Assembly: GCA_008632985.1 (NCBI GenBank)
Contig: QPGO01000097.1
Coordinates: forward strand, 62,001 to 126,000
Source of the DNA: Psammoneis japonica
Lineage: Eukaryota
Direction: 5' to 3'
DNA: 64,000 nucleotides
Positions 1 through 64,000 of the stretch are shown piece by piece. Made by a program: the position numbers and the translations under genes. Position 1 is the stretch's first letter. Every line of letters starts with the position of its first letter. The notes beneath the pieces were generated by a model. That model had not been told where the DNA came from. It made no database searches and worked only from the letters and a program-made list of their open reading frames with translations.

Positions 1-43
1 CAAAATTTTGGCAAAGTATTCGGGACTCGCACTCGGGACTCGC
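1..43. repeat. Right half of a palindromic dispersed repeat, cut by the window edge; second copy at 52142-52256
   Basis: CAAAATTTTGGCAAAGTATTCGGGACTCG (1-29) matches 52210-52238 with one mismatch, and both copies are followed by a second TCGGGACTCGCT. Confidence 0.85.
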
Positions 44-809
44 TCTACTCTAGAGCCACTTTATCATGCCGGCAGTGCAGTGCCACTCTATGTAGAGAGC
101 AGCTAGTGCTGTGGAGGTAGACGGAAAGAATGCAACCCTGGGTGCAACTGCGCAGGGTCCAGCACTTCTTCTACAGGGTCACCAGGAAAGCACAGACACC
201 GACTTCCGCTACATCAACCTGCAGCACCCTCCAAGACGCGCAGCTGCGAAGACAACCAAAAAAGAAAACGATCGCGACAATGGCCTCCCTTGCGTCGCTG
301 ACACCTGTGTCTATTTTTGCCGTATTTTCCCGTTTCTTTTCGCAGCATTCGGAGCTTTTATACAAGCAACATGATGGGCTAGTGGTGCTGGCGTTGAGTT
401 CAATCCGTCGAGGCGGATTTGTCGCTGAAGGTGCAGTGCAGAAATTGTGAGAATGCAGCATCAACATGACGGATTTTTGTGACACACTGTTGTGTCTTTC
501 ATGTTGTTTCTCACTTCTTGTCATTGTTTTGACGTATGTGCTATAAGGTGTCCACGGGGCTTGGGTTTTTATGGTGCTGACTTTCTCTTCGGAACTTGTC
601 GTTGAATGATCAAAATTGAGCTGCCACTGGAATTTATGGCAAAGAGTTGGCGGCAGTGACATCTCAACATCCCTTGGGCCGATTTTCGCGATTCTTGTTT
701 CGTTGTTAATGGAAATTGTACAAGGAATCCAAGAGGCTTGGTTTTGTTGTGCAAAATTCCATTCTGTGCAGATGGATTCATTGGATGCCGTGCGCACAGA
801 AATGATGCT

Positions 810-1268
810 TCAATTGGAAGGGGCGCTCCAGCGATGTTGTGGATTGAACAAGGAAGAATGAAGCCCTAGACACGCACTACATGTAACAAGAATATTAAAC
901 ATGAATGTCAAACATGGCACGGGGTTTTTTACGTCAGTTGATCGTGTCGGGTTGCCTTGATTTGACAGAACATTCCACGGCACCAACCGGTTTGACATGT
1001 AGCTGGAAATTGGCTTCCTCCAGTGTTCCAACCAATTTGACCTTGCTTGCATGGGCAAGCTGTTGTCGCCTGGTTCGGGCGTTCCATGCGCCTTTAGACC
1101 CATCCACCACGACATCGTTGGGGGTTGTTTGAATGGCCTCTGGTTGGTGAAGTCTTGTTCACATTGACAAGTCACCCCGCCAAGAAATAACGTGAGTGCT
1201 ATCAAGGTTGGCTTGTAATACTTTTTAGACGGCATGGTCTCGGTTGTATTGTTGCATAAATCTATCAA
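810..1268 (-). pseudogene. Decayed fragment resembling the N-terminal part of stramenopile Crypton-like (tyrosine recombinase) repeat proteins
   Basis: Peptide WMGLKAHGTPEPGDNSLPMQARSNWLEHWRKPISSYMSNRLVPWNVLSNQGNPTRS resembles, from memory, the 'WM..KAYG...RS..L.YWKKAIS..MPN....WN......GNPTRS' block of oomycete/diatom repeat proteins. No catalytic R-H-R-Y residues were identified. Confidence 0.4.
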
Positions 1269-1794
1269 AAACGCGACGTACCATGCAACAACCCGGTTGT
1301 TTCGATACGGGAAAAATTCCCGTGCTTCCTCTACAAGAACACGGAAGATACGGTCGCTGAAGTGGGGTAACGGTCAGTACAATGTGTAGAATTCAACGGA
1401 GAAATACTACGGAATACAACATGGGTTGTATTCCGGGATAATGTAGGAGTACTTCGTAGTCTACGGTAGAAGGCGTCGGGGCGATCGCGGTAAAAAATCG
1501 GGCTTCCCTGTGCTGCCCCCCGCAAATTAGCTACTACGTAAATTCTACGTGTTGCGAATGTGTGGCGGGGAGAAAAACGCCTGCCCCGTACCCCGTACAG
1601 GACACTGAGCTCCGGTCTAGTGCGTAGAATGTGTACTGGAGCCACCGTAGAAAAAATGACAGTTGGCTTGCGAACTTCAAAAAACAAACAACCAAGCAAA
1701 GCAACATCTCCTCCATGGCGAAGCTCCGAGCTACGCTAGCTATACTGTAAAGCCTCTCTATCATACGTAGTGTATCTGCATAACAGGAAATAAA

Positions 1795-4700
1795 ATGGAA
1801 AACAACGCTGCCTTTCGCGGCCACGTGCAGTTTCAAACTGCCATAGAATCCCTCCGTGCCACCATGACCGATCAACGCCACAAGTACTACACCCGCAAGC
1901 GTGCGAATGAATGCTACAAGTGCCTCAAATTGCTTCCAGAAACAGAGGATTATCACCGGGATCTCAGTGAATTCAATGAACAGTATGAGAAGTCAGTCAT
2001 TGAATTGGCCAACGCGACTGGGGAAGACATGCCAGCCAGAATTCGCCTTTCACGAAACAAAGATCGAAAGCCCCAGTACTCGTACACTGTGAAGGTAATT
2101 GACGGGGAAGAGCAGCTAGATGTGCTCCAAAAGGATGGAATGCCATTTCTTGTCGAAGAAGAATACTACAAGGCGGCCAATGATAAGTACAACCTGTTGG
2201 TTCGAACGGACAGCGAATTCTCACGTCTCTCTACCCTTTCCATGATTCGGAAGATCCAGTCCCTTTTGCTCCAAGAGTATATTTTCAATGCGGACTTGCT
2301 TCTCTACTTGGACAAGTCCAAGCCCATTCCCAATGTGGCATCCGGTATCCCCTCCAGTGAAGCGTTCGACACCGCCAGCACGTCAGACATTGCTTCAACT
2401 GCGAACGCGGCGCACTCTGTCACTCTCAACGGCTCGGACGCCGGCTCGATCATGGGCTCGATGGCCGCCCAGTTTGCCAAGAATGCGGGTTCGGTTACAT
2501 TTGTGAACGTCGAATCCGGTGCGACCAATATAGGTGTGCAGCACAATGGTCCTACTGACGGTGGTACCCCCGAATGGGCGAAACGTTTGGGGCGCACGAT
2601 CCGGAAGGAAGCATCCCGTGTTGTACAGAGTGTCGAAACAACTGGAAAGGAGCAGCAGATAAGTATGCAGGAACAAGCATCACGCATCACTCAAGAAGTC
2701 GAGCAATCTAGTCGCAAAGTCCACACTTATGTACAGCGCGTCTTTCAGCGTGACGATCGAGCTGGCACGAATCTTTCCGACCAGTTCGAAAGCGCTCATG
2801 ATCCGGAACAATTTGCGGCTGCGTTTGCGTCCAATAACTCGTCTCCTGAGTAAGTACCCCGAATGTTATTTGTTATTTTGCAATGCACCTATCTCACACT
2901 CATTTTGCAATGCACCTATCTCACACTCGCAGGCGCGAAGCCCCAAAGCAAGATGCTGGTGTTACCATTCTTGAACAGATGGTTCGTAACGCCCTTGAAG
3001 AACCTAACCTTGAAGCGAATATCGAATACTACAAGACTCATGATCCGGATATGAACGACCCGTTTGAAGTTTCCTTTGCCGCGCGTTTGTCGAAAGTATG
3101 CAGCATGATGCATGCGATGGAGGTCGACCCTGCCTTCCTCGTCAAGCAGCTGTCTGGACTTACGCAGTGCCAGATGGATGGCGACGATTTCGATTCCTCC
3201 CAGTCTTGGAACACGCTTGCCAAGGGGCTTTCGCGAGCCTTGTATTTCTTTGGCAAAAATAATCAAGTCGTGATGTTCAACGAAGGCGCAATTCTCGAGA
3301 AAGATAAAAATGGACTGCTTTCTCTGGTTCTTCCCATTGCTGGTTTCGGCCACCAGACGAATGTCCACGTAGGCGACCGTCACAACCACCAGCTTACCGT
3401 CACCTGGTCCGACAATAATTCGAAGGATTCTGCAACCGCTCTTTTTGCTTTGATTCAAATCGCCCTCGCGCGCCAAGGTGAGGATGTTCGTCAAGGGATC
3501 GAAACGCCGTCTTTGGTCCAAGTCGAGGTACCGGCCGAAGGAAACAAGCCAGCAGCTATCGTGTTGTCCCCAGATCAATTCTCGAAACTTACGGACCTCT
3601 CAGGCTGTAGCGCAGACGAACACTCTATTGAGTTCAAGCAAGCTATATTTACAGTGCCGCAGCAAGGCGGCCTTCTCAAGACGGCTGGGCAGATTGTTTT
3701 GACCAACTGCGTCCTTCACGAGGATGGCCAAGGACTGTCCCAAACGCTGTGGATGGGCGCCGACAATTTGGTGCTCTGGCAGCTTACGCTGTTTGGAAAC
3801 TTTCCTTTTGGGGTTGACCAAGCACTCAAACTCATAGATTCCTGCAACAAGACGATTGTGATCGGAAGCGGCGCAGCTGCTGAATTGCTCAAGCAAGAGT
3901 TCCTCGTAGACCGTCTGAAGAAGAAGGCCGCCCGCAACGGTATATATTATGATTGGAAGTTTGACTTTGGCAGCTATTCTTCAGATGAAAAGCAACTCTT
4001 TCGCGATTTCCTTGCGGATGTTTACACTGGAAAGCTCCAGCTTTCAGAAAACTGTGCCGCGTTTGCGCAAAACAAAGCTGCAATCATTCAACACTTGTCG
4101 ACGGCTTTTGATGAGGATGACCCCGACGGTGAAACGTACGACTGGCCTTTTGACCTGGTTGACGTCTTGCCTCGATCACAGCACCAAGTGGAGCTCGCCA
4201 ATTACGTAAAGGATCGGATCGAGCTTCTTGCTTTCGATGAAGAGGTCGCTCGCTTGATCGTAGCCGAACGTCTGCAGCATCTGCGTGAAGCCGCAGAGCG
4301 TCCATCAAGCGATGTGCTTGGTGGGACTGCACCTCTGGCTGACCACGCCAACATTTGGGACAGTGCGTTCATCAACCCGGGCAGTTGGAAATGCAGTGGC
4401 TGTCTTACCCGAAACGATGCTGACAAAGCAGTGTGCGGCTGCTGCGAATCCCTCAAGCCTGGCGCGAACGCGGAGTCGATTGCTGCTTCCCCTCCTGCAG
4501 TGCCAGTTGCGGCAACCGCTCCTGCTGTGTCAGGAGCGATTGGAGACAGTGGCTTCTGTTCTGGTGGTGGCAGCTCGACAAGTCCTTCTGGCTTTGGCTT
4601 TCAGGCACCAGCAGGCACACTGGAAGAAGCTCAGTCGGGTAAACCCAAGGTGCCGGCAGACGAATCAGCCCAAAAATGCAAGGTGCCGGTGGATGAATCG

Positions 4701-5294
4701 ATTGAAGAAATCAAGGCAGTCGAATCGGGTCATGAAGCAGTCGCTCGCGGGGGAGCCAAAATTGCTACTGCAGCCGAGTCTGAAGAGACCGCAGCCGATG
4801 ATGAGCGTGGGGCGTGCACTCATCCGTTGAAGTTGGTGACAGCGCCGGGGGGTGGCTTCTGTTTCAAGCCGGCGTCACCAAAGGGAGATATTTGCGGGGA
4901 ACCGCCAGCTCTTGTCGAAGAAAACGAGGCGACGATGGCTCAAGTTCAGGCGTCGGAAGCCCCTCAAATTCCTGCTGGTCTCCCTGTCGAAGAAAAGGAG
5001 CTGACAATGGCTCAAGTGCACGCCTCGGAAGTCCCTCAAATTCCAATCGGTTTCTCTATTCAAGAAAAGGAGCCGGACGCGGCTCAAGTCCAAGCCTCGG
5101 AAGCCCGTCAAATCCGAAAGTTTCACAAGAACGACACCGTCAAGATCAATGACAAGGTCGAGGGAAACAAGTGTAAGTACATTGGCCAAATCGGAACGGT
5201 TGTGGAGATGAGCGGTCCGTGGGTTTACGTAAAGCTCCTTGGCGAAAACGGCAAAGTCGCATTTTATCCGAAGTGGCTTCAGCCGGATTGCTGA
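1795..5294 (+). CDS. Uncharacterised protein of about 1138 aa with a RanBP2-type zinc finger, three 24-aa repeats and a C-terminal KOW/SH3-like barrel; two exons (1795-2849, 2933-5294)
   Basis: Intron GTAAGT at 2850 to CGCAG at 2932 joins the 352-aa and 803-aa ORFs in frame (..SPE|REAPKQ..). Zinc finger WKCSGCLTRNDADKAVCGCCESLKP at about 4385-4460. Tyr and TA content are normal. Confidence 0.85.
2875..2928. repeat. Perfect 27-nt tandem duplication inside the intron
   Basis: ATTTTGCAATGCACCTATCTCACACTC occurs twice (2875-2901, 2902-2928). Confidence 0.95.
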
Positions 5295-5399
5295 ATCTAA
5301 AGACATCGAGTAGATAGCTGGCAGCTGAGAGCGCAAGTAAGAGATCATAGAGATTCTTTTCAAAGTGGGATTCCATTTGCTGCCGCGTACTCATTACAC

Positions 5400-7957
5400 A
5401 AATGTAAATTGGACCGCAATAACACCGCTTCTTGCTCGACTCCCGACATCTAGCTTGGTGATAACCTTACAAGTAGATGGACTTTCGTAAGAGCTTCCGT
5501 GAAATCTTTCATGGGTTATGCACTCTCCGACGACTCGTGCAGGCGGTGTCAGCAGCAGGAGCAACAGCAGCGAACTCGATACCGACGTTCGTTTTGAAAC
5601 GGGCATCCGACCAAAAGAGTTTCTACAACATATTCGTATTGAACGAGAAGTCTCACTGCTTCACAATTATGATACTCAGCTAGCATTATTGAAAATTGAA
5701 AGCTTCAAGGAAAGTCTCGGCAGCTCTGCGTACGTCAATACTTGGAGTCCACACGGGCCGTCTGCAGAGATTCGTCATTTATCAGCCGTGTTCGCAACAA
5801 TATTCCTCGACTTTTTGTAAACATTGGTTGTACCACGGAGGTTTTCTTTCCCACAGAACAAAAACGGGATCAGTTCCTCCCCAACTGCTGATGCAGAGTA
5901 CCGAGCTGCGAAAATCTTCAAGACCCGGCGTCGCATTGTTGGATTTAGGATTTGCGGTCCGAAGAGGTTTGCCTTGCAGAGCAAGTCTCGAGGCCTCAAA
6001 TCTTATTGTTTTGAGCACCTCTGTCGATTCAGCCAAAGGAGCAACTAGGCAGTCACACAAGAAGGAGGCGCATGCCCAAAATATGTGTCACACAATGTGT
6101 TTGACGCGATGGATAAACCGGACGGGCCTCGGATCGTCGCCATCGATTAACTATTAACATTGCTCCGTCGTAGGAGGGACATTGGTTCTTTATCCATAGA
6201 GTCTACTGCGCCCTGGCGTTAGAGACACCAGTGTTGTTGCACGCTGCAATAATTCACTCATCGTGCCATCATTGACACGAGTTTGCAAGCTTTTGCGATT
6301 AAGAAAACAAGCATCAATTCCGAATCATTGGAGTCCGCTCCGTCGTCAGTGTCCCAGCCCAGCATATTACGCAGCAATCGAGCGTTTCCTTTTTTCTTCA
6401 GAGATGCTCTCCCGAAGTCAAATAATCTCGGGAGAATATAATGATCTAGCACAAAGTTTCGTAAGTCGCGAATCGACCTATCTCAATCTTGTTTGACTTT
6501 CTTGAACCCTCGACAAAGCTGAAATAATTATTGAAAGCTTCAGAAAGCCGGTACCCCGAAGTCGTTTCGCCGTGAATAGAAATGACGAAGGTACGCACGC
6601 TCTTCTTGAGGTGAAAAGCTCGACCCACCAACAAAGATCGATCGCTGGACCAAATGATTCTGAAAGCTCGACCCCACTTTCTCGTAGAATCCATGAAATA
6701 CAATGCAATAGGCAGCTGTGAAAAGCATTCTGGAATTTCAAAAGCGTAGCGTATCTGTCATTTTGTCTGGCTTTGGAGCTAGAATCTGCACCCGAATCCT
6801 TCCGAGCAAGAGAGTAATTGAGAAGAGCTACACCCCACAATCACTGTTGCCACTCTCTCGTAGCTTAAACAAGGTAAGGCAGACACGACAAGAGCTCTTT
6901 CATTTCAGACAGAAGCTGCGCTTACAATACCGCGTAGCTTCTTCAATCGCTTTAAGCGCTCCCTCTCCAAGGAGACAAAAGCGATGGAGCCTCTGGGGGA
7001 TTTCTCCAAATCAGAATCTGCCTGAACAATAATTTTCCCTATCGAAGCAACGCTAGATGGTGAGTTTCTCTCCAGCGAAGGATGCTGGTCCATAGCAAGC
7101 AGAGCAGTTCCTAAATTGCGACACAACGAACACATATTTCGACTGTTATAGGACGGGCCGGGACAATCTTCCACAAAATGATCTGCGGTACGCAGTCCGC
7201 GTCCTTCAACATCGGGATAGCACGGGGAATCTGCAAGTGGCAGAGGCACCCCCTTCTTTCTTGCGTCAGCAAGAACTGCTCTATTCAGACGACGCAGACG
7301 TCGACGAGCCTTATGCTCCAGTCCACCACTGGCTCTTATCCCTTTCAGGTTGCTGGACGGGAACTTCTCAAGAGCGCCAAGCCAACATCAAGTATTGCCT
7401 CCACAAGATTGCTTAAGATATCTTCGAGGTTGGACTTGAGAAGACTCTCGCAGCTCGAAAAAGCTTTGTAGCTCTGCATAGCCCTGGCGAGAAGCACTAA
7501 GCATTCTGCCGCATGTATAATTGATCATCTCTGGTGGCCGCGCTACGTGTTCGAGAAATAGGGCTTATCATCAGGGATCGAATGTAGGGCCCGAGGCCGA
7601 CCTCATTGTCGAGCTTGAAGTAAGAGACAGGTTGAAACCAAACGCATGCCTAGCTATAACGGCTTGCTCTGCAATTTCCACGCATTCCTGTGGAAGTATT
7701 GCTTACCCGTTTGGACGGCTAGCGAGATAGAGAAAAAATTCTCATTCTTAGAGCTTGATCAGTTTGTCAAGTACGGTTTTGTCGACACCATCATGACGTA
7801 TCTTGGAAAGATCTAGACACGACAACAGGAACTGGAACAAGGCCCAAAGCATTTTCTTTCCGGAATTGTTGTGATTCGGATCCATCTGCAAGAATCCTTC
7901 CCTCCGGAAATCCGAAGTTGTTGTCACGCTCACATGCAAGAGCAAGAGAGTCAAAAT
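5400..7957 (-). pseudogene. Fragmented gene of unknown family, truncated by the Gypsy LTR fragment
   Basis: Series of short protein-like minus-strand ORF pieces (7748-7954, 6905-7249, 6478-6840, 6258-6452, 5782-6060) broken by stops and frameshifts. No domain recognised. Confidence 0.35.
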
Positions 7958-10900
7958 TGCAAGCTCAAGCTGAGGTTGATGTCAAAACAAGGAAGTGAGT
8001 CACTCTCCATCGTGAGTCTATGCGTCGACCGTTCTTCGCGCGCGCTCGCACGCACCCGAAGGTCTCCTCATAGACTCTCGCGGAAGTAAGACGGACGATG
8101 TACCAGGGTCGTATGTAGGCCGTTTGTTACGGTGCCGTTTTTCCGTCGCACCGACCGGCGGGACATGCCGCAAGCATCATCGTTTCATTGCTGTTATCGG
8201 CATGAACGACTCCCAACTCCCAAGGCTGTCTAGCACTGTAGAATGAATCTTTTAGGATTTCGAGCATGACATGACAAAACCCCACAGTCACATGACCACC
8301 ACATGGCTGGCTCCTCGTTCCATCTTTCACAGTCGGACGTGTTGACAATTTTCTCTCGGCTCGATCGCGCTGGCCACACATGGAATGCCAGCTCTCCTCG
8401 TTCGTTTCTATGGTCAGGGTGACACACCCAACATTTGTTCCACAGTTCATCAATCACCAAGAACTGCCATGCTGGCAGGTGATCGTAAGCCAGTTGCTGT
8501 GGGAGCCGAAAAGAGACGGGAGGACACAAGCAGTGAGAACATCTAAGACACAGATTTCAAGATGAGTCAACAATTGTGAGCAAAATCACAACACCAACTT
8601 GCCAATTGACCTTTGTGCACATTCTTTCGTGTCTCCTGTGTGCATGTGCTTGTCGCTGCAACCCTGTTTGTCTCACGCCATTGCCAGAGGCATTCACACT
8701 GTCGCGAACTGATGAAATGCTGCGCGAAGTGCAAGCCCAATTGAGTGAGTTTGAATGCCAACAATTAACGACATTGTCACATGATCTTACCTCCTTGACT
8801 CAGCGTCATTAAATGAATGCACCCAATGCACTCAAATCTACCCAAGCGGCAAGAAATCGACACAACCGTCCAAAAATCTCCAAAAATGTCACAAAACAGC
8901 GACGCCCAACCGACAATGAGACCCCAGACTGTCTTTGCCTCGAATCTCAGAGCTGTGGTCAAACCACGCCTCACACAGACACCAACAAACAACACCAATG
9001 TGTTGCATGGACTGAGAACCTGCGTGATGACGAGGAAGAGCCCAATCCGTGAGTGAGCACATTTCTGGCAAAAAACACAAAGCCATTTGTTACGAACGAC
9101 AGAAACAATGGTTGTGCCACAAGAAAGACAATGCCATTGCAAGGCAACAATGAAAATGCGCACAAGTTTCCATGTCATAACTTGCAGGGCGCAACGGAGC
9201 GGAACATGCGACGACAATCGACGACACATGTCAGCACCTGCCGAAAAAGTGACGATTTTGCACTTGGTCAGTCTCAGGGATAAATCAATCAAACATTTGC
9301 CAATTTTCTCCATTCCAACACCATGGCACGCTTCAACAGCGAGTGTCCGAATGACCACTGAACGGTGTGAGGCACAGTGGTCGATGCGCCGATGAAGTTT
9401 TATTTTCAACTCTCACCAGCTCAACAAGACAAGAGACAGGATCAATGCAGGTCAATGCCCGAAACTCAATCTCTCCATCCGGCACTTTGATTTTCCACGG
9501 GCCAATGAGTTCAACTGCCACTTCCGACCAGGGAGTTAATGTGGCTTCTCGCTTGGGCAACTCTCCACAGCCAGGACCCAATGTTTTGTTGCGTTGACAA
9601 TCAGCACAAGAGCACTCATCACACATGCGACGCAACCCAGGATGATGACAATGAGCCTGGATCGTCTCACACATGCGCTGGCTTCTGGCATGGCCAAGGA
9701 CGAGATGACACCACCGCAAGATGTCGGGCATGAGCGCAGTCAGCAAACAGATTTTCCACTGTCCTGGAGGATCATTCGGTCACGTGCAACAACATGCAAG
9801 CGGTCGATTGTTCACATGTTCCATAGGAAACAATCAGGGCAAGCAACGCGCATCTGGCTCAACTGTTGGTCCTCGAACTGATGCTCCTGAGTGTGTTGTA
9901 ACGTCATTGGATTCTGCATCTCCTGCATGGTGGGGCAATTCAAGAAGGAATCGAACAGCTCTGGCTCATCCACAAAGAAAGAGAAGAAGTGTGAGTGGCC
10001 TTCATTTTCAATGTTGCGACAACACTTGAATCGGCGTGCGCCAAGCTCCAAGTCCTCATCGCGGAAATCCTCAACTTCGGATGGTTCCTCACTCGGCACC
10101 AACTTCGAATTGAGCGGAGCAAAATCGACAACAGTTCCTTTGCCTGGGGCCAAGCTCTTCCCTTCAGAGGGAGGATCCATGCAAGGCAAACAAGAAAAAC
10201 AATCAGCCAAGACATTCAATCGGCCTTCAATGTGATGAAATTGAGGGGCAAAGTCTTCCAGAAAGAGTCGCCAACGAAGTGCACGCTGTGAATTCAAGGT
10301 GTGAAAGGCAAGGTTCTTGTGGTCAGTGAATGCATGCAAGTCGCCGCCAAGGAGCATTGTTCGGCATTCTCGGAAGCACATGACAATGGCTGGCAGTTCT
10401 TTTTGGATCGTCGAACAGTTTTGTTGCACCGCATTGAGCTTTCGAGACCAGTGTGCAATGGGCTTTCCATCCTGTGCAATCACTGCGCCCATCTGGCAAT
10501 CACTTGCATCGGTGTAGATGTGGAAGGGTTTGTTGTGATTCGGACATGCCATTGGTGTTTTGGCCGCTGGGACTGCTTTCATCTCATCGAACGCCGCCTG
10601 ACATTCCGCTGTCCATGTCCATGAGCCTTCACCTGTAAGATCTGTCAAGGGTTTCAACAGGTGAGAACGCTGAGGCCACACATTGTGACAACACGTTGCA
10701 GTGCCAAGGAACGAACGAAGCTGCTTGATGTTTTCCGGAGGTTGCATCCGCAGGATGGCCTCCACCTTTTTCTTCCACGGACGAATTCCAGTCGGAGTCA
10801 GCCAATTCCCAAGGAAATCCATTTCCTGCACACACCATTCGCATTTCAAGGGATTTACTTTGAATCCAGCTTCCTCCAGGCGTTGCAAAAGTTTGTCAAG

Positions 10901-11263
10901 ACGGTCAAGGTGAGTGTCAAAGTCGTCATCAAATTGAGCGAGATCATCAACATGCGCATCAACATCCAAGTCGTGCACAGTTTTCTCAACCAAACATTGC
11001 ACAACATCTGGAGCCAGCTTCAGACCCATTGCCAAACGGCAGTGTCGGCACTTTCCAAAGGGTGTCACGATTGTCGTCAAGTCCTTGGAATCGTCATCCA
11101 ACTCGAGTGCATGGTGCATCATTGAGAGGTCCAATTTAGTCAAAAACTTGCACCCGGCTCTCTTCTGCAGCACATCTTGAATGATTGGCAAAGGGCAAAC
11201 CTTGCGCTTGAGGGCTTTGTTGAGTTCCCGAAAATCGCTGAGTTGCTGCACTCGACCATCCTT

Positions 11264-11712
11264 TGCAGTGTGCGTGCAGACAAAAGGTTGTTTTTGTCAC
11301 GCCCATTGTGACATTTAAAGGCTGCAACACGTCGCCGTGATGCATCAACTCTTGTTGGCAGCTGTGTGTTGCACTCCTCCCCATGCATCACGCGTCCGTG
11401 CGGCTCTTTACCAACGTGCACTGACACTGCACGGTTTTGGCGGAACAGTGTGGGTGCGTGCGAAGGAACACACAGAACTGCACAGAGTTTTACGCGTTCG
11501 ACAGTGATCAACGTTGCTGCAGACAACTCCCACTCAGGGTTTCGAACCCCTGGCCTCCTGCCTGATGGTTGCGCATTGAACCACTCCGCCACGAATTCAC
11601 AACGCAGTGTGCATGCAGACAAAAGGTTGTTTGTGTCACGCCCATTGTGACATTCAAAGGCTGCAACACGTTGCCGTGATACATTGACTCTTGTTGGCAG
11701 CTGTGTGTTGCA
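11264..11712 (-). mobile_element. 449-bp TRIM (miniature non-autonomous LTR element) inserted in the Gypsy-1 RT
   Basis: 110-bp direct repeats at 11264-11373 and 11603-11712, 4-bp TSD CCTT (11260-11263, 11713-11716), minus-strand polypurine tract GGGGAGGAG next to the 3' repeat. Removing it restores IWPKKDGRV in RT. Confidence 0.93.
11524..11600 (-). ncRNA. tRNA-derived sequence with Pol III A and B boxes inside the TRIM; not a functional tRNA
   Basis: Minus strand reads GTGGCGGAGTGGTTCAATGCGC...CAGGGGTTCGAAACCCTG: A box with D-arm-like pairing and B box within a T-arm. Anticodon and acceptor stems are degenerate. Confidence 0.75.
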
Positions 11713-14282
11713 CCTTCTTTGGCCAAATAAAAGCACCAGCAGCCCACTCCGTTGTTCCGGCCTCTTCAAGAACGCCAAGAGTCGCCAAATGATCCAGCTC
11801 TCATTTGAAAGTCTTGAGATCATTGTGCGGCACTGCGTGCGCTCGAGAATGGTGAGGAACAGCGTCAGGATCAATGTCAAGGTGAACTTTTTGCCAGCAC
11901 ACTGGCCAAGAGTGCCATCAAAAAGAGCAGCATGTTTTTCCAACACAAGGCGTAATTTTTCTTGTTGTTCAGTGGTGAGGTGCTTCTGAGCCGACGCTGC
12001 TTCAGAAGGGGACTTTTCCTCATGCTTTGCATCGAGGATGTGGCTGTCCCATGCATCATCATCATCAGCCAGCTCATCAGTCAAGTCGTCAAGCCACTGC
12101 TGGATGCTGATCTGATGGTTTCTTGGTTTCATTGCAATGCTTGAATCAAGCCACTTGATGATCCCGTGTTCGAAATCTAACGTGATGCCTGCTCTCGCCA
12201 AGAAGTCCTGTCCAAGGATCACATCGTGCTGGCAAGGTGAGTCAAACACACATGCATGCATGCCATCAATGCGTTTTGTCTTGTCAAATTCAGGGAGCAC
12301 CATGTCCCGCAGTCGAACGCAACAAGCAGATTTGAATTCTCCCGCCAACATCCGAAACTTCGCAACAATTGGCCCTGTTTCCTCCAATGCTGGCACCGCT
12401 CCAATTGGCAACACCCACGCATGAATCATTGAACGGGTTCCACCGGAGTCAAGCAACACCCGCATCACGCGCTTGCTTTCCTCATCTTGCACAAATTGTG
12501 CCGTGAATGAGGTTGCAGGGACCACGTTCAAAGGTTTGGTTGGTTTTGTTTTTGGGGTTGGTGCAGCGCACTCAAGTCCCACATCGTCTTTGTCATTCAC
12601 AGTGTGATTTTCGAAATCGTCATCATCAAACAAATCAGCAGCACACACATGACAATCATCAGCACAATCAGTGCAATCATCAAACATGTGGGAATCATGA
12701 GCGACACACTCGGACGACAGCTCTTCAAGCTCATTGGGTCAGTGTCGACCGCGTCCTGAGAAGCGACCACCAGGTCGAAAACTTCCCGCTCCACCTTGAC
12801 ACTCACAAGGCCCTCCCATTGAATCAAGATGATGGCTTTCAGCAGACCAATCATTGGGAGGAGCCATTCTGGCTGGATTGCCGCAACCGCCGCCATCTGC
12901 ACTGGTTCGGGTGTCGTTTTGATGTTGCATGTGGGAGCCACCATCTTCATGATGCTCGCCGCTGTTGCCGCCAGAGTTGCAGTTTCCTCAACCGCCACAA
13001 TTTCCTTGGCCACTGCCACGACCTTGACAGCCACGGCCTTGCCAACCACGACCTTGATTTCCACCACAACCTCGACCTCCACCGCGACCGCCACCTCGAC
13101 CACCACGGCCACCATGCCCGCGACCGCCACGATCAGTTCTTGGACAGCAGTTGTTGGAGTCGGGATTCATGATGCAATCTTTCCACTTGTGATTGTGAGT
13201 GTGCAATGGACGCTGGGTTTCTGGGTCAACGCGATTGCCTTTCTTCTCATTGGAGCCACCTTTGGACTGTCCATCTTTGCGCTTTTTCAACGTCTTCTTG
13301 TTCCCATCCGCAAACGATTTCTCCGTGCTCACATGCGTGACAATCTCCGCCAGTGCATCATTTCCAATCGTGCGTCCTGCTCTTGTGTGCATCTCGCGCC
13401 ACGACAGAGGGAAGCTGTCAAAAATCATCTTCTTCTTCTGGTTCTGAGCAACAACTGGATTGTTTCCCTGCAACTTGTTTGTGCATTGCACCAAAGTTTC
13501 CATTCGATCTGCGTGTGCCTGCACTTCAATGTCATGGAAAAAAAAAATATGTCAAGCTAGAAACAAAAAAAAAACTTCAAAAATGGCCTCCCGGAATTGC
13601 CATGGTGAGATTGGACCATTCATCTTCGGCTGCATCCACCAACACTTCTTCAAAGTTGTCAAACAATTCTTCTCCTGCAGTGAATTCAAGTTTTGCAGCC
13701 AGTTTACAAAAACGGTCTTCCACAGACAACAACGCTTCAACCCCATTGCTTCCATCAAAACAAGGGCACTTTTTCGTACGCGTGCTACCATCATCACACG
13801 ATTGGGTCAGTTTTGCAAGTTCCAAATCGAATGGGCAAATTTCGCAGCATGCAAGATGCGCGGTTCCTCAAGGCTCTCACGATTGCTCATCAGGCCAAGT
13901 TGGTCCACCAAGGAACTGTTTCAAGCACTCTACCTTTGACTCGAGTTGTGCCACTCGAATCGCCAAATTCTGTTCGCGTTGTTTCCGTGTCTCCTTTTCT
14001 CGTTTTTGTTCCAAAGCCCAGTTCGCTGCCTTTGCTCTCAAAGTTCTCTTCTCTTGTTTTGCAAGCCTGTCAGTTGCATCGTTGTTTCTCATTCAGCTCT
14101 TTACAATCGACTGCAGTTGCAGCGCAAGCTCAAGCTGAGGTTGACGTCAAAACAAGGAAGTGAGCAGACCGAAGAGAGGGAGAGCCCAAGCGTCAGCGAG
14201 CGCTGGCGAGCCCTCTCAAACGGCCACGTTAATCCAATGTCCAAAATCAGTGCTGTGCGTCAGAAGCGTGCGAGTGAGTCAC

Positions 14283-14513
14283 TGCAAAAATGTCAAAGTC
14301 ATTCTGTCAACGTCATTTCGGACATTTCCACATGTCGCTCACGTCATCAAGATTCAAATCTCTTCTCTTCTCACAAATTCGGTCGTTGAGACCTCTCGTC
14401 AGTTTGCAATCATAATTTCTCCACAGAGAACTTTGACAACGACTTCTGCTGCTCTGTTGCAACCTTGAGCTCTTGCTCTTTCTAACACAAGCTACTTTGT
14501 CGCATCTTTAGTG
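14283..14513 (+). repeat. Copia 5' LTR
   Basis: Aligns end to end with 21720-21949; followed by GTTGCGAGTCCC, a putative primer-binding site. Confidence 0.93.
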
Positions 14514-15076
14514 GTTGCGAGTCCCAATTTCGCATGGCGTTCGTTCCGCCGCCGGGAAAGCGCTGTCGATTGGGTCACCGAAGCTTCCATCCGCCACCAA
14601 CGTCGATTCGTTCGTTTCCGCCAAAACGGTCGCGTTGTTTGACGTCTGAACGACACCTCCAGTCAACATCAGACACTCCCTACGTTGCCACCAGCCGCCG
14701 TTGTTCGATTGACAAGCTGGCAGCCCATTTTGCTTCGCGGAATCGACCCACGATCTCCAACGAGTTCCGAATTTGAAACCCCAACGTCCGTGTGTTTCAA
14801 ACCAAACCCGGATCGAGTTCCTGCGACTCTCCGGTCCTTTGTCAATCAAGAACAGCTCCTCAAGTCACGCCACGGGTTGCTCATGTCGTGCTGTTGATTG
14901 TTGCAATCGTTTGGCGCCATTCTACAAGCTCTGCAACTCGAAGTTCGTTCTGTTGATCCGTTGTTGAGTTGACTGCGTACATTTGGCACCACAGCTACAC
15001 AAAAGTTGTCTCTGCCATGACGAACAATCCTCCTCCGCCCAAGACTCCCACCAGTCAGCCTCCGCCACCTCCCGCG

Positions 15077-15235
15077 GCACAACAAAACCAGTCGACAGGT
15101 GCTGCTGCACAACAGAGCCAGTCGACCGGTGCTGCCGCTCAACAGAACCAGTCTGCTGGTGCCACCGCTCAACAGAATCAGTCTGCTGGTGCTGCCACTC
15201 AACAGAACCAGTCTGCCGGTGCCGCTGCTCAACAG
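15077..15235 (+). repeat. 30-bp coding tandem repeat (about 5.3 copies, AQQNQSxGAA) at the Copia gag N-terminus
   Basis: GCTCAACAGAACCAGTCTGCTGGTGCYRCY-type units with period 30. Confidence 0.9.
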
Positions 15236-18200
15236 TCGTCACGCTCCAACCAACAGTCGTCGCGTTCTGACGTTCAGCACCCTCGTCCACCTCCAATCCG
15301 TGGCGGAATCCATCCGGAATGTGGTCGCCACATGGGTGGATCACCGCTGAATGATGAGCACCATCTCAAGCTCAAGCGTGCCTGTCGCTCCACCAACCAG
15401 TCTCGGGACAAGAAGATTCTTCCTCATGTAGAGCGCAATCTCCGAGATGCCTGAGATGGAACCGACGTTGTCAAGTTTGACGGGAACCTGGAGATTCCCA
15501 ATGGCAAGACGAATGAGCTTGACAAGGAACACTTCGTTCAAGCAGTCCGCACATTGGTGAATGAGCATGGATTGGAAATTTTTTTCATGAAGTTGGACAA
15601 GAAGGTCGTTGACCTCTTCACTCACCTCCACAGCTTCGCCGTCGACGAGGTCATTGCGGAGTGTGACGAACGCGCCAACAAGGCGACAGACGATTCGGCA
15701 CGCGACGAATGTGAGCATGACGACATCAATCTTTCACGTCTTGTTGTCGAGTCTCGCATCACTCACCAATTCCGCGAGAAGATTGAAACTCAATTTGGTC
15801 ATCGCGACCTCTTCCGATGCTGCCCTGGGCAAATCATTTTCACGATGGCACTTGAGACTTGCAATGCCTCCACCATGCATGATGTTGCTCAAGCCGCTGG
15901 AGACTTCAAGGCTTTGACGCTTGACTCCTGTGCTGGCGAGGATGTCACCAAGTTTGCTGCCGAAGCTCTCGTCTCACCAAGATCCTGCAAACAGGATGCG
16001 CGCTCCCCGTCTCTCTTGGGTCCAATCTCCTTTGGAAGTGCTCCAAGACCTCTGGCGAAGCATTCAATCGAGCAATCTTGCCCAGTTGGACAAGGTGACG
16101 GCCATGGAACGCAAGCATTGTTTGACGGACCCAGCGCCACTTGCCAAGGACAAGGACTGCGAAACTCTTGGTCCGACCGCGTGCATCACCTTCCTTCAGA
16201 CGAGGCATTGCAGCTTCGTCACCGACAAGGACTGGCCCAGTCTCTCTGCCAAACTCCCTCAGGGTGGCCACACCAAGCGCAAGGGAGCTTGCAATGCTTG
16301 TGGTGCTCCAGACCACTGGGCTGACGACAAAAAGTGTCCCAAGCATGCGGAGCATCAGCGCCTGAAGAAGCTTGCCCGCCAACAACAAAAGGGCCAACTG
16401 CCAGCAGGTGCTCCACCCCCTCCTTCCACGTCTCCTCCCGGTGCTGTTGCTCCAGCAAATGCACCTGCGGACAAACAAGCGAAGTTCAAGGAGCTGTTGG
16501 CGAACGAGCCCCATCGCTGCACTTGTCCGGCTGATCTCAACCAGCCAGTTGTGAACAAGTGTGGTTCGACTGCTTGCTTTTGTGCCAAGTGCACGTGCCG
16601 CCACACTGGTGTCAAGGGCCTCTGTGCTGGTCACAAGGATGCCGCCCATGCCAACAAGCCACCCAAGAAGAAACAGCCAGATGCCAACCTTGCTGCCGTG
16701 GCCGATCCCAATTCTGGCGTGCCTGCTGGGCCACCCGCTCAGACCACCGCCGATCCTGCGTCTTCCAAGCCCGATCCGTCGTCCGACGATGATGCTCCCC
16801 CCGTTTCGGAGGAGGAACCAGTCTGGACCGGGTTCCATTGCTGTCCTGTCGAGGACGCATCCGGCAACACTGCTCCCGTTGCGCAAGTCTCCGTCCTTTC
16901 TGGTCCCACCGTTGAGAGGGAGCAGCGCACAATTTTGGTTGAGACGGTTGACCCGGAAGACGCTGACGATTTCAGCGATTGCTGCGACACTTGCGACAAT
17001 TTGGGTTGGGATGATTCGGTCATCCTCTTTCCTGCTTCGATGTTCCCACCGGAGCCTTCTATCTTGGACGATCCGCCGCCTCCTGTTGAGTCTCCTGAAC
17101 TTGACAACGAGTTCTACGATGCGATCTCTGAGCCTGCTCCGAACATCCTTGACGTGGAACCTCAGCCTGCTTCTTGCTGGCTCTGGTCCCTCCTCAAGAT
17201 CCCAGTCTTTTGGTTCTCTGCTCTTCTTTGGGAAGGCATCCTGTGGCTGGCGGGTGCTGGTGGTGATCCGCCGCTGCCCTCGCGTCGCCATCGCCGTCTC
17301 AAGCGCAAGCCTGCTCTTTTCAGTCATCCGTGTCGTTGGGGCGTGATCTCCTGTGCGATTGCGCTTTGGCTCTCCGTCTGTCTCGGACGAGCCCAGCCCC
17401 ATCCTGGTGTTCCTTTGCAGCACCTCTGCTCTCAGACCACGCGGTTGTTCAAGCTTTTGACGAACGTGTCGTCTTGACCCCTGGCACCCTGCTGCAGTGT
17501 CATCATCTGAAGATCAAGCAGTTCCAGCGTGAGGTCTTGGCACCAGAGGGAGCAACGCATGACACGACGACCTCACCTTTCAAGCTTCACGAGTTGATCA
17601 AGGCCTGTGAGCTTGATGACTGCTTTGACACCTGTGAGGACCTGCCTGTCTTTCAAGAGTCCTTCTTTGATGCTGCTGCCTTTTGCGAGTCGGACTTCTC
17701 CAGTCCTGACATCTTTGGGATCTCCGAGTTGTGTTGAGCCCACCATGTGGTCGACTGCACCGAGTTCCAACCTTCTGTCGCGGAGCTGGTTGCTCAAGCT
17801 GCCAGTGCGTCCCCTGCTTCTATTGGACAACCTGCTGCAGCTGCTGTCCAGGCTCTCACAGGAGCCACCCACCTGTCTTGCCTGGCTGGGGACCCCGCCG
17901 TTCTCATGTCCATCAGGCAGTCGTCACTGGAGGTTGTCTTCGACACTGGCGCCTCGCTCGCCATCTCTCCAGATGAGGAAGACTTTGATGGCGAGATTGA
18001 ATTGCCATCTAAGCCTCTCAAGCTTGGCGGGATGGCTGGCGGCCTTCCCGTCAAGGGCGTTGGTGCTGTCTCTTGGTGCTTCCAGGCTGCCGACGGCAGC
18101 GACATCAATGCCCAGACTCGCTGCTGCCATGTCCCTCGTTCCAAGGTGCGCCTCCTGTCCCCTCAACGTCTCTTTCATCCTGCGGGTGTTCAAGGCCATT

Positions 18201-21200
18201 TTTGGGGTGACAGTGAGATCTTCAAGATTTGTTTTTACAGCACACCCGAGATCCAAGTTCCATGCGATGAGCGCTCGAACTTGCCAGTTGGTTGTGCATC
18301 TTGCGGTGCTGTGTTCACTCCTCAGGTCAATTTGAGTGCCATCGCTGACCCTGACAATCTAAATCTGTCCTCTGGGCAGAAGCTGCTCGTGGACACACAT
18401 GCTTGGTTTGGGCATCTCAATTTTCCATGCATCCAAGCTCTTCTCTGCTGGCCTCCTTTCACCGCTCTCAAGTTCGCGTCTGCTTCCAAGTGTGACATCC
18501 CCAAATGCGACACCTGCGAGCATGCCAAGGCTCACCGCCGTCCTGCCAAAGCCCAACAAAAGACTGCTGTCCCTGAGCGTGATGGTGCACTCAAGGCTGG
18601 TCATCTCCATCCAGGTCAGTCTGTGAGCGTTGATCACTTCGAGTCGCGTCTGAAGGGTCTCACCTGCGATTCCTGTGGCAAACCCTCCTCCCAGCAGCAT
18701 GTTGGCGGCTGTGTTTTCGTCGATCATGCCTCTGGGTTCATGCACATTGAGCATCAAGTTGGTTTCTCTGCAGTTGAGACGATGCGGGCAAAACAAGGTC
18801 ATGAGCAGATGGCTCTGGGTCACGGCGTCGTCGCGCAGAGGAGTGCCTCACCGACAATGGTGCTTTCAAGGCCAACAAGTTTGTCACCCACATCTGCGAA
18901 TCTCAGCAGTGCATCCACTGTTGTGGAACAAACGCCCATCACCAGAACGGTGTTGTGGAGCGGTCCATTCGTTCCATGTCCAACATGGCGCGAGCCATGA
19001 TCCTCCACGCGTCCATCCATTGGCGCAGTGGTGTTGACAGCTCCTTGTGGCCTGTGGCAGTCAACTGTGCCACCCACATTTGCAACAACACTCCAGGATC
19101 AAATGGACTTTGTCCTGCCGACATTTTCACCGGATCCACCGTCCCACGCCACCGTTTGCTCGATTTACATGCTTGGGGTTGTCCTGTCTACGTCTTGGAT
19201 CCCAAGTTGCAGCAAGGACAGAAATTGCCGTGTTGGCAACCATGATCACGGCGTGGTGTTTTTCTTGGCCTCAGCTTGGTTCGCGCCAGCGAGGTTCCAC
19301 TGGTCCTGAACTTGAATGCCGGGTCCATTGCTCCTCAGCATCATGTGGCATTCGACGATCTCTTTGCCACGGTTGCATCGATCGAGAGGGAGAGCGAGCC
19401 ACCTGATCACTGGGAAGAGCTCTGTTTGGAGAGTGTCACCCAGATGCCACTGGATTCGAGCAACAAACAATTGTTCCTCCAAGATGATTGGCTTGCTCCC
19501 ACAGAACTCAAGCAGAAACGGCGACATGAAGAACGTGAGCATCTCATCAGGAATGCATGTCAACAACAGCCTGCCACCACAAAGTCTTCAAAGCCTGTCG
19601 CTCCAGTTGTCAAACCGCCGCCATCCACACGTCCCAATGCGTCCATGCCATCCAATGCAGACGACTTGCCATTGGCACCACCCCAGGAACCGCCATTGCA
19701 GCCACCGCAAAACCCCAATCCATCAACGAGCGATTCTGAAGTTGGTCACACACTGCCTCTCATGCATCCGCCACCTCAATCTGGCCCAGAGTCATCGGAC
19801 ATCCCAGTCCCGGCTTCTGATGTTCCAGTCCCATCCACGACTGAGCAGAACGTGCGTCGCTCACAAAGATCAAACAAAGGCAAGCGAGCTACAACTCGTT
19901 TTGCCGACGAAGTCTATTCAGCCTCAGTCGAGCCATTGGATGCTGGAGGACACCATTCCCAGCTCGCCTGTCTCGCTGAGATCCAGACCTGCCATGACAG
20001 TGGACAATTGGACATTCAAGACCCTCGTGTCTACGCTACAAAGGCCAAGAAGAATGACGATGCGCTGAACATGCGAGAAGCTCTCACGGGCGAATTCGCT
20101 GAGCAATGCGTCGAGGCCATGAAGACCAAAGTGATTTGCACTTGTTCATTGTAAAACTTGGAAATTTGTCAAGCGAGATTCATCTGTGAATGCATTGAAA
20201 TCAACATGGGCATTTAAGTTGAAACGCTCACCCGACGGCACTCCGCTGAAACTCAAGGCTCGATTTTGTTGTCGTGGCAATTTGCAGCAAGAGGGAGTCG
20301 ACCACTTCGAGACTTACGCTCCAGTGGTCCAGTGGTCGACTGTTCGTTTGCTGTTGAGTGCTGCATTGCAAGAAGGGTGGACAACTCGTCAAGTTGACTG
20401 CACAAATGCGTTTGCACAAGCTGATGTCGCTGAAGACGTTTGTGTCGAACCTCCCAAGTGCTTTGGTCATCCTTCAGGTACGAACGTGGTTCTCAAGCTG
20501 CTCAAGACGCTCTGTGGGTTGAAACAAGCCCCGAAATGCTTCTGCGAAAAGCTCCGCGAAGGATTGCTTGAACGAGGGTGGATTCAGTCAGCTGTAGATC
20601 CATGTCTGTTCTTCAAGGATGGTGTGATTTGTGTTGCACACGTCGACAACACTGTCCTCGCTGGTGCCAACGGAGACCTTCTGGAATGCGAGATTGCCGC
20701 TCCAGGAATTCAAAAGGAAGAACAACGTCATGTTTTCGAGCTTCGTAACAAAGGAGAAGTTGGCGACTTCCCAGGTGTCAAGATTCGCAAGACCGGACCC
20801 AAGGAGTTCCTGCCAACTCAACCAGGTCTGACCGACAAGGTCCTCAAAGCTGCTGGCATGGAAGATTGTCGTCCTTCTCCCACGCCTTGCACTGCTTCTC
20901 CATGCCATGCTGATTCAGAGGGAGCCGATTTTGCCAAACCATGGGATTGCCGATCTGTTGTCGGGATGCTCATGTGCTTGTCGGCAAACTCCCGTCCCGA
21001 TGTCACGCGCGCTGCTCATCAAGCCGCTCGCTTCTCCTGCGCTCCTGAACACTCTCATGCTGTTGCAGTGAAGCGCATTCTTTGTCATCTTCAAGGTGCC
21101 AAGGATGAGGGCCTCCATCCATGCCCCAGCAACAACAAACGAGTTGATTGTTTCGTGGATGCCGATTTTGCTGGACTCTGCGGTCATGAAAACTCCCAAG

Positions 21201-21719
21201 ACCCCGTGAGTGTCAAGTCTCGTACAGGATGCGTCATTTTGCATTGTGGCTGTCCTGTTCTGTGGGTCTCCGAGCTACAGACGCAGGTTGCCCTCTCTGC
21301 TGTGGAGGCAGAACATCTGGCACTGTCAGCTGGCATGCACGACCTGATTCTGATCCGAGAAATTTTGAAAGAAATTCAGCATCACGCACTCGGGCGCAAG
21401 AATGCTTCTGCTCCCACTGCTGCCAAATCCAAAGCCTTTTCTGATGTGAAAGACGGTGCGATTCCCTCCTCCATTGTCTGCGAGGACAATCAAGCGTGTC
21501 TCAAGTTTGCGAAAATGGCGAAGATGTCTCCTCGCACCAAACACATTGGTGTTCCCTGTCATTGGTTCCGCACTAAAGTTGAAGTGCTCGAGATCGTCAT
21601 TGAGCCTGCAGGAACCGACTCTCAGCTTGCAGATCAGTTCACAAAGGGGTCAGCCCAAGCTCTGTTTGAATCCGGTCGGAAGAGTCTGTCTGGCTGGTGG
21701 CTCTGCGGTTGAGAGGGAG

Positions 21720-21949
21720 AGTCAAAACATCAAAGTCATTCTGTCAACATCATTTGGACATTTCCACATGTCGCTCACGTCATTGAGATTCAAATCTCTT
21801 CTCTTCTCACAAATTTGGTCGTTGAGACCTCTCGTCAGTTTGCAATCATAATTTCTCCATGGAGAACTTTGACAATGACTTCTGCCACTCTGTTGCAACC
21901 TTGAGCTCTTGCTCTTTCTAACACAAGCTGCTTTGTTGCATCTTTAGCA
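21720..21949 (+). repeat. Copia 3' LTR
   Basis: Begins immediately after the PPT and ends TTAGCA. Confidence 0.93.
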
Positions 21950-22259
21950 AGAGTGACGTGCATGACCAAAAGGCAGGTTCGAAAGCACAACCCAACTGCC
22001 GTGCATTCAAAACGGTCTTTATCTTCCACAATGTTGAATTTGTCAGCATGTTGACAGAGGTGGTTTTGAACAGTTAAACTTGTTGATGCAGCAATGAAAC
22101 TGACGTTGCGGTGCAATCTAGAATGATCCGGCAATGCAACAAAATGCCACAAAGCCATGTGCAGATTTGATGTTGCAACCTTGGATGCGCACAACCATTG
22201 ATTCCATCGACGAGGAACAGGTGGACTGGTCCACACCAGAAGCAACTTTCATTGACCAC

Positions 22260-25200
22260 TTTTGTTGTCACAGAGTGATTGGGGAGTGGAAGGGGTGATG
22301 GGTCTGGGGAAAGGTGTGGCGGAAGGGTCGTGTGAAGCGCGCCAGGGCCCTGGGGGATGGAGAGAAAAAGGGTGGGCCAAGAGTGCGGACAGACGGTTGA
22401 GAGGAGGAGTTGGCAATGGCAGGGTGGCGGAGGAGAAGGGCTTGATGCACAGAAAGATGGGTGGAAAGAGCAAAGCCGAAGCCAAGACAGAGGATTTGGG
22501 AGGCCCAAAGCGACGGTGTTGAGGTGTGGTGTGAAGAGCCGAAGCGGTCTTGAGAGAGTTGTTTCCAGGCCACGTTGGAGGTGGCAAGGAGATGGAGGGT
22601 GCGAGGAGTGAGTTGGTGCGGGCGGAAAAGGATGGTTGAGAGTTGGAAAAGGAGGTGGGACTTGTCCAGGGTGGTTTGGGAGGAAGGGGTGGCATGGAGG
22701 AAGAAGTTGTGGTGGAGGTGCCGAAGAAAAAGGTGTGGAAATGGCGACAGGTTCCAGCCCCAGGTGGGACTCCGTGTGTCATTGGGCCCGCAGAATTCTG
22801 CATGCAAGCTCCACAGCAAATTCATTGAGCAATGAAAATGCAAATGATCGCCAACAGAAAAAGAGGCAATTTTACGAACGCATCTCCTCCTTCACACTTG
22901 GAGCACATCATCAATGGTTTGCCCGGGTGTGTTCTGCAGACATTGAAGAACGCACCCAGAGCATTTTCATTCTCACAAATGTTGAAAATAGAAAGCCTTT
23001 GGCTTCGCAAAATGGGGAGCATGAACAATTTTGTAGAACATCACATGCAGAAATCTGCGTGCGCGACATGCGACGCGATCCAAAAAACTCTTGACGTCAC
23101 AGTGCAGCACTGCGAGGTCCCACCTGGAGCTGGAACGCGTCTGGCAGCCGATGCCGCCAAGGTGGTCAAGGATGAAGGGGAGAAGGAAGAGACCGGCTTG
23201 GTTGATGGCGTCAATGATGTTGGATCCGTTGGTGAATGATGCAGAGCAACTGAGGAGCTTGTCCCATGTGCTGCTGAGGTGAGCCTTGTCAAGTGGGTTT
23301 TCAGGGACAGGCAAACCAGGTGCAGGAAGCGGGGTGGCAGGCGGCACAGTGACGTCCATGGCCAAAAATTGGTGGGTGGAAGGGGCGTCAGGTGGTGCAG
23401 AGCCAGGTGTGAGTTGGACGCCTGCGTCGGCGGGGCATTTGAGGGGGTGGTCAGATGGGAGGCCGGCAGGGTCAAGGTGCGCTTGTTGTCGAGAAGAGCA
23501 CAGGCCGGACAAGGGGCCCAAAGTTTCGATTGTGGTGCAGACGGTGTCTCAGATGTGGTTTGAGAGATGGCTTTTGTGCATTTTGGAGCAGGTGAAGGCA
23601 TGGTCTCCGCAAGGGTTGGAGCGAGCATGGCCGCATGGGCAGTCGCGTTGGAGCAGGTTGGAAGATGTTGTGGGAAGGCGGAGTTTGCGCAGGAGAAGGA
23701 GTGTGAAGAGGTTCAAAGGGAACCAGTTCGAGGCTGGGGCATGTGACAGAGAGTGGAGGCAGAGACTTGCAAGTGGAGACAGTGGAGATGGGAGAGCTGG
23801 CTGCATGCAAGGATTGGCGAGGATTTGGGGGAGGGTGTCATGTTTGTGATGGCACACATGGAGTCGCTGTGTGAGACTGCGCAGGGTGTGGTGCTGAACA
23901 GCATGTTTTAAAGAGGTGAAGGTGAGAGAGTCAAGTTGAAGAAGGGTGGGGGCGCAGTGGCGGAACACACGGTGCGTGGGTTGGACCATGAGCCAAGCAC
24001 GGAGGAGCGGCTTGAAGGGAGTCGGAAGATGTCGCCGCCGGTGAGTGGGATGCCGTGTTTTGTGTGTCGAGTGGATCTGATTGGTGAGGTCACGAGGGCT
24101 GGGATGCCAACAGCGGAGATGTCATGGTGACTGACGCCACCTGAAGAGACAGGGAGGGTGGCGATGAGTTTAGCGGAGGCAGGGAAGGGATCTGCATGTT
24201 GGGTGAGGTGGGAAAGGAAACGCGGGGAATGTCCAATGATCTTGTCGGTGAAGGGAGACGCCATTTCGAAAGGGGGTGGGAGGTCATTGGAGTGCGCAAG
24301 GCTGCAATGTGCATCGGTGGAGAGGAGGTGGGTCATGGAAGGGATGGAGCATTTGCAGAACAGGGTGCTTTGTGTTTGTTTGTCAGCGAGGCAGGTGACA
24401 AGGTGCAGAAGGTCTGTGGCGAAGACGGAGGCTTTGTCTTGCAGGAAGCTCATGGCGAAGGCGAAGGAGCCGATGGGTTGTCCAAGGAAGCGGACACCGG
24501 TGGTGATCTTGGGCTCAACATGTGTGTCGTTGTTGGGGTCAAGGAAGGTGAGGGCTTTGGAAAGGGCCGCGGCATCGGCGGGTGAGAGGTGGCTGATGGG
24601 AGAGGTGCCTGTGGTGGATGCAAGGATTTTGGTCTTTGAGGTGTTTGGTTTGATGCCGAATTGGGGACCACAGGCAGAGAGTTTCTTGAGAAACCAAGGG
24701 AGCTGGGAAAAGGGCAGGAACATGTGGGTGTTGTCGATGCATGACGAGGTGGCGGATTTGGAGCTGGGTGGGAGTCGGTGATGCAATTCATCATTGATGG
24801 GGGTGAACACATGGGCTGGGACCAGGCATGAGAAGGTGGGGCTGAGAGGACAGCCTTGGGCGAATCCTTCAGGCTGGGAAAAGGAGGGCCATTGCAGTTG
24901 ATGGTCACGATGCCAACAGGCATTGGGGTCTTGACAGAGCAGGTCAAAGAAGGGCACAATGGCTTTTCACTCATCAGAGGCAGCAAGGGTGTCGCGGCAA
25001 GCGTCGCGAGAGCATTCGTTGAAACAGCTGGAGAGGTCGAGGAGAAGGAGGGCTTTTGCAGGTGCAGAGTCAGGGTCGAAGTGACGTTCGACATTGGCGT
25101 GGGTGGTGTCAACAAGGCAGTTGAGACCGCCTTTGATGCCAGTGCCGAATTGGCCTGAGAGCAGGAGGTTGGCAGCAAAGGTGGCGGCAAGGAGAAACAT

Positions 25201-25350
25201 GACAAGGGTGCAGGTGATGCGTCGTAGGGCGGTGCCGACGCCAATGGGTCGGAGCTTGGAAAGGTTGGATGATTCTTTGTGTGGGGCGAGGAAACAGTTG
25301 GAGGCAAAGGCGGGTTTGAGTGGCTGGTGGTTGGTGATTGCATGCAGACT
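22260..25350 (-). mobile_element. 5'-truncated non-LTR retrotransposon, CRE-like (RT plus zinc knuckle plus restriction-like endonuclease)
   Basis: RT motifs LRPIGVG, LLDLSSCFN, GFAQGCPLSP, SCIDN, FLGQPIG; then CPCG...GDHAFTC, KCPAD, MDVTV and DHLGGIG. 3' end reads TGACAACAAAA, consistent with a mutated (TAA)n tail. Confidence 0.88.
22746..23141. mobile_element. 396-bp MITE with 25-bp imperfect TIRs and a 4-bp TSD, inserted in the LINE
   Basis: GACAGGTTCCAGCCCCAGGTGGGAC ... GTCCCACCTGGAGCTGGAACGCGTC; TGGC at 22742-22745 and 23142-23145. Removal restores GGIGCHFHT in the LINE frame. Confidence 0.88.
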
Positions 25351-25357
25351 TTTTCGT

Positions 25358-25441
25358 GTCAGTCGGTCAGTCGGGCAGTCGGTTGGTCAGTTGGTCAGTT
25401 GGTCAGTCGGTCAGTCAGTCGGTCAGTCGGTCAGTTTGTCA
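25358..25441. repeat. Degenerate tetranucleotide microsatellite, 21 units of GTYR
   Basis: 10 GTCA, 6 GTCG, 3 GTTG, 1 GGCA, 1 GTTT and no GTTA. Confidence 0.92.
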
Positions 25442-25676
25442 CAATTTGAAAGTGTGTCCCTCGGATTTTGGAGCGGCATGGGTTGTTTGGTGCAAATAAA
25501 GAATTGTTCGGACTCTTGGAACGAATGGTCATTGAGGACATTGGAGGTCGTGGGGACATCCTAAAAAAACAACAAATTCCCTACGACGGGTGCGTGGAAC
25601 TGTTTTTTGGGAGAGCTCGAAAGTGCTCTAAAATTGGGATTGCCGGCGTGTCATGTTGACAATTGCACTCAGATTT

Positions 25677-27040
25677 AGGCACGTTCCCACCCTGATAATT
25701 TCGGCCGTAAAATAAATGCAATTTGGCCAAATTTACGCATTTTCGGGCGTCAGGCTGGGAATGAATTCGATCGGTGAAAAAGATCAAAATCTCATGTCGA
25801 GCTCGGTGAGGACGCTGCACGCCACCGGCACAGTGCTGCACCACGCCACAGCACTGTTTGCACTGCTGCTCTCTCTGGCAGCAGAGAGCTCTAGCCAGAG
25901 AGCTGCCAGAGCTGCGTGCTTCAGCAGAGAGACACCACAACATTGTCAGGGACAATCATTGTCCATTTTGCGACTGCTCTGTGGCAACCCAAGACTGACA
26001 TGACACCAGCGAAGGTCAGAAGAAATGCGCCAACATTCAATCCTCTGTTGACAGCAAGAGTTGCAGAGAGAGCAGAAAAAAGTGCAAAACATTGGCGCGC
26101 AGTGAGACTGCAGCGTGCAAAACTGTCAAATGAAATTTCTGTGAGGTGCCGAAAGGCGCTGTTCTCAACTCTTGTGGTTTGCCAATGGCCCAAATCCATT
26201 TCAAAGAGCAAGAGAAGGGCTGCAGACAATGGAGCAAGGCACTGTGAGGCACAATGCCGATGATGATGTGCAAAACATTTGCCCCCGCCAGCGTCATTGT
26301 CCCAGCACGCGACAAGATTGACGAAATGAGTTCACACAGCCTTCTTCACAGTCACGTTCCATCACAGCGGAGCACAAGCCTTGCTGTTGTTGTCGACATG
26401 ACCAAAATCCTTGCATTCTTGACTCTTGACAGTCCATCAAGTGACAACCTTGAGCATGCACCAAAGAACCACCTCAACGCAAAACATCAGATCATGTGTT
26501 GCTGTGAAGATTTGGCCTCAAGTCTGCAGACGTGTGGTTTGTGAAGAATCCCAACACGAAATCTGAACAAAAGAAAAAAGACATCAAAATTGCCATCAGT
26601 TGACATGGCAGTCACAAGCCACAACAACAACAAAAAATCAAAATTCTGACAACTTGATCGCATCAAACGCAGTCTTGTTGACCTGTCTCTGTGTTGTCAC
26701 CTTTGTGGACAGGACGGTCGTTCGTGTGTGAACGGGTCCGTTCATGGCAGCAGCATCATGGTTGTTGTGTGATTGGAGCGGAGAAAGAAAAATGGGAGAG
26801 CTTGTGATGTGGCATGTTCGAGCTCCCAAAACACCAAATTTGCCGTGAAAATTGTGTTTGCAGGAGAGAATTTATGATGACCGGCACCTGTCATTGTAAT
26901 TTGCTGACAATTGCGGCTGTAAATTGAAGGATGGAAAACAGACGTGCAATTTTTCTTGTGTGAGAGTTTCTGCAGGAATTTTGTGTGGAACGAAATTACA
27001 CTTGTTTTGCGGCCAAAATTGTTGGGGTGGGAACGTGCCT
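25677..27040. mobile_element. 1.36-kb non-autonomous TIR element (AGG...CCT ends, possibly Kolobok-like)
   Basis: About 48-bp imperfect inverted repeats at 25677-25724 (AGGCACGTTCCCACCC...) and 26993-27040 (...GGGTGGGAACGTGCCT). TSD not cleanly preserved. Confidence 0.65.
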
Positions 27041-27489
27041 CAAACAAAGACAACATGTCATGAACTGCACACAAAACAGCCACATTGGGTGAAACATGTC
27101 AAACAACAAGTGAGTTTGTGCGATGCGCTGTTGTGGCAATAAATTGGAAAAAAAGAGTGTCCCTGTGCACCTCGCTGCAGCCCCCAAAATGGCGCTAGAC
27201 ATCAAATGACGGTCATCCATGTCACCGGTGCGGTGGCCATGCCGCTCTGCTGCCACAATCTGCCGGCTGCGGTGGCAGGGCCCTGCGCACATGCAGGCAA
27301 TGCAGCATGCAACAATGGCACACACCCACACCCACAAAGAAAGACAAGTGGTCAATGCTCCCCGCAGGCCTGGTTCATCGCCAGAAATTTTTCCACAGTG
27401 GTCATCGAGCAAGAAGTTGCAGAGCCAGCCGGGAAATCCAGAGCAAAAATTTTCAAAACCCCCCCCCCCAAAAAAAAAAACCAACAGCG

Positions 27490-27680
27490 AGGAGTTTGCA
27501 GAGCATCAGGAACCCTCGCGAGAAAGGTTGCATCCCCCAGGAAAGCAAGCGCGAGAAGTTTGCACAGCGTCAGGAACCCCACAACAAAGGTTGCAGCCCC
27601 CAGGAACACAAGGGTGAGAAACAGAACGTCAGGAACCCCCATGAGAAAGTTTGCAGCCCCCAGGAACCCCGCAAGAAAGT
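27490..27680. repeat. Imperfect tandem repeat of about 31 bp (6 units), probably subterminal repeats of a DNA transposon
   Basis: CAGGAA core at about 27507, 27538, 27571, 27601, 27630 and 27661, mostly preceded by TTGCA. Confidence 0.8.
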
Positions 27681-30600
27681 GACTTGTTCCAGACTTGGGT
27701 GCACACATGCACAAAAAAATGCCCCTTTTCACATGAAACATGCAGCCCAAACTTACGGTGCAATTTCCAACAGTTAAAATGTGATGATCTTCAGCATGTG
27801 TTGTCATGGGTGCATGCAGAAAGGTCTTGTGCATGCACCCATGCACACGAAACTGTGGATGGACTAAGAGCATCTTTGCCAGTGAGTCACAAACATGAAC
27901 CCATGTCTGTGCGTCTTCCAATGCAAGTGAGATTCACAAAAAATCATCATTTTTGCTGGATTGCAAACACATTTTTTGCACTGACAACCCTTTTCGAATT
28001 TGTGACCCATGAAAGTGAGCTGCAAATCAGGCCTTGGATGCAATCCATCTTCCAAAATCGCAAATGAAAATTGCAAATTTCTGGTGCAAAAAGGGTGCAG
28101 AAATCTTGTGGAAAGTGCGCGTCACTGTGACAAAATGAAAATCGACACTTTCTTGATGAGAGGACCTTGCGCAGAGGCCCAACAATTCACACTTTGTTGC
28201 ATCTTATGAACTCACATGTGACCGCATCAAGACATGGGAGGAGAACGGACTTGTGGGCGGTTTGTGGGGTCAGAAGAGAACAAGGCATAAATTGTGTGAT
28301 GACATTTCACTTGTTTTTGCGATGTAGAATGACTTTCACAACGGCAATGCACAGACACGCAATGTGAGTTGTTCTCTGTTGACAGACGTCAGCATGTCTT
28401 TGAACAGACTGTGATTTGTGTCATGTGTTGCGTTCAAAGCCACCATGGCGTCATGCAACATTCAACAAGAAAGTCCTGCCATCAGCCAGTTGTTGACATT
28501 TGTGCATGGAGTTGCTTGTTGCATCAATGTCTGCCCAACCATCGGCCAAATGTGAGTGCGATTGTGATCGACTGAAATGCCAAATGAGGCAATTGTCCAG
28601 CTGCGCAGGAAGCTCTTCACAAACTGTGCAGGAAATGCACTGGAACTTGTGCAGAATTTGACAAGGACACAACTCCATTTTGATGAGGACAAGTGGAAAG
28701 TGACGGTCCATTTTGGCACAAATTTGATGAGGATGCCTGAGGAGGAATCCTCTTCATTTCCTTCACTAAACTCAAATGATCCTGATTTGGCACATTTGAC
28801 ATCGCACCGCAAGAAACGGCCATGCACGCTGCACTTTGATGTGTCTCGGCATGGCAAACATCGTGGGGCAGGCATGTTTTTCATGTGTGATCTCTTTCTG
28901 TTGCTGTTGCAAAGAGGTTGATGCATTGGCTTGGTTTCCTGGGGGGCTTTGGTTGCGACACACGGTGCAAACGGTTGCGTGCATCGACTCGTGCCTCCAT
29001 CACTGCACAGTGTGGGTGACATCTGACTGGTCGAAAATGCCGCCGAGGTAAGTTCTTTCCACATTTTCTCGTTTTGTGTCGTTTTCCTAGTCACTGAAGA
29101 TCATTGTTGCATTTTGTTGCAGCTTCAAAAGTGGATGGATCGTCTCGTACAGTCGATTGTGGTGTCTGTTGTGTTGGCATGTTTTTCAAGTCGTTGGTGC
29201 TGCCAGAGTGCACCCATTTAGGAGCTTTGTGCTTCACCCCACTCCACATCCTTTGGCTCACCTGTTGTGCACGTTAAGGTGGTCTTGTGACATGTTTGAT
29301 TTGCTTGGAGGGGTCTTGTTTGGCTTGCAATCACTTCATGTCATTTTTTGGCCATCACAATTTCTGAAAAGTGCACGCCGGAGGAACAAAATGACGCGAT
29401 GGAGCCTTGGGGATGCTCGCGACATTGGCATTTGTCAGACAGATTTAGCATGCTCCAAAGAAGATAATCCTGTGAGCATGTTGTGATTGATTGAGTTTTA
29501 GAGTCGTTTTTGCAAAAGTCGTGTGCCTCACGAGCCTTTTTTTGTTTGTCTCGTTCACGCGTGCAGGCATCCGATCTATGATGAGCCTTTTTCCCCACTC
29601 TACAATTGATTCTCTTCATTGTCTGAGACACAATGTCGCCCATGTCACTTTGGGAGATCTTGGCAGTGGGCCGACTGGTCCAGGCTTTGCACCGGGTAAA
29701 ATGGAGAGGCTTGCACTGACGGGCTCCTCGCCTCCTCTTGGATGCTCGGATGCCACAAACCGCTGGTGAGGCGGCCACAAAATTCGACAAAGCAACTCAG
29801 AATTGCCTCTGGAAGCTTGTGCAGTGAGTGCACTGTGATGTGTTCCTCATTGGCTTGTTGTTGTGCACTTTGTTCGCTCACATTTTCATTTTGCTTGTCA
29901 GGTTGCAGCATGGTCACCTGTGACTGTGAGAGCTTGCAGTGGGCTTTCTAGGCTGATGTTCCACATGACGTGAGTCTTTTGATTTCATTTGTTGATTTGG
30001 GGAAATCTGTTTCTGAAACTTTCAGTCCAGAGAGGAAATGGACAGAACAATGTGGAACCGGTTGAAGAAAGTGATGAAGTTTTGGCCGCCGTGTGGTTGA
30101 ATCATCTCAACGGTGGGATCAGTGGTGGGTGTGCATTTTCCTTGAACAATGAAGCAGCAGATGAGGCATTTAGATGGCTCATGGCATGTTGCTGTTCTCT
30201 GGAGCATTTGTCAGAGCTGTGGCTGTGTGGGAAGCGCCAATCGTCTGGGCGTTGTGCAGCACCTGAACACACCTCTCTCTCTCTCTTCCTCCTCCTTTTC
30301 CTCTTCTTTTTTTCATAAACTTGGAGCCACCCACGTGACCGGACATGTGCCGAAAATGATGGTTGTGTGCAGAATTGCAAACTCACATGGGGCAGTCTGT
30401 TCGCTTGTCCTTTTGGGTCGTGTTCCTGTGTTTGTGTTTGTGTTCATGACTCACTGGCGAAGATGCTCTAAGTTGTTGATTGCTGGGGGATTCCCATCTG
30501 TGAAGTGACAATTTGGTGTGAAGTGATCATGTGGAATTGCACGCATTTTTTCCAGTGCTGAAATTCTGATCAGAACGCCACCAACTTGTGTTGTGATTTG

Positions 30601-30989
30601 TTGATGGATGCAATCATTTGCGCGCAAATCGCCACAGCAAAGTTTGCCATCGAGTTCCAGATGAGAGAAAAATCTTTCCCTCCAGTCTCATCTCTCATCT
30701 CTCCTCCACTCAACTTCTTGCCGAGAAAAAAAAAAAACGCAAAAACTGTCATCCCGACTTGACCATGGCGCTCTAGTTCCGAACCTGTTGTCCACACTGT
30801 TGAGCTGTTGATGCACCATTTGATTTGCAAGAGTCGACATGACAAGAGACCATGCGCAGCATGTGTGCAATGCATTGTTGCACCATTTTTTTCTGTCATT
30901 GTTGATGTACATCCTGGCAGTGATTTTGCATGAGGTTTGAATTTTACAATGATTGGTGTGCAACAATCAGCTCGACGTGAATTTCAAAA

Positions 30990-33900
30990 ATGCCCACAAC
31001 ACAAAGTAGACTCGTCTTGCAACAGCAATCTGTGTTTGCCACCATGCACATTCATCCTCAGTGCATTGACACTGTCACTGCTCCTTCACCGGCGGATGCA
31101 TTCAAACCTTTGGAAAAAGCCAAGGTGAAAGGTAGAGCAAAGGGAACAAAATGCCCACATGTGGGCAAGTCTTTGAAGTTTAACACTCTTGTGGACTTCC
31201 ATGCAAATGGCAATGGAGTTTCTTTAAGCTGTCACTGCCAGAATGTCCACCCTGAGCACAGCAGCCATTGCAACACCCTGAATCGGGCATGGGGAGAAAG
31301 TGGACTTTGTCGTCTTCATCAAGAAAATGCTTCAGTCAAGAAAGCACAAGAAGCCATTTGCAACTTTTTTGGAGAAAAAGACAAGAAGGCAAAGGAGGCA
31401 ATCACTGCCTTGCACAAGGGGAACAGAATTCTTGCTGACGACGAAGAGCAGCATGTTGTTGAAGTTTGCTGCTGGTTGGGTCAGATGGGATGCGGAGCAT
31501 CAAAGGACACCATTCTTGAGATTGTGAATGACTTGGCCAATGAGTGCATTGACGAGCATGAAATGCCATCTGTGTCTGATTGTTTTGTGTGCTCCATGCT
31601 CCAATGCCATCCAAAGCTGGCAAAACTGGCTTCAGCTTCAAGTTTGGACCCAACCTGTGCTGAGCAGGGGACGAAAGAGGTTCGGGGTGCACATTTTGCA
31701 AAGTTGCAGTCTTTTGTGAAGCATCTCCATGCTGCAGGTAAAATTGATGTTGACTGCATTGAGAAGCTTGAGGCTTTTAGAAAGTGCAACATGGATGAAG
31801 TTGCAATGGATGCTGTGAAACGCCGCAAGAAAGTGCTGGTCTTCAAGGAGGTGATGAAGAAGTTGCACATTTTTCAGAGGACTCCCGAGGGCGATGGCAA
31901 GATGAGCCATCATCTTGCCATGTGTGTCACTTCTAGAGCAGATGGCAAGCAAAGGGGCACTGCTTTGTTTCTTGTCACTGCCTTGCTCTGGACAATTGTT
32001 GAGTGTGCTTGCCTTGTGCCTGTCTGCCTCCACAGGCGTCAACACAATTCCATGCCAAGAAATTGAAGGTGCCCCACCGCCGTTCCTTGTGCATGCCTCC
32101 AAATCCAAGAAGAAGACCAATGACTCCAACCACATTTGTGCTCCAGAAGATGAGACTGCTGTTGGTGAAGTGCATCTTGATGGCCTTGCCCCAGCAAATC
32201 CCAACCCCAACGCCAAGTTCAGCAACAACCCGCACGGCTTTGATGTCCGGACAACCACAAACGGAAGTGTGGAAAAAGACACAATGCTCAACTTTGCCAT
32301 TCATCACTGCAAGAACCTTCCCAAGGGTCAAGGAAAAACAAGTTGCATGACAGACGAGGAACGAATGATGAACGCCACGACACTGCTGCTTGACGGACAC
32401 GCCTCGCGTTGGAGCTGCACCGCTCTCAAGCATTTCTGGGATCACAACATCTGTTGTTTTTTCCACCATCTCACACATCCATCTGGATGCAACCAAACGA
32501 TTGAGGTGTCAACAAATGCCTGCATGCCAAGATCAAGGAAGAAGCAAAGAGGGTTGGGTGCCAGAGCGGTCTTGCAAAAGGAGTGCAGTTGACAAACCGA
32601 GTTTTTCTCACTGCTTGGAAGGCTTGCCTCGAAGCTGAGAAGGCCGAGCTCTTGTCCAAAGGAAGCAATGTCTGCACAAGCACCTGGAAGGAAACCAGAC
32701 TCGAGCCAGTTGACCCCGATTGTGTGGCATGGATGGAAGTGCTGGAGACAATGGGGACCGCACACAACCTCGCCCTAGAATCGCAAAGAGAAAAGGAGGA
32801 ACAAGCACAAGAGCAACAAAAACAAGAGTGGGAAATTGAGCCTCTCCCACCTGACAACCGAAATGCCATTGTTGAGAGATTGAGAAATGTTCTCCGTGAG
32901 GGGTGTGACGATGATGACGACCTGCTGCTTCACGACTTGGATGTCGCGATGCCAGTGGCAAAATCAATGTTGGCAAAATGGAGAGAGGACACAGAGTGTA
33001 AGAGTGAGAAACCAGAGCCAACAAGCAAACAAGAAGAACTGGCTGTGCAGCTTGTGCAACATCACTTGCCTGATGCGGTGTCACTGCCTCGTGCGGCGGA
33101 AAAGACCAAAGAGGAGCGCGCGCAAGATTGGGCTGCAACGGTGCCACATTCGGTGCAACCTTTCATTGACGCCATTGAAGTGCAATTTTTTGATCCCACT
33201 GGTGCAACCTTTGATGAAGTTGTTGCACTCCAAAGCAATCCAAATTGGAAGCTGGCACTGGAAGATGGGGCTGAGCGTGTCGTGACCAAGAGCAATTTGT
33301 TGGATGCTTCTAAGTGCTGCGTTGACCCCAAAAAATTTCTGAAAGATCCTGCTGCAACCAGAAGAGAGCATCTGCACAAAAGGCAACAGAGACAGAGAGA
33401 GCAGACGGTGTCAATCAAAGCTGCAAAACGAAAGGCTTCTGAACAATGCGACGAAATGTTCAAAGTCTGGTGTCAACAACAGCAAGGGAAAACAATTGAT
33501 GAGAGCTTTTCTTTTCAGGATTTTTTGCAATTGAAAGAGATGATTGAGAAACCACATGCAGCCATGATTGATGGCTTTGAAGCAGAGGTGAACAGCAGTG
33601 GTGCAAACGCCATCAGTGTCGCAATGCGTGCAATGACATTGAACGTGCTTGCCGGTTTCAAGCGAAAGGATGCAGTTGCCAGTGCAGCGGGTGCTTCCGA
33701 ACAACTGCCCAAGAAGAAGAGACATGGAGCCGTTGTCAAGACAGCACAAGGTGAGAATGCAATTGTTGCCATGATGCGCCGCACCAAGACAAGGATGGCC
33801 AAGGTGGGCGAGGCAGAGCAAATGAAACTGAAGGCTGACATCGCCAAGCAATCGAAAGCACTTGACAAGTTTGATGCACTTTGCTCCAGCACGCCTCAGT

Positions 33901-34199
33901 GCGGTGAGCACAAGACGTTGAAGGGAGATGAGCTGAAGATCTTGATTTGGCTGGTTTGTCCAAATGCCTGTTTGTTGGGGAAGAGCATTGAAGCAAAGAA
34001 GAAGGAGCTTAAAGAGCGGAATGTCACAAAAGAACATCTCAACTCTGTTTGCATTCAGAAAAGGTGCGATCTCAATGACCTCAAATCAAAGCTTCAAGAC
34101 TCTTTGGGTGACAGTGATTCTGACGATGAAGACCAAGAAGAATTGGCTCAAATGTGTGATTGTCTGCATCATCTGGACACTTTGTGTGAATTTTCATGA
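30990..34199 (+). pseudogene. pogo/Fot1-like (DDE_1) transposase with a long C-terminal extension, inactivated
   Basis: Catalytic blocks CNMDE (ancestral YNMDE), LLLDGHASRW and SHTSIWMQPND. An intron at 31945-32035 with mutated donor GCAAGC joins the 30990 and 31915 frames. Frameshifts near 32460 and 32580. Confidence 0.85.
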
Positions 34200-35829
34200 A
34201 TGGTTGTGATGAGAACCAAATTTCATTGACTTTTTGTGAGGAGAAATGTGTCAAGTGATTTTTGATGAATGACCTTGCAACGAAAGAATGTTGCACTTGT
34301 GGCAGAGATGTCCATTTGGCAACAGCCATTTTCTTAATGCAACGGTTGATTGTGCGGTGCCAGCTGTCTGCTCAACCCACTTGTGCCAAGCCACATGCAA
34401 AAATGGTGCAGCGGAAATCCAGTGGATGACAATTCTGTAGAAAGCTGCGATGCCTGGTGTGACAAAAGGAGAATTGGGTCGAGTGATCATCAATCTGTTT
34501 TGTGCCAGAGCCTGCGTGATTCTACGCCTGACATCACAATCACTTCAGAGATGGGAATCCCCTAAATTGCACCGTAAGATGAGAGATCTTTTTTCCAATG
34601 AGCGATTTGTGGCTGCATTCATGTGTTAAAATGAACAACATCAACTGTCATTCTTTTACAACACTGTGCTCTCGCACACGACATGTCAAATGTTTGTACA
34701 TTTTTTGAGTGCAGCTTGCTCTCAATGGATCAAAAATAAAACATGCGTTGATTGACAAGTTTCGGAAGACGTGAGAAGAAGTGAAGCTTGCATGGTGACG
34801 CAATGGCATTGACTTTGGACCCTTTTTCACTGTTCCATTGGCACAAATGACTGACACACTTGCATGAGTTGATGCCATGGAGGAATTGCACATGGAAACA
34901 GAAAAGAAGTGCACCTCAGATGCAAATTGTGAGTGAATTGAGGCTTGGTTGTTGGTGCTGACAGATCAAGTTTTCTCATGCCACGCCACAGCCTGCAACA
35001 AGCATTTTCATTGTTGTGACAGATGCCACAGACTGTGTTGAATGCTGCGGTCCTCATCATGACATTCAATTTTCCATGAGGCTGAAAAAAGTGGGCCATC
35101 ATGGTCACTGAAAGCCATGGCCGTTTTGGCTTTTTGTTGGCTCGAATTTACTTTGTTCATTGCAGTGAAATGTCCTTGATGTTGAACAAAGCATGGGGCA
35201 TCATTTTTTGTGCAAAAACGGGCATGAGCGCGCCACCTGAGTCTGTCTGGAACATGTCAAGTTTGGAATCCCTTGAATTGCACTGCATGCATGGCTCAAT
35301 GTTGAGCACAAGATTCAACAGATGTGATGTCATCATGTTCATCGGTTGCATTGTGAAAGCCGTACAAACAAATGCACACAGATGATCTGTGGGTGTCATG
35401 TAAAAACAAGAATGACCCTCGCCGAAATTTCGACGTGTAAAACGACATGGCCATGGTGATAAAAGCCGCTCGCATTGCTCCCACAGTTTGGAATGCTGCA
35501 AAAACAAGGCATGAATCAATGCGTCTTGTCAGTTAGATGTTGCATTTGCACAATGCACACGATCGGTGGCAATCTTGGTGCTCAAATCGAAGGTGCACTC
35601 TTGATGCCAAAAATGACGCTCTCTGTGGAAACCCGTGCAAATTCCACACAAAAATGAAATCCCCAATCATCGGCACTTGTGCAAACGGAGACCGGCAATG
35701 CCACACAAACAACCTCAGCAATCAACCAACACATCACGAGGTGTGTTGGACAATGAATGAGACGAACCCATCAATGAAAGTGCCGCAACACACAAACAGC
35801 AATGACAGTGAGTGGGTCATTGTTGCACA

Positions 35830-35926
35830 CATGTTTTCATTGCTCAGCAATTTTGCTGCGGAGCTTGCATGCAGAATTCTGCAGGCCCAATGTCGCGCGG
35901 AGTCCCACCCAGGACTGGAACCTGTC
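35830..35926 (-). mobile_element. Terminus of a larger element from the same family as the 22746-23141 MITE
   Basis: Reverse complement GACAGGTTCCAGTCCTGGGTGGGACTCC...CAGAATTCTGCATGCAAGCTCC...TGAGCAATGAAAA matches 22746-22840. It truncates the Gypsy-2 gag. Confidence 0.85.
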
Positions 35927-38344
35927 TGATTTTGAAAACGCAAAATTGAGTCAATCGCGTGTCGATGGCGGCACTCGCACTGAGAAGTGTCCGCACTGAG
36001 AAGTGTCCGCATTTTGACGGCACTCATGGCATTGAAGCATTGTCATTTGTCAAGGATTGTTTTTGTAAAATTGCTGTGAAATTCAAGCTTGCTGCTGGAG
36101 AGGAGCTGTTTGAAAATTTTGAGGAAGTGTTGACTGACATTGCAGAGGACAAGTGGGCAAACTTGACTGGTGCCATTGCTGATGCGCTGACAAAACTGTT
36201 GTGCATTTTGATCAAGAGATGAGTCATTTTTATTTGTCTTGTTGTGATGCTGTGCTTGAACACTTGCCAACCTTGAAAAAGCCACTCAAATTGGAAGTGC
36301 AGGCATGTGCTGATTGCACGGAAACTTTGATTTGTTGCTCCAACAAGCCACCTGGAAATGCTCCCCAAGTCAATGATGCTCAGAAGAAAAAGATGACATT
36401 CAACAGCTTTCCTTGTCTGTGGCATGAAATGTGTGCTCGTGCAAGACTTTCAACAGCCAACAATGGCCTCGCAGAGATTGTCAGCCACGTGAACAACAAG
36501 AAATCCTTTGTGGATGAGAACAACAGCAAGAAGCAAGACAAGAAGAGGAAGAGTGATGCTCCCCTTCATCCCAAGCCTCAAGACCTTCTTGCGGCAATGA
36601 GACAGTCAAGTGGACCTGGAGTTCAGATGCCCAGCACACACCAATCATGATCAGAAGTGGAGGGATTGCACTCTGAACCCAGAGAGCCAAAACAATCAAC
36701 CAAGGTCAGACCGTGTGGTGGTCATGGCGGAGGTCATGGTGGAGGCCAAGGGAATTGTCAAGGAAGAGGTTCACAAGGCCAAGGAGGTTGTGGCAACTTC
36801 CAAGGTTGAGGACGTGGCAGCTGTGGCAACCAAGGCAATTGTCGTGGCCAAGGTTGTGGCAACCATCAAGGTCTCCCCAGAATTCTCAAGGTGGTGGATC
36901 TTGTCATCAAAATCAAAATGGCACTGAAGCCAACGATGACACCCAAGGCCATGGAAATCTGGCTGGAGCAGCTCCTCCTGGTGGCCAGCAAATGGAGTTG
37001 CACCATTTTGATCAAGGAGGGCCTCGTGAGATGCAAGGTGGAAATGGATGCAACCAAGGCAGTCATTTTCATCAAGGCCAATGCAGTTGGCATAAATGAC
37101 AAGGGACAGAAGTGCCCAAGTCAGAGTGTGTTGCTCAATCTTTTTGTGTTTTGTGTGATTGTGGCGAATGTTCATGTTTTAATGTTGAAGAAAGTTTGGG
37201 ACACCTGATGGAACCTCAATGCCACAAATGAAGAAAAAATGGGTGGTGCCTTGGAGTGTGCTGTGCCAACCCCAAAAACTGCGACTCCTGAGCCATTGAA
37301 TGTGGTGCCTTCAACATTGATGGTGGCACACACAATTCAAAACCAAGAAAGTGAGCAAGCATTGCGTGCATTGTTGGACTCAGGAAGTGCTGGCACACTT
37401 GTGTGTTCTCGAGTTTTGCCCAAGGGAGCCCACCCAACTGTGAATGATGGGGGACAACTGAGTTTTCAGATGGCAGCAGGATGTTGCAAATCCTCCCAAC
37501 ATGTCATTGTGAAGGAGACCCAGTGCTGCCCAAGTTCTACAAGTCAAAACAAGTTGACGGCATTGCCGCTCAAGTTTTTGATTCTCCATGCAAATGTGGC
37601 ATGATTTCAGGCCAAGACTTTCTTCCCAAGGCCAGCATGGCACTTGACTTTTGATTCGGAATCATGAAGTGGTTGGACATTTTGACTCCAATGAAGCAAT
37701 CCAATCATTGGAGCCAGGTTCAGAATTGGTTGGATGTGCTGGACAACCATGAGGAGGACAAAGATGATGAAGATCTTCAGGGTCAAGCCTTCATGTTGGA
37801 CATCAAGTGTGAGAAGGCATTGACCAAGAAAGTGGTGCAATCGCAAACTCATTTGACCCAAGACCAATGCAATGAGCTTCAGACCACACTTGAAAAGCAC
37901 AAGACCCTGTTTGATGGGATGCTTGGCAAGCATCCGCATGAAACCGTTCATTTGAAAGTTGATCCCAGTGCCACTCCCTTTCACTCCAAGGCCCGTGAAG
38001 TGTCCAAGAATGGCGAAGCTGTTTTTGTGAAGGAGCTGCAACAACTTTGTGATGTTGGCCCATTGGAGCCAGTGGGGCCAATGGAATGGGTGGCCAGAAC
38101 TTTTGCAACACCCAAAGAGGATGGATGAGTTAGATGGGTGTCACTCCACTTGCAAAGTTGACAGGCAAGAGCAAGACAGAGTGGACCCCCCAGAGTGTCA
38201 GAAAGCTTTTGAAGATGTGAAAACATCAATGCTGGATGACACCCTTTGGGTCGCAACAAACCCTTCCATGTTTGCACTGATTCCTCCAAATGCCAGATGG
38301 GTGCAGTGATTGTGCAAGAAGGAAAGCCGGCAGCATGCTGGTCT

Positions 38345-38673
38345 GGGCAACAGGAGTCTTTCAAAAATGACCCGTGACGCAAAATGCACAAATTGCTTGT
38401 GGACGTCTGTGGAATCCACACGCTTTTGTGCCAAAACTGTTGTCTTCTCAAAACTTTTGCAAAAAAGGACATCACTGCCAACTGATCAGGTGCATTTCTG
38501 CAAATGTGTTGTTTTAAAATGTGCCTGATCAGTTTGCAGTGAAGTCCATTTTTCGCAAAATTAAAACTCACTGTGGGCAGACAGACAGACAATTTGATGT
38601 TTTTCGCTGGCACTGGTCTGTACAATTTCTGCGTGTTTGTGAAACAATGACTCTGCAGCACAAAAAATTGCCA
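38345..38673. mobile_element. Foldback MITE of about 330 bp inserted in the Gypsy-2 RNase H
   Basis: Splits GKPAACWS from KLSSVQ. GGCAA...TTGCC ends and a central arm pair AAAAAGGACATCACTGCCAACTGATCAGGTGCATTT / AAATGTGCCTGATCAGTTTGCAGTGAAGTCCATTTTT. Confidence 0.75.
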
Positions 38674-39204
38674 TTGAAACTCAGTTCAGTGCAGCAAATT
38701 GTTCTGCCATTGAGAAGAAAGAGCTTCTCGCGGTGGCAATGTGTTTCAAGAAATTCCGCACCATGCTGCTTGGAGCTGATTGCACTGTTTTCACTGACCA
38801 CAAAAATCCCACCTTTTGCATGCTCAACTCTCAATGAGTGCTCAGGTGGCGACTCTTTCTGGAAGACTTTGCTCCAACCTTCAAGTGTGTTGACAGCAAG
38901 GATGACCCATTGGCGAATTGTTTCTCATGATTGCCCCACGTGGAACCTCCAACAAAGGGAAGTGTGCTCCCAACAAGGGCAAGTTGATTGACTTCAAGGC
39001 AATTGACACTGCCATGTTGCCTCACAAAGAAGAGGAGCTTGACAACCTGGATCACGTGTCTCATTTTTCCTGTCATCGTGAAGAGCCATCTCACTTCTGC
39101 TCATCATTTGTGGATGATCCTGAATTGTGTGAATCGCTTTTAAGCTGTCCCTTGCTGCATGACATGCAAAACCCTGCAACCATGCAACGGATTCAAGAGT
39201 GCCA

Positions 39205-42200
39205 CATCAGAGCGCGCATTGCAGTGATCCAGTTCCCCATTCTCATGGCAAAGTTTTTGTCCATGGTGGCATGAAACATTTGTGTTTCAAACCTTGACAG
39301 CTGTGCACATGGCGACAATTTGTCAAACATTGCAGATGAAAACAATCACTGTGGGAGCCCACCATGTCCCATGAGATGCAACCTTTGTCGGTGAAAATGC
39401 AACCTCTTCCCCCTTCAGAGTGCTTGCCTTTCTTGCCTTTTTACTGCGATGTTTAAAAGCCTTTTGACGAAACCAATTCATGCCAACAAATGCATTTCAT
39501 GGGGTTTGTCAAATCTCCCTTACAAACTTTTCAGCAATCAACAGCATGCAACCTCTCTAAATGAACACAAGTTTGCTGCATTCCCAGTTCATGGTTGTTT
39601 TCAATGAACACTGATGCATCATTTTGCCTTCTTCCATTCGTGCATTGACAAAAGGCTCTGCTCCCTCTTTGCACTGGTGTTTGCTCATTTGCTTCCTCTT
39701 CCTCAATGTCGCTTCCATCTTTGCTGCCTTCTCCCTCATCGTCACCATCCTTTTTGCCCCTGTTCTTGTCCGTCACCTCTTTCTCGTCCTCCTCCTCATC
39801 ACTGGAAAGCTCTGTCATTGCCTGTTTTCTCACCTCCTTCTCCACCGGCAATTTCTTCCTTTTTGCTCCCTTGCCCTTTTCTTTGCTCTCCCTCTTCTTG
39901 CCAGCACTGCACCATGTGATGAACTGCACACCTTCTTCACTGGCCCTGTCTTCTTTCATTTCTGCAAGCAGGTCATTGAAGCACTGCATTCCTTTGTCAT
40001 TCCACAAGTCACACTGTCACATTGAGTCCGTGTGCTCAGGTGCCGGTTTTGACTCCTCCTCCTTGTCATCCCCAGAGTCTTCCCCCCTCCAACAGTCTTC
40101 TCATGAAGGGCCTTGTGCTCCCAATTCTTTCAGTGGTTTTCCAGTGTCAACAGCCCCAGAGCCTCATTGCTTGCTGTAGTTAGATCTGGAGCCTTTGTCT
40201 CACCCAACTCCACCTTTTTTCTCCGCACTGCAGTGCTCTTTGCAAATTTCAGCACATTGTTGTAGAGCCACGCACATGCTTCCTTGTTGCTGCACTTCTC
40301 CTCCACAATTGTGTTCACTGTCTGCTCCTCCCAAGTTTCCAGGAACAGCTCTTCACAAGCTGTTTTGTCCTTCTTCCTCTTCTTCTTGTTCCCTTTTTGT
40401 TTTCTGGCAGCGGCTTTCTTCTGACCGTGCAACTCCTTGGCTTGCTGCTCTGTCATCACGACTTCACAAATGATGAAGTGCAGGGCTAACTGTCACCACA
40501 CTGAACATGCCGTGCAACACAAAACACTTGCCAGCTGTCACATTCTTCTGTGTTGTCTGGGTGACGGTGTTGCTTTTTGCATTGACTGCATTCATGATGC
40601 ACTTTTTTGCCCAGTCTTCCCATGATCCTGCACAGTCCTGCTTGCTGAAATTGCCATCGGCTGTCTTTTTCCAAATGAGCTGCAAAACTCAGCCACTGCT
40701 GGCCATGACCACCTTGACTGGGAACTTTGCCTTTGGGAACAGCTCTCTCCATGCCAACTCTTTGACCTCTCCATGGACTGGTGATCTCCACTGGCTCCTG
40801 CCCGCTTTGATGCCACGGCCAGCCTTGGGCTGTTTGGTTGATCTCCAGCCATCTCCCCACCCTGCTTTTTCTTCTTCCTTGCCATTCCCTCAGTTGCTGT
40901 TGTGCAAATGGCACGTGGCAGCTGTGTGCCTCTGTTCCCCTGATGAGTGTTGCCATTGCAAAAATTTCAAACCTCTCTCTTGACACTAAACACCTGATGC
41001 TCTCACCAATGAATCCATTCTTTTAACACCCATGCAATTTGCAAATGACCGCAACTGTGACTGCAATTTTGCCATTCTTTGTTGTTTTTAAAAATTCATT
41101 TGTGGACACACAATCCCGCTCAAAAATCTGCGCAACTGTCATTGCTAAATTCATTTTCAACTCATTCAATGACACGTGCATTTGTCCTGCTTGTGAAGGC
41201 ATTTGGAAACCATTGCACCTGCAAAAGAGATTTTGAGTGCAATGAACAAATGACACCTGTTCCCGCCTTCCTGGCGTCCCACTGGTGCTTGAGTGCCACC
41301 GGCATTTTGGCACCACAGTGCCATTTGGTCCACTTCCTCCAATGCATCTCCCTCCAAACTTGCAATTTAAAATTTGCTGTGCTGCCCAATGTCAGAACAA
41401 TCAGTCATGCAATTGAAAGCCAATGTCTCTGGCTTGACACAATTCACAAAATGGTCCATGTGATGGCGCTGGAGTTTCTCTGCCCTGCGTTGTCTCTTGC
41501 TCTCATTTGGATGTTGCTGCTCATGACTTTCTTCTTGAATCTCCTTCTCAACCAAATCCATTGTCCAGCCATTGACTGTCCTTGCCAACAAACAAAAGAA
41601 CTCCATTTCATCACAAAACCAAAGCTTTTCATGATTGTCCCACAGCATTTCACGATGGAACCACTTTGCCAGTTTCATTGCATCAAAGATGATTCCATCT
41701 TTGTCCATCACCAGTCTGCAAGTGCCTCCCCACCTGGATCTTTCTCTGAGTGGCCCACACATTCCTTTGCTGTCCAGTCCACAAGTCGACAAGCCAATGC
41801 TGGACTTCTCCTTCAATGCACAAATGTCTGTCCTGTCCATGGCCAGTTTTGTTTCGCCCACCACAGATCCCGCTGTGCACTCATCCCTCATTTCAATCTC
41901 TCCATCACTGCGCAGATGACTGCAGACACAGCACCTCTTTCCTTGCCTGTCCTGGTGGGTTGTGACACAGTCCCAACATTCCTTGCACTTGCCAGCATTT
42001 GCCCCACGATTGATGGTGTCGTTCGCCCAGTTGACATCATTGCATGTGGAGAACATGATGCAGGTGCTGGCATGCATGTGTTCAACTGCTTCCTCACTCC
42101 ATTCTCTCATGTGATGCCACACCACAACCATCAAGTTGCACTTGTTTGTCCATTGTTCCTCCCACGCCAACCAGAGTTCCTCATCTTTGTGCAGAATTGA

Positions 42201-45200
42201 AAACTGTTGAACATGTGAAACATGTCCATGGAGTCTTGGCAGAGGTGTGGGACATCCGCATGTTCCCTCCTCCCCTCCACAAACCACCACTCCCCATTTT
42301 CATTTGTGTGTGTTGTCCTCCCAGAGTCCATCAACTGCATCAAGTGCTCCACTTTGTCAAAAGCAGCGCCGCACTCCGCTGTCATAATTTGATCTCTGGT
42401 TTTGTCTGTCATGTTTGCCATGTCCTTGAATTTGCGCCAGCAGTTGTTTTGCCAATGGGCCAACAATTGGTCATTTTGCGCAACCGGGTTCATGGTTTGT
42501 GGTGATGTTTTGTCTCCTGCTGTGGGCATGGGTGGGCCCCTGCAGCACATTTTTCATTCAACCGCAAAAGCGCAGTGTGAGGTGCATCCAGAATGATCAT
42601 GACCAACACACCACAGCTCACTTTCTCCTTTCCACAGATTAGTTTGACTTTGCAGTCTGTCATCATGCTCAAAGCAATCATTGTTCCCAACACATGCAAT
42701 TCATTGCACCTGCAAATGTTTTCATTGATGCAAAGAATGCAATGAACTGGCATTTTTGTGCCATTTTGTGTCATGTTTCCTTGCTTCCCAGTGCTGTTCC
42801 CCCACTTTTCATAGTCTGACCAAGTGAGGCCATTGCTCCACAACTGCAGCAGTGCAACTCACCCAACACCACCTTTTTCAACATGGATGGCAACGGTGTT
42901 TGGCAGGGTGAGGATGGGGCAGTTGCATGTCCATGCTGCCAAAGATCATTCGTGTGAATGCTCACCCATTTCCATCACAACCCGCAATGTTTCTTGTTTG
43001 CTTGCAAGAAGGCCAACTTGTCGTGTTGAGAGCCCATCACCCCGCACCTGTTGCCGGACATCTCTGTCAGCATTGTGGGTCAAACTTGCCCTGGGAGGAC
43101 GGTCAATGCGCATGGCACGTGGACAGAGGAACTGGACCTTTCTTCATCATCAGATGACTCGTCACATCCCAGGCTGAGGCGATCATGATGGGGGGGCATC
43201 TGTTGCAAACATCCAACTTGGGTTAATTGGCACCTTTTGATGATGACGTTTCCCCTCTTGGGTCACACTGCAATGAAGAGGAGCATTGCTGCATGTCGTT
43301 GGACATGTTGTCAGATGAGAAAGCAAGTCAGAAGCCAGCTCATTTGATGCATTGCCCAATGCAACCATGGATGATTCCGAGCCACAACATGATGATGATT
43401 CTGCATTGTGCATTGTCAGACACAGACAACAAATCACTCAGCAATGACAGCAGATTGGGAAAGGTCCATCAAAACCCATTTGAGCGCGCGTTTGCCAGCT
43501 TGTTTTCCCTGAGCAACCTCAACGGTGCCTGCGCAGAGCTTTGCAAGCTTGCAGAACACTGCAGAGCACCGCTTCACCTGTGTGACAAGATCACTGAATT
43601 CACCAAAAGACACTGCAGCAGCACATTCCAGGTGGGCATGCAAATGCCACGCCACAGCAAACCAATGATCATGGAGAACTGCCACAAATCATTTCCTGGT
43701 CCCGAACGCGAGATGATGCCAGTCAACCTGGAAAGTGCAACTGGGGAACATGGTGAGAGAACTGTCCAAGTTCCAAGATGGAATTTCAAAGAGGTCTGGG
43801 AATTGTTCATGCTGGACACTCACACGTGGGCATCCAAAAGCAATCTCGATGACCCAAACAAACCATTTGGAATGTACGTTGCCAAGGGCAATGATGACAA
43901 GTGTGTTTTGGCCGGCAAGTGGCACAAGAGGACATGCACCGTGCCAGAGTCACACATCCTGACAAACAGTTCCTTGATGATTGTTTGATTGTTTGCATGG
44001 ACAAGATGGGAAAAACAGCCTTGACAGGATCTTGTGCAACTGGAAAGCTGTTGACAAACATGCACCACTTCTTTTGGGTGTTGACGTGGCAAAAAATCTG
44101 CATGAGCCAACAGTCAAGGTCCTTTGGTTTGTGCTGGACATGACGCATGACAATTTTGGTGACAAAGAATGCACTGTGAAGGTCATGTGCACGGTTGTTG
44201 ATCAATTCTTTTAGACTTTTGCACTGTAAAAAATGGTGACAAGGCTTGCCAGAGACTGGACCATTCAGGTCATCACCGGTGATGATCACACAAACGAACT
44301 CAACCATTGCTTGGATGTTGGGGTGAAGTTGCGCGCGGTGCTCCTCTTCTTCAACTGTCTCTCCAGGCAGTTTGGAGAAATGGAGAGCTTCCTCCAAATT
44401 TTGACAACAAAGAACATGTTTACCTTTCAGCATGTGGGATTTCTTGAGGGACCAACCATGAGTCTTGATGCAAGACCAAACGTCAGGGCATCCAAGAGTT
44501 TTCCTGACAACGCTGTTGGTGCGGATGACTTCCGTGACATGTGGAATGTGTGACGCAACTTTGGCTTGTGGCAAAGGAAGGGAAGAGCAAGGAATTCCAG
44601 TTGGGGAGACCATTTTGTTGTCTCCAAAAATTGCTTTTTGGATGCACACATTGAAGTCATGCTTTTGAGCTTGGGACCAAACAACTCCATTCCAAAACCA
44701 TTGGCAAAACATTCCATGTCATCAAAATCAACCTCATTGGGAAATTGGAAGGAAGGGTTGGGGTTGACCTCATCGTGGGACAGGGCAAAGTCATTGACCA
44801 CCATGGCAAGAAGTCAGTTGTGATTTGTGTAGAACGTGCACATGAATCACAACAGCGCATGCTCTGGTCAAATGCATTTTGGGGAGAGGATGCACTGTTG
44901 TGAAATGCGTGGAAATTTTTGCATGTGGAATGTGTGCTCAAAACCGGGCAGAGAGCCAAGCACTAAAATTCTGGGAAGTGCTAGAAAAATGAGGCAGGCA
45001 GTGGAGGCTGGGGGTGACTTGGGCGCAGAGGGTGCACCAGCCACTGTGGTGAGGCGTGCACAAGGTGGAGCCACTGAAAACAGCTGTCAAAGACAACGTT
45101 TAAAAATGAATTCAATGTCATTGTCAAATTGCAATGTGTTGAAATCAAGCAAAGGACACATTCAATTTGATTGCCAAAAATAAATGAGAAAATGCTTGTG

Positions 45201-45353
45201 ACAGACATCCACATGAAACACATCTGACAAAGGCAGTGTGTTGTTTGCTTTTGCATGCAAAAATGCCAAACAAACAATTGACATGCCTGACATCAATTGG
45301 CACAATAAATTGGATGAAGACAATTGAACACCGCCATGTTGCGGCCTCTGATG
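39205..45353 (-). mobile_element. 6149-bp Plavaka-like (CMC/EnSpm-related) DNA transposon, degenerate
   Basis: TIRs CATCAGAG...CTCTGATG and 2-bp TSD CA (39203-39204, 45354-45355); removal restores Gypsy QECQFVD. Plavaka-like peptides (VPRWNFKE, LAGKWH, CMDK, ITGDD, KEKVSCGVLVMIIL) and an accessory ORF (TASNEALGLLTLENH...WNDKGMQCFNDL) at 39531-40460. Family assignment is from memory of motifs. Confidence 0.8.
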
Positions 45354-46801
45354 CAATTTGTTGATGTGGAATTGAGCAACATGCAACAACAGTGTCCAGA
45401 ATGTTTTGTCATTGAATGTGTGAACCAGTGTCCTGTGATTTGTTGTCGTGCTCATTCGAGTGATCCTCTGACTTTATGGAAAATCTGCATTCCTGCTGCT
45501 TCAGTGCATGACATGACACGATGGCATCATGGGATGCTGGGACATGTGGGAGTGCACCGAATGCACTCCACTGCTGGCGCACATTTTTGTCATCCCATCC
45601 CTTGTTGGACTTGTGAAGAATTTCATTGTGCTGATTGTCAGCGCTCAAAAACTTTGGGTCCTGGACATGGGAATTTACCCGAGCGTGAAGCATTGTTGCT
45701 GCCATGGAATGAAGCAGTGGTTGGCCTCATTGGTCCCTGGAAAATTGATGTCCACAGGCCAGGAGATCAAATTCAATGCCTTGACTTGCATTGACGCTGT
45801 TTCAAATGTCACTGAGCTTGTCCGCATTGACAACAAAACCCCACCTCACATTGCCCAGCAGCTCAAAAATTGTTGGTTGTCTCATTGTCCTTGTCCCAAC
45901 CATTGCATTCATGACAATGGTGGAGAATTCATTGGAGAGGACTTTCAACTGTCATTGCAGCAGGTGGGAGTGGATGATGCACCAACTGCTTCCAGAAATC
46001 CACAGGCCAATGTGGTGTGTGAATGCGTGCATCAAATTGTTGGCAACATCTTGTGTGCTTTGCTTCATCTTTGTTCTCCATGGAACTTTGGCAAGCAAAT
46101 CAACTGGCAGACAATGCACTGGCAACAGCAATGCATGCCATGCAATGCATGGCATCCCATGCTCTCAAGATTTCTCCCAGTGCTGTGGCACTCCAACATG
46201 ACACGACACTGGATCTGCCAGTTCTCGCGGATCTTGCTGCTGTTCAAGAACATCAACAAGCAATTGTTGGCACAAATCTCCACAGAGCAAATGCCAAACG
46301 CCAATCCCATGATTTTCAAGTTGGCTGCCAGGTTCTTGTCAAGGCTGTTGATCCCACCAAGCTTGCACCTCAAGCACATGGTCCATGCCCAATTGTTTAA
46401 GCACAAGCCAGCAATGCTGTTGTGGTTCAACGTGTGCCTCATGTGATGGAACATCTTGACATTCAGTGTGTTGCACCACACCAAATTTGAGGTCAAGGGT
46501 TTTCCCCCAACATTTGGGTTTCCCTTGTTTCCTCTCATGGAATTTGAATTGGAATTTTGAATTTTTTAGCCCCAGATGATTCTCGCGATTTGAGTCATGG
46601 AAGGGAAGAGTGTGCAGTGTCTTGCACCCTGTTTTTTTCTGACACACAGCACTGACAATTCTGTCAGATGTGATGCTCACAATTTTGTTGTCACTCAATC
46701 ATGTCTTTGTCTTGTTGGACCTTGCACATGCATTGTTGTGGGCCACTGAAAACCTGGCCTCACTGTGGTGAGACCAGGATTCGCGGACTCTAAGAGGGAT
46801 G

Positions 46802-47531
46802 CCCTGATTGTCACAATGTGGAAAGTGTGTGTGAAAACAAGAATCTGCACCTGTTTTTTGGGTTGTTGAAAAATCTGCACCTGTCCTGAATGGAAATCTG
46901 GAATCTGTGCTCCAGTGCAAATGTGTGCAGGATGTGCGCAGAACTCTCCGGCCCTCCTGGGCAGGGGGGTTTCAAATCTGACAAAACCCAAAGCCATTTT
47001 TAGCACAATTGGGGGTGCCGTTGGCCCATTTTTTTTCACGTTTTTTCCAGGTTTTCTGCATTTTTGACGTGTCATGACAGAAAATGACATGAAAAAAGCA
47101 CGAGTGACAATGACAATGATGTTCGCGATGAGCGGTGAGCTGCAAAGCATCGCCTCATGAGGGACACTCATTGATTTCATTGTTGTGACACAGCCCAGAT
47201 TGATTTGTGTGCTTTCATCCCCCTTGCCACTGGACCAATTTTGAGAGACAGTGCAATGGCTGTCATCATCATGCTTTGATCATGGTGCCTGACATTCTCA
47301 TTGTTGAGGGCAATCAAACAACCCCTGCATTTAAAGTTGACAGTTGCAAATGAGCGCATTCAACCACATTGCCAATTTTAGGACAAACGCAGAAAAAACA
47401 AGTCGGCAGTCCTCCTCAATGAACATCTGTGCTTTTTGAAAATTTGTGCCCATTTGTGCACAAACCGTGCAAATCTGCACCTGTTCTGAACCAAAATCTG
47501 TGGCAGTGCAGATTTTCTGTGACAATCAGGG
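46802..47531. mobile_element. 730-bp MITE with 14-bp perfect TIRs, probably Tc1/mariner-pogo type
   Basis: CCCTGATTGTCACA (46802-46815) / TGTGACAATCAGGG (47518-47531), flanked by TG on both sides (expected TA TSD). Internal AATCTGCAC repeats. Confidence 0.75.
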
Positions 47532-48014
47532 TGTGTCCATGGATGCCGGTTCTGCATGTGTGACGCTGCAGGGCCATGCTCTCCATGCAGCAAAGTGCAG
47601 CCAGAGTTGGCAGAGGGTTCTTCCTGAAGATGCCTGCAGCAAGAAGCAGGCAGCCATGAGACCCAGGCCTTGAGCAACTTCAAACTGGCATGGCAGGTGC
47701 GCACCGGATGAGTGCACAGACCATCGCTGTGGTGACATCGTGGGGAAATTGATCAAATCTCTCACCAACGATGGCGGCAATTGCCTTGCTTCAACAGGCA
47801 TCCAAACCATCATCGTTTTCCAGACATTTGCAACCATTGCTCCATCAGACTCTACATGCCACATGGCTGCAATTGTCCAATCGGAGACAAGCATTTTGGC
47901 AAGAATTTTCGAAACACACCGTTTTGCTTTGTGTTGTGATGTGATGACACGTGCCGCATGCCCACCACCAACCAGATTTCCAGCACCAGCTGTGTCAAAC
48001 TCCAACTTTGTCAA

Positions 48015-48511
48015 CCCTTCAACCGCCGGACTTGAGCAAATCTCCACGGGTGGAGATTTGCTCCCTTGCGTCACAAACATGGCAATGAAGCAATTTCAGA
48101 CATGGGTGACATTGCATTCGCGCGATTTTGTTTTGGAGTGCACATTCGCCAAAAATCTTGGGGAACCCTTTTTGCAATTTAGAAAGTTCAATGTCGGCTT
48201 TCAACACCAGGTTTTTTGCAAGCTGCATCTGTGAACAGAGATGAGCTGAATCTCAACCTTTGACAATGCCGGTTGTCATGAACTGCTGTCGCAAATGGAG
48301 CACCAATGCCACACCCTTGGAGCAAATCTCCGCCGGCGGAGATTTGCTCCCAACAAGCAAATGCACGTGGCACACTTTACGCAGATTCTACGTGATGTGA
48401 CATTTTCACACCACGTTGATTGCATCATCACAAAAGTGCATGACACGCCACAAATCCTTGAGCAGAGCAAATCTCCACCCACGGAGATTTGCTCCCCTGG
48501 TGGTTGAAGGG
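48015..48511. mobile_element. 497-bp piggyBac-type MITE
   Basis: TCAA|CCCTTCAACCGCC ... GGTGGTTGAAGGG|TTAA, with three internal hairpins GAGCAAATCTCC-n6-GGAGATTTGCTC near 48034, 48320 and 48465. Confidence 0.88.
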
Positions 48512-48601
48512 TTAAAAGGCAAGTAAATTGAAAATCAAAAAGGTGTCATCAATGTGACCAAGGCTTGCCAGTTGTTGTCTCACTCAACTTTCTTGCCACC
48601 G

Positions 48602-51600
48602 CAGCCAGCTTTCTTGTTGTCTTTCCCAGCATGAGCAAATTTACAAATCCAATGTCGTCGTTACATCGTCAAACCCATTTGAGAAATGGCGCTGACCAGA
48701 CGAATGTTTTTAAGACTTTGACAAAGCAACTGCAATGCATTCAGCCAAGCATTCTTGAGTGGGAGAGAGTCGGGCGGATGGGAGTGAAAATGAAGGAATG
48801 AAGTTGCTGTGCGGCTCAAGAAAAAAAAGTCAAACAATGTTGACAACATCACTCTGATGCTGCTGTTCCATGGAATGACAAACAGCAGTGAATGGAGCTC
48901 CTCCCTGGCTCGCATCCACTCTAGATTCATCGCAAAGACACAAATGTCAAACCTCAAAATGGAAAAGTGCGGCACTTGCAAGTGAGTGTTCATGGATTGC
49001 ATCGCCAATTCATGGCATTAAAGAGGTTAAATGCAGTTGTCAGGAGGCCAGCCATGGATTGGAGAATGGCGTGTGGCCATGAAACAGGTCTTGTGTTGAT
49101 GTTGTCATCTGATCTCGGTGTCAAGAAAAGGGTCAATTTCCCTTCATCGCACATTGAGTCACGTGTCTTGAACCCCGCATGACCCATGCGACTCAAAATT
49201 TTTGGAAGAATGACCAGACTTTGACCCCCAATGGAGCCACAAAATACACAAGACATGAGTTAGCCGGGGTGGGGCCAGTTGGTCGCACACGTTTGGGTTC
49301 GATGTGATGAGCAACTGGCCACACCCTGCAGGAAAAGCTGTGGCGCGCGCGCGATCGAGCAGAAGCAACAAAGCAAAAAACACGGCATGGGTCAAGACGT
49401 TGCAAAGCAGTGACATGACAACAAGCAACGAGAAGAAACCCAACTTGACCCAGGAACAAAGCACACAAACATTGTCCAATGGCTTTGATCTTGTCTGGAA
49501 ATGCCAGCTGGCAGACAAGTGAACAGCGTTTGCATTGCTCGCCATGGTGTTGTTGTGTGTTGTCATGCGGCTGTCATTGCGCTCAAAGGACGGGGATCTG
49601 TTTTGCCCACAGTGACTCTGTTCTGCCAACAGTCGATTTTTCACTGTGTTCAATCTGAGGTTGTTTTGAGAAGCACTTCGCGACAACCCTGTTCGCACCG
49701 TTAAATGGAAATTTTTTTTGTCCAGATTCCAGAGTTCTTTCGGGGTGTTCTGTGAGATTTTTGAATTGCGGCACACATGTTTAAAAGACAAAAGAAATTT
49801 TAATGACATGCAAAAGCTTTGGAGATGGACGTGAATTTATCTTCCATGCAGACCACGCAGATTGTGTGCCGGCGGAAAATCCACCGCATGTCCACTCACT
49901 CAGCAGCAATTCTGCGCATGTTCCACTCACACCTCACACACATGCACACACCTGCACAGTCCAATGACCACGCACACGTGCGCGAGATGCCACAGCCAGT
50001 TTTCTTGTTGTCTTTCCCAGCACGAGCAAATTGACAAATCCAACGTCGTCGTCACATCGTCAAACCCATTTGAGAAATGGTGCTGACCAGACGAATGTTT
50101 TCAAGACTTTGACAAAGCAACTGCAATGCATTCAGCCAAGCATTCTTGAGTGGGAGAGAGTCGGGTGGATGGGAGTGAAAATGCAGGAATGAAGTTGCCG
50201 TGCGGCTCAAGAAAAAAAGCCAAACAATGTTGACAACATCACTCTGATGCTGCTGTTCCACAGAGTGACAAACAGCAGTGAATGGAGCTCCTCCCTGGCT
50301 TGCATCCACTCTAGATTCATCGCAAAGACACAAACGTCAAACCTCAACTTGTGGAACATGCACATGCATGTGGACATGAGTTGGCCAGGGCAGGGCTAGT
50401 TGGTTGCGCACGTTTGGGTTCGATGTGATGAGCAACTGGCCACACTCTGCAGGAAAAGCTGTTCGGTGGCACGCGCACGATCGAGCAGAAGCAAGAAAAG
50501 CAAAAAACACGGCGTGGGTCAAGACGTTGTAAAGCAGTGACATGACAACAAGCAACGAGAAGAAACCCAACTTGACCCAGGAATGAAGCACACAAATGCA
50601 TTCCAACAGCTTTGATCTTGTCTGGAAATGCCAGCTGGCAGACAAGTGAACGGCGTTTGCATTGCTCGCCATGGTGTTGTTGTGCGTTGTTGTGCTGCTG
50701 TCATTGCGCTTGAAGGACGGGGATCTGTTTTGCCCATGGTGACTCTGTTCTGCCAACAGTCGATTTTTCACTGTGTTCAATCTGAGGTTGTTTTGAGAAG
50801 CGCTTCGCGACAACCCTGTTCGCACTGTCAAATAGAAATTTTTTTTGTCCAGACTCCAGAGTTCTTTTGGGGTGTTCTGCAAGATTTTTGAATTGTGGCA
50901 CACATGTTTAAAAGACAAAAGAAATTTTAATGACATGTGAAAGCTTCGGAGATGGACACAAATTTGTCTTCCATGTGGACCATGCAGATTGTGTGCCGGC
51001 GGAAAATCCACCGCATGTCAACTCACTCAGCAGCAATTCTGCACATGTTCTGCTTGCACCTTGCACACGCGCACACACCTGCACAGTCCAATGACCGTGC
51101 ACACGTGCGCGAGATGCCGCAGCCAGTTTTCTTGTTGTCTTTCCCAGCATGAGCAAATCGACAAATCCAACGTCGTCGTTGCATCGTCAAACCCATTTGA
51201 GAAATGGCATTGACGAGTGTTTTTAAGACTTTGACAAAGCAGCTGCAATGCATTCAGCCAAGCATTCTTGAGTGGGAGAGAGTCGGGTGGATGGGAGTGA
51301 AAATGCAGGAATGAAGTTGCCATGTGGCTCAAGAAAAAAAAGTCAAACAATGTTGACAACATCACTCTGATGCTGCTGCTCCACAGAATGACAAACAGCA
51401 CTGAATGGAGCTCCTCCCTGGCTCGCGTCCACTCTAGATTCATCGCAAAGACACAAATGTCAAACCTCAAAATGGAAAAGTGCGGCGCTTGCAAGTGAGT
51501 GTTCATGGATTGCATCGCCAATTTGTGGCACCAAAGAGGTCAAATGCAGCTGTCAGGAGGCCAACCATGGATTGGAGAATGGCGCACAGCCACAAAATGG

Positions 51601-51775
51601 GTCTTGTGTTGATGTTGTCATCTGATCTCGGTGTCGAGAAAAGGAGGGTCAATTTCCCTTCATCGCACATTGAGCCACGTGTCTTGAACCCCGCACGACC
51701 CACGCGACTCAAAATTTTTGGAAGAGTGGCTGGACTTTGACCCCCAACGGAGTCACAAAACACACAAGACATGAG
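48602..51775. repeat. Tandem segmental array of a 1.39-kb unit (about 2.5 copies)
   Basis: Units start at 48602, 49993 and 51120 (CAGCCAGYTTTCTTGTTGTCTTTCCCAGCA). Copy 2 lacks about 260 bp and copy 3 is partial. Confidence 0.92.
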
Positions 51776-52141
51776 CATTGTTGGTCTCCTGCTCTTTAAA
51801 CCAATGTCTGACGAGAATGCAGTGGGCATGTGTTGTTCATGGCATCTGGCATTTGAAAATGGAACTGACTTTTCGTGGAGCACCTTCATCACACGGGAAA
51901 GTGCGAGAGTCAATTTCCAGCGATTGGGTGGTGACTGACGTTCACCCCCATTCTAGGCCCCCAAAAGTGTGGTGAACTTCGCATCTGTGTGCTGTTAGTC
52001 AATCGAAGTGGGTGTTTGGACGGGGGTTAATTTTTACACGTGGCATCATGGAGCTGGGACGGAAAGCCGGGAAAGAAGCGACAGAGCAGGGCGCGCGCAG
52101 GTGCGCACCGGTAGACGGACCTACCGTAGGTCAATGGTTCA

Positions 52142-52256
52142 AGCGAGTCCCGAATGGACGAAACCATTTTGAGTCCCGAACACTTTACCAAAATTTTGGT
52201 AAAGTTTACCAAAATTTTGGTAAAGTATTCGGGACTCGTATTATTCGGGACTCGCT
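52142..52256. repeat. 115-bp nested palindromic element
   Basis: Outer perfect IR AGCGAGTCCCGAAT/ATTCGGGACTCGCT, inner IR GAGTCCCGAA/TTCGGGACTC, and the 22-bp palindrome CTTTACCAAAATTTTGGTAAAG duplicated in tandem. Confidence 0.92.
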
Positions 52257-52386
52257 ACTCTCCTACCGTAGAATGAACTCTACCGCCCGGTAGTTCCTAC
52301 TGTACATACTCATACCGTAGATAAGACAGATTTTGTCGTCGCGAACATCCACATCCCACATCCCACTTCGAACCATCGCATCGACC

Positions 52387-53049
52387 ATGGAGCCCCCTAC
52401 CGGCACCGAAAGCGATCCGTTAGCGACCGAAGCGCCTACAACAGCTGCAGGGGTTGCATTGAGTTCGATAGAGCAGGTAAGTCATGGACAAAACAGTGAG
52501 GTACTGAACGTTTGGGTATCATTCACTCAACGAGCTTGCCGATGCTGCGTGTTCAATTTCTTTGGCCTATGTCAGACTGCGGCAGCCAAGAAGCGATCGC
52601 CATCAGATTTCCTAAAGTCTGTGCTGGGGCGTCCAGTTAAAGTGAAATTGAATTCGGGAACAGAATATCGCGGTAAGTTTCTTTCTCCTTCCCTACTTGG
52701 TGTCTTTTTTGTGCGTTGTGCATACGGAGCTCAAACTCTTGCCTCTCGTGTGTGTTTCTGTGTTTCTGGCTGTTGTAAAATTCACCCGCTTTTAGGAGTA
52801 TTAGCATGTCTCGATGGGTACATGAATATTGCCATGGAGCAAACTGAGGAATTTGTCGATGGACAGCTCAAGGCAAAGTATGGGGATTGCTTCATTCGCG
52901 GAAACAATGGTGAGACGGCCGCACAGTTCTTTTTGGTGGTTTTTTCGCAGCTTTACGCGCTTGCTCAATAGTTCTCATTGCGGTTTCTTGTGCATCGGAA
53001 TGCTCTTGATATTGTAGTTCTTTACATTTCAGCACAAAAAAGAAAATAA
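52387..53049 (+). CDS. LSM6: U6 snRNA-associated Sm-like protein LSm6 (exons 52387-52476, 52576-52672, 52796-52909, 53018-53049)
   Basis: Three GT-AG introns give PSDFLKSVLGRPVKVKLNSGTEYRGVLACLDGYMNIAMEQTEE...YGDCFIRGNNVLYISAQKRK. Confidence 0.95.
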
Positions 53050-53394
53050 AGAAGTGGAAGGGGCTGCTTTATACAGCGCAGGTATCCACACTGTCGAGAC
53101 TAGCTTTCGAGAAAGATTTCGTGGGATACGACTTACGACGACGGTGCTGGGAGCAGCTTTTTTCGGTTGTTTTGGATTGGGAATTGAGAGTTTTGGTCTA
53201 CTAGCTTTCGTTGACTAAAATCTGAGTGTGGCTGGTAATGCAATCAAGTTTATGCTAACATCTAGGTGCGGCTGGTAATGCAATCAAGCTTATGCTGATG
53301 TACGTCCTCAAAAACAGCTACTTTGATGTTTATCTCTATCGAATCAATGCTACGGTTGATACGTTGATGTCACTCGCTTCTCTGCAGTGCGGAG

Positions 53395-54730
53395 TTAATC
53401 GAAACGCTTTTCGGGGTCGTGAGCTTCTCCTCGGACCATGGCGAGATCAGCCTCCACCATTTCTTTCACGAGCTCTTCAAAAGTTGTTGTCGCAGACCAC
53501 CCGAGTCGCTCCTTGGCTTTGGAAGGGTCGCCGAGAAGGAGATCAACTTCAGTAGGACGAAAGTAACGAGGGTCAATCCTGACGATGATCCGGCTTTCGT
53601 CATTGGCATCCACGCCCACCTCGTCTACCGTACCAGCTGGTCCAACCCATTTGACAGGAATATCAACGTGTTTGAATGCCTTCTCCACAAACTCCCGCAC
53701 AGTATGGGTTTCTCCACTGGCAAGGACATAGTCATCAGGCTCGTCGTGTTGGAGCATCATCCACATCCCCTCAACATAGTCACGGGCGTGTCCCCAATCA
53801 CGCTTCGCATCAATGTTTCCGAGGTACAAGGTCTTTTCGAGACCTTCCTTGATACGAGCGACTCCAGTGGTGATCTTGCGAGTCACAAAGGTGCGACCAC
53901 GGCGGGGAGACTCGTGGTTGAATAGAATCCCATTGGTCAAGTGCATACCGTAAGCTTCGCGGTAGTTGACAAGGATCCAGAAAGCGTACTGCTTGGCAAC
54001 CGCATAAGGAGAACGGGGATAAAACGGTGTAGTCTCTGACTGCGGCACTTCCCGGACCTTTCCATAAAGCTCACTAGTACTAGCTTGATAGAATTTGACG
54101 TCGTGTTCTAGACCGCAGGCCCGAATCGCGTCAAGCATGCGAAGAACGCCAACACCGTCACAGTCAGCGGTGTATTCGGGCATATCAAACGATACTTTGA
54201 CGTGAGACATTGCTCCGAGATTGTAGATTTCGGTGGGCTTGACGTTCGAGATGATCGTGATGAGATTCGTGGCGTCACAAAGATCTCCATAGTGCAAGAA
54301 CATCTTGACCCCCGTCTCGTGGCGATCCCTGTAAATGTGGTCGATTCTTCCCGTGTTGAAGCACGAGGAACGACGGACAATGCCGTGGACCTGCGAAACA
54401 ACGAGAACGAGGATACAAAGGCAATGGTGAGTCACCCCATATCATAAAATCGTTTTTAGTAGCGAAATCACCCATGGACAGCAGCCAGAAACGACGCGTA
54501 TGGTGTTCTTGCATCGCTGTGGTGCGCAATGACTGCGGGTCTTTTTCTGCCAATCCCCAGTACCTGACGCGTACGATTCCACGCAGGTAACCATCAGTCA
54601 TGAAAGATTCAAGCTTCTTATCGATTGTACTCACAGTGTAACCCTTCTCCAGAAGAAACTCGGTGAGATAAGAGCCATCCTGGCCAGTTATACCAGTAAT
54701 CAATGCAACCTTGCGCTCTTCTTCCGCCAT
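53395..54730 (-). CDS. GMD: GDP-mannose 4,6-dehydratase (exons 54730-54635, 54390-53395)
   Basis: [33 protein letters not shown] and [12 protein letters not shown] motifs; GTGAGT...CAG intron. Confidence 0.97.
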
Positions 54731-55134
54731 TTTTACTTTTTCTGTGTTGTTTGACGACCCCTGCTTCGTCCTCCGAAGTTTTTTGTGCGGATTTTGTTGG
54801 CGGGTCTTTTGACTTTTGACGCCCAACCGACGATGGGCAAATCCAACGCATAGTAGCGGGATATTGCACCTTAAGCACTGGAGAAGCCTATATTTCTGTA
54901 ATTTACAAATACTTTCATTGTAGAAAATATATTTATTAAAAAAAGACTCAGTTCTTCCTTCGTCCGTGTTTTGCCACGATTGACGCATGAGCTAGCCCTA
55001 CCAAGGCCAGTTTGACCTACACTCTAGCCCTGCTGCATCGTCAAGACTCTCTATCTCTGGAAAATAGAATGACGTATATATTATCGAATTGCAGAAACTT
55101 GCAGTGCGTAGCTTCATCATTGATTTAATCATTT

Positions 55135-55908
55135 CTAATTCTCAAGAGCAATTCTGGGCCATTCCATTTTATGTTGCGCTTGGTCCCAGAACATGTGTTC
55201 AAGCTTGCAAGACATGATGAAATGTTTCTCCATCTCTTTCAATGTGGACTCATCTACCGTTTTGCACACGCGGTCGACCATCTCAATGTAATCTTTCACC
55301 TCCTTTTCAAACTCTTCACCGCCGTACATGTCAATCCAAGCATCAAACTGTGGCGGTCTCTTGACACTGAAAACACAAAATTCACGCGTGAGACAAACCA
55401 ACTGATATACGTAAAAATATCAAGTAGTTGAACGAGAAACGCATTCCTACCTGCTGCCGAGATCCTTGCGCAGCTTGAGCATACATTTTCCAACATGCAT
55501 ATAAACCCAAAAGCAGGGAAGCAACACCGCGAGGCCTTCTGCGTGGCACTTTGTTGCTACAACACGCTTCATATACGATGTATACAAGAGGCAGTTTGGC
55601 ATTTGCTCCACTCCTTCCGCTGAAATTTCCCACTGAACCATGAAGCTTCGATGGAGTTCCATTTCAGCATCCTCCGCGCCCTTGGCGAACGCGTTGAGAC
55701 GATCGGCGTCAGTAGCGGACACGCCTTTGTTTGACGCCAGACGTCTCAGACAATCCGCAAAGTCACCCAAATAAAGGGCGTCCTGAACAACGTAATACCG
55801 GAAGCAGTCCATCTCGAGGCTTCCGTTTACCATGGACACCAGGAAAGGGTGACGCTCAGTCACGGCTATTAAGCTAGCCGCTGCATCCCAAAAGGATTGA
55901 GCCGACAT
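55135..55908 (-). CDS. TENA: TenA/THI-4 family thiamine-salvage aminohydrolase (exons 55908-55451, 55366-55135)
   Basis: HPFL, FRYYVVQDALYL, LLPCFWVY (catalytic Cys), WIDMY and LEHMFWDQA motifs. Confidence 0.93.
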
Positions 55909-56454
55909 GCTTGTTTCGATGTCGATCAAGCTTATACTCACCGTTAATGTAGATTGCTCAACCGGTCTCGGTGTCGAAGGGACAGGATGAGGTGAATGCT
56001 GGTTGGAGGTTGTAGAGTACAGAGGAGAAGATGAGCAAAGGAAAAAGGGATATGATGGCTTTGCATGCATCATGCATCGCATGTCGGCGGTTGTTGGCAC
56101 GTCACGTCATCCATTTTTTTGGGAGTGCTGACAACACGTACGACACGACACCAACTTACCGGTACGTGTTGCTGGGGGTGGCGGATTTGTGAGAGAGACG
56201 GGGGATACTGGATACTGTACAGTACGTTGAAGTTCAACATGATGATGTCATCAGTTTTATCATAATATATGGACATGTAAAGCCTTTGAAAAATGTCAAG
56301 ATCCATCAAAGATCGCAATTGAGATGAGAGTTCTCGTTCTTTCTTCGTTCTCTGTTCTCTGTTCTCTCCGGGAGGGATTTCCCACAAATATGAATAACAG
56401 TCAACTATCCGCAATAAATTAACCCAATCGACCTCTGACTGCAGTTATATCACT

Positions 56455-57993
56455 ATGCTATCTGGTTTGAGTAGACACATCGGAATCTCCAGTTTCCGCA
56501 GGGCGGCTGTCCCAACACTCGGCGCCATTCGCCATCTAAATGTCCATGAGCACAGCAGTATGGAGCTGATGAATAAGTACAGCATTACAACTCCAGAGGC
56601 ATATGTAGCAACGACGCCAGAAGAAGCAGAGTTGCATTACACGAAGAGTCTTCAGGAAGGTGCGTTTCACTCGCTCGCGTAAAAGCAGCTCGTTGCCGTC
56701 TCATCGTGCGACTCACAGCATGAAGACGTTCTCTTGTCGGACTCTCACACTCGCAGCCAATCAGCCCTCCAAAGAAGCGGTCATCAAGGCACAGGTTCTC
56801 TCTGGCGGACGCGGGCTTGGGCACTTCAAGAACGGTTTTGAAGGCGGTGTGCATATGGTTACCAAACCAGGATTGGCCCGTGAATTTGCGGAGAAAATGC
56901 TGGGGGAAGAACTCGTTACAAAGCAGTGTCCAAACGGTGTCGTCTGCAACAAGGTCTTTCTAATGGAACGCATTTATCCAAAGAGAGAAATGTACCTTTC
57001 AATCTTGATGGACCGTCGCAGCGGTGGACCGCTCATCGTTGCGAGTCCCCGCGGCGGCACATCCATCGAGGATGTTGCCAAAACGAATCCGGAAGCCATC
57101 TTCTCTGACCCCATCGACATTGTATTGGGCTTGACGCAAGACCAATGCAAGCAAATGGCGCGAAATCTAGGTATGCAAGAGGGCACCCCCGTATTTGAAA
57201 ACACCGTGAAGCTCATGATGAACCTTTACGAGATGTTCATTTCATGCGATTGCACCCAGGTTGAGGTGAATCCCTTGACGGAAACTATAGATGGAGAGGT
57301 TGTGGTTTGCGATGCCAAGGTGAATTTTGATGACAGGGCTGAAAACCGTCAGAAAGAAATCTTTGCTTGGCGTGACTATTCACAGGAAGACCCCCGTGAA
57401 GTGGAGGCGGGCAAATACGGGCTCAAGTATATATCGCTTGATGGCAGCATTGGCTGCATGGTCAACGGCGCTGGACTAGCGATGGCAACAATGGATCTCA
57501 TAAAGCTCAAAGGGAAGTCTCCGGCCAACTTCTTGGATGTTGGAGGTGGCAATACTGAGGAAGCAGTGAAGAAGGCCTTTGAGATTTTGAACGAAGACGA
57601 GAAAGTAAAGGTGATTCTGGTAAATATCTTCGGTGAGTTTGCAGCAATGAAAATTCTTGTTGTAAGTCTCTGTATTCTAACATTTTTCTGTCGCTAGGTG
57701 GAATAATGCGTTGTGACATGATATCAAATGGCATAATCCATGCCGTAGAAAATGTTGGTGTCAACAAGCCTGTTGTAATCAGGCTGCAAGGCACCAACGT
57801 GGAGAAAGCACGGACTATGATAAAAAGTTCTGGCTTTCGCTTCATTCTTGCTCATGATATGGGAGAAGCCGCCTCTAAGGCTGTGGCCGTGGCAGATATT
57901 GCTGAAGCTACAGAGACATTAAGTTTGGATGCACTTTTGAACCAAGTAGAGGAACGCTTGGAGGCAAGTGCATCGAAAACTCAGAAGCAGTGA
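56455..57993 (+). CDS. Mitochondrial succinyl-CoA ligase beta subunit (exons 56455-56659, 56757-57632, 57698-57993)
   Basis: Presequence then LNVHEH, KAQVLSGGRGLG, MVNGAGLAMATMD, ANFLDVGGG, NIFGGIMRCD and RLQGTN motifs. Confidence 0.96.
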
Positions 57994-58136
57994 TCGCTCT
58001 AGAGTTTATTATCTGTATCCAAGTGCCCGATCTCAACGTAGTGTACCGGTACCGTCTATGATAAAGTCCATCCAATAAAAGTTAACCAGCGCGTACGTAG
58101 TATGGTTTATGCGTCGTCTATTGTTTTCCGGTGTAA

Positions 58137-59543
58137 CTACCATCTGCCCGCTCGACCGCGTGTTCCCATGCCGCCCCCGAAAGTCGTGTGGCCACTGTGA
58201 CTACCCCCGCCGTGAGTTCGACTTTGGTGGGAAGGATTGTTCCGCGTAAAGCTGGGATCACGTTCCAGAGAACCTTCGTAATTTGGCTGCGTCCATCTTT
58301 GGATTTCTCGCTGACTTACGTACTGCGGGAAACGTGCACCAAGTCTCAACAACCTGAAATTTCTCTCACGATTGAATTGCTGCACCACTACGTCACCGTT
58401 GTTTCCATCAATGCCTTGACGCTGCCGAAGTGTATCGTCTCGAGGTATATGAGACGGTGCTACATTTCCCACATCTTGTTGACAAATAGGACATCGCCGG
58501 ACATTGCCCGAACCGCTTGAAACCCATTCTGACCAACATGTTTCATCAAACACATGACCACAACGGAGCAATTTCAATGGTAACCCATCACTTCCAATAA
58601 ATTTCGGAACTAATCGCTCGTTCGTCGTTTCATTTGCATCTTGTGTTTGGGAGGTATCATTGACAAAGCTTTCGAGACAGATGGGACAAGAAGTGCACTG
58701 GTATCTTCCTTGGAGTGCTTCGGCACGACTACGATCGATTTGACTCAGCTGGCTTTGAACTTGAGCGTACTCGCGCTGACGACGCTGATCTTGTCTTAAC
58801 TTGAAAACGAATGTGATGCCGATAAAAGCAAATACGAAGAGAGCAAGAAAGTCTTCCAAAGAATCCCGCACTCTTTCTTTGAATGCAGGTTCTCCCGATT
58901 GGATAAAGGCCGCAATGTCATCCACAGCTTGCTTCAGGGCCTTCCCAGTTTTAACCTGCCGCATGAGAGGCTTCATATCGTTTATAACTTTGTCCAGTCT
59001 GTGGTCCGTAAGAACGCCCTTTAGGGCGTCACCGGTGGAGATGTAAATTACACGATCGCTGATGCTCAAGAATATCAATATTCCAGTACCACCACAAGGT
59101 GTGACTTGTCCAACTCCCCAAAGATTGTGCACTTCGGATGCTGTCTTCGCTGCAGCTAAAGAAATCTCCTCGTCTGAATCGGATGAATGAAAGGCGCCTA
59201 TTGGCATCACCTCAACAACTGCGACCGCTATTTGTACGGGAACAGATTCGTCTTTACACTGAATAGTCTGAGAGTCCTCAAAGGCGTCAATCGCATCAGC
59301 GAGAGCTTCGACGTCTGATCTACCAACAATCAAGGAGTCTGGGTCGCATATTCGCGGGGAGTATATGCCACAAGTGCTGGGGTCTGATTCCGGGATTGGA
59401 AGGTGTTTGGAAATCCAATCGCTCGTTGATGAGGGTTTCCGGACTTCCTGGATACCTGCTTCGTCTCCTCCCGCCGAAACCAACAAGCAGGGTGGGATTT
59501 CGAAGAAAAGAAAGAGAGATAGAACAAATGCTGATGTCTTCAT
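58137..59543 (-). CDS. Signal peptide, TPM domain, transmembrane helix and RING finger protein
   Basis: ICDPD, HNLWGVG and GILIFLSISDR (TPM/MOLO-1-like); TM at about aa 232-247; CPICLESF...LRCGHVFDETCW...CPIC; Gly-rich tail ending GRW. Confidence 0.88.
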   Translation of the reverse strand: MKTSAFVLSLFLFFEIPPCLLVSAGGDEAGIQEVRKPSSTSDWISKHLPIPESDPSTCGIYSPRICDPDSLIVGRSDVEALADAIDAFEDSQTIQCKDESVPVQIAVAVVEVMPIGAFHSSDSDEEISLAAAKTASEVHNLWGVGQVTPCGGTGILIFLSISDRVIYISTGDALKGVLTDHRLDKVINDMKPLMRQVKTGKALKQAVDDIAAFIQSGEPAFKERVRDSLEDFLALFVFAFIGITFVFKLRQDQRRQREYAQVQSQLSQIDRSRAEALQGRYQCTSCPICLESFVNDTSQTQDANETTNERLVPKFIGSDGLPLKLLRCGHVFDETCWSEWVSSGSGNVRRCPICQQDVGNVAPSHIPRDDTLRQRQGIDGNNGDVVVQQFNRERNFRLLRLGARFPQYVSQREIQRWTQPNYEGSLERDPSFTRNNPSHQSRTHGGGSHSGHTTFGGGMGTRGRAGRW

Positions 59544-59968
59544 CTGTTTAGAAAGTTGGTTGTGACTCGTCGCTATTCGCTATTCGCTGTTGAGTTGAAT
59601 GTTGGTTCAACCAAGGTTTGGGGTGATGCACGATGCACGCATTATCCTTCTGTCAAATCGTTTGCGGGACTGAAGAAGAATCTGAGTCATGGCAAATGTG
59701 TTACTGTCTTAGCCGTAGCAAATTCCGTATGTAGAAAAATGCTATCTACCGGTACATACGGTTTGACATACAAGGTGTGACACGTGGCAGTCTGTACCGC
59801 GTACGTTCGCCGTACGTACGCCACCCGGAATCGAATGTTTCGCTTGTCGCTCGGTCGCATCTTTTTCTTTTCTGGCGCAGTTTGGCGACGCTAACAAATA
59901 ACAATGTTGGGCACCATGACACCGTGTAGCATTTGACGAAATCATCAAGTACCACGAAGAACGAAAGC

Positions 59969-61774
59969 ATGTTACCAAGAAGATCCTCAAGAAAGAAACC
60001 TGTCTTGACGTGCTTTAATATTTTCCTCGTCTTGACCGGGTTCCAAACACTCGTACTTTTAGTACTTGGCTTTCTTTCAGACCGCGTTACGCTGGGTTCT
60101 TTGAGTGAACTTGAGAACTTGGTCATGTCGAATTTTCATCCAGTCAACAACGACGATGATGATGACCTGATTGAAATGGAGGAAATGATCGTAGATCACA
60201 CTGAGAAACGTTTAGAGGGGGGACTACAGGACGAAGATACGGGGCCTCCTCTCGACGACTACTACTCTCGTCAACATTTCTCAAATCCAGTTCCCGTCAT
60301 CATTGGGGGAACAGATGGTAGTGGAACTCGTGCTTTTGCTGATGTGCTTGCAAAGTTGGGCGTACCGATGATAATTGATGACCCAGTTTCGCTAGATGTG
60401 CATGCACAAATGATGCTTGGCGGGGAAGGGTGGCCACCGCTCGCCCGAATGGTGCTTCGGGAAACACATTCTGCCAACTATGAATTAGAGGATCTGGCCA
60501 GTGACACCACTAAGGTTGCTTTGTTTGAGTTGGATCATCTTCACGCCAGTTTCAGTAACCGTTACAGCGCTCTCATGTACAAGGCACGAAGTCGCAACGT
60601 ACAAGTTGCGTCCAAAGTCACTTATGGCTACAAGGCGCCAGTGACAATGCTGGCATTGCCTCTTCTTAAGCAAATTCACTCTGACAATGGCTTCAAGTTT
60701 ATACATGTAGTCCGAGATGGGCGAGACGTGTCTTTGAGCAAGAACAAATCTCCCATTGAGAAGTTTTACGAAGATTCGTATACAGATGGCAAAAACCGAC
60801 TATTAAAATACAAAGGAACCGAAATGGAGCCAGTCTTGGGGATGCATCTCTGGAACGATTGGAATATCGGTGTTTTAGAATGGGAGCGTGGTCACGCAGA
60901 TGGTGAAAAGTTTGATTATCTCGTCATGCGGACAGAGGATTTGCTGGATCCTGAAAAGAAGTTCGAAAGTCTTCGTCAACTGGCTGATTTCTTGGGGTCG
61001 CCTAGAACCAAGAAAGATTTATGCTGTTTGAGTCGAAGGGCGGCAACAGACATGGGAACGAGTGACGTTGGTGCCCCTCGGCGTGGTAGTATATTCGATG
61101 GGCTTCGCCGTCGAAGAAGAAGTAGGGATTCTGCAAGTAACTTCCTACTAGGACAAGAAAGAGCACGAAGGCGTGACCGAATCGGCCGCACTTCGTTTTC
61201 GATCAGCGAAGTTGGTCGATGGGGCGGCGGTGGAGGTTGGGGTTCCGGTGCATTGGATACTCCACATTGGAGGAGGCAGAGGAATTTTTCTGATTTCTTA
61301 GATGCGTCCAGGCAAAGGGAGAGAGAGAGAACCGCTGCACGCTTTAAAGCAATTGGCGAGCGTGTGGGACAGAGACTTCGAATGCAAAGAGAAGCCGCCG
61401 TTGAAGTTGGAGAGGGAAGGCGACGACTCAGATTCGTGCCCAACGATCATCCAGACCCAAGAGGTCGTCTGTCACGTTTAGGGTTCGGTAGACCTTTGCC
61501 CGACAGAGTGCTTGGTGGAATACCTAAAGACAATACTGGGGAAAATCGTGATGCGTTACTTCGGCCAGGGAAAAAAGTGACGCCGGTGAATCAACGATAT
61601 GGAAAGTGGACCAAGATACTAGAGGACAAACCAAACGTGGTTGAGGAACTACACCGTGATGGAAAGGAAGGCCTTGCAGCATTTGGATACGAACCACGGG
61701 CAAGGTTCATGGACTCGCCACCAAACTCTGATTTCCAATGCGATGATCGTGTAGTGTGCGACGAAAGCAAATAA
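59969..61774 (+). CDS. Type II membrane sulfotransferase-family protein
   Basis: N-terminal TM, PAPS-binding motifs IIGGTDGSGTR and FIHVVRDGRDV, and MRTEDL; first ATG at 59969. Confidence 0.88.
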   Translation: MLPRRSSRKKPVLTCFNIFLVLTGFQTLVLLVLGFLSDRVTLGSLSELENLVMSNFHPVNNDDDDDLIEMEEMIVDHTEKRLEGGLQDEDTGPPLDDYYSRQHFSNPVPVIIGGTDGSGTRAFADVLAKLGVPMIIDDPVSLDVHAQMMLGGEGWPPLARMVLRETHSANYELEDLASDTTKVALFELDHLHASFSNRYSALMYKARSRNVQVASKVTYGYKAPVTMLALPLLKQIHSDNGFKFIHVVRDGRDVSLSKNKSPIEKFYEDSYTDGKNRLLKYKGTEMEPVLGMHLWNDWNIGVLEWERGHADGEKFDYLVMRTEDLLDPEKKFESLRQLADFLGSPRTKKDLCCLSRRAATDMGTSDVGAPRRGSIFDGLRRRRRSRDSASNFLLGQERARRRDRIGRTSFSISEVGRWGGGGGWGSGALDTPHWRRQRNFSDFLDASRQRERERTAARFKAIGERVGQRLRMQREAAVEVGEGRRRLRFVPNDHPDPRGRLSRLGFGRPLPDRVLGGIPKDNTGENRDALLRPGKKVTPVNQRYGKWTKILEDKPNVVEELHRDGKEGLAAFGYEPRARFMDSPPNSDFQCDDRVVCDESK

Positions 61775-61870
61775 AGTTGTCAACAAGAAAAGCCACAGTA
61801 CCAGAAAGCTCTCGCCTATTGCAACTTAAGAATACATCTAACTCCCGCTTGACTACCTCTCAGCCGCGCC

Positions 61871-62669
61871 TTACATGCATATCCGGTAGGTCACGTAACG
61901 TCCCGCGGTTTCGGAAGGTCTGATAATTTTAACGACCTGCCCCCTTTTCATTCCGTAGTATCTCGCCACCGGATCGTTGTGTTGGATACGTGGTAGCTGT
62001 GTTTCAGTAAGCCTGTACCGTTTGAGCAGCTCTAGCTTTTCGTTTTGAGTGAGCACCTGATGCTCCGGCACCAGCTGATGCTCCGTGATGTCCACGAGAA
62101 GCTCGGCCTCCTTGAAATGCTCAATTCGAAATGAATCGCTTACCTCTCCAATTGCTTGCTTTGCAAAGGGAGTGATGTCGACCCGAAGGATCATAATGGC
62201 ATTAGCAACGTTTTCAGCTCTCATACGGTCCGTGAAAACTTTGATTGGCTTGACTCCCACCTTCTCATCTTCCGGGAAAAAGACAAAAAGCTGATTAGCA
62301 TCGTCGTCCGCCTTTTCCTATAAAAGTGATGAAACCATAGTGAGCACCGTGTCGTTTTATGCCCGTTTTTTGATCTGCGCTTCGAATGATACGCAGTAAA
62401 CCGCTCTGAGCATTTTGGCTTACCACGAGAACAGTGAGTCCTTCTCTACTGGGATATTCACCAAATTTCTCAACAAAAGTCGAGGGGGTCATCTCTAACA
62501 TTTCTTTCGGAACGAGGTACCCACGTTTATGAAGCATAGCTGAGATCGTCTTGTACACACGAAATAATCGAGACGCCGTTGGATTCAAACCGCCCCGAAC
62601 GGACGGAGCAGAAGAAGCAGCGGGATCTTCTTCTACATCCTCCATGGGCATTTCGTCCACGTCCGCCAT
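61871..62669 (-). CDS. RPB5: RNA polymerase I/II/III shared subunit RPB5 (exons 62669-62424, 62317-61871)
   Basis: ELLVDITEHQLVPEH, QLPRIQHNDPVARYYG and KIIRPSETAGRYVTYR motifs. Confidence 0.97.
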
Positions 62670-63143
62670 CTTGGTACGTACTTCTCTAAAGCTTTCAGGG
62701 GGATCAGAAGTTTGACAACTTCGAAAGCAATACCCACTTATAAGAAAGCTACGGTAGAGAGCAGCGCACAGCAAAGTAAACGCAGGTGTCCACCACCATT
62801 GAGATTGCGACGCAAGAGATAGACTCTAGTAGAGACGACTCGAGACGGTCGGATGACAGACAGTCAGTACAATTTGGCACGCACGAGCTCCGACTGAGTG
62901 GAGAGGCATACATAGAGTTCGCGAATAAATGACTTTTTTGAATTTTGAACGACTAAAAATATGGATGGCCGACGACTTTCCTGTAGAACTCAGTAGAAAT
63001 TCTACGACAAAATGTGACGAAGTCGGCACGACTTCTGCTCCGCGAAACTTGCAACCCACAACGAACATTTTTTTTCAATTTCATCGGTTGTACAGGTGTG
63101 CAAACAGTGGCTTGAATCTAAAGCACCGGTAGTCCGAATCAAG

Positions 63144-64000
63144 ATGAGGAAGCTGTTGACAAGAGCGATTTTCGCATGCTTTATTAGCTGGAGGATTTCA
63201 AGCGCTGCAAGTACGGATGATGGTGAAGAACAATGCCGTCGACACACGACATGTAAGTCATGGATAATCGTGTGTCTTACAACCGCCATTAGCTATGCTA
63301 AAAATCAGTGCTCAATACAATCTTTTTTGCATTTTGGATATTCAAGGCTCGTCCTGTACTACTGCAAGGTATGCCAGCAACGTGTATCAGGGACCCTTGG
63401 ACAGATATCAGAAAAACGCGGGTGGTTCAGGAACGGTCTTCGAAACGATACAGGATTTGCCGACGGACGATGGCCATCTGAGAGGTCGGGGAGGCCAAAC
63501 ATCACAAAATGAAGAGTTTCTTGTTCGATTTAATCGCGCGTTCCAAAGAGAGATTCCTTGCTATTGGTGCTCCTATGACAATTCCTGTCGGTCGGCTTTG
63601 GGCCAATACTCTTGTGGCGGGGTTTATGATTCCCCAGAGAATTCAACCTCGTCTTTTATATCTCAAATCAATCAAAAGAGCCTTTCAATACCACGACACT
63701 ATGAGTGCGACTGTCCATTAGCTCCAAATCCATATCCCAATGACCCTCCGTCCCTTCTCCCCAACTGGATGGGAGTCTTTCTAAACGAGACAGATGGGGT
63801 GTTCGGTTCATCCACTCTAATGGACATTTCGCTACCAGGAACCCATGATTCAATGACATATGATTTATCCTTGAGAATTTCGGACGATGCCATTGACAAC
63901 ATGACGATGCTGAATGATGTTCTCCACGCTGCAACGGGAGGCTTAGTAGACATTTTCCCCAATGATTTAGAAAATTTTCTCAGGTTACAGAGCAAGACGC
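63144..64000 (+). CDS. Secreted PI-PLC X-domain protein, runs off the window end (probable intron 63253 to about 63347)
   Basis: Signal-like MRKLLTRAIFACF, then a Cys-rich CSSCTT...CYWC segment, then NWMG...LMDISLPGTHDSMTYDL. Confidence 0.8.

Follow-up and report, generated by a model that had tools for sequence, protein, structure and literature searches.

Near-Complete Loss of TpA in a Transposon Island of the Diatom Psammoneis japonica: Probable Hypermutation in Place with a Signature as in Bigelowiella natans

Introduction

The closest described system is that of the chlorarachniophyte (Rhizaria) Bigelowiella natans, for which a 2026 preprint reported hypermutation at TpA only, with A:T>G:C changes that give TpG or CpA depending on the strand (bioRxiv 10.64898/2026.01.13.699255). 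According to the available text of that preprint, hypermutation is confined to foreign DNA and proceeds at a rate about 1000-fold above background, with some mutation-accumulation lines, but not others, showing de novo events at about 1e-7 to 1e-6 per site and generation. The targets described there are an integrated giant virus (Rho TpA of 0.45) and a virophage; 1-kb windows that are poor in TpA and rich in CpA and TpG were found to cluster, and TpA-depleted coding sequences were enriched in reverse-transcriptase and DDE domains. An ADAT2-like deaminase was put forward by the same authors as the effector, as a proposal only (bioRxiv 10.64898/2026.01.13.699255).

Three further systems invite comparison with the locus described here. 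Fungal RIP, which targets duplicated chromosomal DNA, resembles it in producing dinucleotide-specific chromosomal transitions that are confined to repeats, end at sharp edges and leave transposon genes riddled; it converts CpA to TpA, however, creating TA, AT-richness and stop codons, whereas the present island has lost TA together with TAA and TAG stops at an unchanged GC content. APOBEC3, which edits retroelements and endogenous retroviruses, offers the same idea of mobile DNA being countered by a mutating deaminase, but it acts C>U on cDNA in reverse transcription and leaves one-strand G>A, in contrast to A:T>G:C at TpA, post-integration and on both strands. The A-to-I deaminases (TadA/ADAT2-3, ADAR and the mRNA editing of the fungal sexual stage) share the A>G outcome and a required or preferred T/U before the A, a likeness also argued in the text of the preprint (bioRxiv 10.64898/2026.01.13.699255), but their substrates are RNA, whereas the record in the island is in DNA, on both strands, and includes a DNA transposon.

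The original prediction for this DNA had proposed that chromosomal DNA itself is the substrate of a process by which TpA in repeats becomes TpG or CpA, noting no known description of this in diatoms. For diatoms no report of TpA hypermutation was found in a literature search outside the subscription journals, but the process had been measured in B. natans (2026, bioRxiv 10.64898/2026.01.13.699255, in the text available). 

Composition of the Island and Its Flanks

The window, that is, the whole 64-kb stretch of DNA analysed, contains a TpA-erased island of nested transposon remnants (8254..52000, no strand assigned) between two flanks. The island (8254/8300–52000, about 44 kb) holds 216 TA, or 4.9 per kb (observed/expected, o/e, of 0.08), against 783 TA, or 38.6 per kb (o/e 0.58), in the remaining 20.3 kb. 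Each of the 44 one-kb bins between 8001 and 52000 has a TA o/e of 0.29 or lower, and 43 of them stay at or below 0.20, whereas 19 of the 20 flank bins gave 0.41–0.83, the single exception being 4001–5000 (0.19). The left flank (1..8253) is of ordinary composition (TA o/e 0.13–0.88 in 500-bp bins, CpG about 1). The right flank (52001..64000) has normal TA and carries host genes (LSM, GDP-mannose 4,6-dehydratase, TENA/THI-4, succinyl-CoA ligase beta, TPM/RING, sulfotransferase-like and Rpb5), in agreement with the claim that flanking host genes are normal. The edges are sharp, with dense TA up to 8253 and again from 52028 (22 TA in 52001–52320, just right of the island); normal flank TA reaches to about 50–250 bp from the island.

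The longest TA-free run (15431..17059, 1.63 kb), which lies in the gag part of the Copia element, contains no TA at all, as had been claimed, with a chance of about 1e-28 at flank density; the 19 TA earlier counted by eye in 1801–2400 were also recovered. TA-free runs of at least 706 bp number 12 in the island, the longest outside being 234 bp. An Rfam search of the window matched no family.

Besides TA, only three dinucleotides shift: CA (o/e 1.61 in the island vs. 1.13 outside), TG (1.63 vs. 1.12) and CG (0.57 vs. 1.02), the remaining 12 differing by at most 0.1. AA and TT are not depleted (1.27 and 1.24 in the island, 1.17 and 1.18 outside), and GC content is unchanged (49.5% in the island vs. 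48.5% in the flank). Relative to flank density the island lacks 1473 TA and 1089 CG and has gained 1439 TG and 1273 CA, so that losses and gains roughly balance. GC-biased gene conversion was ruled out, AT, AA and TT being untouched. Fungal RIP would give C>T at CpA, a TpA excess and AT-rich repeats, whereas TpA in the island is 7-fold down against the flanks. The asymmetry between TG and CA in 2-kb bins flips sign along the island, with no clear tie to element orientation.

As far as the preprint text goes, the likeness to B. natans lies in the TpA to TpG/CpA change with almost no other, TA, CG, TG and CA alone shifting in the island, and in the confinement, seen here as island against flanks within this window. 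Restriction to repeats was accordingly observed for one island and its flanks. The hosts differ, a chlorarachniophyte there and a diatom here, as does the material, de novo mutations there and the end state of transposons here. Saturation in the island (0.08 over 44 consecutive kb) is far beyond the 0.45 given in that text for the B. natans giant virus.

CpG Decay and the Repair Alternative

The island has also undergone CpG decay, a second process (CG o/e 0.22–0.9, matching the TpG/CpA gain), which is marked by CG/TG and CG/CA differences between copies and by Arg>Cys/His and Asp>Asn changes. Of some 2700 additional TG and CA, it supplies about 1089. The decaying CpG is presumably methylated, but decay of methylated CpG by deamination of 5-methylcytosine cannot remove TA; it co-occurs with the loss of TA and is not its explanation. 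The earlier account holds for the TpA process and is incomplete in that CpG decay also feeds the excess of TG and CA, as well as that of Cys and His (through Arg>Cys/His).

The presence of CpG decay (CG o/e 0.57) gives some footing to the idea of collateral damage by repair, in which T:G mismatches from 5-methylcytosine deamination would draw an error-prone, polymerase-eta-like WA mutator, or an over-eager T:G glycosylase would fix replication errors to G:C. Polymerase eta has its hotspot at WA, which includes TA, and thymine DNA glycosylase ranks TpG/TpA second among its contexts. Polymerase eta also yields many transversions, and mutagenesis of its type would affect AA as well as TA, neither of which is the case here: AA/TT are without depletion, the TG and CA gained make up for the TA lost, and TA transitions explain 23 of the 25 changed tyrosines. 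In the Copia element TA is nearly absent (o/e 0.08) where CpG is barely reduced (0.78). Error-prone repair in heterochromatin, one of the options first offered, is thus a poor fit, transversions being rare and AA/TT not depleted, and the repair account as a whole is considered very improbable.

Elements in the Island

The Copia and Gypsy classes named in the original prediction were solidly identified (RVT_2, E 8e-33, and RVT_1 with RNase H, respectively). The Copia-type LTR retrotransposon (14287..21947, + strand; 33 TA in 7661 bp) is bounded by a 5' LTR (14287..14511, +) and a 3' LTR (21724..21947, +), and contains RVT_2 at 20135–21712 and weak Pfam matches to Gag_pre-integrase/Pol_BBD-like domains at 17738–19000. 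A Gypsy-type LTR retrotransposon pol remnant (9381..13828, − strand; 20 TA in 4448 bp) has RT/RNase H at 9812–11296 and a protease-like region at 11140–12738. An older Gypsy-type pol remnant (35923..39199, +) has a CpG o/e of 0.29 and a TA o/e of 0.04, and a Gypsy-type integrase remnant (45183..46499, +) was recognised by rve (E 3e-4). Repeated units of 1.1–1.4 kb, 92–95% alike and differing mostly at CG- and TA-class dinucleotides, occupy 48599..51775 (no strand assigned).

Two of the earlier class calls are less firm. The pogo call concerns a DDE_1 (pogo/Tigger-like) DNA-transposase remnant (31014..33884, +); DDE_1 lies downstream of the matched part in 5 of 13 scanned homologs, but the ORF itself gave no Pfam match. 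The LINE call, a possible non-LTR (LINE-like) RT remnant (22074..25358, −), is weak, since RVT_1 was matched at E 0.057 and a language-model lead pointed to RVT_1/zf-RVT clusters, but a PDB sequence search with this ORF found nothing. Pfam at E 0.5, run on 25 island ORFs, gave nothing but weak matches and missed both of these remnants. The window has 93 ORFs of at least 150 aa, mostly overlapping one another within the island on both strands. No deaminase domain was found in the ORFs of the window, in line with the claim that no effector gene is visible.

Conserved Tyrosines and the Direction of Change

The direction of change can be read from conserved tyrosines. All nine motifs quoted in the original prediction were located in the island with Tyr read as Cys or His: HVDN, LCGLKQ, SRTGC, EAEH and CEDN of the Copia element at 20639, 20510, 21218, 21305 and 21479, respectively, and HVDD (10943, −), TDASDC (10496, −), SCIDN (24730, −) and CNMDE (31785). 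The Copia and Gypsy polyproteins together have 27 conserved Tyr columns, of which 23 are now Cys or His and two are still Tyr (Copia, n = 13: 1 Tyr, 7 Cys, 3 His, 1 Phe and 1 Thr; Gypsy, n = 14: 1 Tyr, 7 Cys and 6 His), whereas 425 of the 502 columns with other conserved residues retain them (Fisher p = 2.5e-17). The 25 changed tyrosines include 23 transitions at TA; the Phe column fits a single transversion and the Thr column needs two changes. Tyr>Cys was found 14 times and Tyr>His nine times, and the island counts of CA and TG are similar (4345 and 4503), which indicates that both strands are affected, as had been claimed from the occurrence of A>G and T>C on the coding strand. Selection against TA in transposon transcripts was ruled out, invariant catalytic motifs being destroyed (YxDD to HxDD/HxDN).

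Cys and His are not native at these positions, Tyr being kept in Copia and Gypsy homologs. No Tyr-poor member was present among the 120 Copia homologs listed, and all 59 reference Gypsy homologs have Tyr at most of the columns (lowest Tyr share 0.64), with His and Cys absent from them in 58 and His at 2 of 12 in the remaining one (P0254). Two database proteins from other sources (P0264 and P0356) exhibited the same Tyr>His/Cys pattern with a differing choice per column. When metagenomes were scanned with P0264, the locus of P0264 itself was missing from the matches (at best 70% identity in a short piece of 72 residues, and 63% over longer matches); the 31 related loci recovered by the scan served as normal-TA controls, with TA o/e values of 0.48–0.98 in all 31.

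Duplicated Copies and the Timing of Change

The DDE_1 remnant (9 TA in 2871 bp, TA o/e 0.049; no Tyr in the 361 aa of ORF 30981–32066), the LTRs and the tandem duplicates are as depleted as the retroelements, which bears out the claim that DNA transposons are also hit (TA o/e 0.05). Five duplicated pairs presented 16 unambiguous TA/TG or TA/CA differences and none of a CG/TA double class. In the Copia LTR pair, all 13 mismatches over 225 columns fall at CG- or TA-class dinucleotides and none elsewhere; only one of them is unambiguously of the TA class, and four sites discordant between CA and TG are of ambiguous origin. Elsewhere in the genome, copies with TA where the island copy has CA or TG account for 10 of the 40 differences listed, of 1623. 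Taken together, the effect on the DDE_1 remnant, the LTRs and the duplicates, and the differences of copies at TA sites, point to a change made in chromosomal DNA after insertion.

Discordant CA/TG sites between copies were also considered as firmly TA-derived, but this was dropped, as a three-copy stretch with resolvable sites traced two to CG and one to TA. A simple two-state estimate assigns about 5.6 of 28 such sites to CpG, a number that unequal site rates could raise.

Editing at the retrotransposition stage, with adenosines of element RNA or cDNA deaminated before integration in the manner of ADAR or APOBEC, might be favoured by the fact that most of the recognisable elements are retrotransposons and that a U ahead of the target A is the preferred context of known A-to-I enzymes. 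Such editing would leave its record in retro-copied sequence and on the transcribed strand alone, which is not the pattern observed: the DDE_1 remnant is depleted like the retroelements, TA-class differences separate the tandem duplicates, and also the two LTRs, from one another, the strands are affected about equally (9 of 23 Tyr changes being of the antisense type, Tyr>His), and depletion spans the whole island with sharp edges. This explanation is regarded as highly unlikely.

The core of the original prediction, a chromosomal process converting TpA to TpG/CpA in repeats, accordingly finds agreement in the direction of Tyr changes, the strands, the DDE_1 remnant, the duplicates and the flanks of this one island. 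Set against a background change of about 0.5% per copy, the loss per TA site in the 1.1-kb repeats was indirectly estimated, through the numbers of TA/TA sites and of single differences between them, at about 100-fold or more, and the hypermutation rate would be about 100- to 1000-fold above background.

Read Support

The sequence was compared with three runs (X1–X3) from one sample, possibly the assembly's own, with library type and platform off record. Exact 31-letter words were assembled into contigs of about 55–70-fold depth, which matched the flank exactly, and a 473-bp contig of single-copy depth matched the island at 21907–22379 with one difference. The share of exactly matched words in 5001–15000 was 0.59, the island being matched exactly only in part; all read-covered island bins (8003–24000) were multi-copy in run X1, and run X2 covers 12 of 30 bins and run X3 none, evidence being drawn from covered parts only.

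An artefact, whether modified repeat bases misread at TA by a long-read basecaller or an error of assembly or polishing, draws what plausibility it has from the unrecorded platform of the assembly and runs and from their common sample. The contig matches to flank and island, the 1071 of 6332 X1 contigs that are at least 99% alike, the Tyr>His/Cys pattern of P0264 and P0356, the base-context rule that is obeyed, and the balance of TA loss with TG and CA gain all speak against it, and it is judged extremely improbable.

Neighbour-Base Context and Proposed Mechanism

The loss of TA depends on the neighbouring base in the order TAT > TAC > TAG > TAA, retention being 4% for ATA/TAT, 9% for GTA/TAC, 15% for CTA/TAG and 27% for TAA/TTA, as measured against a baseline in which the flank or foreign elements stand in for the ancestral sequence; the order was unchanged with a second baseline. 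A one-strand multiplicative model fits the retention far better than uniform loss (chi2 14.5 vs. 244). At the 23 Tyr codons it expects 15.1 TG, with 14 observed, and its strand prediction, although it leaned the right way, did not improve on a coin toss (logL −15.19 vs. −15.94, not significant). ADAR favours a following G, and the island, with T and then C, matches neither ADAR nor the fungal editing motif. Three features of the island, namely the ranking by neighbouring base, the CpG decay alongside and the read-out as Tyr>Cys/His, do not appear in the preprint text as available (bioRxiv 10.64898/2026.01.13.699255).

The best explanation, and a likely one, is that dead Copia, Gypsy, DDE_1 and other remnants in the diatom have been hypermutated in place at TA, with a signature as in B. 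natans. Composition, direction of change, both strands and the limitation to the island are direct observations, as is the involvement of the DNA transposon, LTRs and duplicates. The process would turn 5'-TA-3' into TG or CA, i.e., cause A:T>G:C transitions on either strand, and would stop at the island edges; a TA with one base changed would no longer be a target. It would run beside CpG decay and outpace it, destroying coding capacity by replacing both catalytic and structural Tyr with Cys or His, and erasing TAA and TAG stop codons. Silenced repeat chromatin may recruit an enzyme of the deaminase fold, which would convert the adenine in TA to hypoxanthine, best with a pyrimidine next (TAT > TAC > TAG > TAA), and hypoxanthine would pair with C at replication. 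Such a recruited enzyme acting on adenine in TA is the leading guess for the chemistry, held tentatively, and hypermutation of this kind would constitute an active, targeted genome defence.

The sequence results fit a thymine modifier equally, T>C at TpA being A>G at TpA on the opposite strand. A TET/JBP-like dioxygenase or other thymine modifier would mark the T in TpA of silenced repeats, for instance as 5-hydroxymethyl- or 5-formyluracil, and mispairing with G or mis-repair would give T>C. In dinoflagellates and kinetoplastids, hypermodified thymine is found preferentially ahead of A, and 5-formyluracil causes T>C mutations. On the other hand, 5-hydroxymethyluracil itself pairs with A, and a literature search found no evidence of such a base in diatoms. 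The B. natans authors prefer an ADAT2-like deaminase, as a proposal only in the text available (bioRxiv 10.64898/2026.01.13.699255). A thymine modifier is considered unlikely, although less so than repair, retrotransposition-stage editing or artefact.

A wider reading, judged less likely than not, is that diatoms and chlorarachniophytes may share a dedicated defence enzyme system able to tell silenced mobile DNA apart and to edit it at 5'-TAY-3', either as a naturally occurring base editor of adenine in DNA or by modifying thymine with an identical outcome. Among eukaryotes, fungal RIP would then be joined by a second known repeat-directed point-mutation system, opposite in direction and working in vegetative cells, and would be of SAR-wide age or spread by gene transfer within SAR.

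Significance

The erasure of TAA and TAG stops leaves long open frames on both strands of the island, which are liable to gene mis-calling. TA hypermutation also distorts divergence-based LTR dating and conceals transposons from profile searches, as in the case of the DDE_1 and LINE-like remnants missed by Pfam. The occurrence of one signature in two distant hosts means that the effector may be found through shared deaminase-fold or dioxygenase genes and then tested, several diatom species being transformable and knockout-capable. Both genome-defence and base-editing research would have an interest in a natural enzyme that edits adenine or thymine at a defined motif of double-stranded chromosomal DNA. 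If the pattern is genome-wide, diatoms, a dominant group of ocean primary producers, would possess an active mutational transposon defence of a kind reported so far, as described in the available text of the 2026 preprint, in one rhizarian alga.

Dinucleotide Composition

The nested transposon remnants at 8254-52000 (the island) were found to be almost devoid of TA, with observed/expected ratios (o/e) of at most 0.29 in 44 of the 44 1-kb bins of 8001-52000 and at most 0.20 in 43 of them, whereas 19 of the 20 flank bins ranged from 0.41 to 0.83 and the remaining one, 4001-5000, gave 0.19. By direct count, 216 TA are left in 8300-52000 (4.9/kb, o/e 0.08), against 783 in the other 20.3 kb of the window (38.6/kb, o/e 0.58). 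The counts made by eye in the original prediction, no TA in 15431-17059 and 19 in 1801-2400, were reproduced on recounting; at the TA density of the flanks, the former would occur with a probability of about 1e-28. Twelve TA-free runs of at least 706 bp lie within the island, the longest elsewhere in the window being 234 bp, and the borders are sharp, with dense TA through 8253 and again from 52028 (22 TA in 52001-52320). Four dinucleotides only were shifted in the island relative to the flanks, with TA and CG lower (CG o/e 0.57 vs 1.02) and TG and CA higher (1.63 vs 1.12 and 1.61 vs 1.13, respectively), whereas AA, TT, AT and the remaining dinucleotides shifted by at most 0.1; GC content was near equal (49.5% in the island, 48.5% outside). 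Compared with flank density, the island has a deficit of about 1473 TA and 1089 CG and a surplus of about 1439 TG and 1273 CA, a balance that is rough because the flanks serve as a proxy for the ancestral elements. Since surplus and deficit are of similar size, nearly all of the TA loss is explicable as transitions.

Three stretches near or outside the island were also inspected. To its left, 7815-8018 is free of TA over 204 bp and carries a 41-bp match to 14124-14164 (97.6%), and after it comes a CpG-rich patch of 235 bp (8019-8253; CG o/e 1.51) with normal TA (n = 10, o/e 0.87). Contigs of run X1, a sequencing run of one sample assembled from exact 31-letter words, covered 8209-8257 at about three times single-copy depth, and the patch looks like an unmutated multi-copy piece adjoining mutated ones. 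The host-side stretch 4001-5000, inside the ORF 2850-5294, has TA o/e values of 0.13-0.24 and no TA in 4406-4640; with a GC content of 55-57%, adjoining 72-bp coding repeats (4913-5113), normal CpG (0.82-1.07) and TG+CA of just 1.23-1.28, its TA shortage looks like composition and not hypermutation. A mild deficit in 1-1000 (TA o/e 0.34-0.50, TG+CA 1.33-1.45), where two minus-strand ORFs without annotation lie (171-809 and 810-1373), may reflect either chance or a remnant that is old and only weakly affected.

Elements and Host Genes

Pfam and homolog mapping identified a Gypsy-type pol (9381-13828, minus strand), a Copia element with 225-bp LTRs at both ends (14287-21947) and older Gypsy remnants (35923-39199 and 45183-46499), and a block of 1.1-1.4 kb repeats occupies 48599-51775. 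The remnant at 31014-33884 is assigned, on its homologs, to a putative DDE_1-related transposase: its ORF 30981-32066 matched 170 proteins, of which 13 were scanned and 5 bear DDE_1 immediately downstream of the match, and Pfam gave no domain match in the ORF itself. The LINE assignment in the island is weak. The Copia gag region contains a 30-bp unit in 5.2 tandem copies (15080-15235). With TAA and TAG nearly gone from 8254-52000, long open frames abound across the island, on both strands and in several frames; most of the 93 open frames of at least 150 aa in the window overlap one another there, and gene finders may make false gene calls. Both flanks carry ordinary host genes. Among the 120 matches listed for the GDP-mannose dehydratase, at 82-89% identity, nearly all of those with a readable organism name were diatoms (Nitzschia, Attheya, Cyclotella, Fragilaria, Fistulifera, Chaetoceros and Epithemia; a few names were unreadable), so that the host of the window is, judged by these matches, a diatom. 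This GDP-mannose 4,6-dehydratase gene (53395-54991, minus strand) reads in two overlapping frames, 54275-54991 and 53395-54441, likely due to a short intron.

Direction of Change

Each polyprotein ORF was aligned to 60 database homologs, and columns with agreement in at least 70% of the homologs were scored. The 13 conserved tyrosine columns of Copia were found to hold 7 Cys, 3 His, 1 Tyr, 1 Phe and 1 Thr, and the 14 of Gypsy 7 Cys, 6 His and 1 Tyr, while other conserved residues were kept in 250/292 and 175/210 columns, respectively; overall, retention was 2/27 for tyrosine against 425/502 for the rest (p 2.5e-17). The codons at changed columns, TGY for Cys and CAY for His, are both single-transition products of TAY. 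Lesser substitutions were of the TA type (Leu>Pro/Ser, Val>Ala, Ile>Thr/Val) or the CpG type (Arg>Cys/His, Asp>Asn). Native Cys or His at these positions, which the original prediction had said would overturn it, is not a feature of the listed Copia and Gypsy relatives. No Tyr-poor Copia homolog occurred among the 120 matches listed, the minimum Tyr share at conserved columns in 59 reference Gypsy homologs was 0.64, and His or Cys was absent there from 58 of the 59, the Gypsy polyprotein homolog P0254 having His at 2/12. Additionally, related Gypsy loci from metagenomes showed TA o/e values of 0.48-0.98 in 31/31 cases.

Evidence for Changes in DNA after Insertion

Five lines of evidence point the same way, to a TpA change made in DNA after insertion. 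The DDE_1 remnant, a putative DNA transposon, is depleted like the retroelements (TA o/e 0.049, no Tyr in 361 aa), and both strands are affected, with 4345 CA against 4503 TG in the island and, among the Tyr codons whose change was polarised, A>G on the sense strand in 14 and T>C in 9. Comparison of five duplicated pairs (2465 aligned columns) revealed TA in one copy and TG or CA in the other at 16 sites, CG vs TG/CA at 52, CA vs TG at 28 and any other mismatch at 33. None of these columns paired CG with TA, and the absence of such double classes indicates that a TA site is no longer a target after one hit. The two LTRs of an element are identical at integration; those of the Copia element differ at 13 of 225 columns, 13/13 at CG- or TA-class dinucleotides. 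A CA-vs-TG site may have arisen from either TA or CG (in a stretch present in three copies, the resolvable ones traced to CG in 2 cases and to TA in 1), and therefore only one LTR difference is unambiguously of the TA class. Among 40 of the 1623 difference rows of run X1, 10 have TA in other genomic copies opposite CA or TG in the window, 5 of these 10 being ACA in the window and ATA elsewhere; transitions (1316) exceeded transversions (248) over all listed places. Editing during retrotransposition, which would place the change before insertion, fails on the affected DNA transposon, the duplicates that differ at target sites and the two-strand pattern. The proposal of a process acting on chromosomal DNA, with A>G and T>C changes and with DNA transposons hit, is thus in agreement with the DDE_1 remnant, the duplicates and the strand counts.

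Sequence Context and Rate

TA retention in the island relative to the flanks varied with the neighbouring bases, both strands being counted: it was 4% for ATA/TAT, 9% for GTA/TAC, 15% for CTA/TAG and 27% for TAA/TTA and, by tetranucleotide, 0.7% for ATAT and 61% for TTAA. A model in which the A of 5'-TA-N-3' on each strand survives independently gave fitted survivals of 0.82, 0.45, 0.24 and 0.11 for N = A, G, C and T, respectively, with a chi2 of 14.5 over 16 contexts against 244 under uniform loss. The same order was obtained with the 31 metagenome elements as the baseline. On the opposite strand the rule reads T>C in N-T-A, with N = A > G > C > T, and the strand that the model predicts at 23 Tyr codons was in the right direction, though not significant.

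A second process is marked by depletion of CpG, with o/e values of 0.22-0.46 between 36 and 47 kb and of 0.78 in the young Copia element, and by many CG/TG and CG/CA differences between the copies, as is usual where CpG is methylated. In places where CpG decay is only at its start, TA loss is already almost complete, so that TA erasure is the faster process; in GC content the two cancel. The Copia element retains 33 TA in 7661 bp and would have lost about 90% of its TA, with no background change in its LTRs, if it arrived with normal TA, as is suggested by its reverse transcriptase, which, reading HVDN, would not have copied the element. In the 1.1-kb repeats, the duplicate counts work out to about 0.46 of TA sites surviving per copy, while background change amounts to about 0.5%. 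By either estimate, TA is lost at a rate that exceeds background by two to three orders of magnitude. Neither selection against TA nor GC-biased conversion fits, given that catalytic motifs were destroyed and that AT, AA and TT were left untouched.

Reliability of the Sequence

At about 55-70-fold depth, contigs of exact 31-letter words matched the flank with 0 differences, and one 473-bp contig of the same depth differed from island 21907-22379 at 1 position; the runs come from one sample, possibly the assembly's own, and the library type is unrecorded, so this support is partial and not independent. Among the contigs of run X1 placed on the window, 1071/6332 were at least 99% alike to it, and the island families are highly repeated in the sampled genome, at summed depths of 220 to 68000. 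The Tyr>His/Cys pattern also appeared in two database Gypsy polyproteins from other sources, P0264 (12/17 columns, 57% identity to the window polyprotein) and P0356 (11/12, 52%), whose His/Cys choices differ from those of the window at each column, which argues against a local artefact. The same process would thereby have marked other elements, in the Psammoneis genome or another.

Mechanism and Related Systems

The agent required recognises TA in DNA, acts on either strand and yields transitions only; it favours an A followed by a pyrimidine and targets transposon chromatin, with borders defined to within about 250 bp. An enzyme of the deaminase fold, which would convert adenine to hypoxanthine in silenced repeats, is the leading guess, and an ADAT2-like protein is named as a candidate by the authors of the Bigelowiella natans work, in the accessible part of their preprint (bioRxiv 10.64898/2026.01.13.699255). 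A thymine-modifying enzyme acting at TA would leave an identical record. Error-prone repair, also offered in the original prediction, fits poorly, since AA and TT are untouched and transversions are rare.

Fungal RIP is alike in outline but opposite in direction, and the island process is therefore not RIP. The island matches the defining sequence features of B. natans hypermutation as given in the accessible text, namely change at TpA only, to TpG or CpA by strand and in foreign DNA only, with RT and DDE domains overrepresented in TpA-poor genes (bioRxiv 10.64898/2026.01.13.699255). The Copia and 1.1-kb repeat estimates also fall in the range measured there. As far as that text goes, the two cases differ in host lineage (a diatom here), in targets (transposons here, an integrated giant virus and virophage in B. 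natans), in degree (Rho TpA 0.08 over 44 kb vs 0.45 in the B. natans giant-virus region) and in kind of evidence (an end state vs de novo events). No report of TpA hypermutation in diatoms was found in the full-text literature searched, subscription journals and preprint supplements lying outside it. TpA hypermutation itself was thus already described in 2026, by that preprint, and the diatom is rated as a second, distant host; being also genetically tractable, it is one in which the effector should be findable, which gives the finding its high interest.

What the first reader, a model, noticed from the sequence alone, without database searches (positions are those of the whole stretch)
14283..21949. 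LTR pairs show the mutations arose in place after insertion
Known: two LTRs are identical at integration. Seen: apart from the first few bases and one 1-nt indel, the Copia LTR differences are five reciprocal TG/CA swaps, one TA/TG and four CG versus TG/CA. The TRIM LTRs show TA/CA (TTTAAA vs TTCAAA), TA/TG (GATAC vs GATGC) and a CA/TG swap. Inference: independent chromosomal hits on either strand, at a rate far above other substitutions, so LTR-divergence dating would overestimate age.
Basis: partly seen in the sequence, partly recalled or inferred. Interest (0 to 1): 0.8.

Follow-up and report, generated by a model that had tools for sequence, protein, structure and literature searches.

The report
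In-place TpA hypermutation of diatom retrotransposons
The two ends of a dead diatom retrotransposon differ only by a peculiar kind of point change that destroys TA dinucleotides, which shows that an apparently undescribed, transposon-directed mutation process acted on the element after it had landed in the chromosome.

Summary
The Copia LTRs (14287-14511 / 21724-21947) differ at 13 bases and one indel. All 13 are transitions inside YpR dinucleotides: 4 TG/CA swaps, 4 CG vs TG/CA, 1 TA/TG. None of the 127 other positions differs.

The background signal is large. The window is from a diatom. A 44-kb transposon island (about 8.3-52.0 kb) has TpA at 0.05-0.14 of expectation, against 0.57 in flanking genes, with a sharp edge.

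Protein homologues give the direction. 20 of 25 conserved Tyr codons in this Copia are now TGY or CAY. Only 9 of 46 Arg CGN codons decayed, and 1 of 101 TG/CA codons swapped.

TA survival fits independent per-strand hits in 5'-TAY-3'. That model predicts 2.7-3.8 swaps for a naive 225-nt LTR; CpG decay predicts 0.2-0.7; 4 are seen.

Short-read-like contigs of a public run reproduce the assembly. Direct polarisation at the LTR sites was not obtained.

The process resembles fungal RIP but with the opposite direction of change. Ten literature searches found no description of it.

The parts
14287..14511 (+). 5' LTR of a degenerate Ty1/copia element. The start is uncertain within 14275-14291.
   Evidence: Direct repeat with 21724-21947, 93.8%.
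14512..14527 (+). Putative primer-binding site, beginning TGG.
   Evidence: Read from the sequence. Its position directly after the LTR is what suggests it; this is an inference, and it was not matched to a tRNA.
15281..21712 (+). Broken gag-protease-integrase-RT-RNase H coding region.
   Evidence: Five tblastn segments in three frames are colinear with residues 16-2219 of a 2219-aa homologue, so there are at least three frame changes. Three in-frame stops lie within the segments. RVT_2 E = 8e-33.
21711..21721 (+). Polypurine tract GAGAGGGAGAG upstream of the 3' LTR.
   Evidence: Read from the sequence.
21724..21947 (+). 3' LTR. It carries all four single CpG losses and the 1-nt deletion.
   Evidence: A single-copy-depth contig of run X1 reproduces its first bases, including the CA at 21727-8 (table 5c).
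11265..11374 (+). First 110-nt direct repeat of the TRIM-like element, nested in a Gypsy element.
11604..11713 (+). Second 110-nt direct repeat of the TRIM-like element.
9812..12738 (-). Gypsy protease / RT / RNase H reading frames, interrupted by the TRIM-like element.
   Evidence: RVT_1, RT_RNaseH and Asp_protease_2 hits. All 7 conserved Tyr codons are now TGY or CAY.
8260..52000 (.). Transposon island with near-total loss of TpA and partial loss of CpG. The right edge is sharp near 52.0 kb. A further depleted patch lies at 7815-8018.
   Evidence: TA counts per kb are 0-12 inside and 35-55 outside.
48599..51775 (+). Two- and three-copy tandem repeat, 92-95% identity, showing the same difference spectrum.

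Best explanation
The region is a full-length but dead Ty1/copia retrotransposon in a diatom transposon island. It arrived with ordinary dinucleotide content. Afterwards every part of it, including each LTR separately, was hit in the chromosome by two context-specific transition processes.

The dominant process turns TpA into TpG or CpA. This is an A-to-G change on one strand or the other, preferring 5'-TAY-3' (equivalently T-to-C in 5'-RTA-3'). It runs almost to completion before any ordinary substitution accumulates.

The second process is the usual methyl-CpG type decay, CpG to TpG or CpA.

A TG/CA 'swap' between LTRs is mostly an ancestral TA that was hit on opposite strands in the two copies. 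A minority are ancestral CG sites hit on opposite strands.

Shown here: the spectrum, the direction (from Tyr codons), the per-strand independence, the restriction to transposons with sharp edges, and the speed relative to background.

Inferred: that the process acts on DNA, is enzyme-driven and is targeted to repeats or silent chromatin, as fungal RIP is. The chemistry is not shown. My leading guess is adenine deamination on exposed single strands. A mutagenic thymine modification at TpA is the main alternative.
For: LTR spectrum:
- 13 of 13 mismatches are transitions in YpR dinucleotides.
- 0 of 127 non-YpR positions differ.

Island-wide TpA loss:
- TpA O/E is 0.05-0.14 inside against 0.57 in flanking genes, with sharp edges.

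Direction, from 753 conserved codons of this Copia:
- Tyr, 25 codons: TGY 16, CAY 4, TAC 3, TTC 2.
- Cys 19 of 19, Trp 16 of 18, Gln 23 of 25 and His 24 of 27 are kept.
- Arg: CGN kept 37, decayed 9.

The Gypsy shows the same: Tyr 7 of 7 are now TGY or CAY.

Intact relatives have normal TA:
- 77 of 79 metagenomic loci have TA O/E of 0.34 or more.
- None of 240 listed homologues has Tyr below 1.99%.

The per-strand multiplicative model fits. Survival is TAT 0.11, TAC 0.24, TAG 0.45, TAA 0.82 (chi2 4.4, df 6, p 0.63).

Swap counts:
- Predicted for a naive 225-nt LTR: 2.7-3.8 from TA plus 0.2-0.7 from CG. Observed: 4.
- Posterior P(TA) is 0.75-0.98 for the swaps at 14291, 14424 and 14450.

Other support:
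- A CG-only model fits poorly (G 6.3, p 0.012). It needs losses of 0.44 and 0.72 in the two LTRs, against 0.20 measured in the coding region.
- One window-versus-family swap is polarised to TA. Codon 21119 is CCA here and CTG in the other copies; the homologues have Leu 9, Met 6, Phe 1.
- TA loss is equally deep in segments whose CpG O/E ranges from 0.78 to 0.28. It therefore saturates quickly.
Against: - No outgroup copy was obtained for the LTR sites themselves, so their ancestral states are inferred rather than read.
- In the three-copy tandem repeat, two sites show CA/CG/TG and one shows CA/TA/TG. CpG-derived swaps therefore do occur.
- Across all repeat pairs, swaps are rare in the most sensitive R..Y flank class (1 of 25). 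This fits only if those sites were already converted before the tandem duplications.
- Three TA/TA sites survive in the LTR, where the model predicts 0.2-0.3.
- The second window-versus-family swap (19500-1) is not resolved and leans towards CG: homologues have Ala 6, Glu 5, Thr 1.
- No target-site duplication was found, so the pair may not come from a single insertion.
- The 240 Tyr-normal homologues and the 77 of 79 TA-normal loci also mean that the process is not seen in relatives elsewhere. It rests on one genome.
Confidence: 0.7

Rival explanations
1. CpG decay only. Every swap is an ancestral methylated CG that deaminated on opposite strands in the two LTRs. The TpA poverty of the element was inherited from its source copy or has another cause.
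For: - CpG loss is real here: CpG O/E is 0.26-0.9 in the island.
- Where one search lists every other family copy as differing, the window has TG or CA against CG in 11 of 36 listed places.
- Two of three informative three-copy sites have CG as the third state.
- The two T..A-flanked swaps would be TCGA, one of the more depleted CpG contexts.
Against: - Measured CpG loss in this element is 9 of 46. That predicts 0.2-0.7 swaps, not 4.
- The best-fitting CG-only model is rejected at p about 0.01-0.02 and needs losses of 0.44 and 0.72.
- All four single CpG losses are in the 3' LTR and none in the 5' LTR. That is hard to reconcile with four double hits.
- It does not explain Tyr becoming Cys or His, nor the TA/TG difference.
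Confidence: 0.12
2. Single-lineage double changes. One LTR keeps the ancestral TG or CA and the other changed twice through a short-lived TA or CG intermediate, as in CA>CG>TG multinucleotide variants known from human data (recalled).
For: - At 19500-1 and 21120-1 all other family contigs share TG where the window has CA.
- If the LTR ends were the canonical TG...CA, the edge swap at 14512-3 would be of this kind.
Against: - Only 1 of 101 conserved Cys, His, Trp, Gln or Met codons shows such a swap over the whole family history.
- The first step needs an ordinary transition, and the LTRs show none at 127 non-YpR positions.
Confidence: 0.05
3. Assembly artefact. The true sequence has TA carrying a modified base, which long-read base-calling reports as TG or CA at random.
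For: - The per-strand, motif-specific pattern is what systematic miscalls at a modified motif would look like.
- Only 62% of the element's sampled 31-mers are in run X1.
- The effect is seen in one genome only.
Against: - Run X1 has single-copy word depth of about 60 and 657,387 contigs of about 214 nt on average, which is typical of accurate short reads (my inference; the library is not on record).
- 410 of 2208 laid contigs are 99% or more alike to the window.
- One depth-64 contig reproduces the 3' LTR start, including the swapped CA.
- Of 36 listed places where every contig differs from the window, only 1 restores a TA. An artefact would make TA-restoring places dominate.
- Other family copies appear as separate, diverged, single-copy contigs (table 8).
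Confidence: 0.05
4. Editing before integration: ADAR-like A-to-I editing of the transcript, or editing of reverse-transcription intermediates.
For: A-to-G with a 5' U/T preference recalls adenosine deaminases (recalled knowledge).
Against: - Both LTRs are copied from the same templates, so pre-integration editing leaves them identical (established retroelement biology).
- Both strands are hit about equally: TG 1.46 and CA 1.40 in the Copia, with a per-strand fit.
- The 3' neighbour preference T>C>G>A is the reverse of the ADAR preference (recalled).
- Non-coding repeats and nested elements of several families are equally affected.
Confidence: 0.03

Closest known systems
Repeat-induced point mutation (RIP) of ascomycete fungi
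   Same: A DNA-level process that acts in place on transposons and repeats. It makes transitions only, in a dinucleotide context, on both strands. It is fast relative to ordinary substitution, has sharp limits at the repeat edge, and inactivates coding capacity.
   Different: RIP changes C to T, mainly at CpA, and so creates TpA and AT-rich DNA (abstracts listed, e.g. PMC7882544). Here TpA is destroyed and A:T becomes G:C. Dependence on duplication, on a sexual phase and on a RID-type enzyme could not be tested. Diatoms do have DNMT4 enzymes related to RID, of unknown function (PMC9998398, passages read).
Deamination of 5-methylcytosine at CpG in methylated transposons
   Same: It is present here as the second component: CG vs TG/CA differences in both LTR pairs, and CpG O/E of 0.26-0.9 in the island. 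Diatom transposons are known to be CpG-methylated (PMC9998398, abstract and passages).
   Different: It cannot remove TpA or turn Tyr codons into Cys or His codons. In this element it is also several-fold less complete (9 of 46 against 20 of 25).
A-to-I hypermutation of retroelements and viruses by ADAR
   Same: It produces A-to-G changes and favours a 5' U (recalled; titles and abstracts only).
   Different: It acts on RNA before integration, on one strand, and leaves the LTRs identical. Its 3' neighbour preference differs.
Very-short-patch repair and CTAG scarcity in E. coli (recalled, not searched)
   Same: A TA-containing word is depleted by conversion to CA or TG through biased handling of T:G mismatches next to a methylation system.
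   Different: It is bacterial, genome-wide, tied to one pentanucleotide site, and far weaker.
Thymine hypermodification at TpA (5-hydroxymethyluracil of dinoflagellates, base J of kinetoplastids)
   Same: These are lineage-restricted base modifications (named in 10.1101/2024.10.28.620566, passage read). Their TpA preference is recalled. A mutagenic oxidised thymine would give T-to-C at TpA.
   Different: Neither is reported in diatoms: the 12 papers listed of the 15 found concern dinoflagellates or other non-diatom topics, by title and abstract. No comparable mutational footprint is known to me.

Membership tests
Ty1/copia LTR retrotransposon | RVT_2-type reverse transcriptase | tested here: met
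   PF07727 E = 8e-33 on 20135-21712.
Ty1/copia LTR retrotransposon | Integrase upstream of RT in one polyprotein | tested here: met
   Colinear tblastn match to residues 16-2219 of 2219-aa polyproteins that carry gag_pre-integrase and RVT_2. The window's own PF13976 hit is weak.
Ty1/copia LTR retrotransposon | Flanking long terminal repeats, with a polypurine tract and a TGG primer-binding site inside them | tested here: met
   The purine run 21711-21721 and the TGG at 14512 were read. The PBS was not matched to a tRNA.
Ty1/copia LTR retrotransposon | 5-bp target-site duplication and TG...CA termini | tested here: inconclusive
   No matching 5-mers at any plausible boundary (my reading). The LTR start is uncertain within 14275-14291.
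TRIM (terminal-repeat retrotransposon in miniature) | Short LTRs around a short non-coding core with a PBS and a PPT | tested here: inconclusive
   110-nt repeats around 229 nt. No clear TGG PBS or purine tract is seen. The core looks tRNA-derived by eye, but ARAGORN and Rfam call nothing.
RIP (fungal) | C-to-T at CpA giving TpA excess and CpA/TpG deficit | tested here: not met
   TpA O/E 0.08, CpA 1.60 and TpG 1.62 in the island.
RIP (fungal) | Requires sequence duplication, a premeiotic stage and a RID/Dim-2 type enzyme | not testable with these tools
   No genome is held for this window.
Methyl-CpG decay | CpG deficit with matching TpG/CpA excess in silent repeats | tested here: met
   CpG O/E is 0.57 in the island and 1.01 in genes. 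Arg CGN became TGN or CAN in 9 of 46 codons. Methylation itself was not tested.

The most novel reading that the evidence does not exclude
This diatom has a transposon-directed DNA editing defence of the opposite chemistry to RIP. An activity recognises newly integrated or repeated DNA and converts A:T to G:C at TpA on either strand (5'-TAY-3'). Within a time too short for a single ordinary substitution, it erases about 90% of TpA. With the TpA go Tyr codons, the TAA and TAG stop codons and any TATA-like signals. If the activity is enzymatic, it would be a natural DNA adenine deaminase or a mutagenic thymine modifier.
Probability: 0.45. Interest if true: 0.9.

Novelty: new variant of a known kind. 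Interest (0 to 1): 0.82.

Why it matters
- **Dating.** LTR-divergence ages in this genome would be inflated. The raw divergence is 5.8%, while the non-YpR positions show none at all (95% upper bound 2.4%).
- **Annotation.** The process removes TAA and TAG, leaving 179 and 108 against 2064 TGA in the island. Dead transposons therefore show long open frames on both strands. Their 'proteins' are Tyr-poor and rich in Cys and His, which can mislead gene callers and homology searches.
- **Biology.** A repeat-directed point-mutation defence is so far described in fungi (the abstracts of PMC7882544 and PMC6963459, listed, call RIP fungus-specific). Such a defence outside fungi, with A:T-to-G:C chemistry, would be a new kind of genome defence. 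It would also point to a possible natural A:T-to-G:C DNA editor.

Tried and rejected
- **Read laying**. It showed a multi-copy family: 2208 contigs laid and 1891 variable places. It printed only 40 of those places, none within 14287-14511, so there is no family consensus at the LTR sites.
It returned 79 related Copia loci, none closer than 76% nucleotide identity. They served as a 'naive' baseline only. The search peptides contained Tyr/Phe, which biases against TA-depleted copies.
- **L067.** This locus (TA O/E 0.12, CG 0.09) looked like a second case. It keeps 12 of 21 conserved Tyr codons overall and has too few informative codons in its depleted half. It remains an unverified lead.
- **Earlier findings of this scan**. 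Nothing relevant was found.
- **Flank class of swaps.** I expected enrichment in the most sensitive R..Y class. It is 1 of 25. This is explained only after the fact, by earlier saturation in the tandem repeats.
- **6mA as the cause.** Rejected. Eukaryotic 6mA is at ApT, linked to transcription start sites, absent from transposons and not visibly mutagenic (10.1101/2024.10.28.620566, passages).
- **GC-biased gene conversion.** Rejected. The AT, AA and TT dinucleotides are unaffected.
- **Literature.** Ten searches found nothing on TpA loss or A:T-to-G:C hypermutation of diatom transposons. One search was badly framed and uninformative. Subscription journals and supplements were not searched.
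Full report
**The observation.** The window holds a 7.7-kb LTR element whose LTRs are 14287-14511 and 21724-21947 (93.8% over 225 columns). The alignment shows 13 mismatches and one 1-nt indel:
- four adjacent double differences TG/CA (14291-2, 14348-9, 14424-5, 14450-1);
- CG against CA at 14312;
- CG against TG at 14380, 14440 and 14501;
- TA against TG at 14494.

The 5' copy there is the TGG expected to open the primer-binding site, so I treat it as doubtful.

All 13 Copia mismatches are transitions. All fall in the 98 of 225 positions that belong to YpR dinucleotides (P about 1e-5). Four or more adjacent pairs among 13 random hits has P = 0.0025. None of the 127 non-YpR positions differs.

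**What the element and its host are.**
- A GDP-mannose dehydratase gene at 53395-54441 is 82-89% identical to diatom proteins, so the window is from a diatom. I did not go further than that.
- The element has an RVT_2 reverse transcriptase.
- It is colinear with 2219-aa diatom Copia polyproteins over residues 16-2219. The five matching segments lie in three frames, so there are at least three frame changes, and three in-frame stops lie within them.
- A purine run precedes the 3' LTR, and TGG follows the 5' LTR.
- I found no target-site duplication.
- The TRIM-like element is nested in a Gypsy element on the minus strand.

**The background signal that gives the finding its meaning.** From about 8.3 kb to 52.0 kb the window is a transposon island.

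| Dinucleotide O/E | Island | Flanking genes |
|---|---|---|
| TpA | 0.05-0.14 | 0.57 |
| TpG | 1.62 | 1.14 |
| CpA | 1.60 | 1.13 |
| CpG | 0.57 (range 0.26-0.9 by segment) | 1.01 |

The other twelve dinucleotides are nearly the same in both compartments. TA counts per kb fall from 35-55 to 0-12. The right edge lies within about 50 nt of 52.0 kb. On the left, a TA-normal patch (8019-8253) sits between two depleted segments. In the island TGA is almost the only stop codon left: TAA 179, TAG 108, TGA 2064 on both strands.

**Direction of change.** I aligned the broken Copia frames to 16 intact homologues and kept codons where at least 12 of the 16 agree (753 codons).

| Conserved residue | Codons | State in the window |
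|---|---|---|
| Tyr | 25 | TGY 16, CAY 4, TAC 3, TTC 2 |
| Cys | 19 | 19 kept |
| His | 27 | 24 kept, one TGC |
| Trp | 18 | 16 kept |
| Gln | 25 | 23 kept |
| Arg | 52 | CGN 37, TGN 6, CAN 3 (9 of 46 CpG codons lost) |

- Leu and Val show the matching CTA/TTA/GTA products (CCA 3, TCA 2, GCA 5).
- The RT domain alone gave the same picture against 60 homologues: 14 Tyr columns are now Y 1, C 8, H 3, F 1, T 1.
- In the Gypsy, all 7 conserved Tyr codons are TGY (4) or CAY (3).
- Intact relatives are TA-normal. 77 of 79 metagenomic loci have TA O/E of 0.34 or more. None of the 240 listed homologues has less than 1.99% Tyr, against 0.2% here.

TpA was therefore lost by mutation to TpG and CpA. It was not absent from the start.

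**Context and strand independence.** Survival of TA, relative to gene density, depends strongly on its neighbours:

| Context | Survival |
|---|---|
| ATAT | 0.007 |
| ATAC | 0.008 |
| ATAG | 0.05 |
| GTAC | 0.06 |
| ATAA | 0.11 |
| CTAC | 0.11 |
| CTAG | 0.19 |
| GTAA | 0.19 |
| CTAA | 0.36 |
| TTAA | 0.61 |

A model with four parameters reproduces all ten classes. The parameters are one survival value per strand, set by the base 3' of the A: TAT 0.11, TAC 0.24, TAG 0.45, TAA 0.82. The fit is chi2 4.4, df 6, p 0.63. With the intact Copia loci as the baseline it is chi2 9.2, p 0.16. This is direct support for 'independent hits on either strand'. The sequence alone cannot tell A-to-G in TAY from T-to-C in RTA.

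**Are the LTR swaps TA-derived, and did they arise after insertion?** Both LTRs of a new copy are made from the same templates, so differences between them arose in the chromosome. That is established retroelement biology. The open question is what the swapped sites were.

- *Prediction from the TA model.* Using the per-strand hazards and naive context frequencies, a 225-nt sequence that arrived with normal TA content should show 2.7-3.8 TA-derived swaps, 1.6-1.8 TA/x sites and 0.2-0.3 TA/TA sites. CpG decay at the measured 0.20 (or 0.33 from the LTR itself) adds 0.2-0.7 swaps. Observed: 4 swaps, 1 TA/x and 3 TA/TA.
- *If TA loss had preceded insertion*, only the CpG term remains. P(4 or more | 0.5) is 0.002.
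- *A CG-only model* with separate loss rates for the two LTRs fits poorly (G 6.3, p 0.012; Monte Carlo about 0.02). It needs losses of 0.44 and 0.72. All four single CpG losses lie in the 3' LTR.
- *Site by site.* The swaps at 14291 (A..T), 14424 (A..G) and 14450 (C..C) have P(TA) of 0.75-0.98. The T..A-flanked swaps at 14348 and TRIM 11346 are ambiguous, at 0.2-0.9.
- *Single-lineage double changes* are rare: 1 of 101 conserved TG/CA codons.

**Evidence against my reading.**
- In the three-copy part of the tandem repeat at 48.6-51.5 kb, two sites read CA/CG/TG and one reads CA/TA/TG. CpG-derived swaps are therefore real.
- Over all five repeat pairs there are 29 swaps, 52 CG/x, 16 TA/x, 23 other transitions and 10 transversions.
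- Swaps are rare in the most sensitive R..Y flank class (1 of 25). That makes sense only if those sites were already converted before the tandem duplications.

**Independent data and the artefact question.** One public run (X1) holds 62% of the element's sampled 31-mers. Laid at 80% likeness, 2208 of its contigs match the 10.2-kb stretch, and 410 of them at 99% or more.
- Single-copy pieces have word depth 30-66. The run has 657,387 contigs of about 214 nt on average. I read this as accurate short reads, although the library is not on record.
- A depth-64 contig reproduces the junction into the 3' LTR, including the swapped CA at 21727-8.
- Among the 36 listed places (of 1891) where every contig differs from the window, 11 show CG where the window has TG or CA. 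Only one restores a TA. An artefact at modified TA sites would make TA-restoring places dominate.
- Two listed places are window-versus-family swaps. At codon 21119 the window has CCA and the other copies CTG, while homologues have Leu 9, Met 6, Phe 1. The ancestor was therefore CTA. At 19500-1 the residue is not conserved.
- X1 may be the sample from which the window was assembled. It therefore supports the assembly and not a second individual.

**Timing.** TA survival is the same in island segments whose CpG O/E runs from 0.78 to 0.28. This Copia has reached that plateau with no ordinary substitution in its LTRs. The process is therefore fast and saturating, or at a steady state. Raw LTR divergence (5.8%) would greatly overstate the element's age. 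The non-YpR positions give 0, with an upper bound of 2.4%.

**Comparison with what is known.**
- It works like fungal RIP in that it acts in place, is restricted to repeats, makes only transitions, is set by dinucleotide context, hits both strands and is rapid.
- It fails the defining RIP test, because TpA is destroyed rather than created.
- Methyl-CpG decay is present but secondary.
- ADAR- or APOBEC-type editing before integration cannot make LTRs differ, and it would be strand-specific.
- Eukaryotic 6mA is at ApT, linked to transcription and not visibly mutagenic (10.1101/2024.10.28.620566, passages).
- Diatoms carry DNMT4 enzymes related to the RIP enzyme RID, of unknown function (PMC9998398, passages). 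That is a lead only.
- Ten full-text searches found no description of TpA loss or A:T-to-G:C hypermutation in diatom transposons. One of these was badly framed. Subscription journals were not covered.

**Limits.**
- There is no genome and no outgroup at the LTR sites.
- There is one window of one genome.
- No target-site duplication was found.
- The enzyme and the trigger (duplication, chromatin state, sexual phase) are unknown.
- The one other TA-poor locus found (L067) could not be confirmed as the same process.

Noticed in passing
window 11375-11603 (core of the TRIM-like element) and 11500-11840: The core looks tRNA-derived by eye on the minus strand (a T-arm-like GGTTCGAAACC), but ARAGORN and Rfam call nothing. 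In run X1 this bin has summed word depth of about 49,700, against about 60 for single-copy pieces. The element or its core is therefore extremely abundant.
   Followed up: partly
window 8260-52000, e.g. 15918-17477 (+) and 15945-17513 (-): TAA and TAG have been mutated away (179 and 108 against 2064 TGA). As a result the island is full of long overlapping stop-free frames on both strands that are not genes.
   Followed up: yes
window 14312, 14380, 14440, 14501 vs the 3' LTR: All four single CpG losses, and the 1-nt deletion, are in the 3' LTR and none in the 5' LTR. By chance this is 1 in 8. It could mean that the two LTRs are methylated unequally.
   Followed up: no
window 7815-8253, 7959-7999 and 14124-14164: A 41-nt direct repeat (97.6%, one TG/CG difference) brackets the Gypsy plus TRIM block. 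A TA-normal patch at 8019-8253 lies between two TA-depleted segments, so the depletion follows element borders and not a broad domain.
   Followed up: partly
window 4251-5000, inside ORF 2850-5294: This stretch of an apparent host gene has only 1-2 TA per 250 nt (10-12 expected from base composition) but normal CpG. It overlaps a 72-nt tandem repeat at 4913-5113. It could be codon composition, or a repeat inside a gene being hit by the same process.
   Followed up: no
L067:1-2500: One of the 79 metagenomic Copia relatives has TA O/E 0.12 and CG O/E 0.09, with 0-3 TA per 500 nt in its first half. Tyr-codon polarisation was inconclusive. It is possibly a second organism with the same process.
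   Followed up: partly
window 15080-15235: A 30-nt tandem repeat (5.2 copies, 84% matches) lies in the gag-proximal part of the Copia.
   Followed up: no
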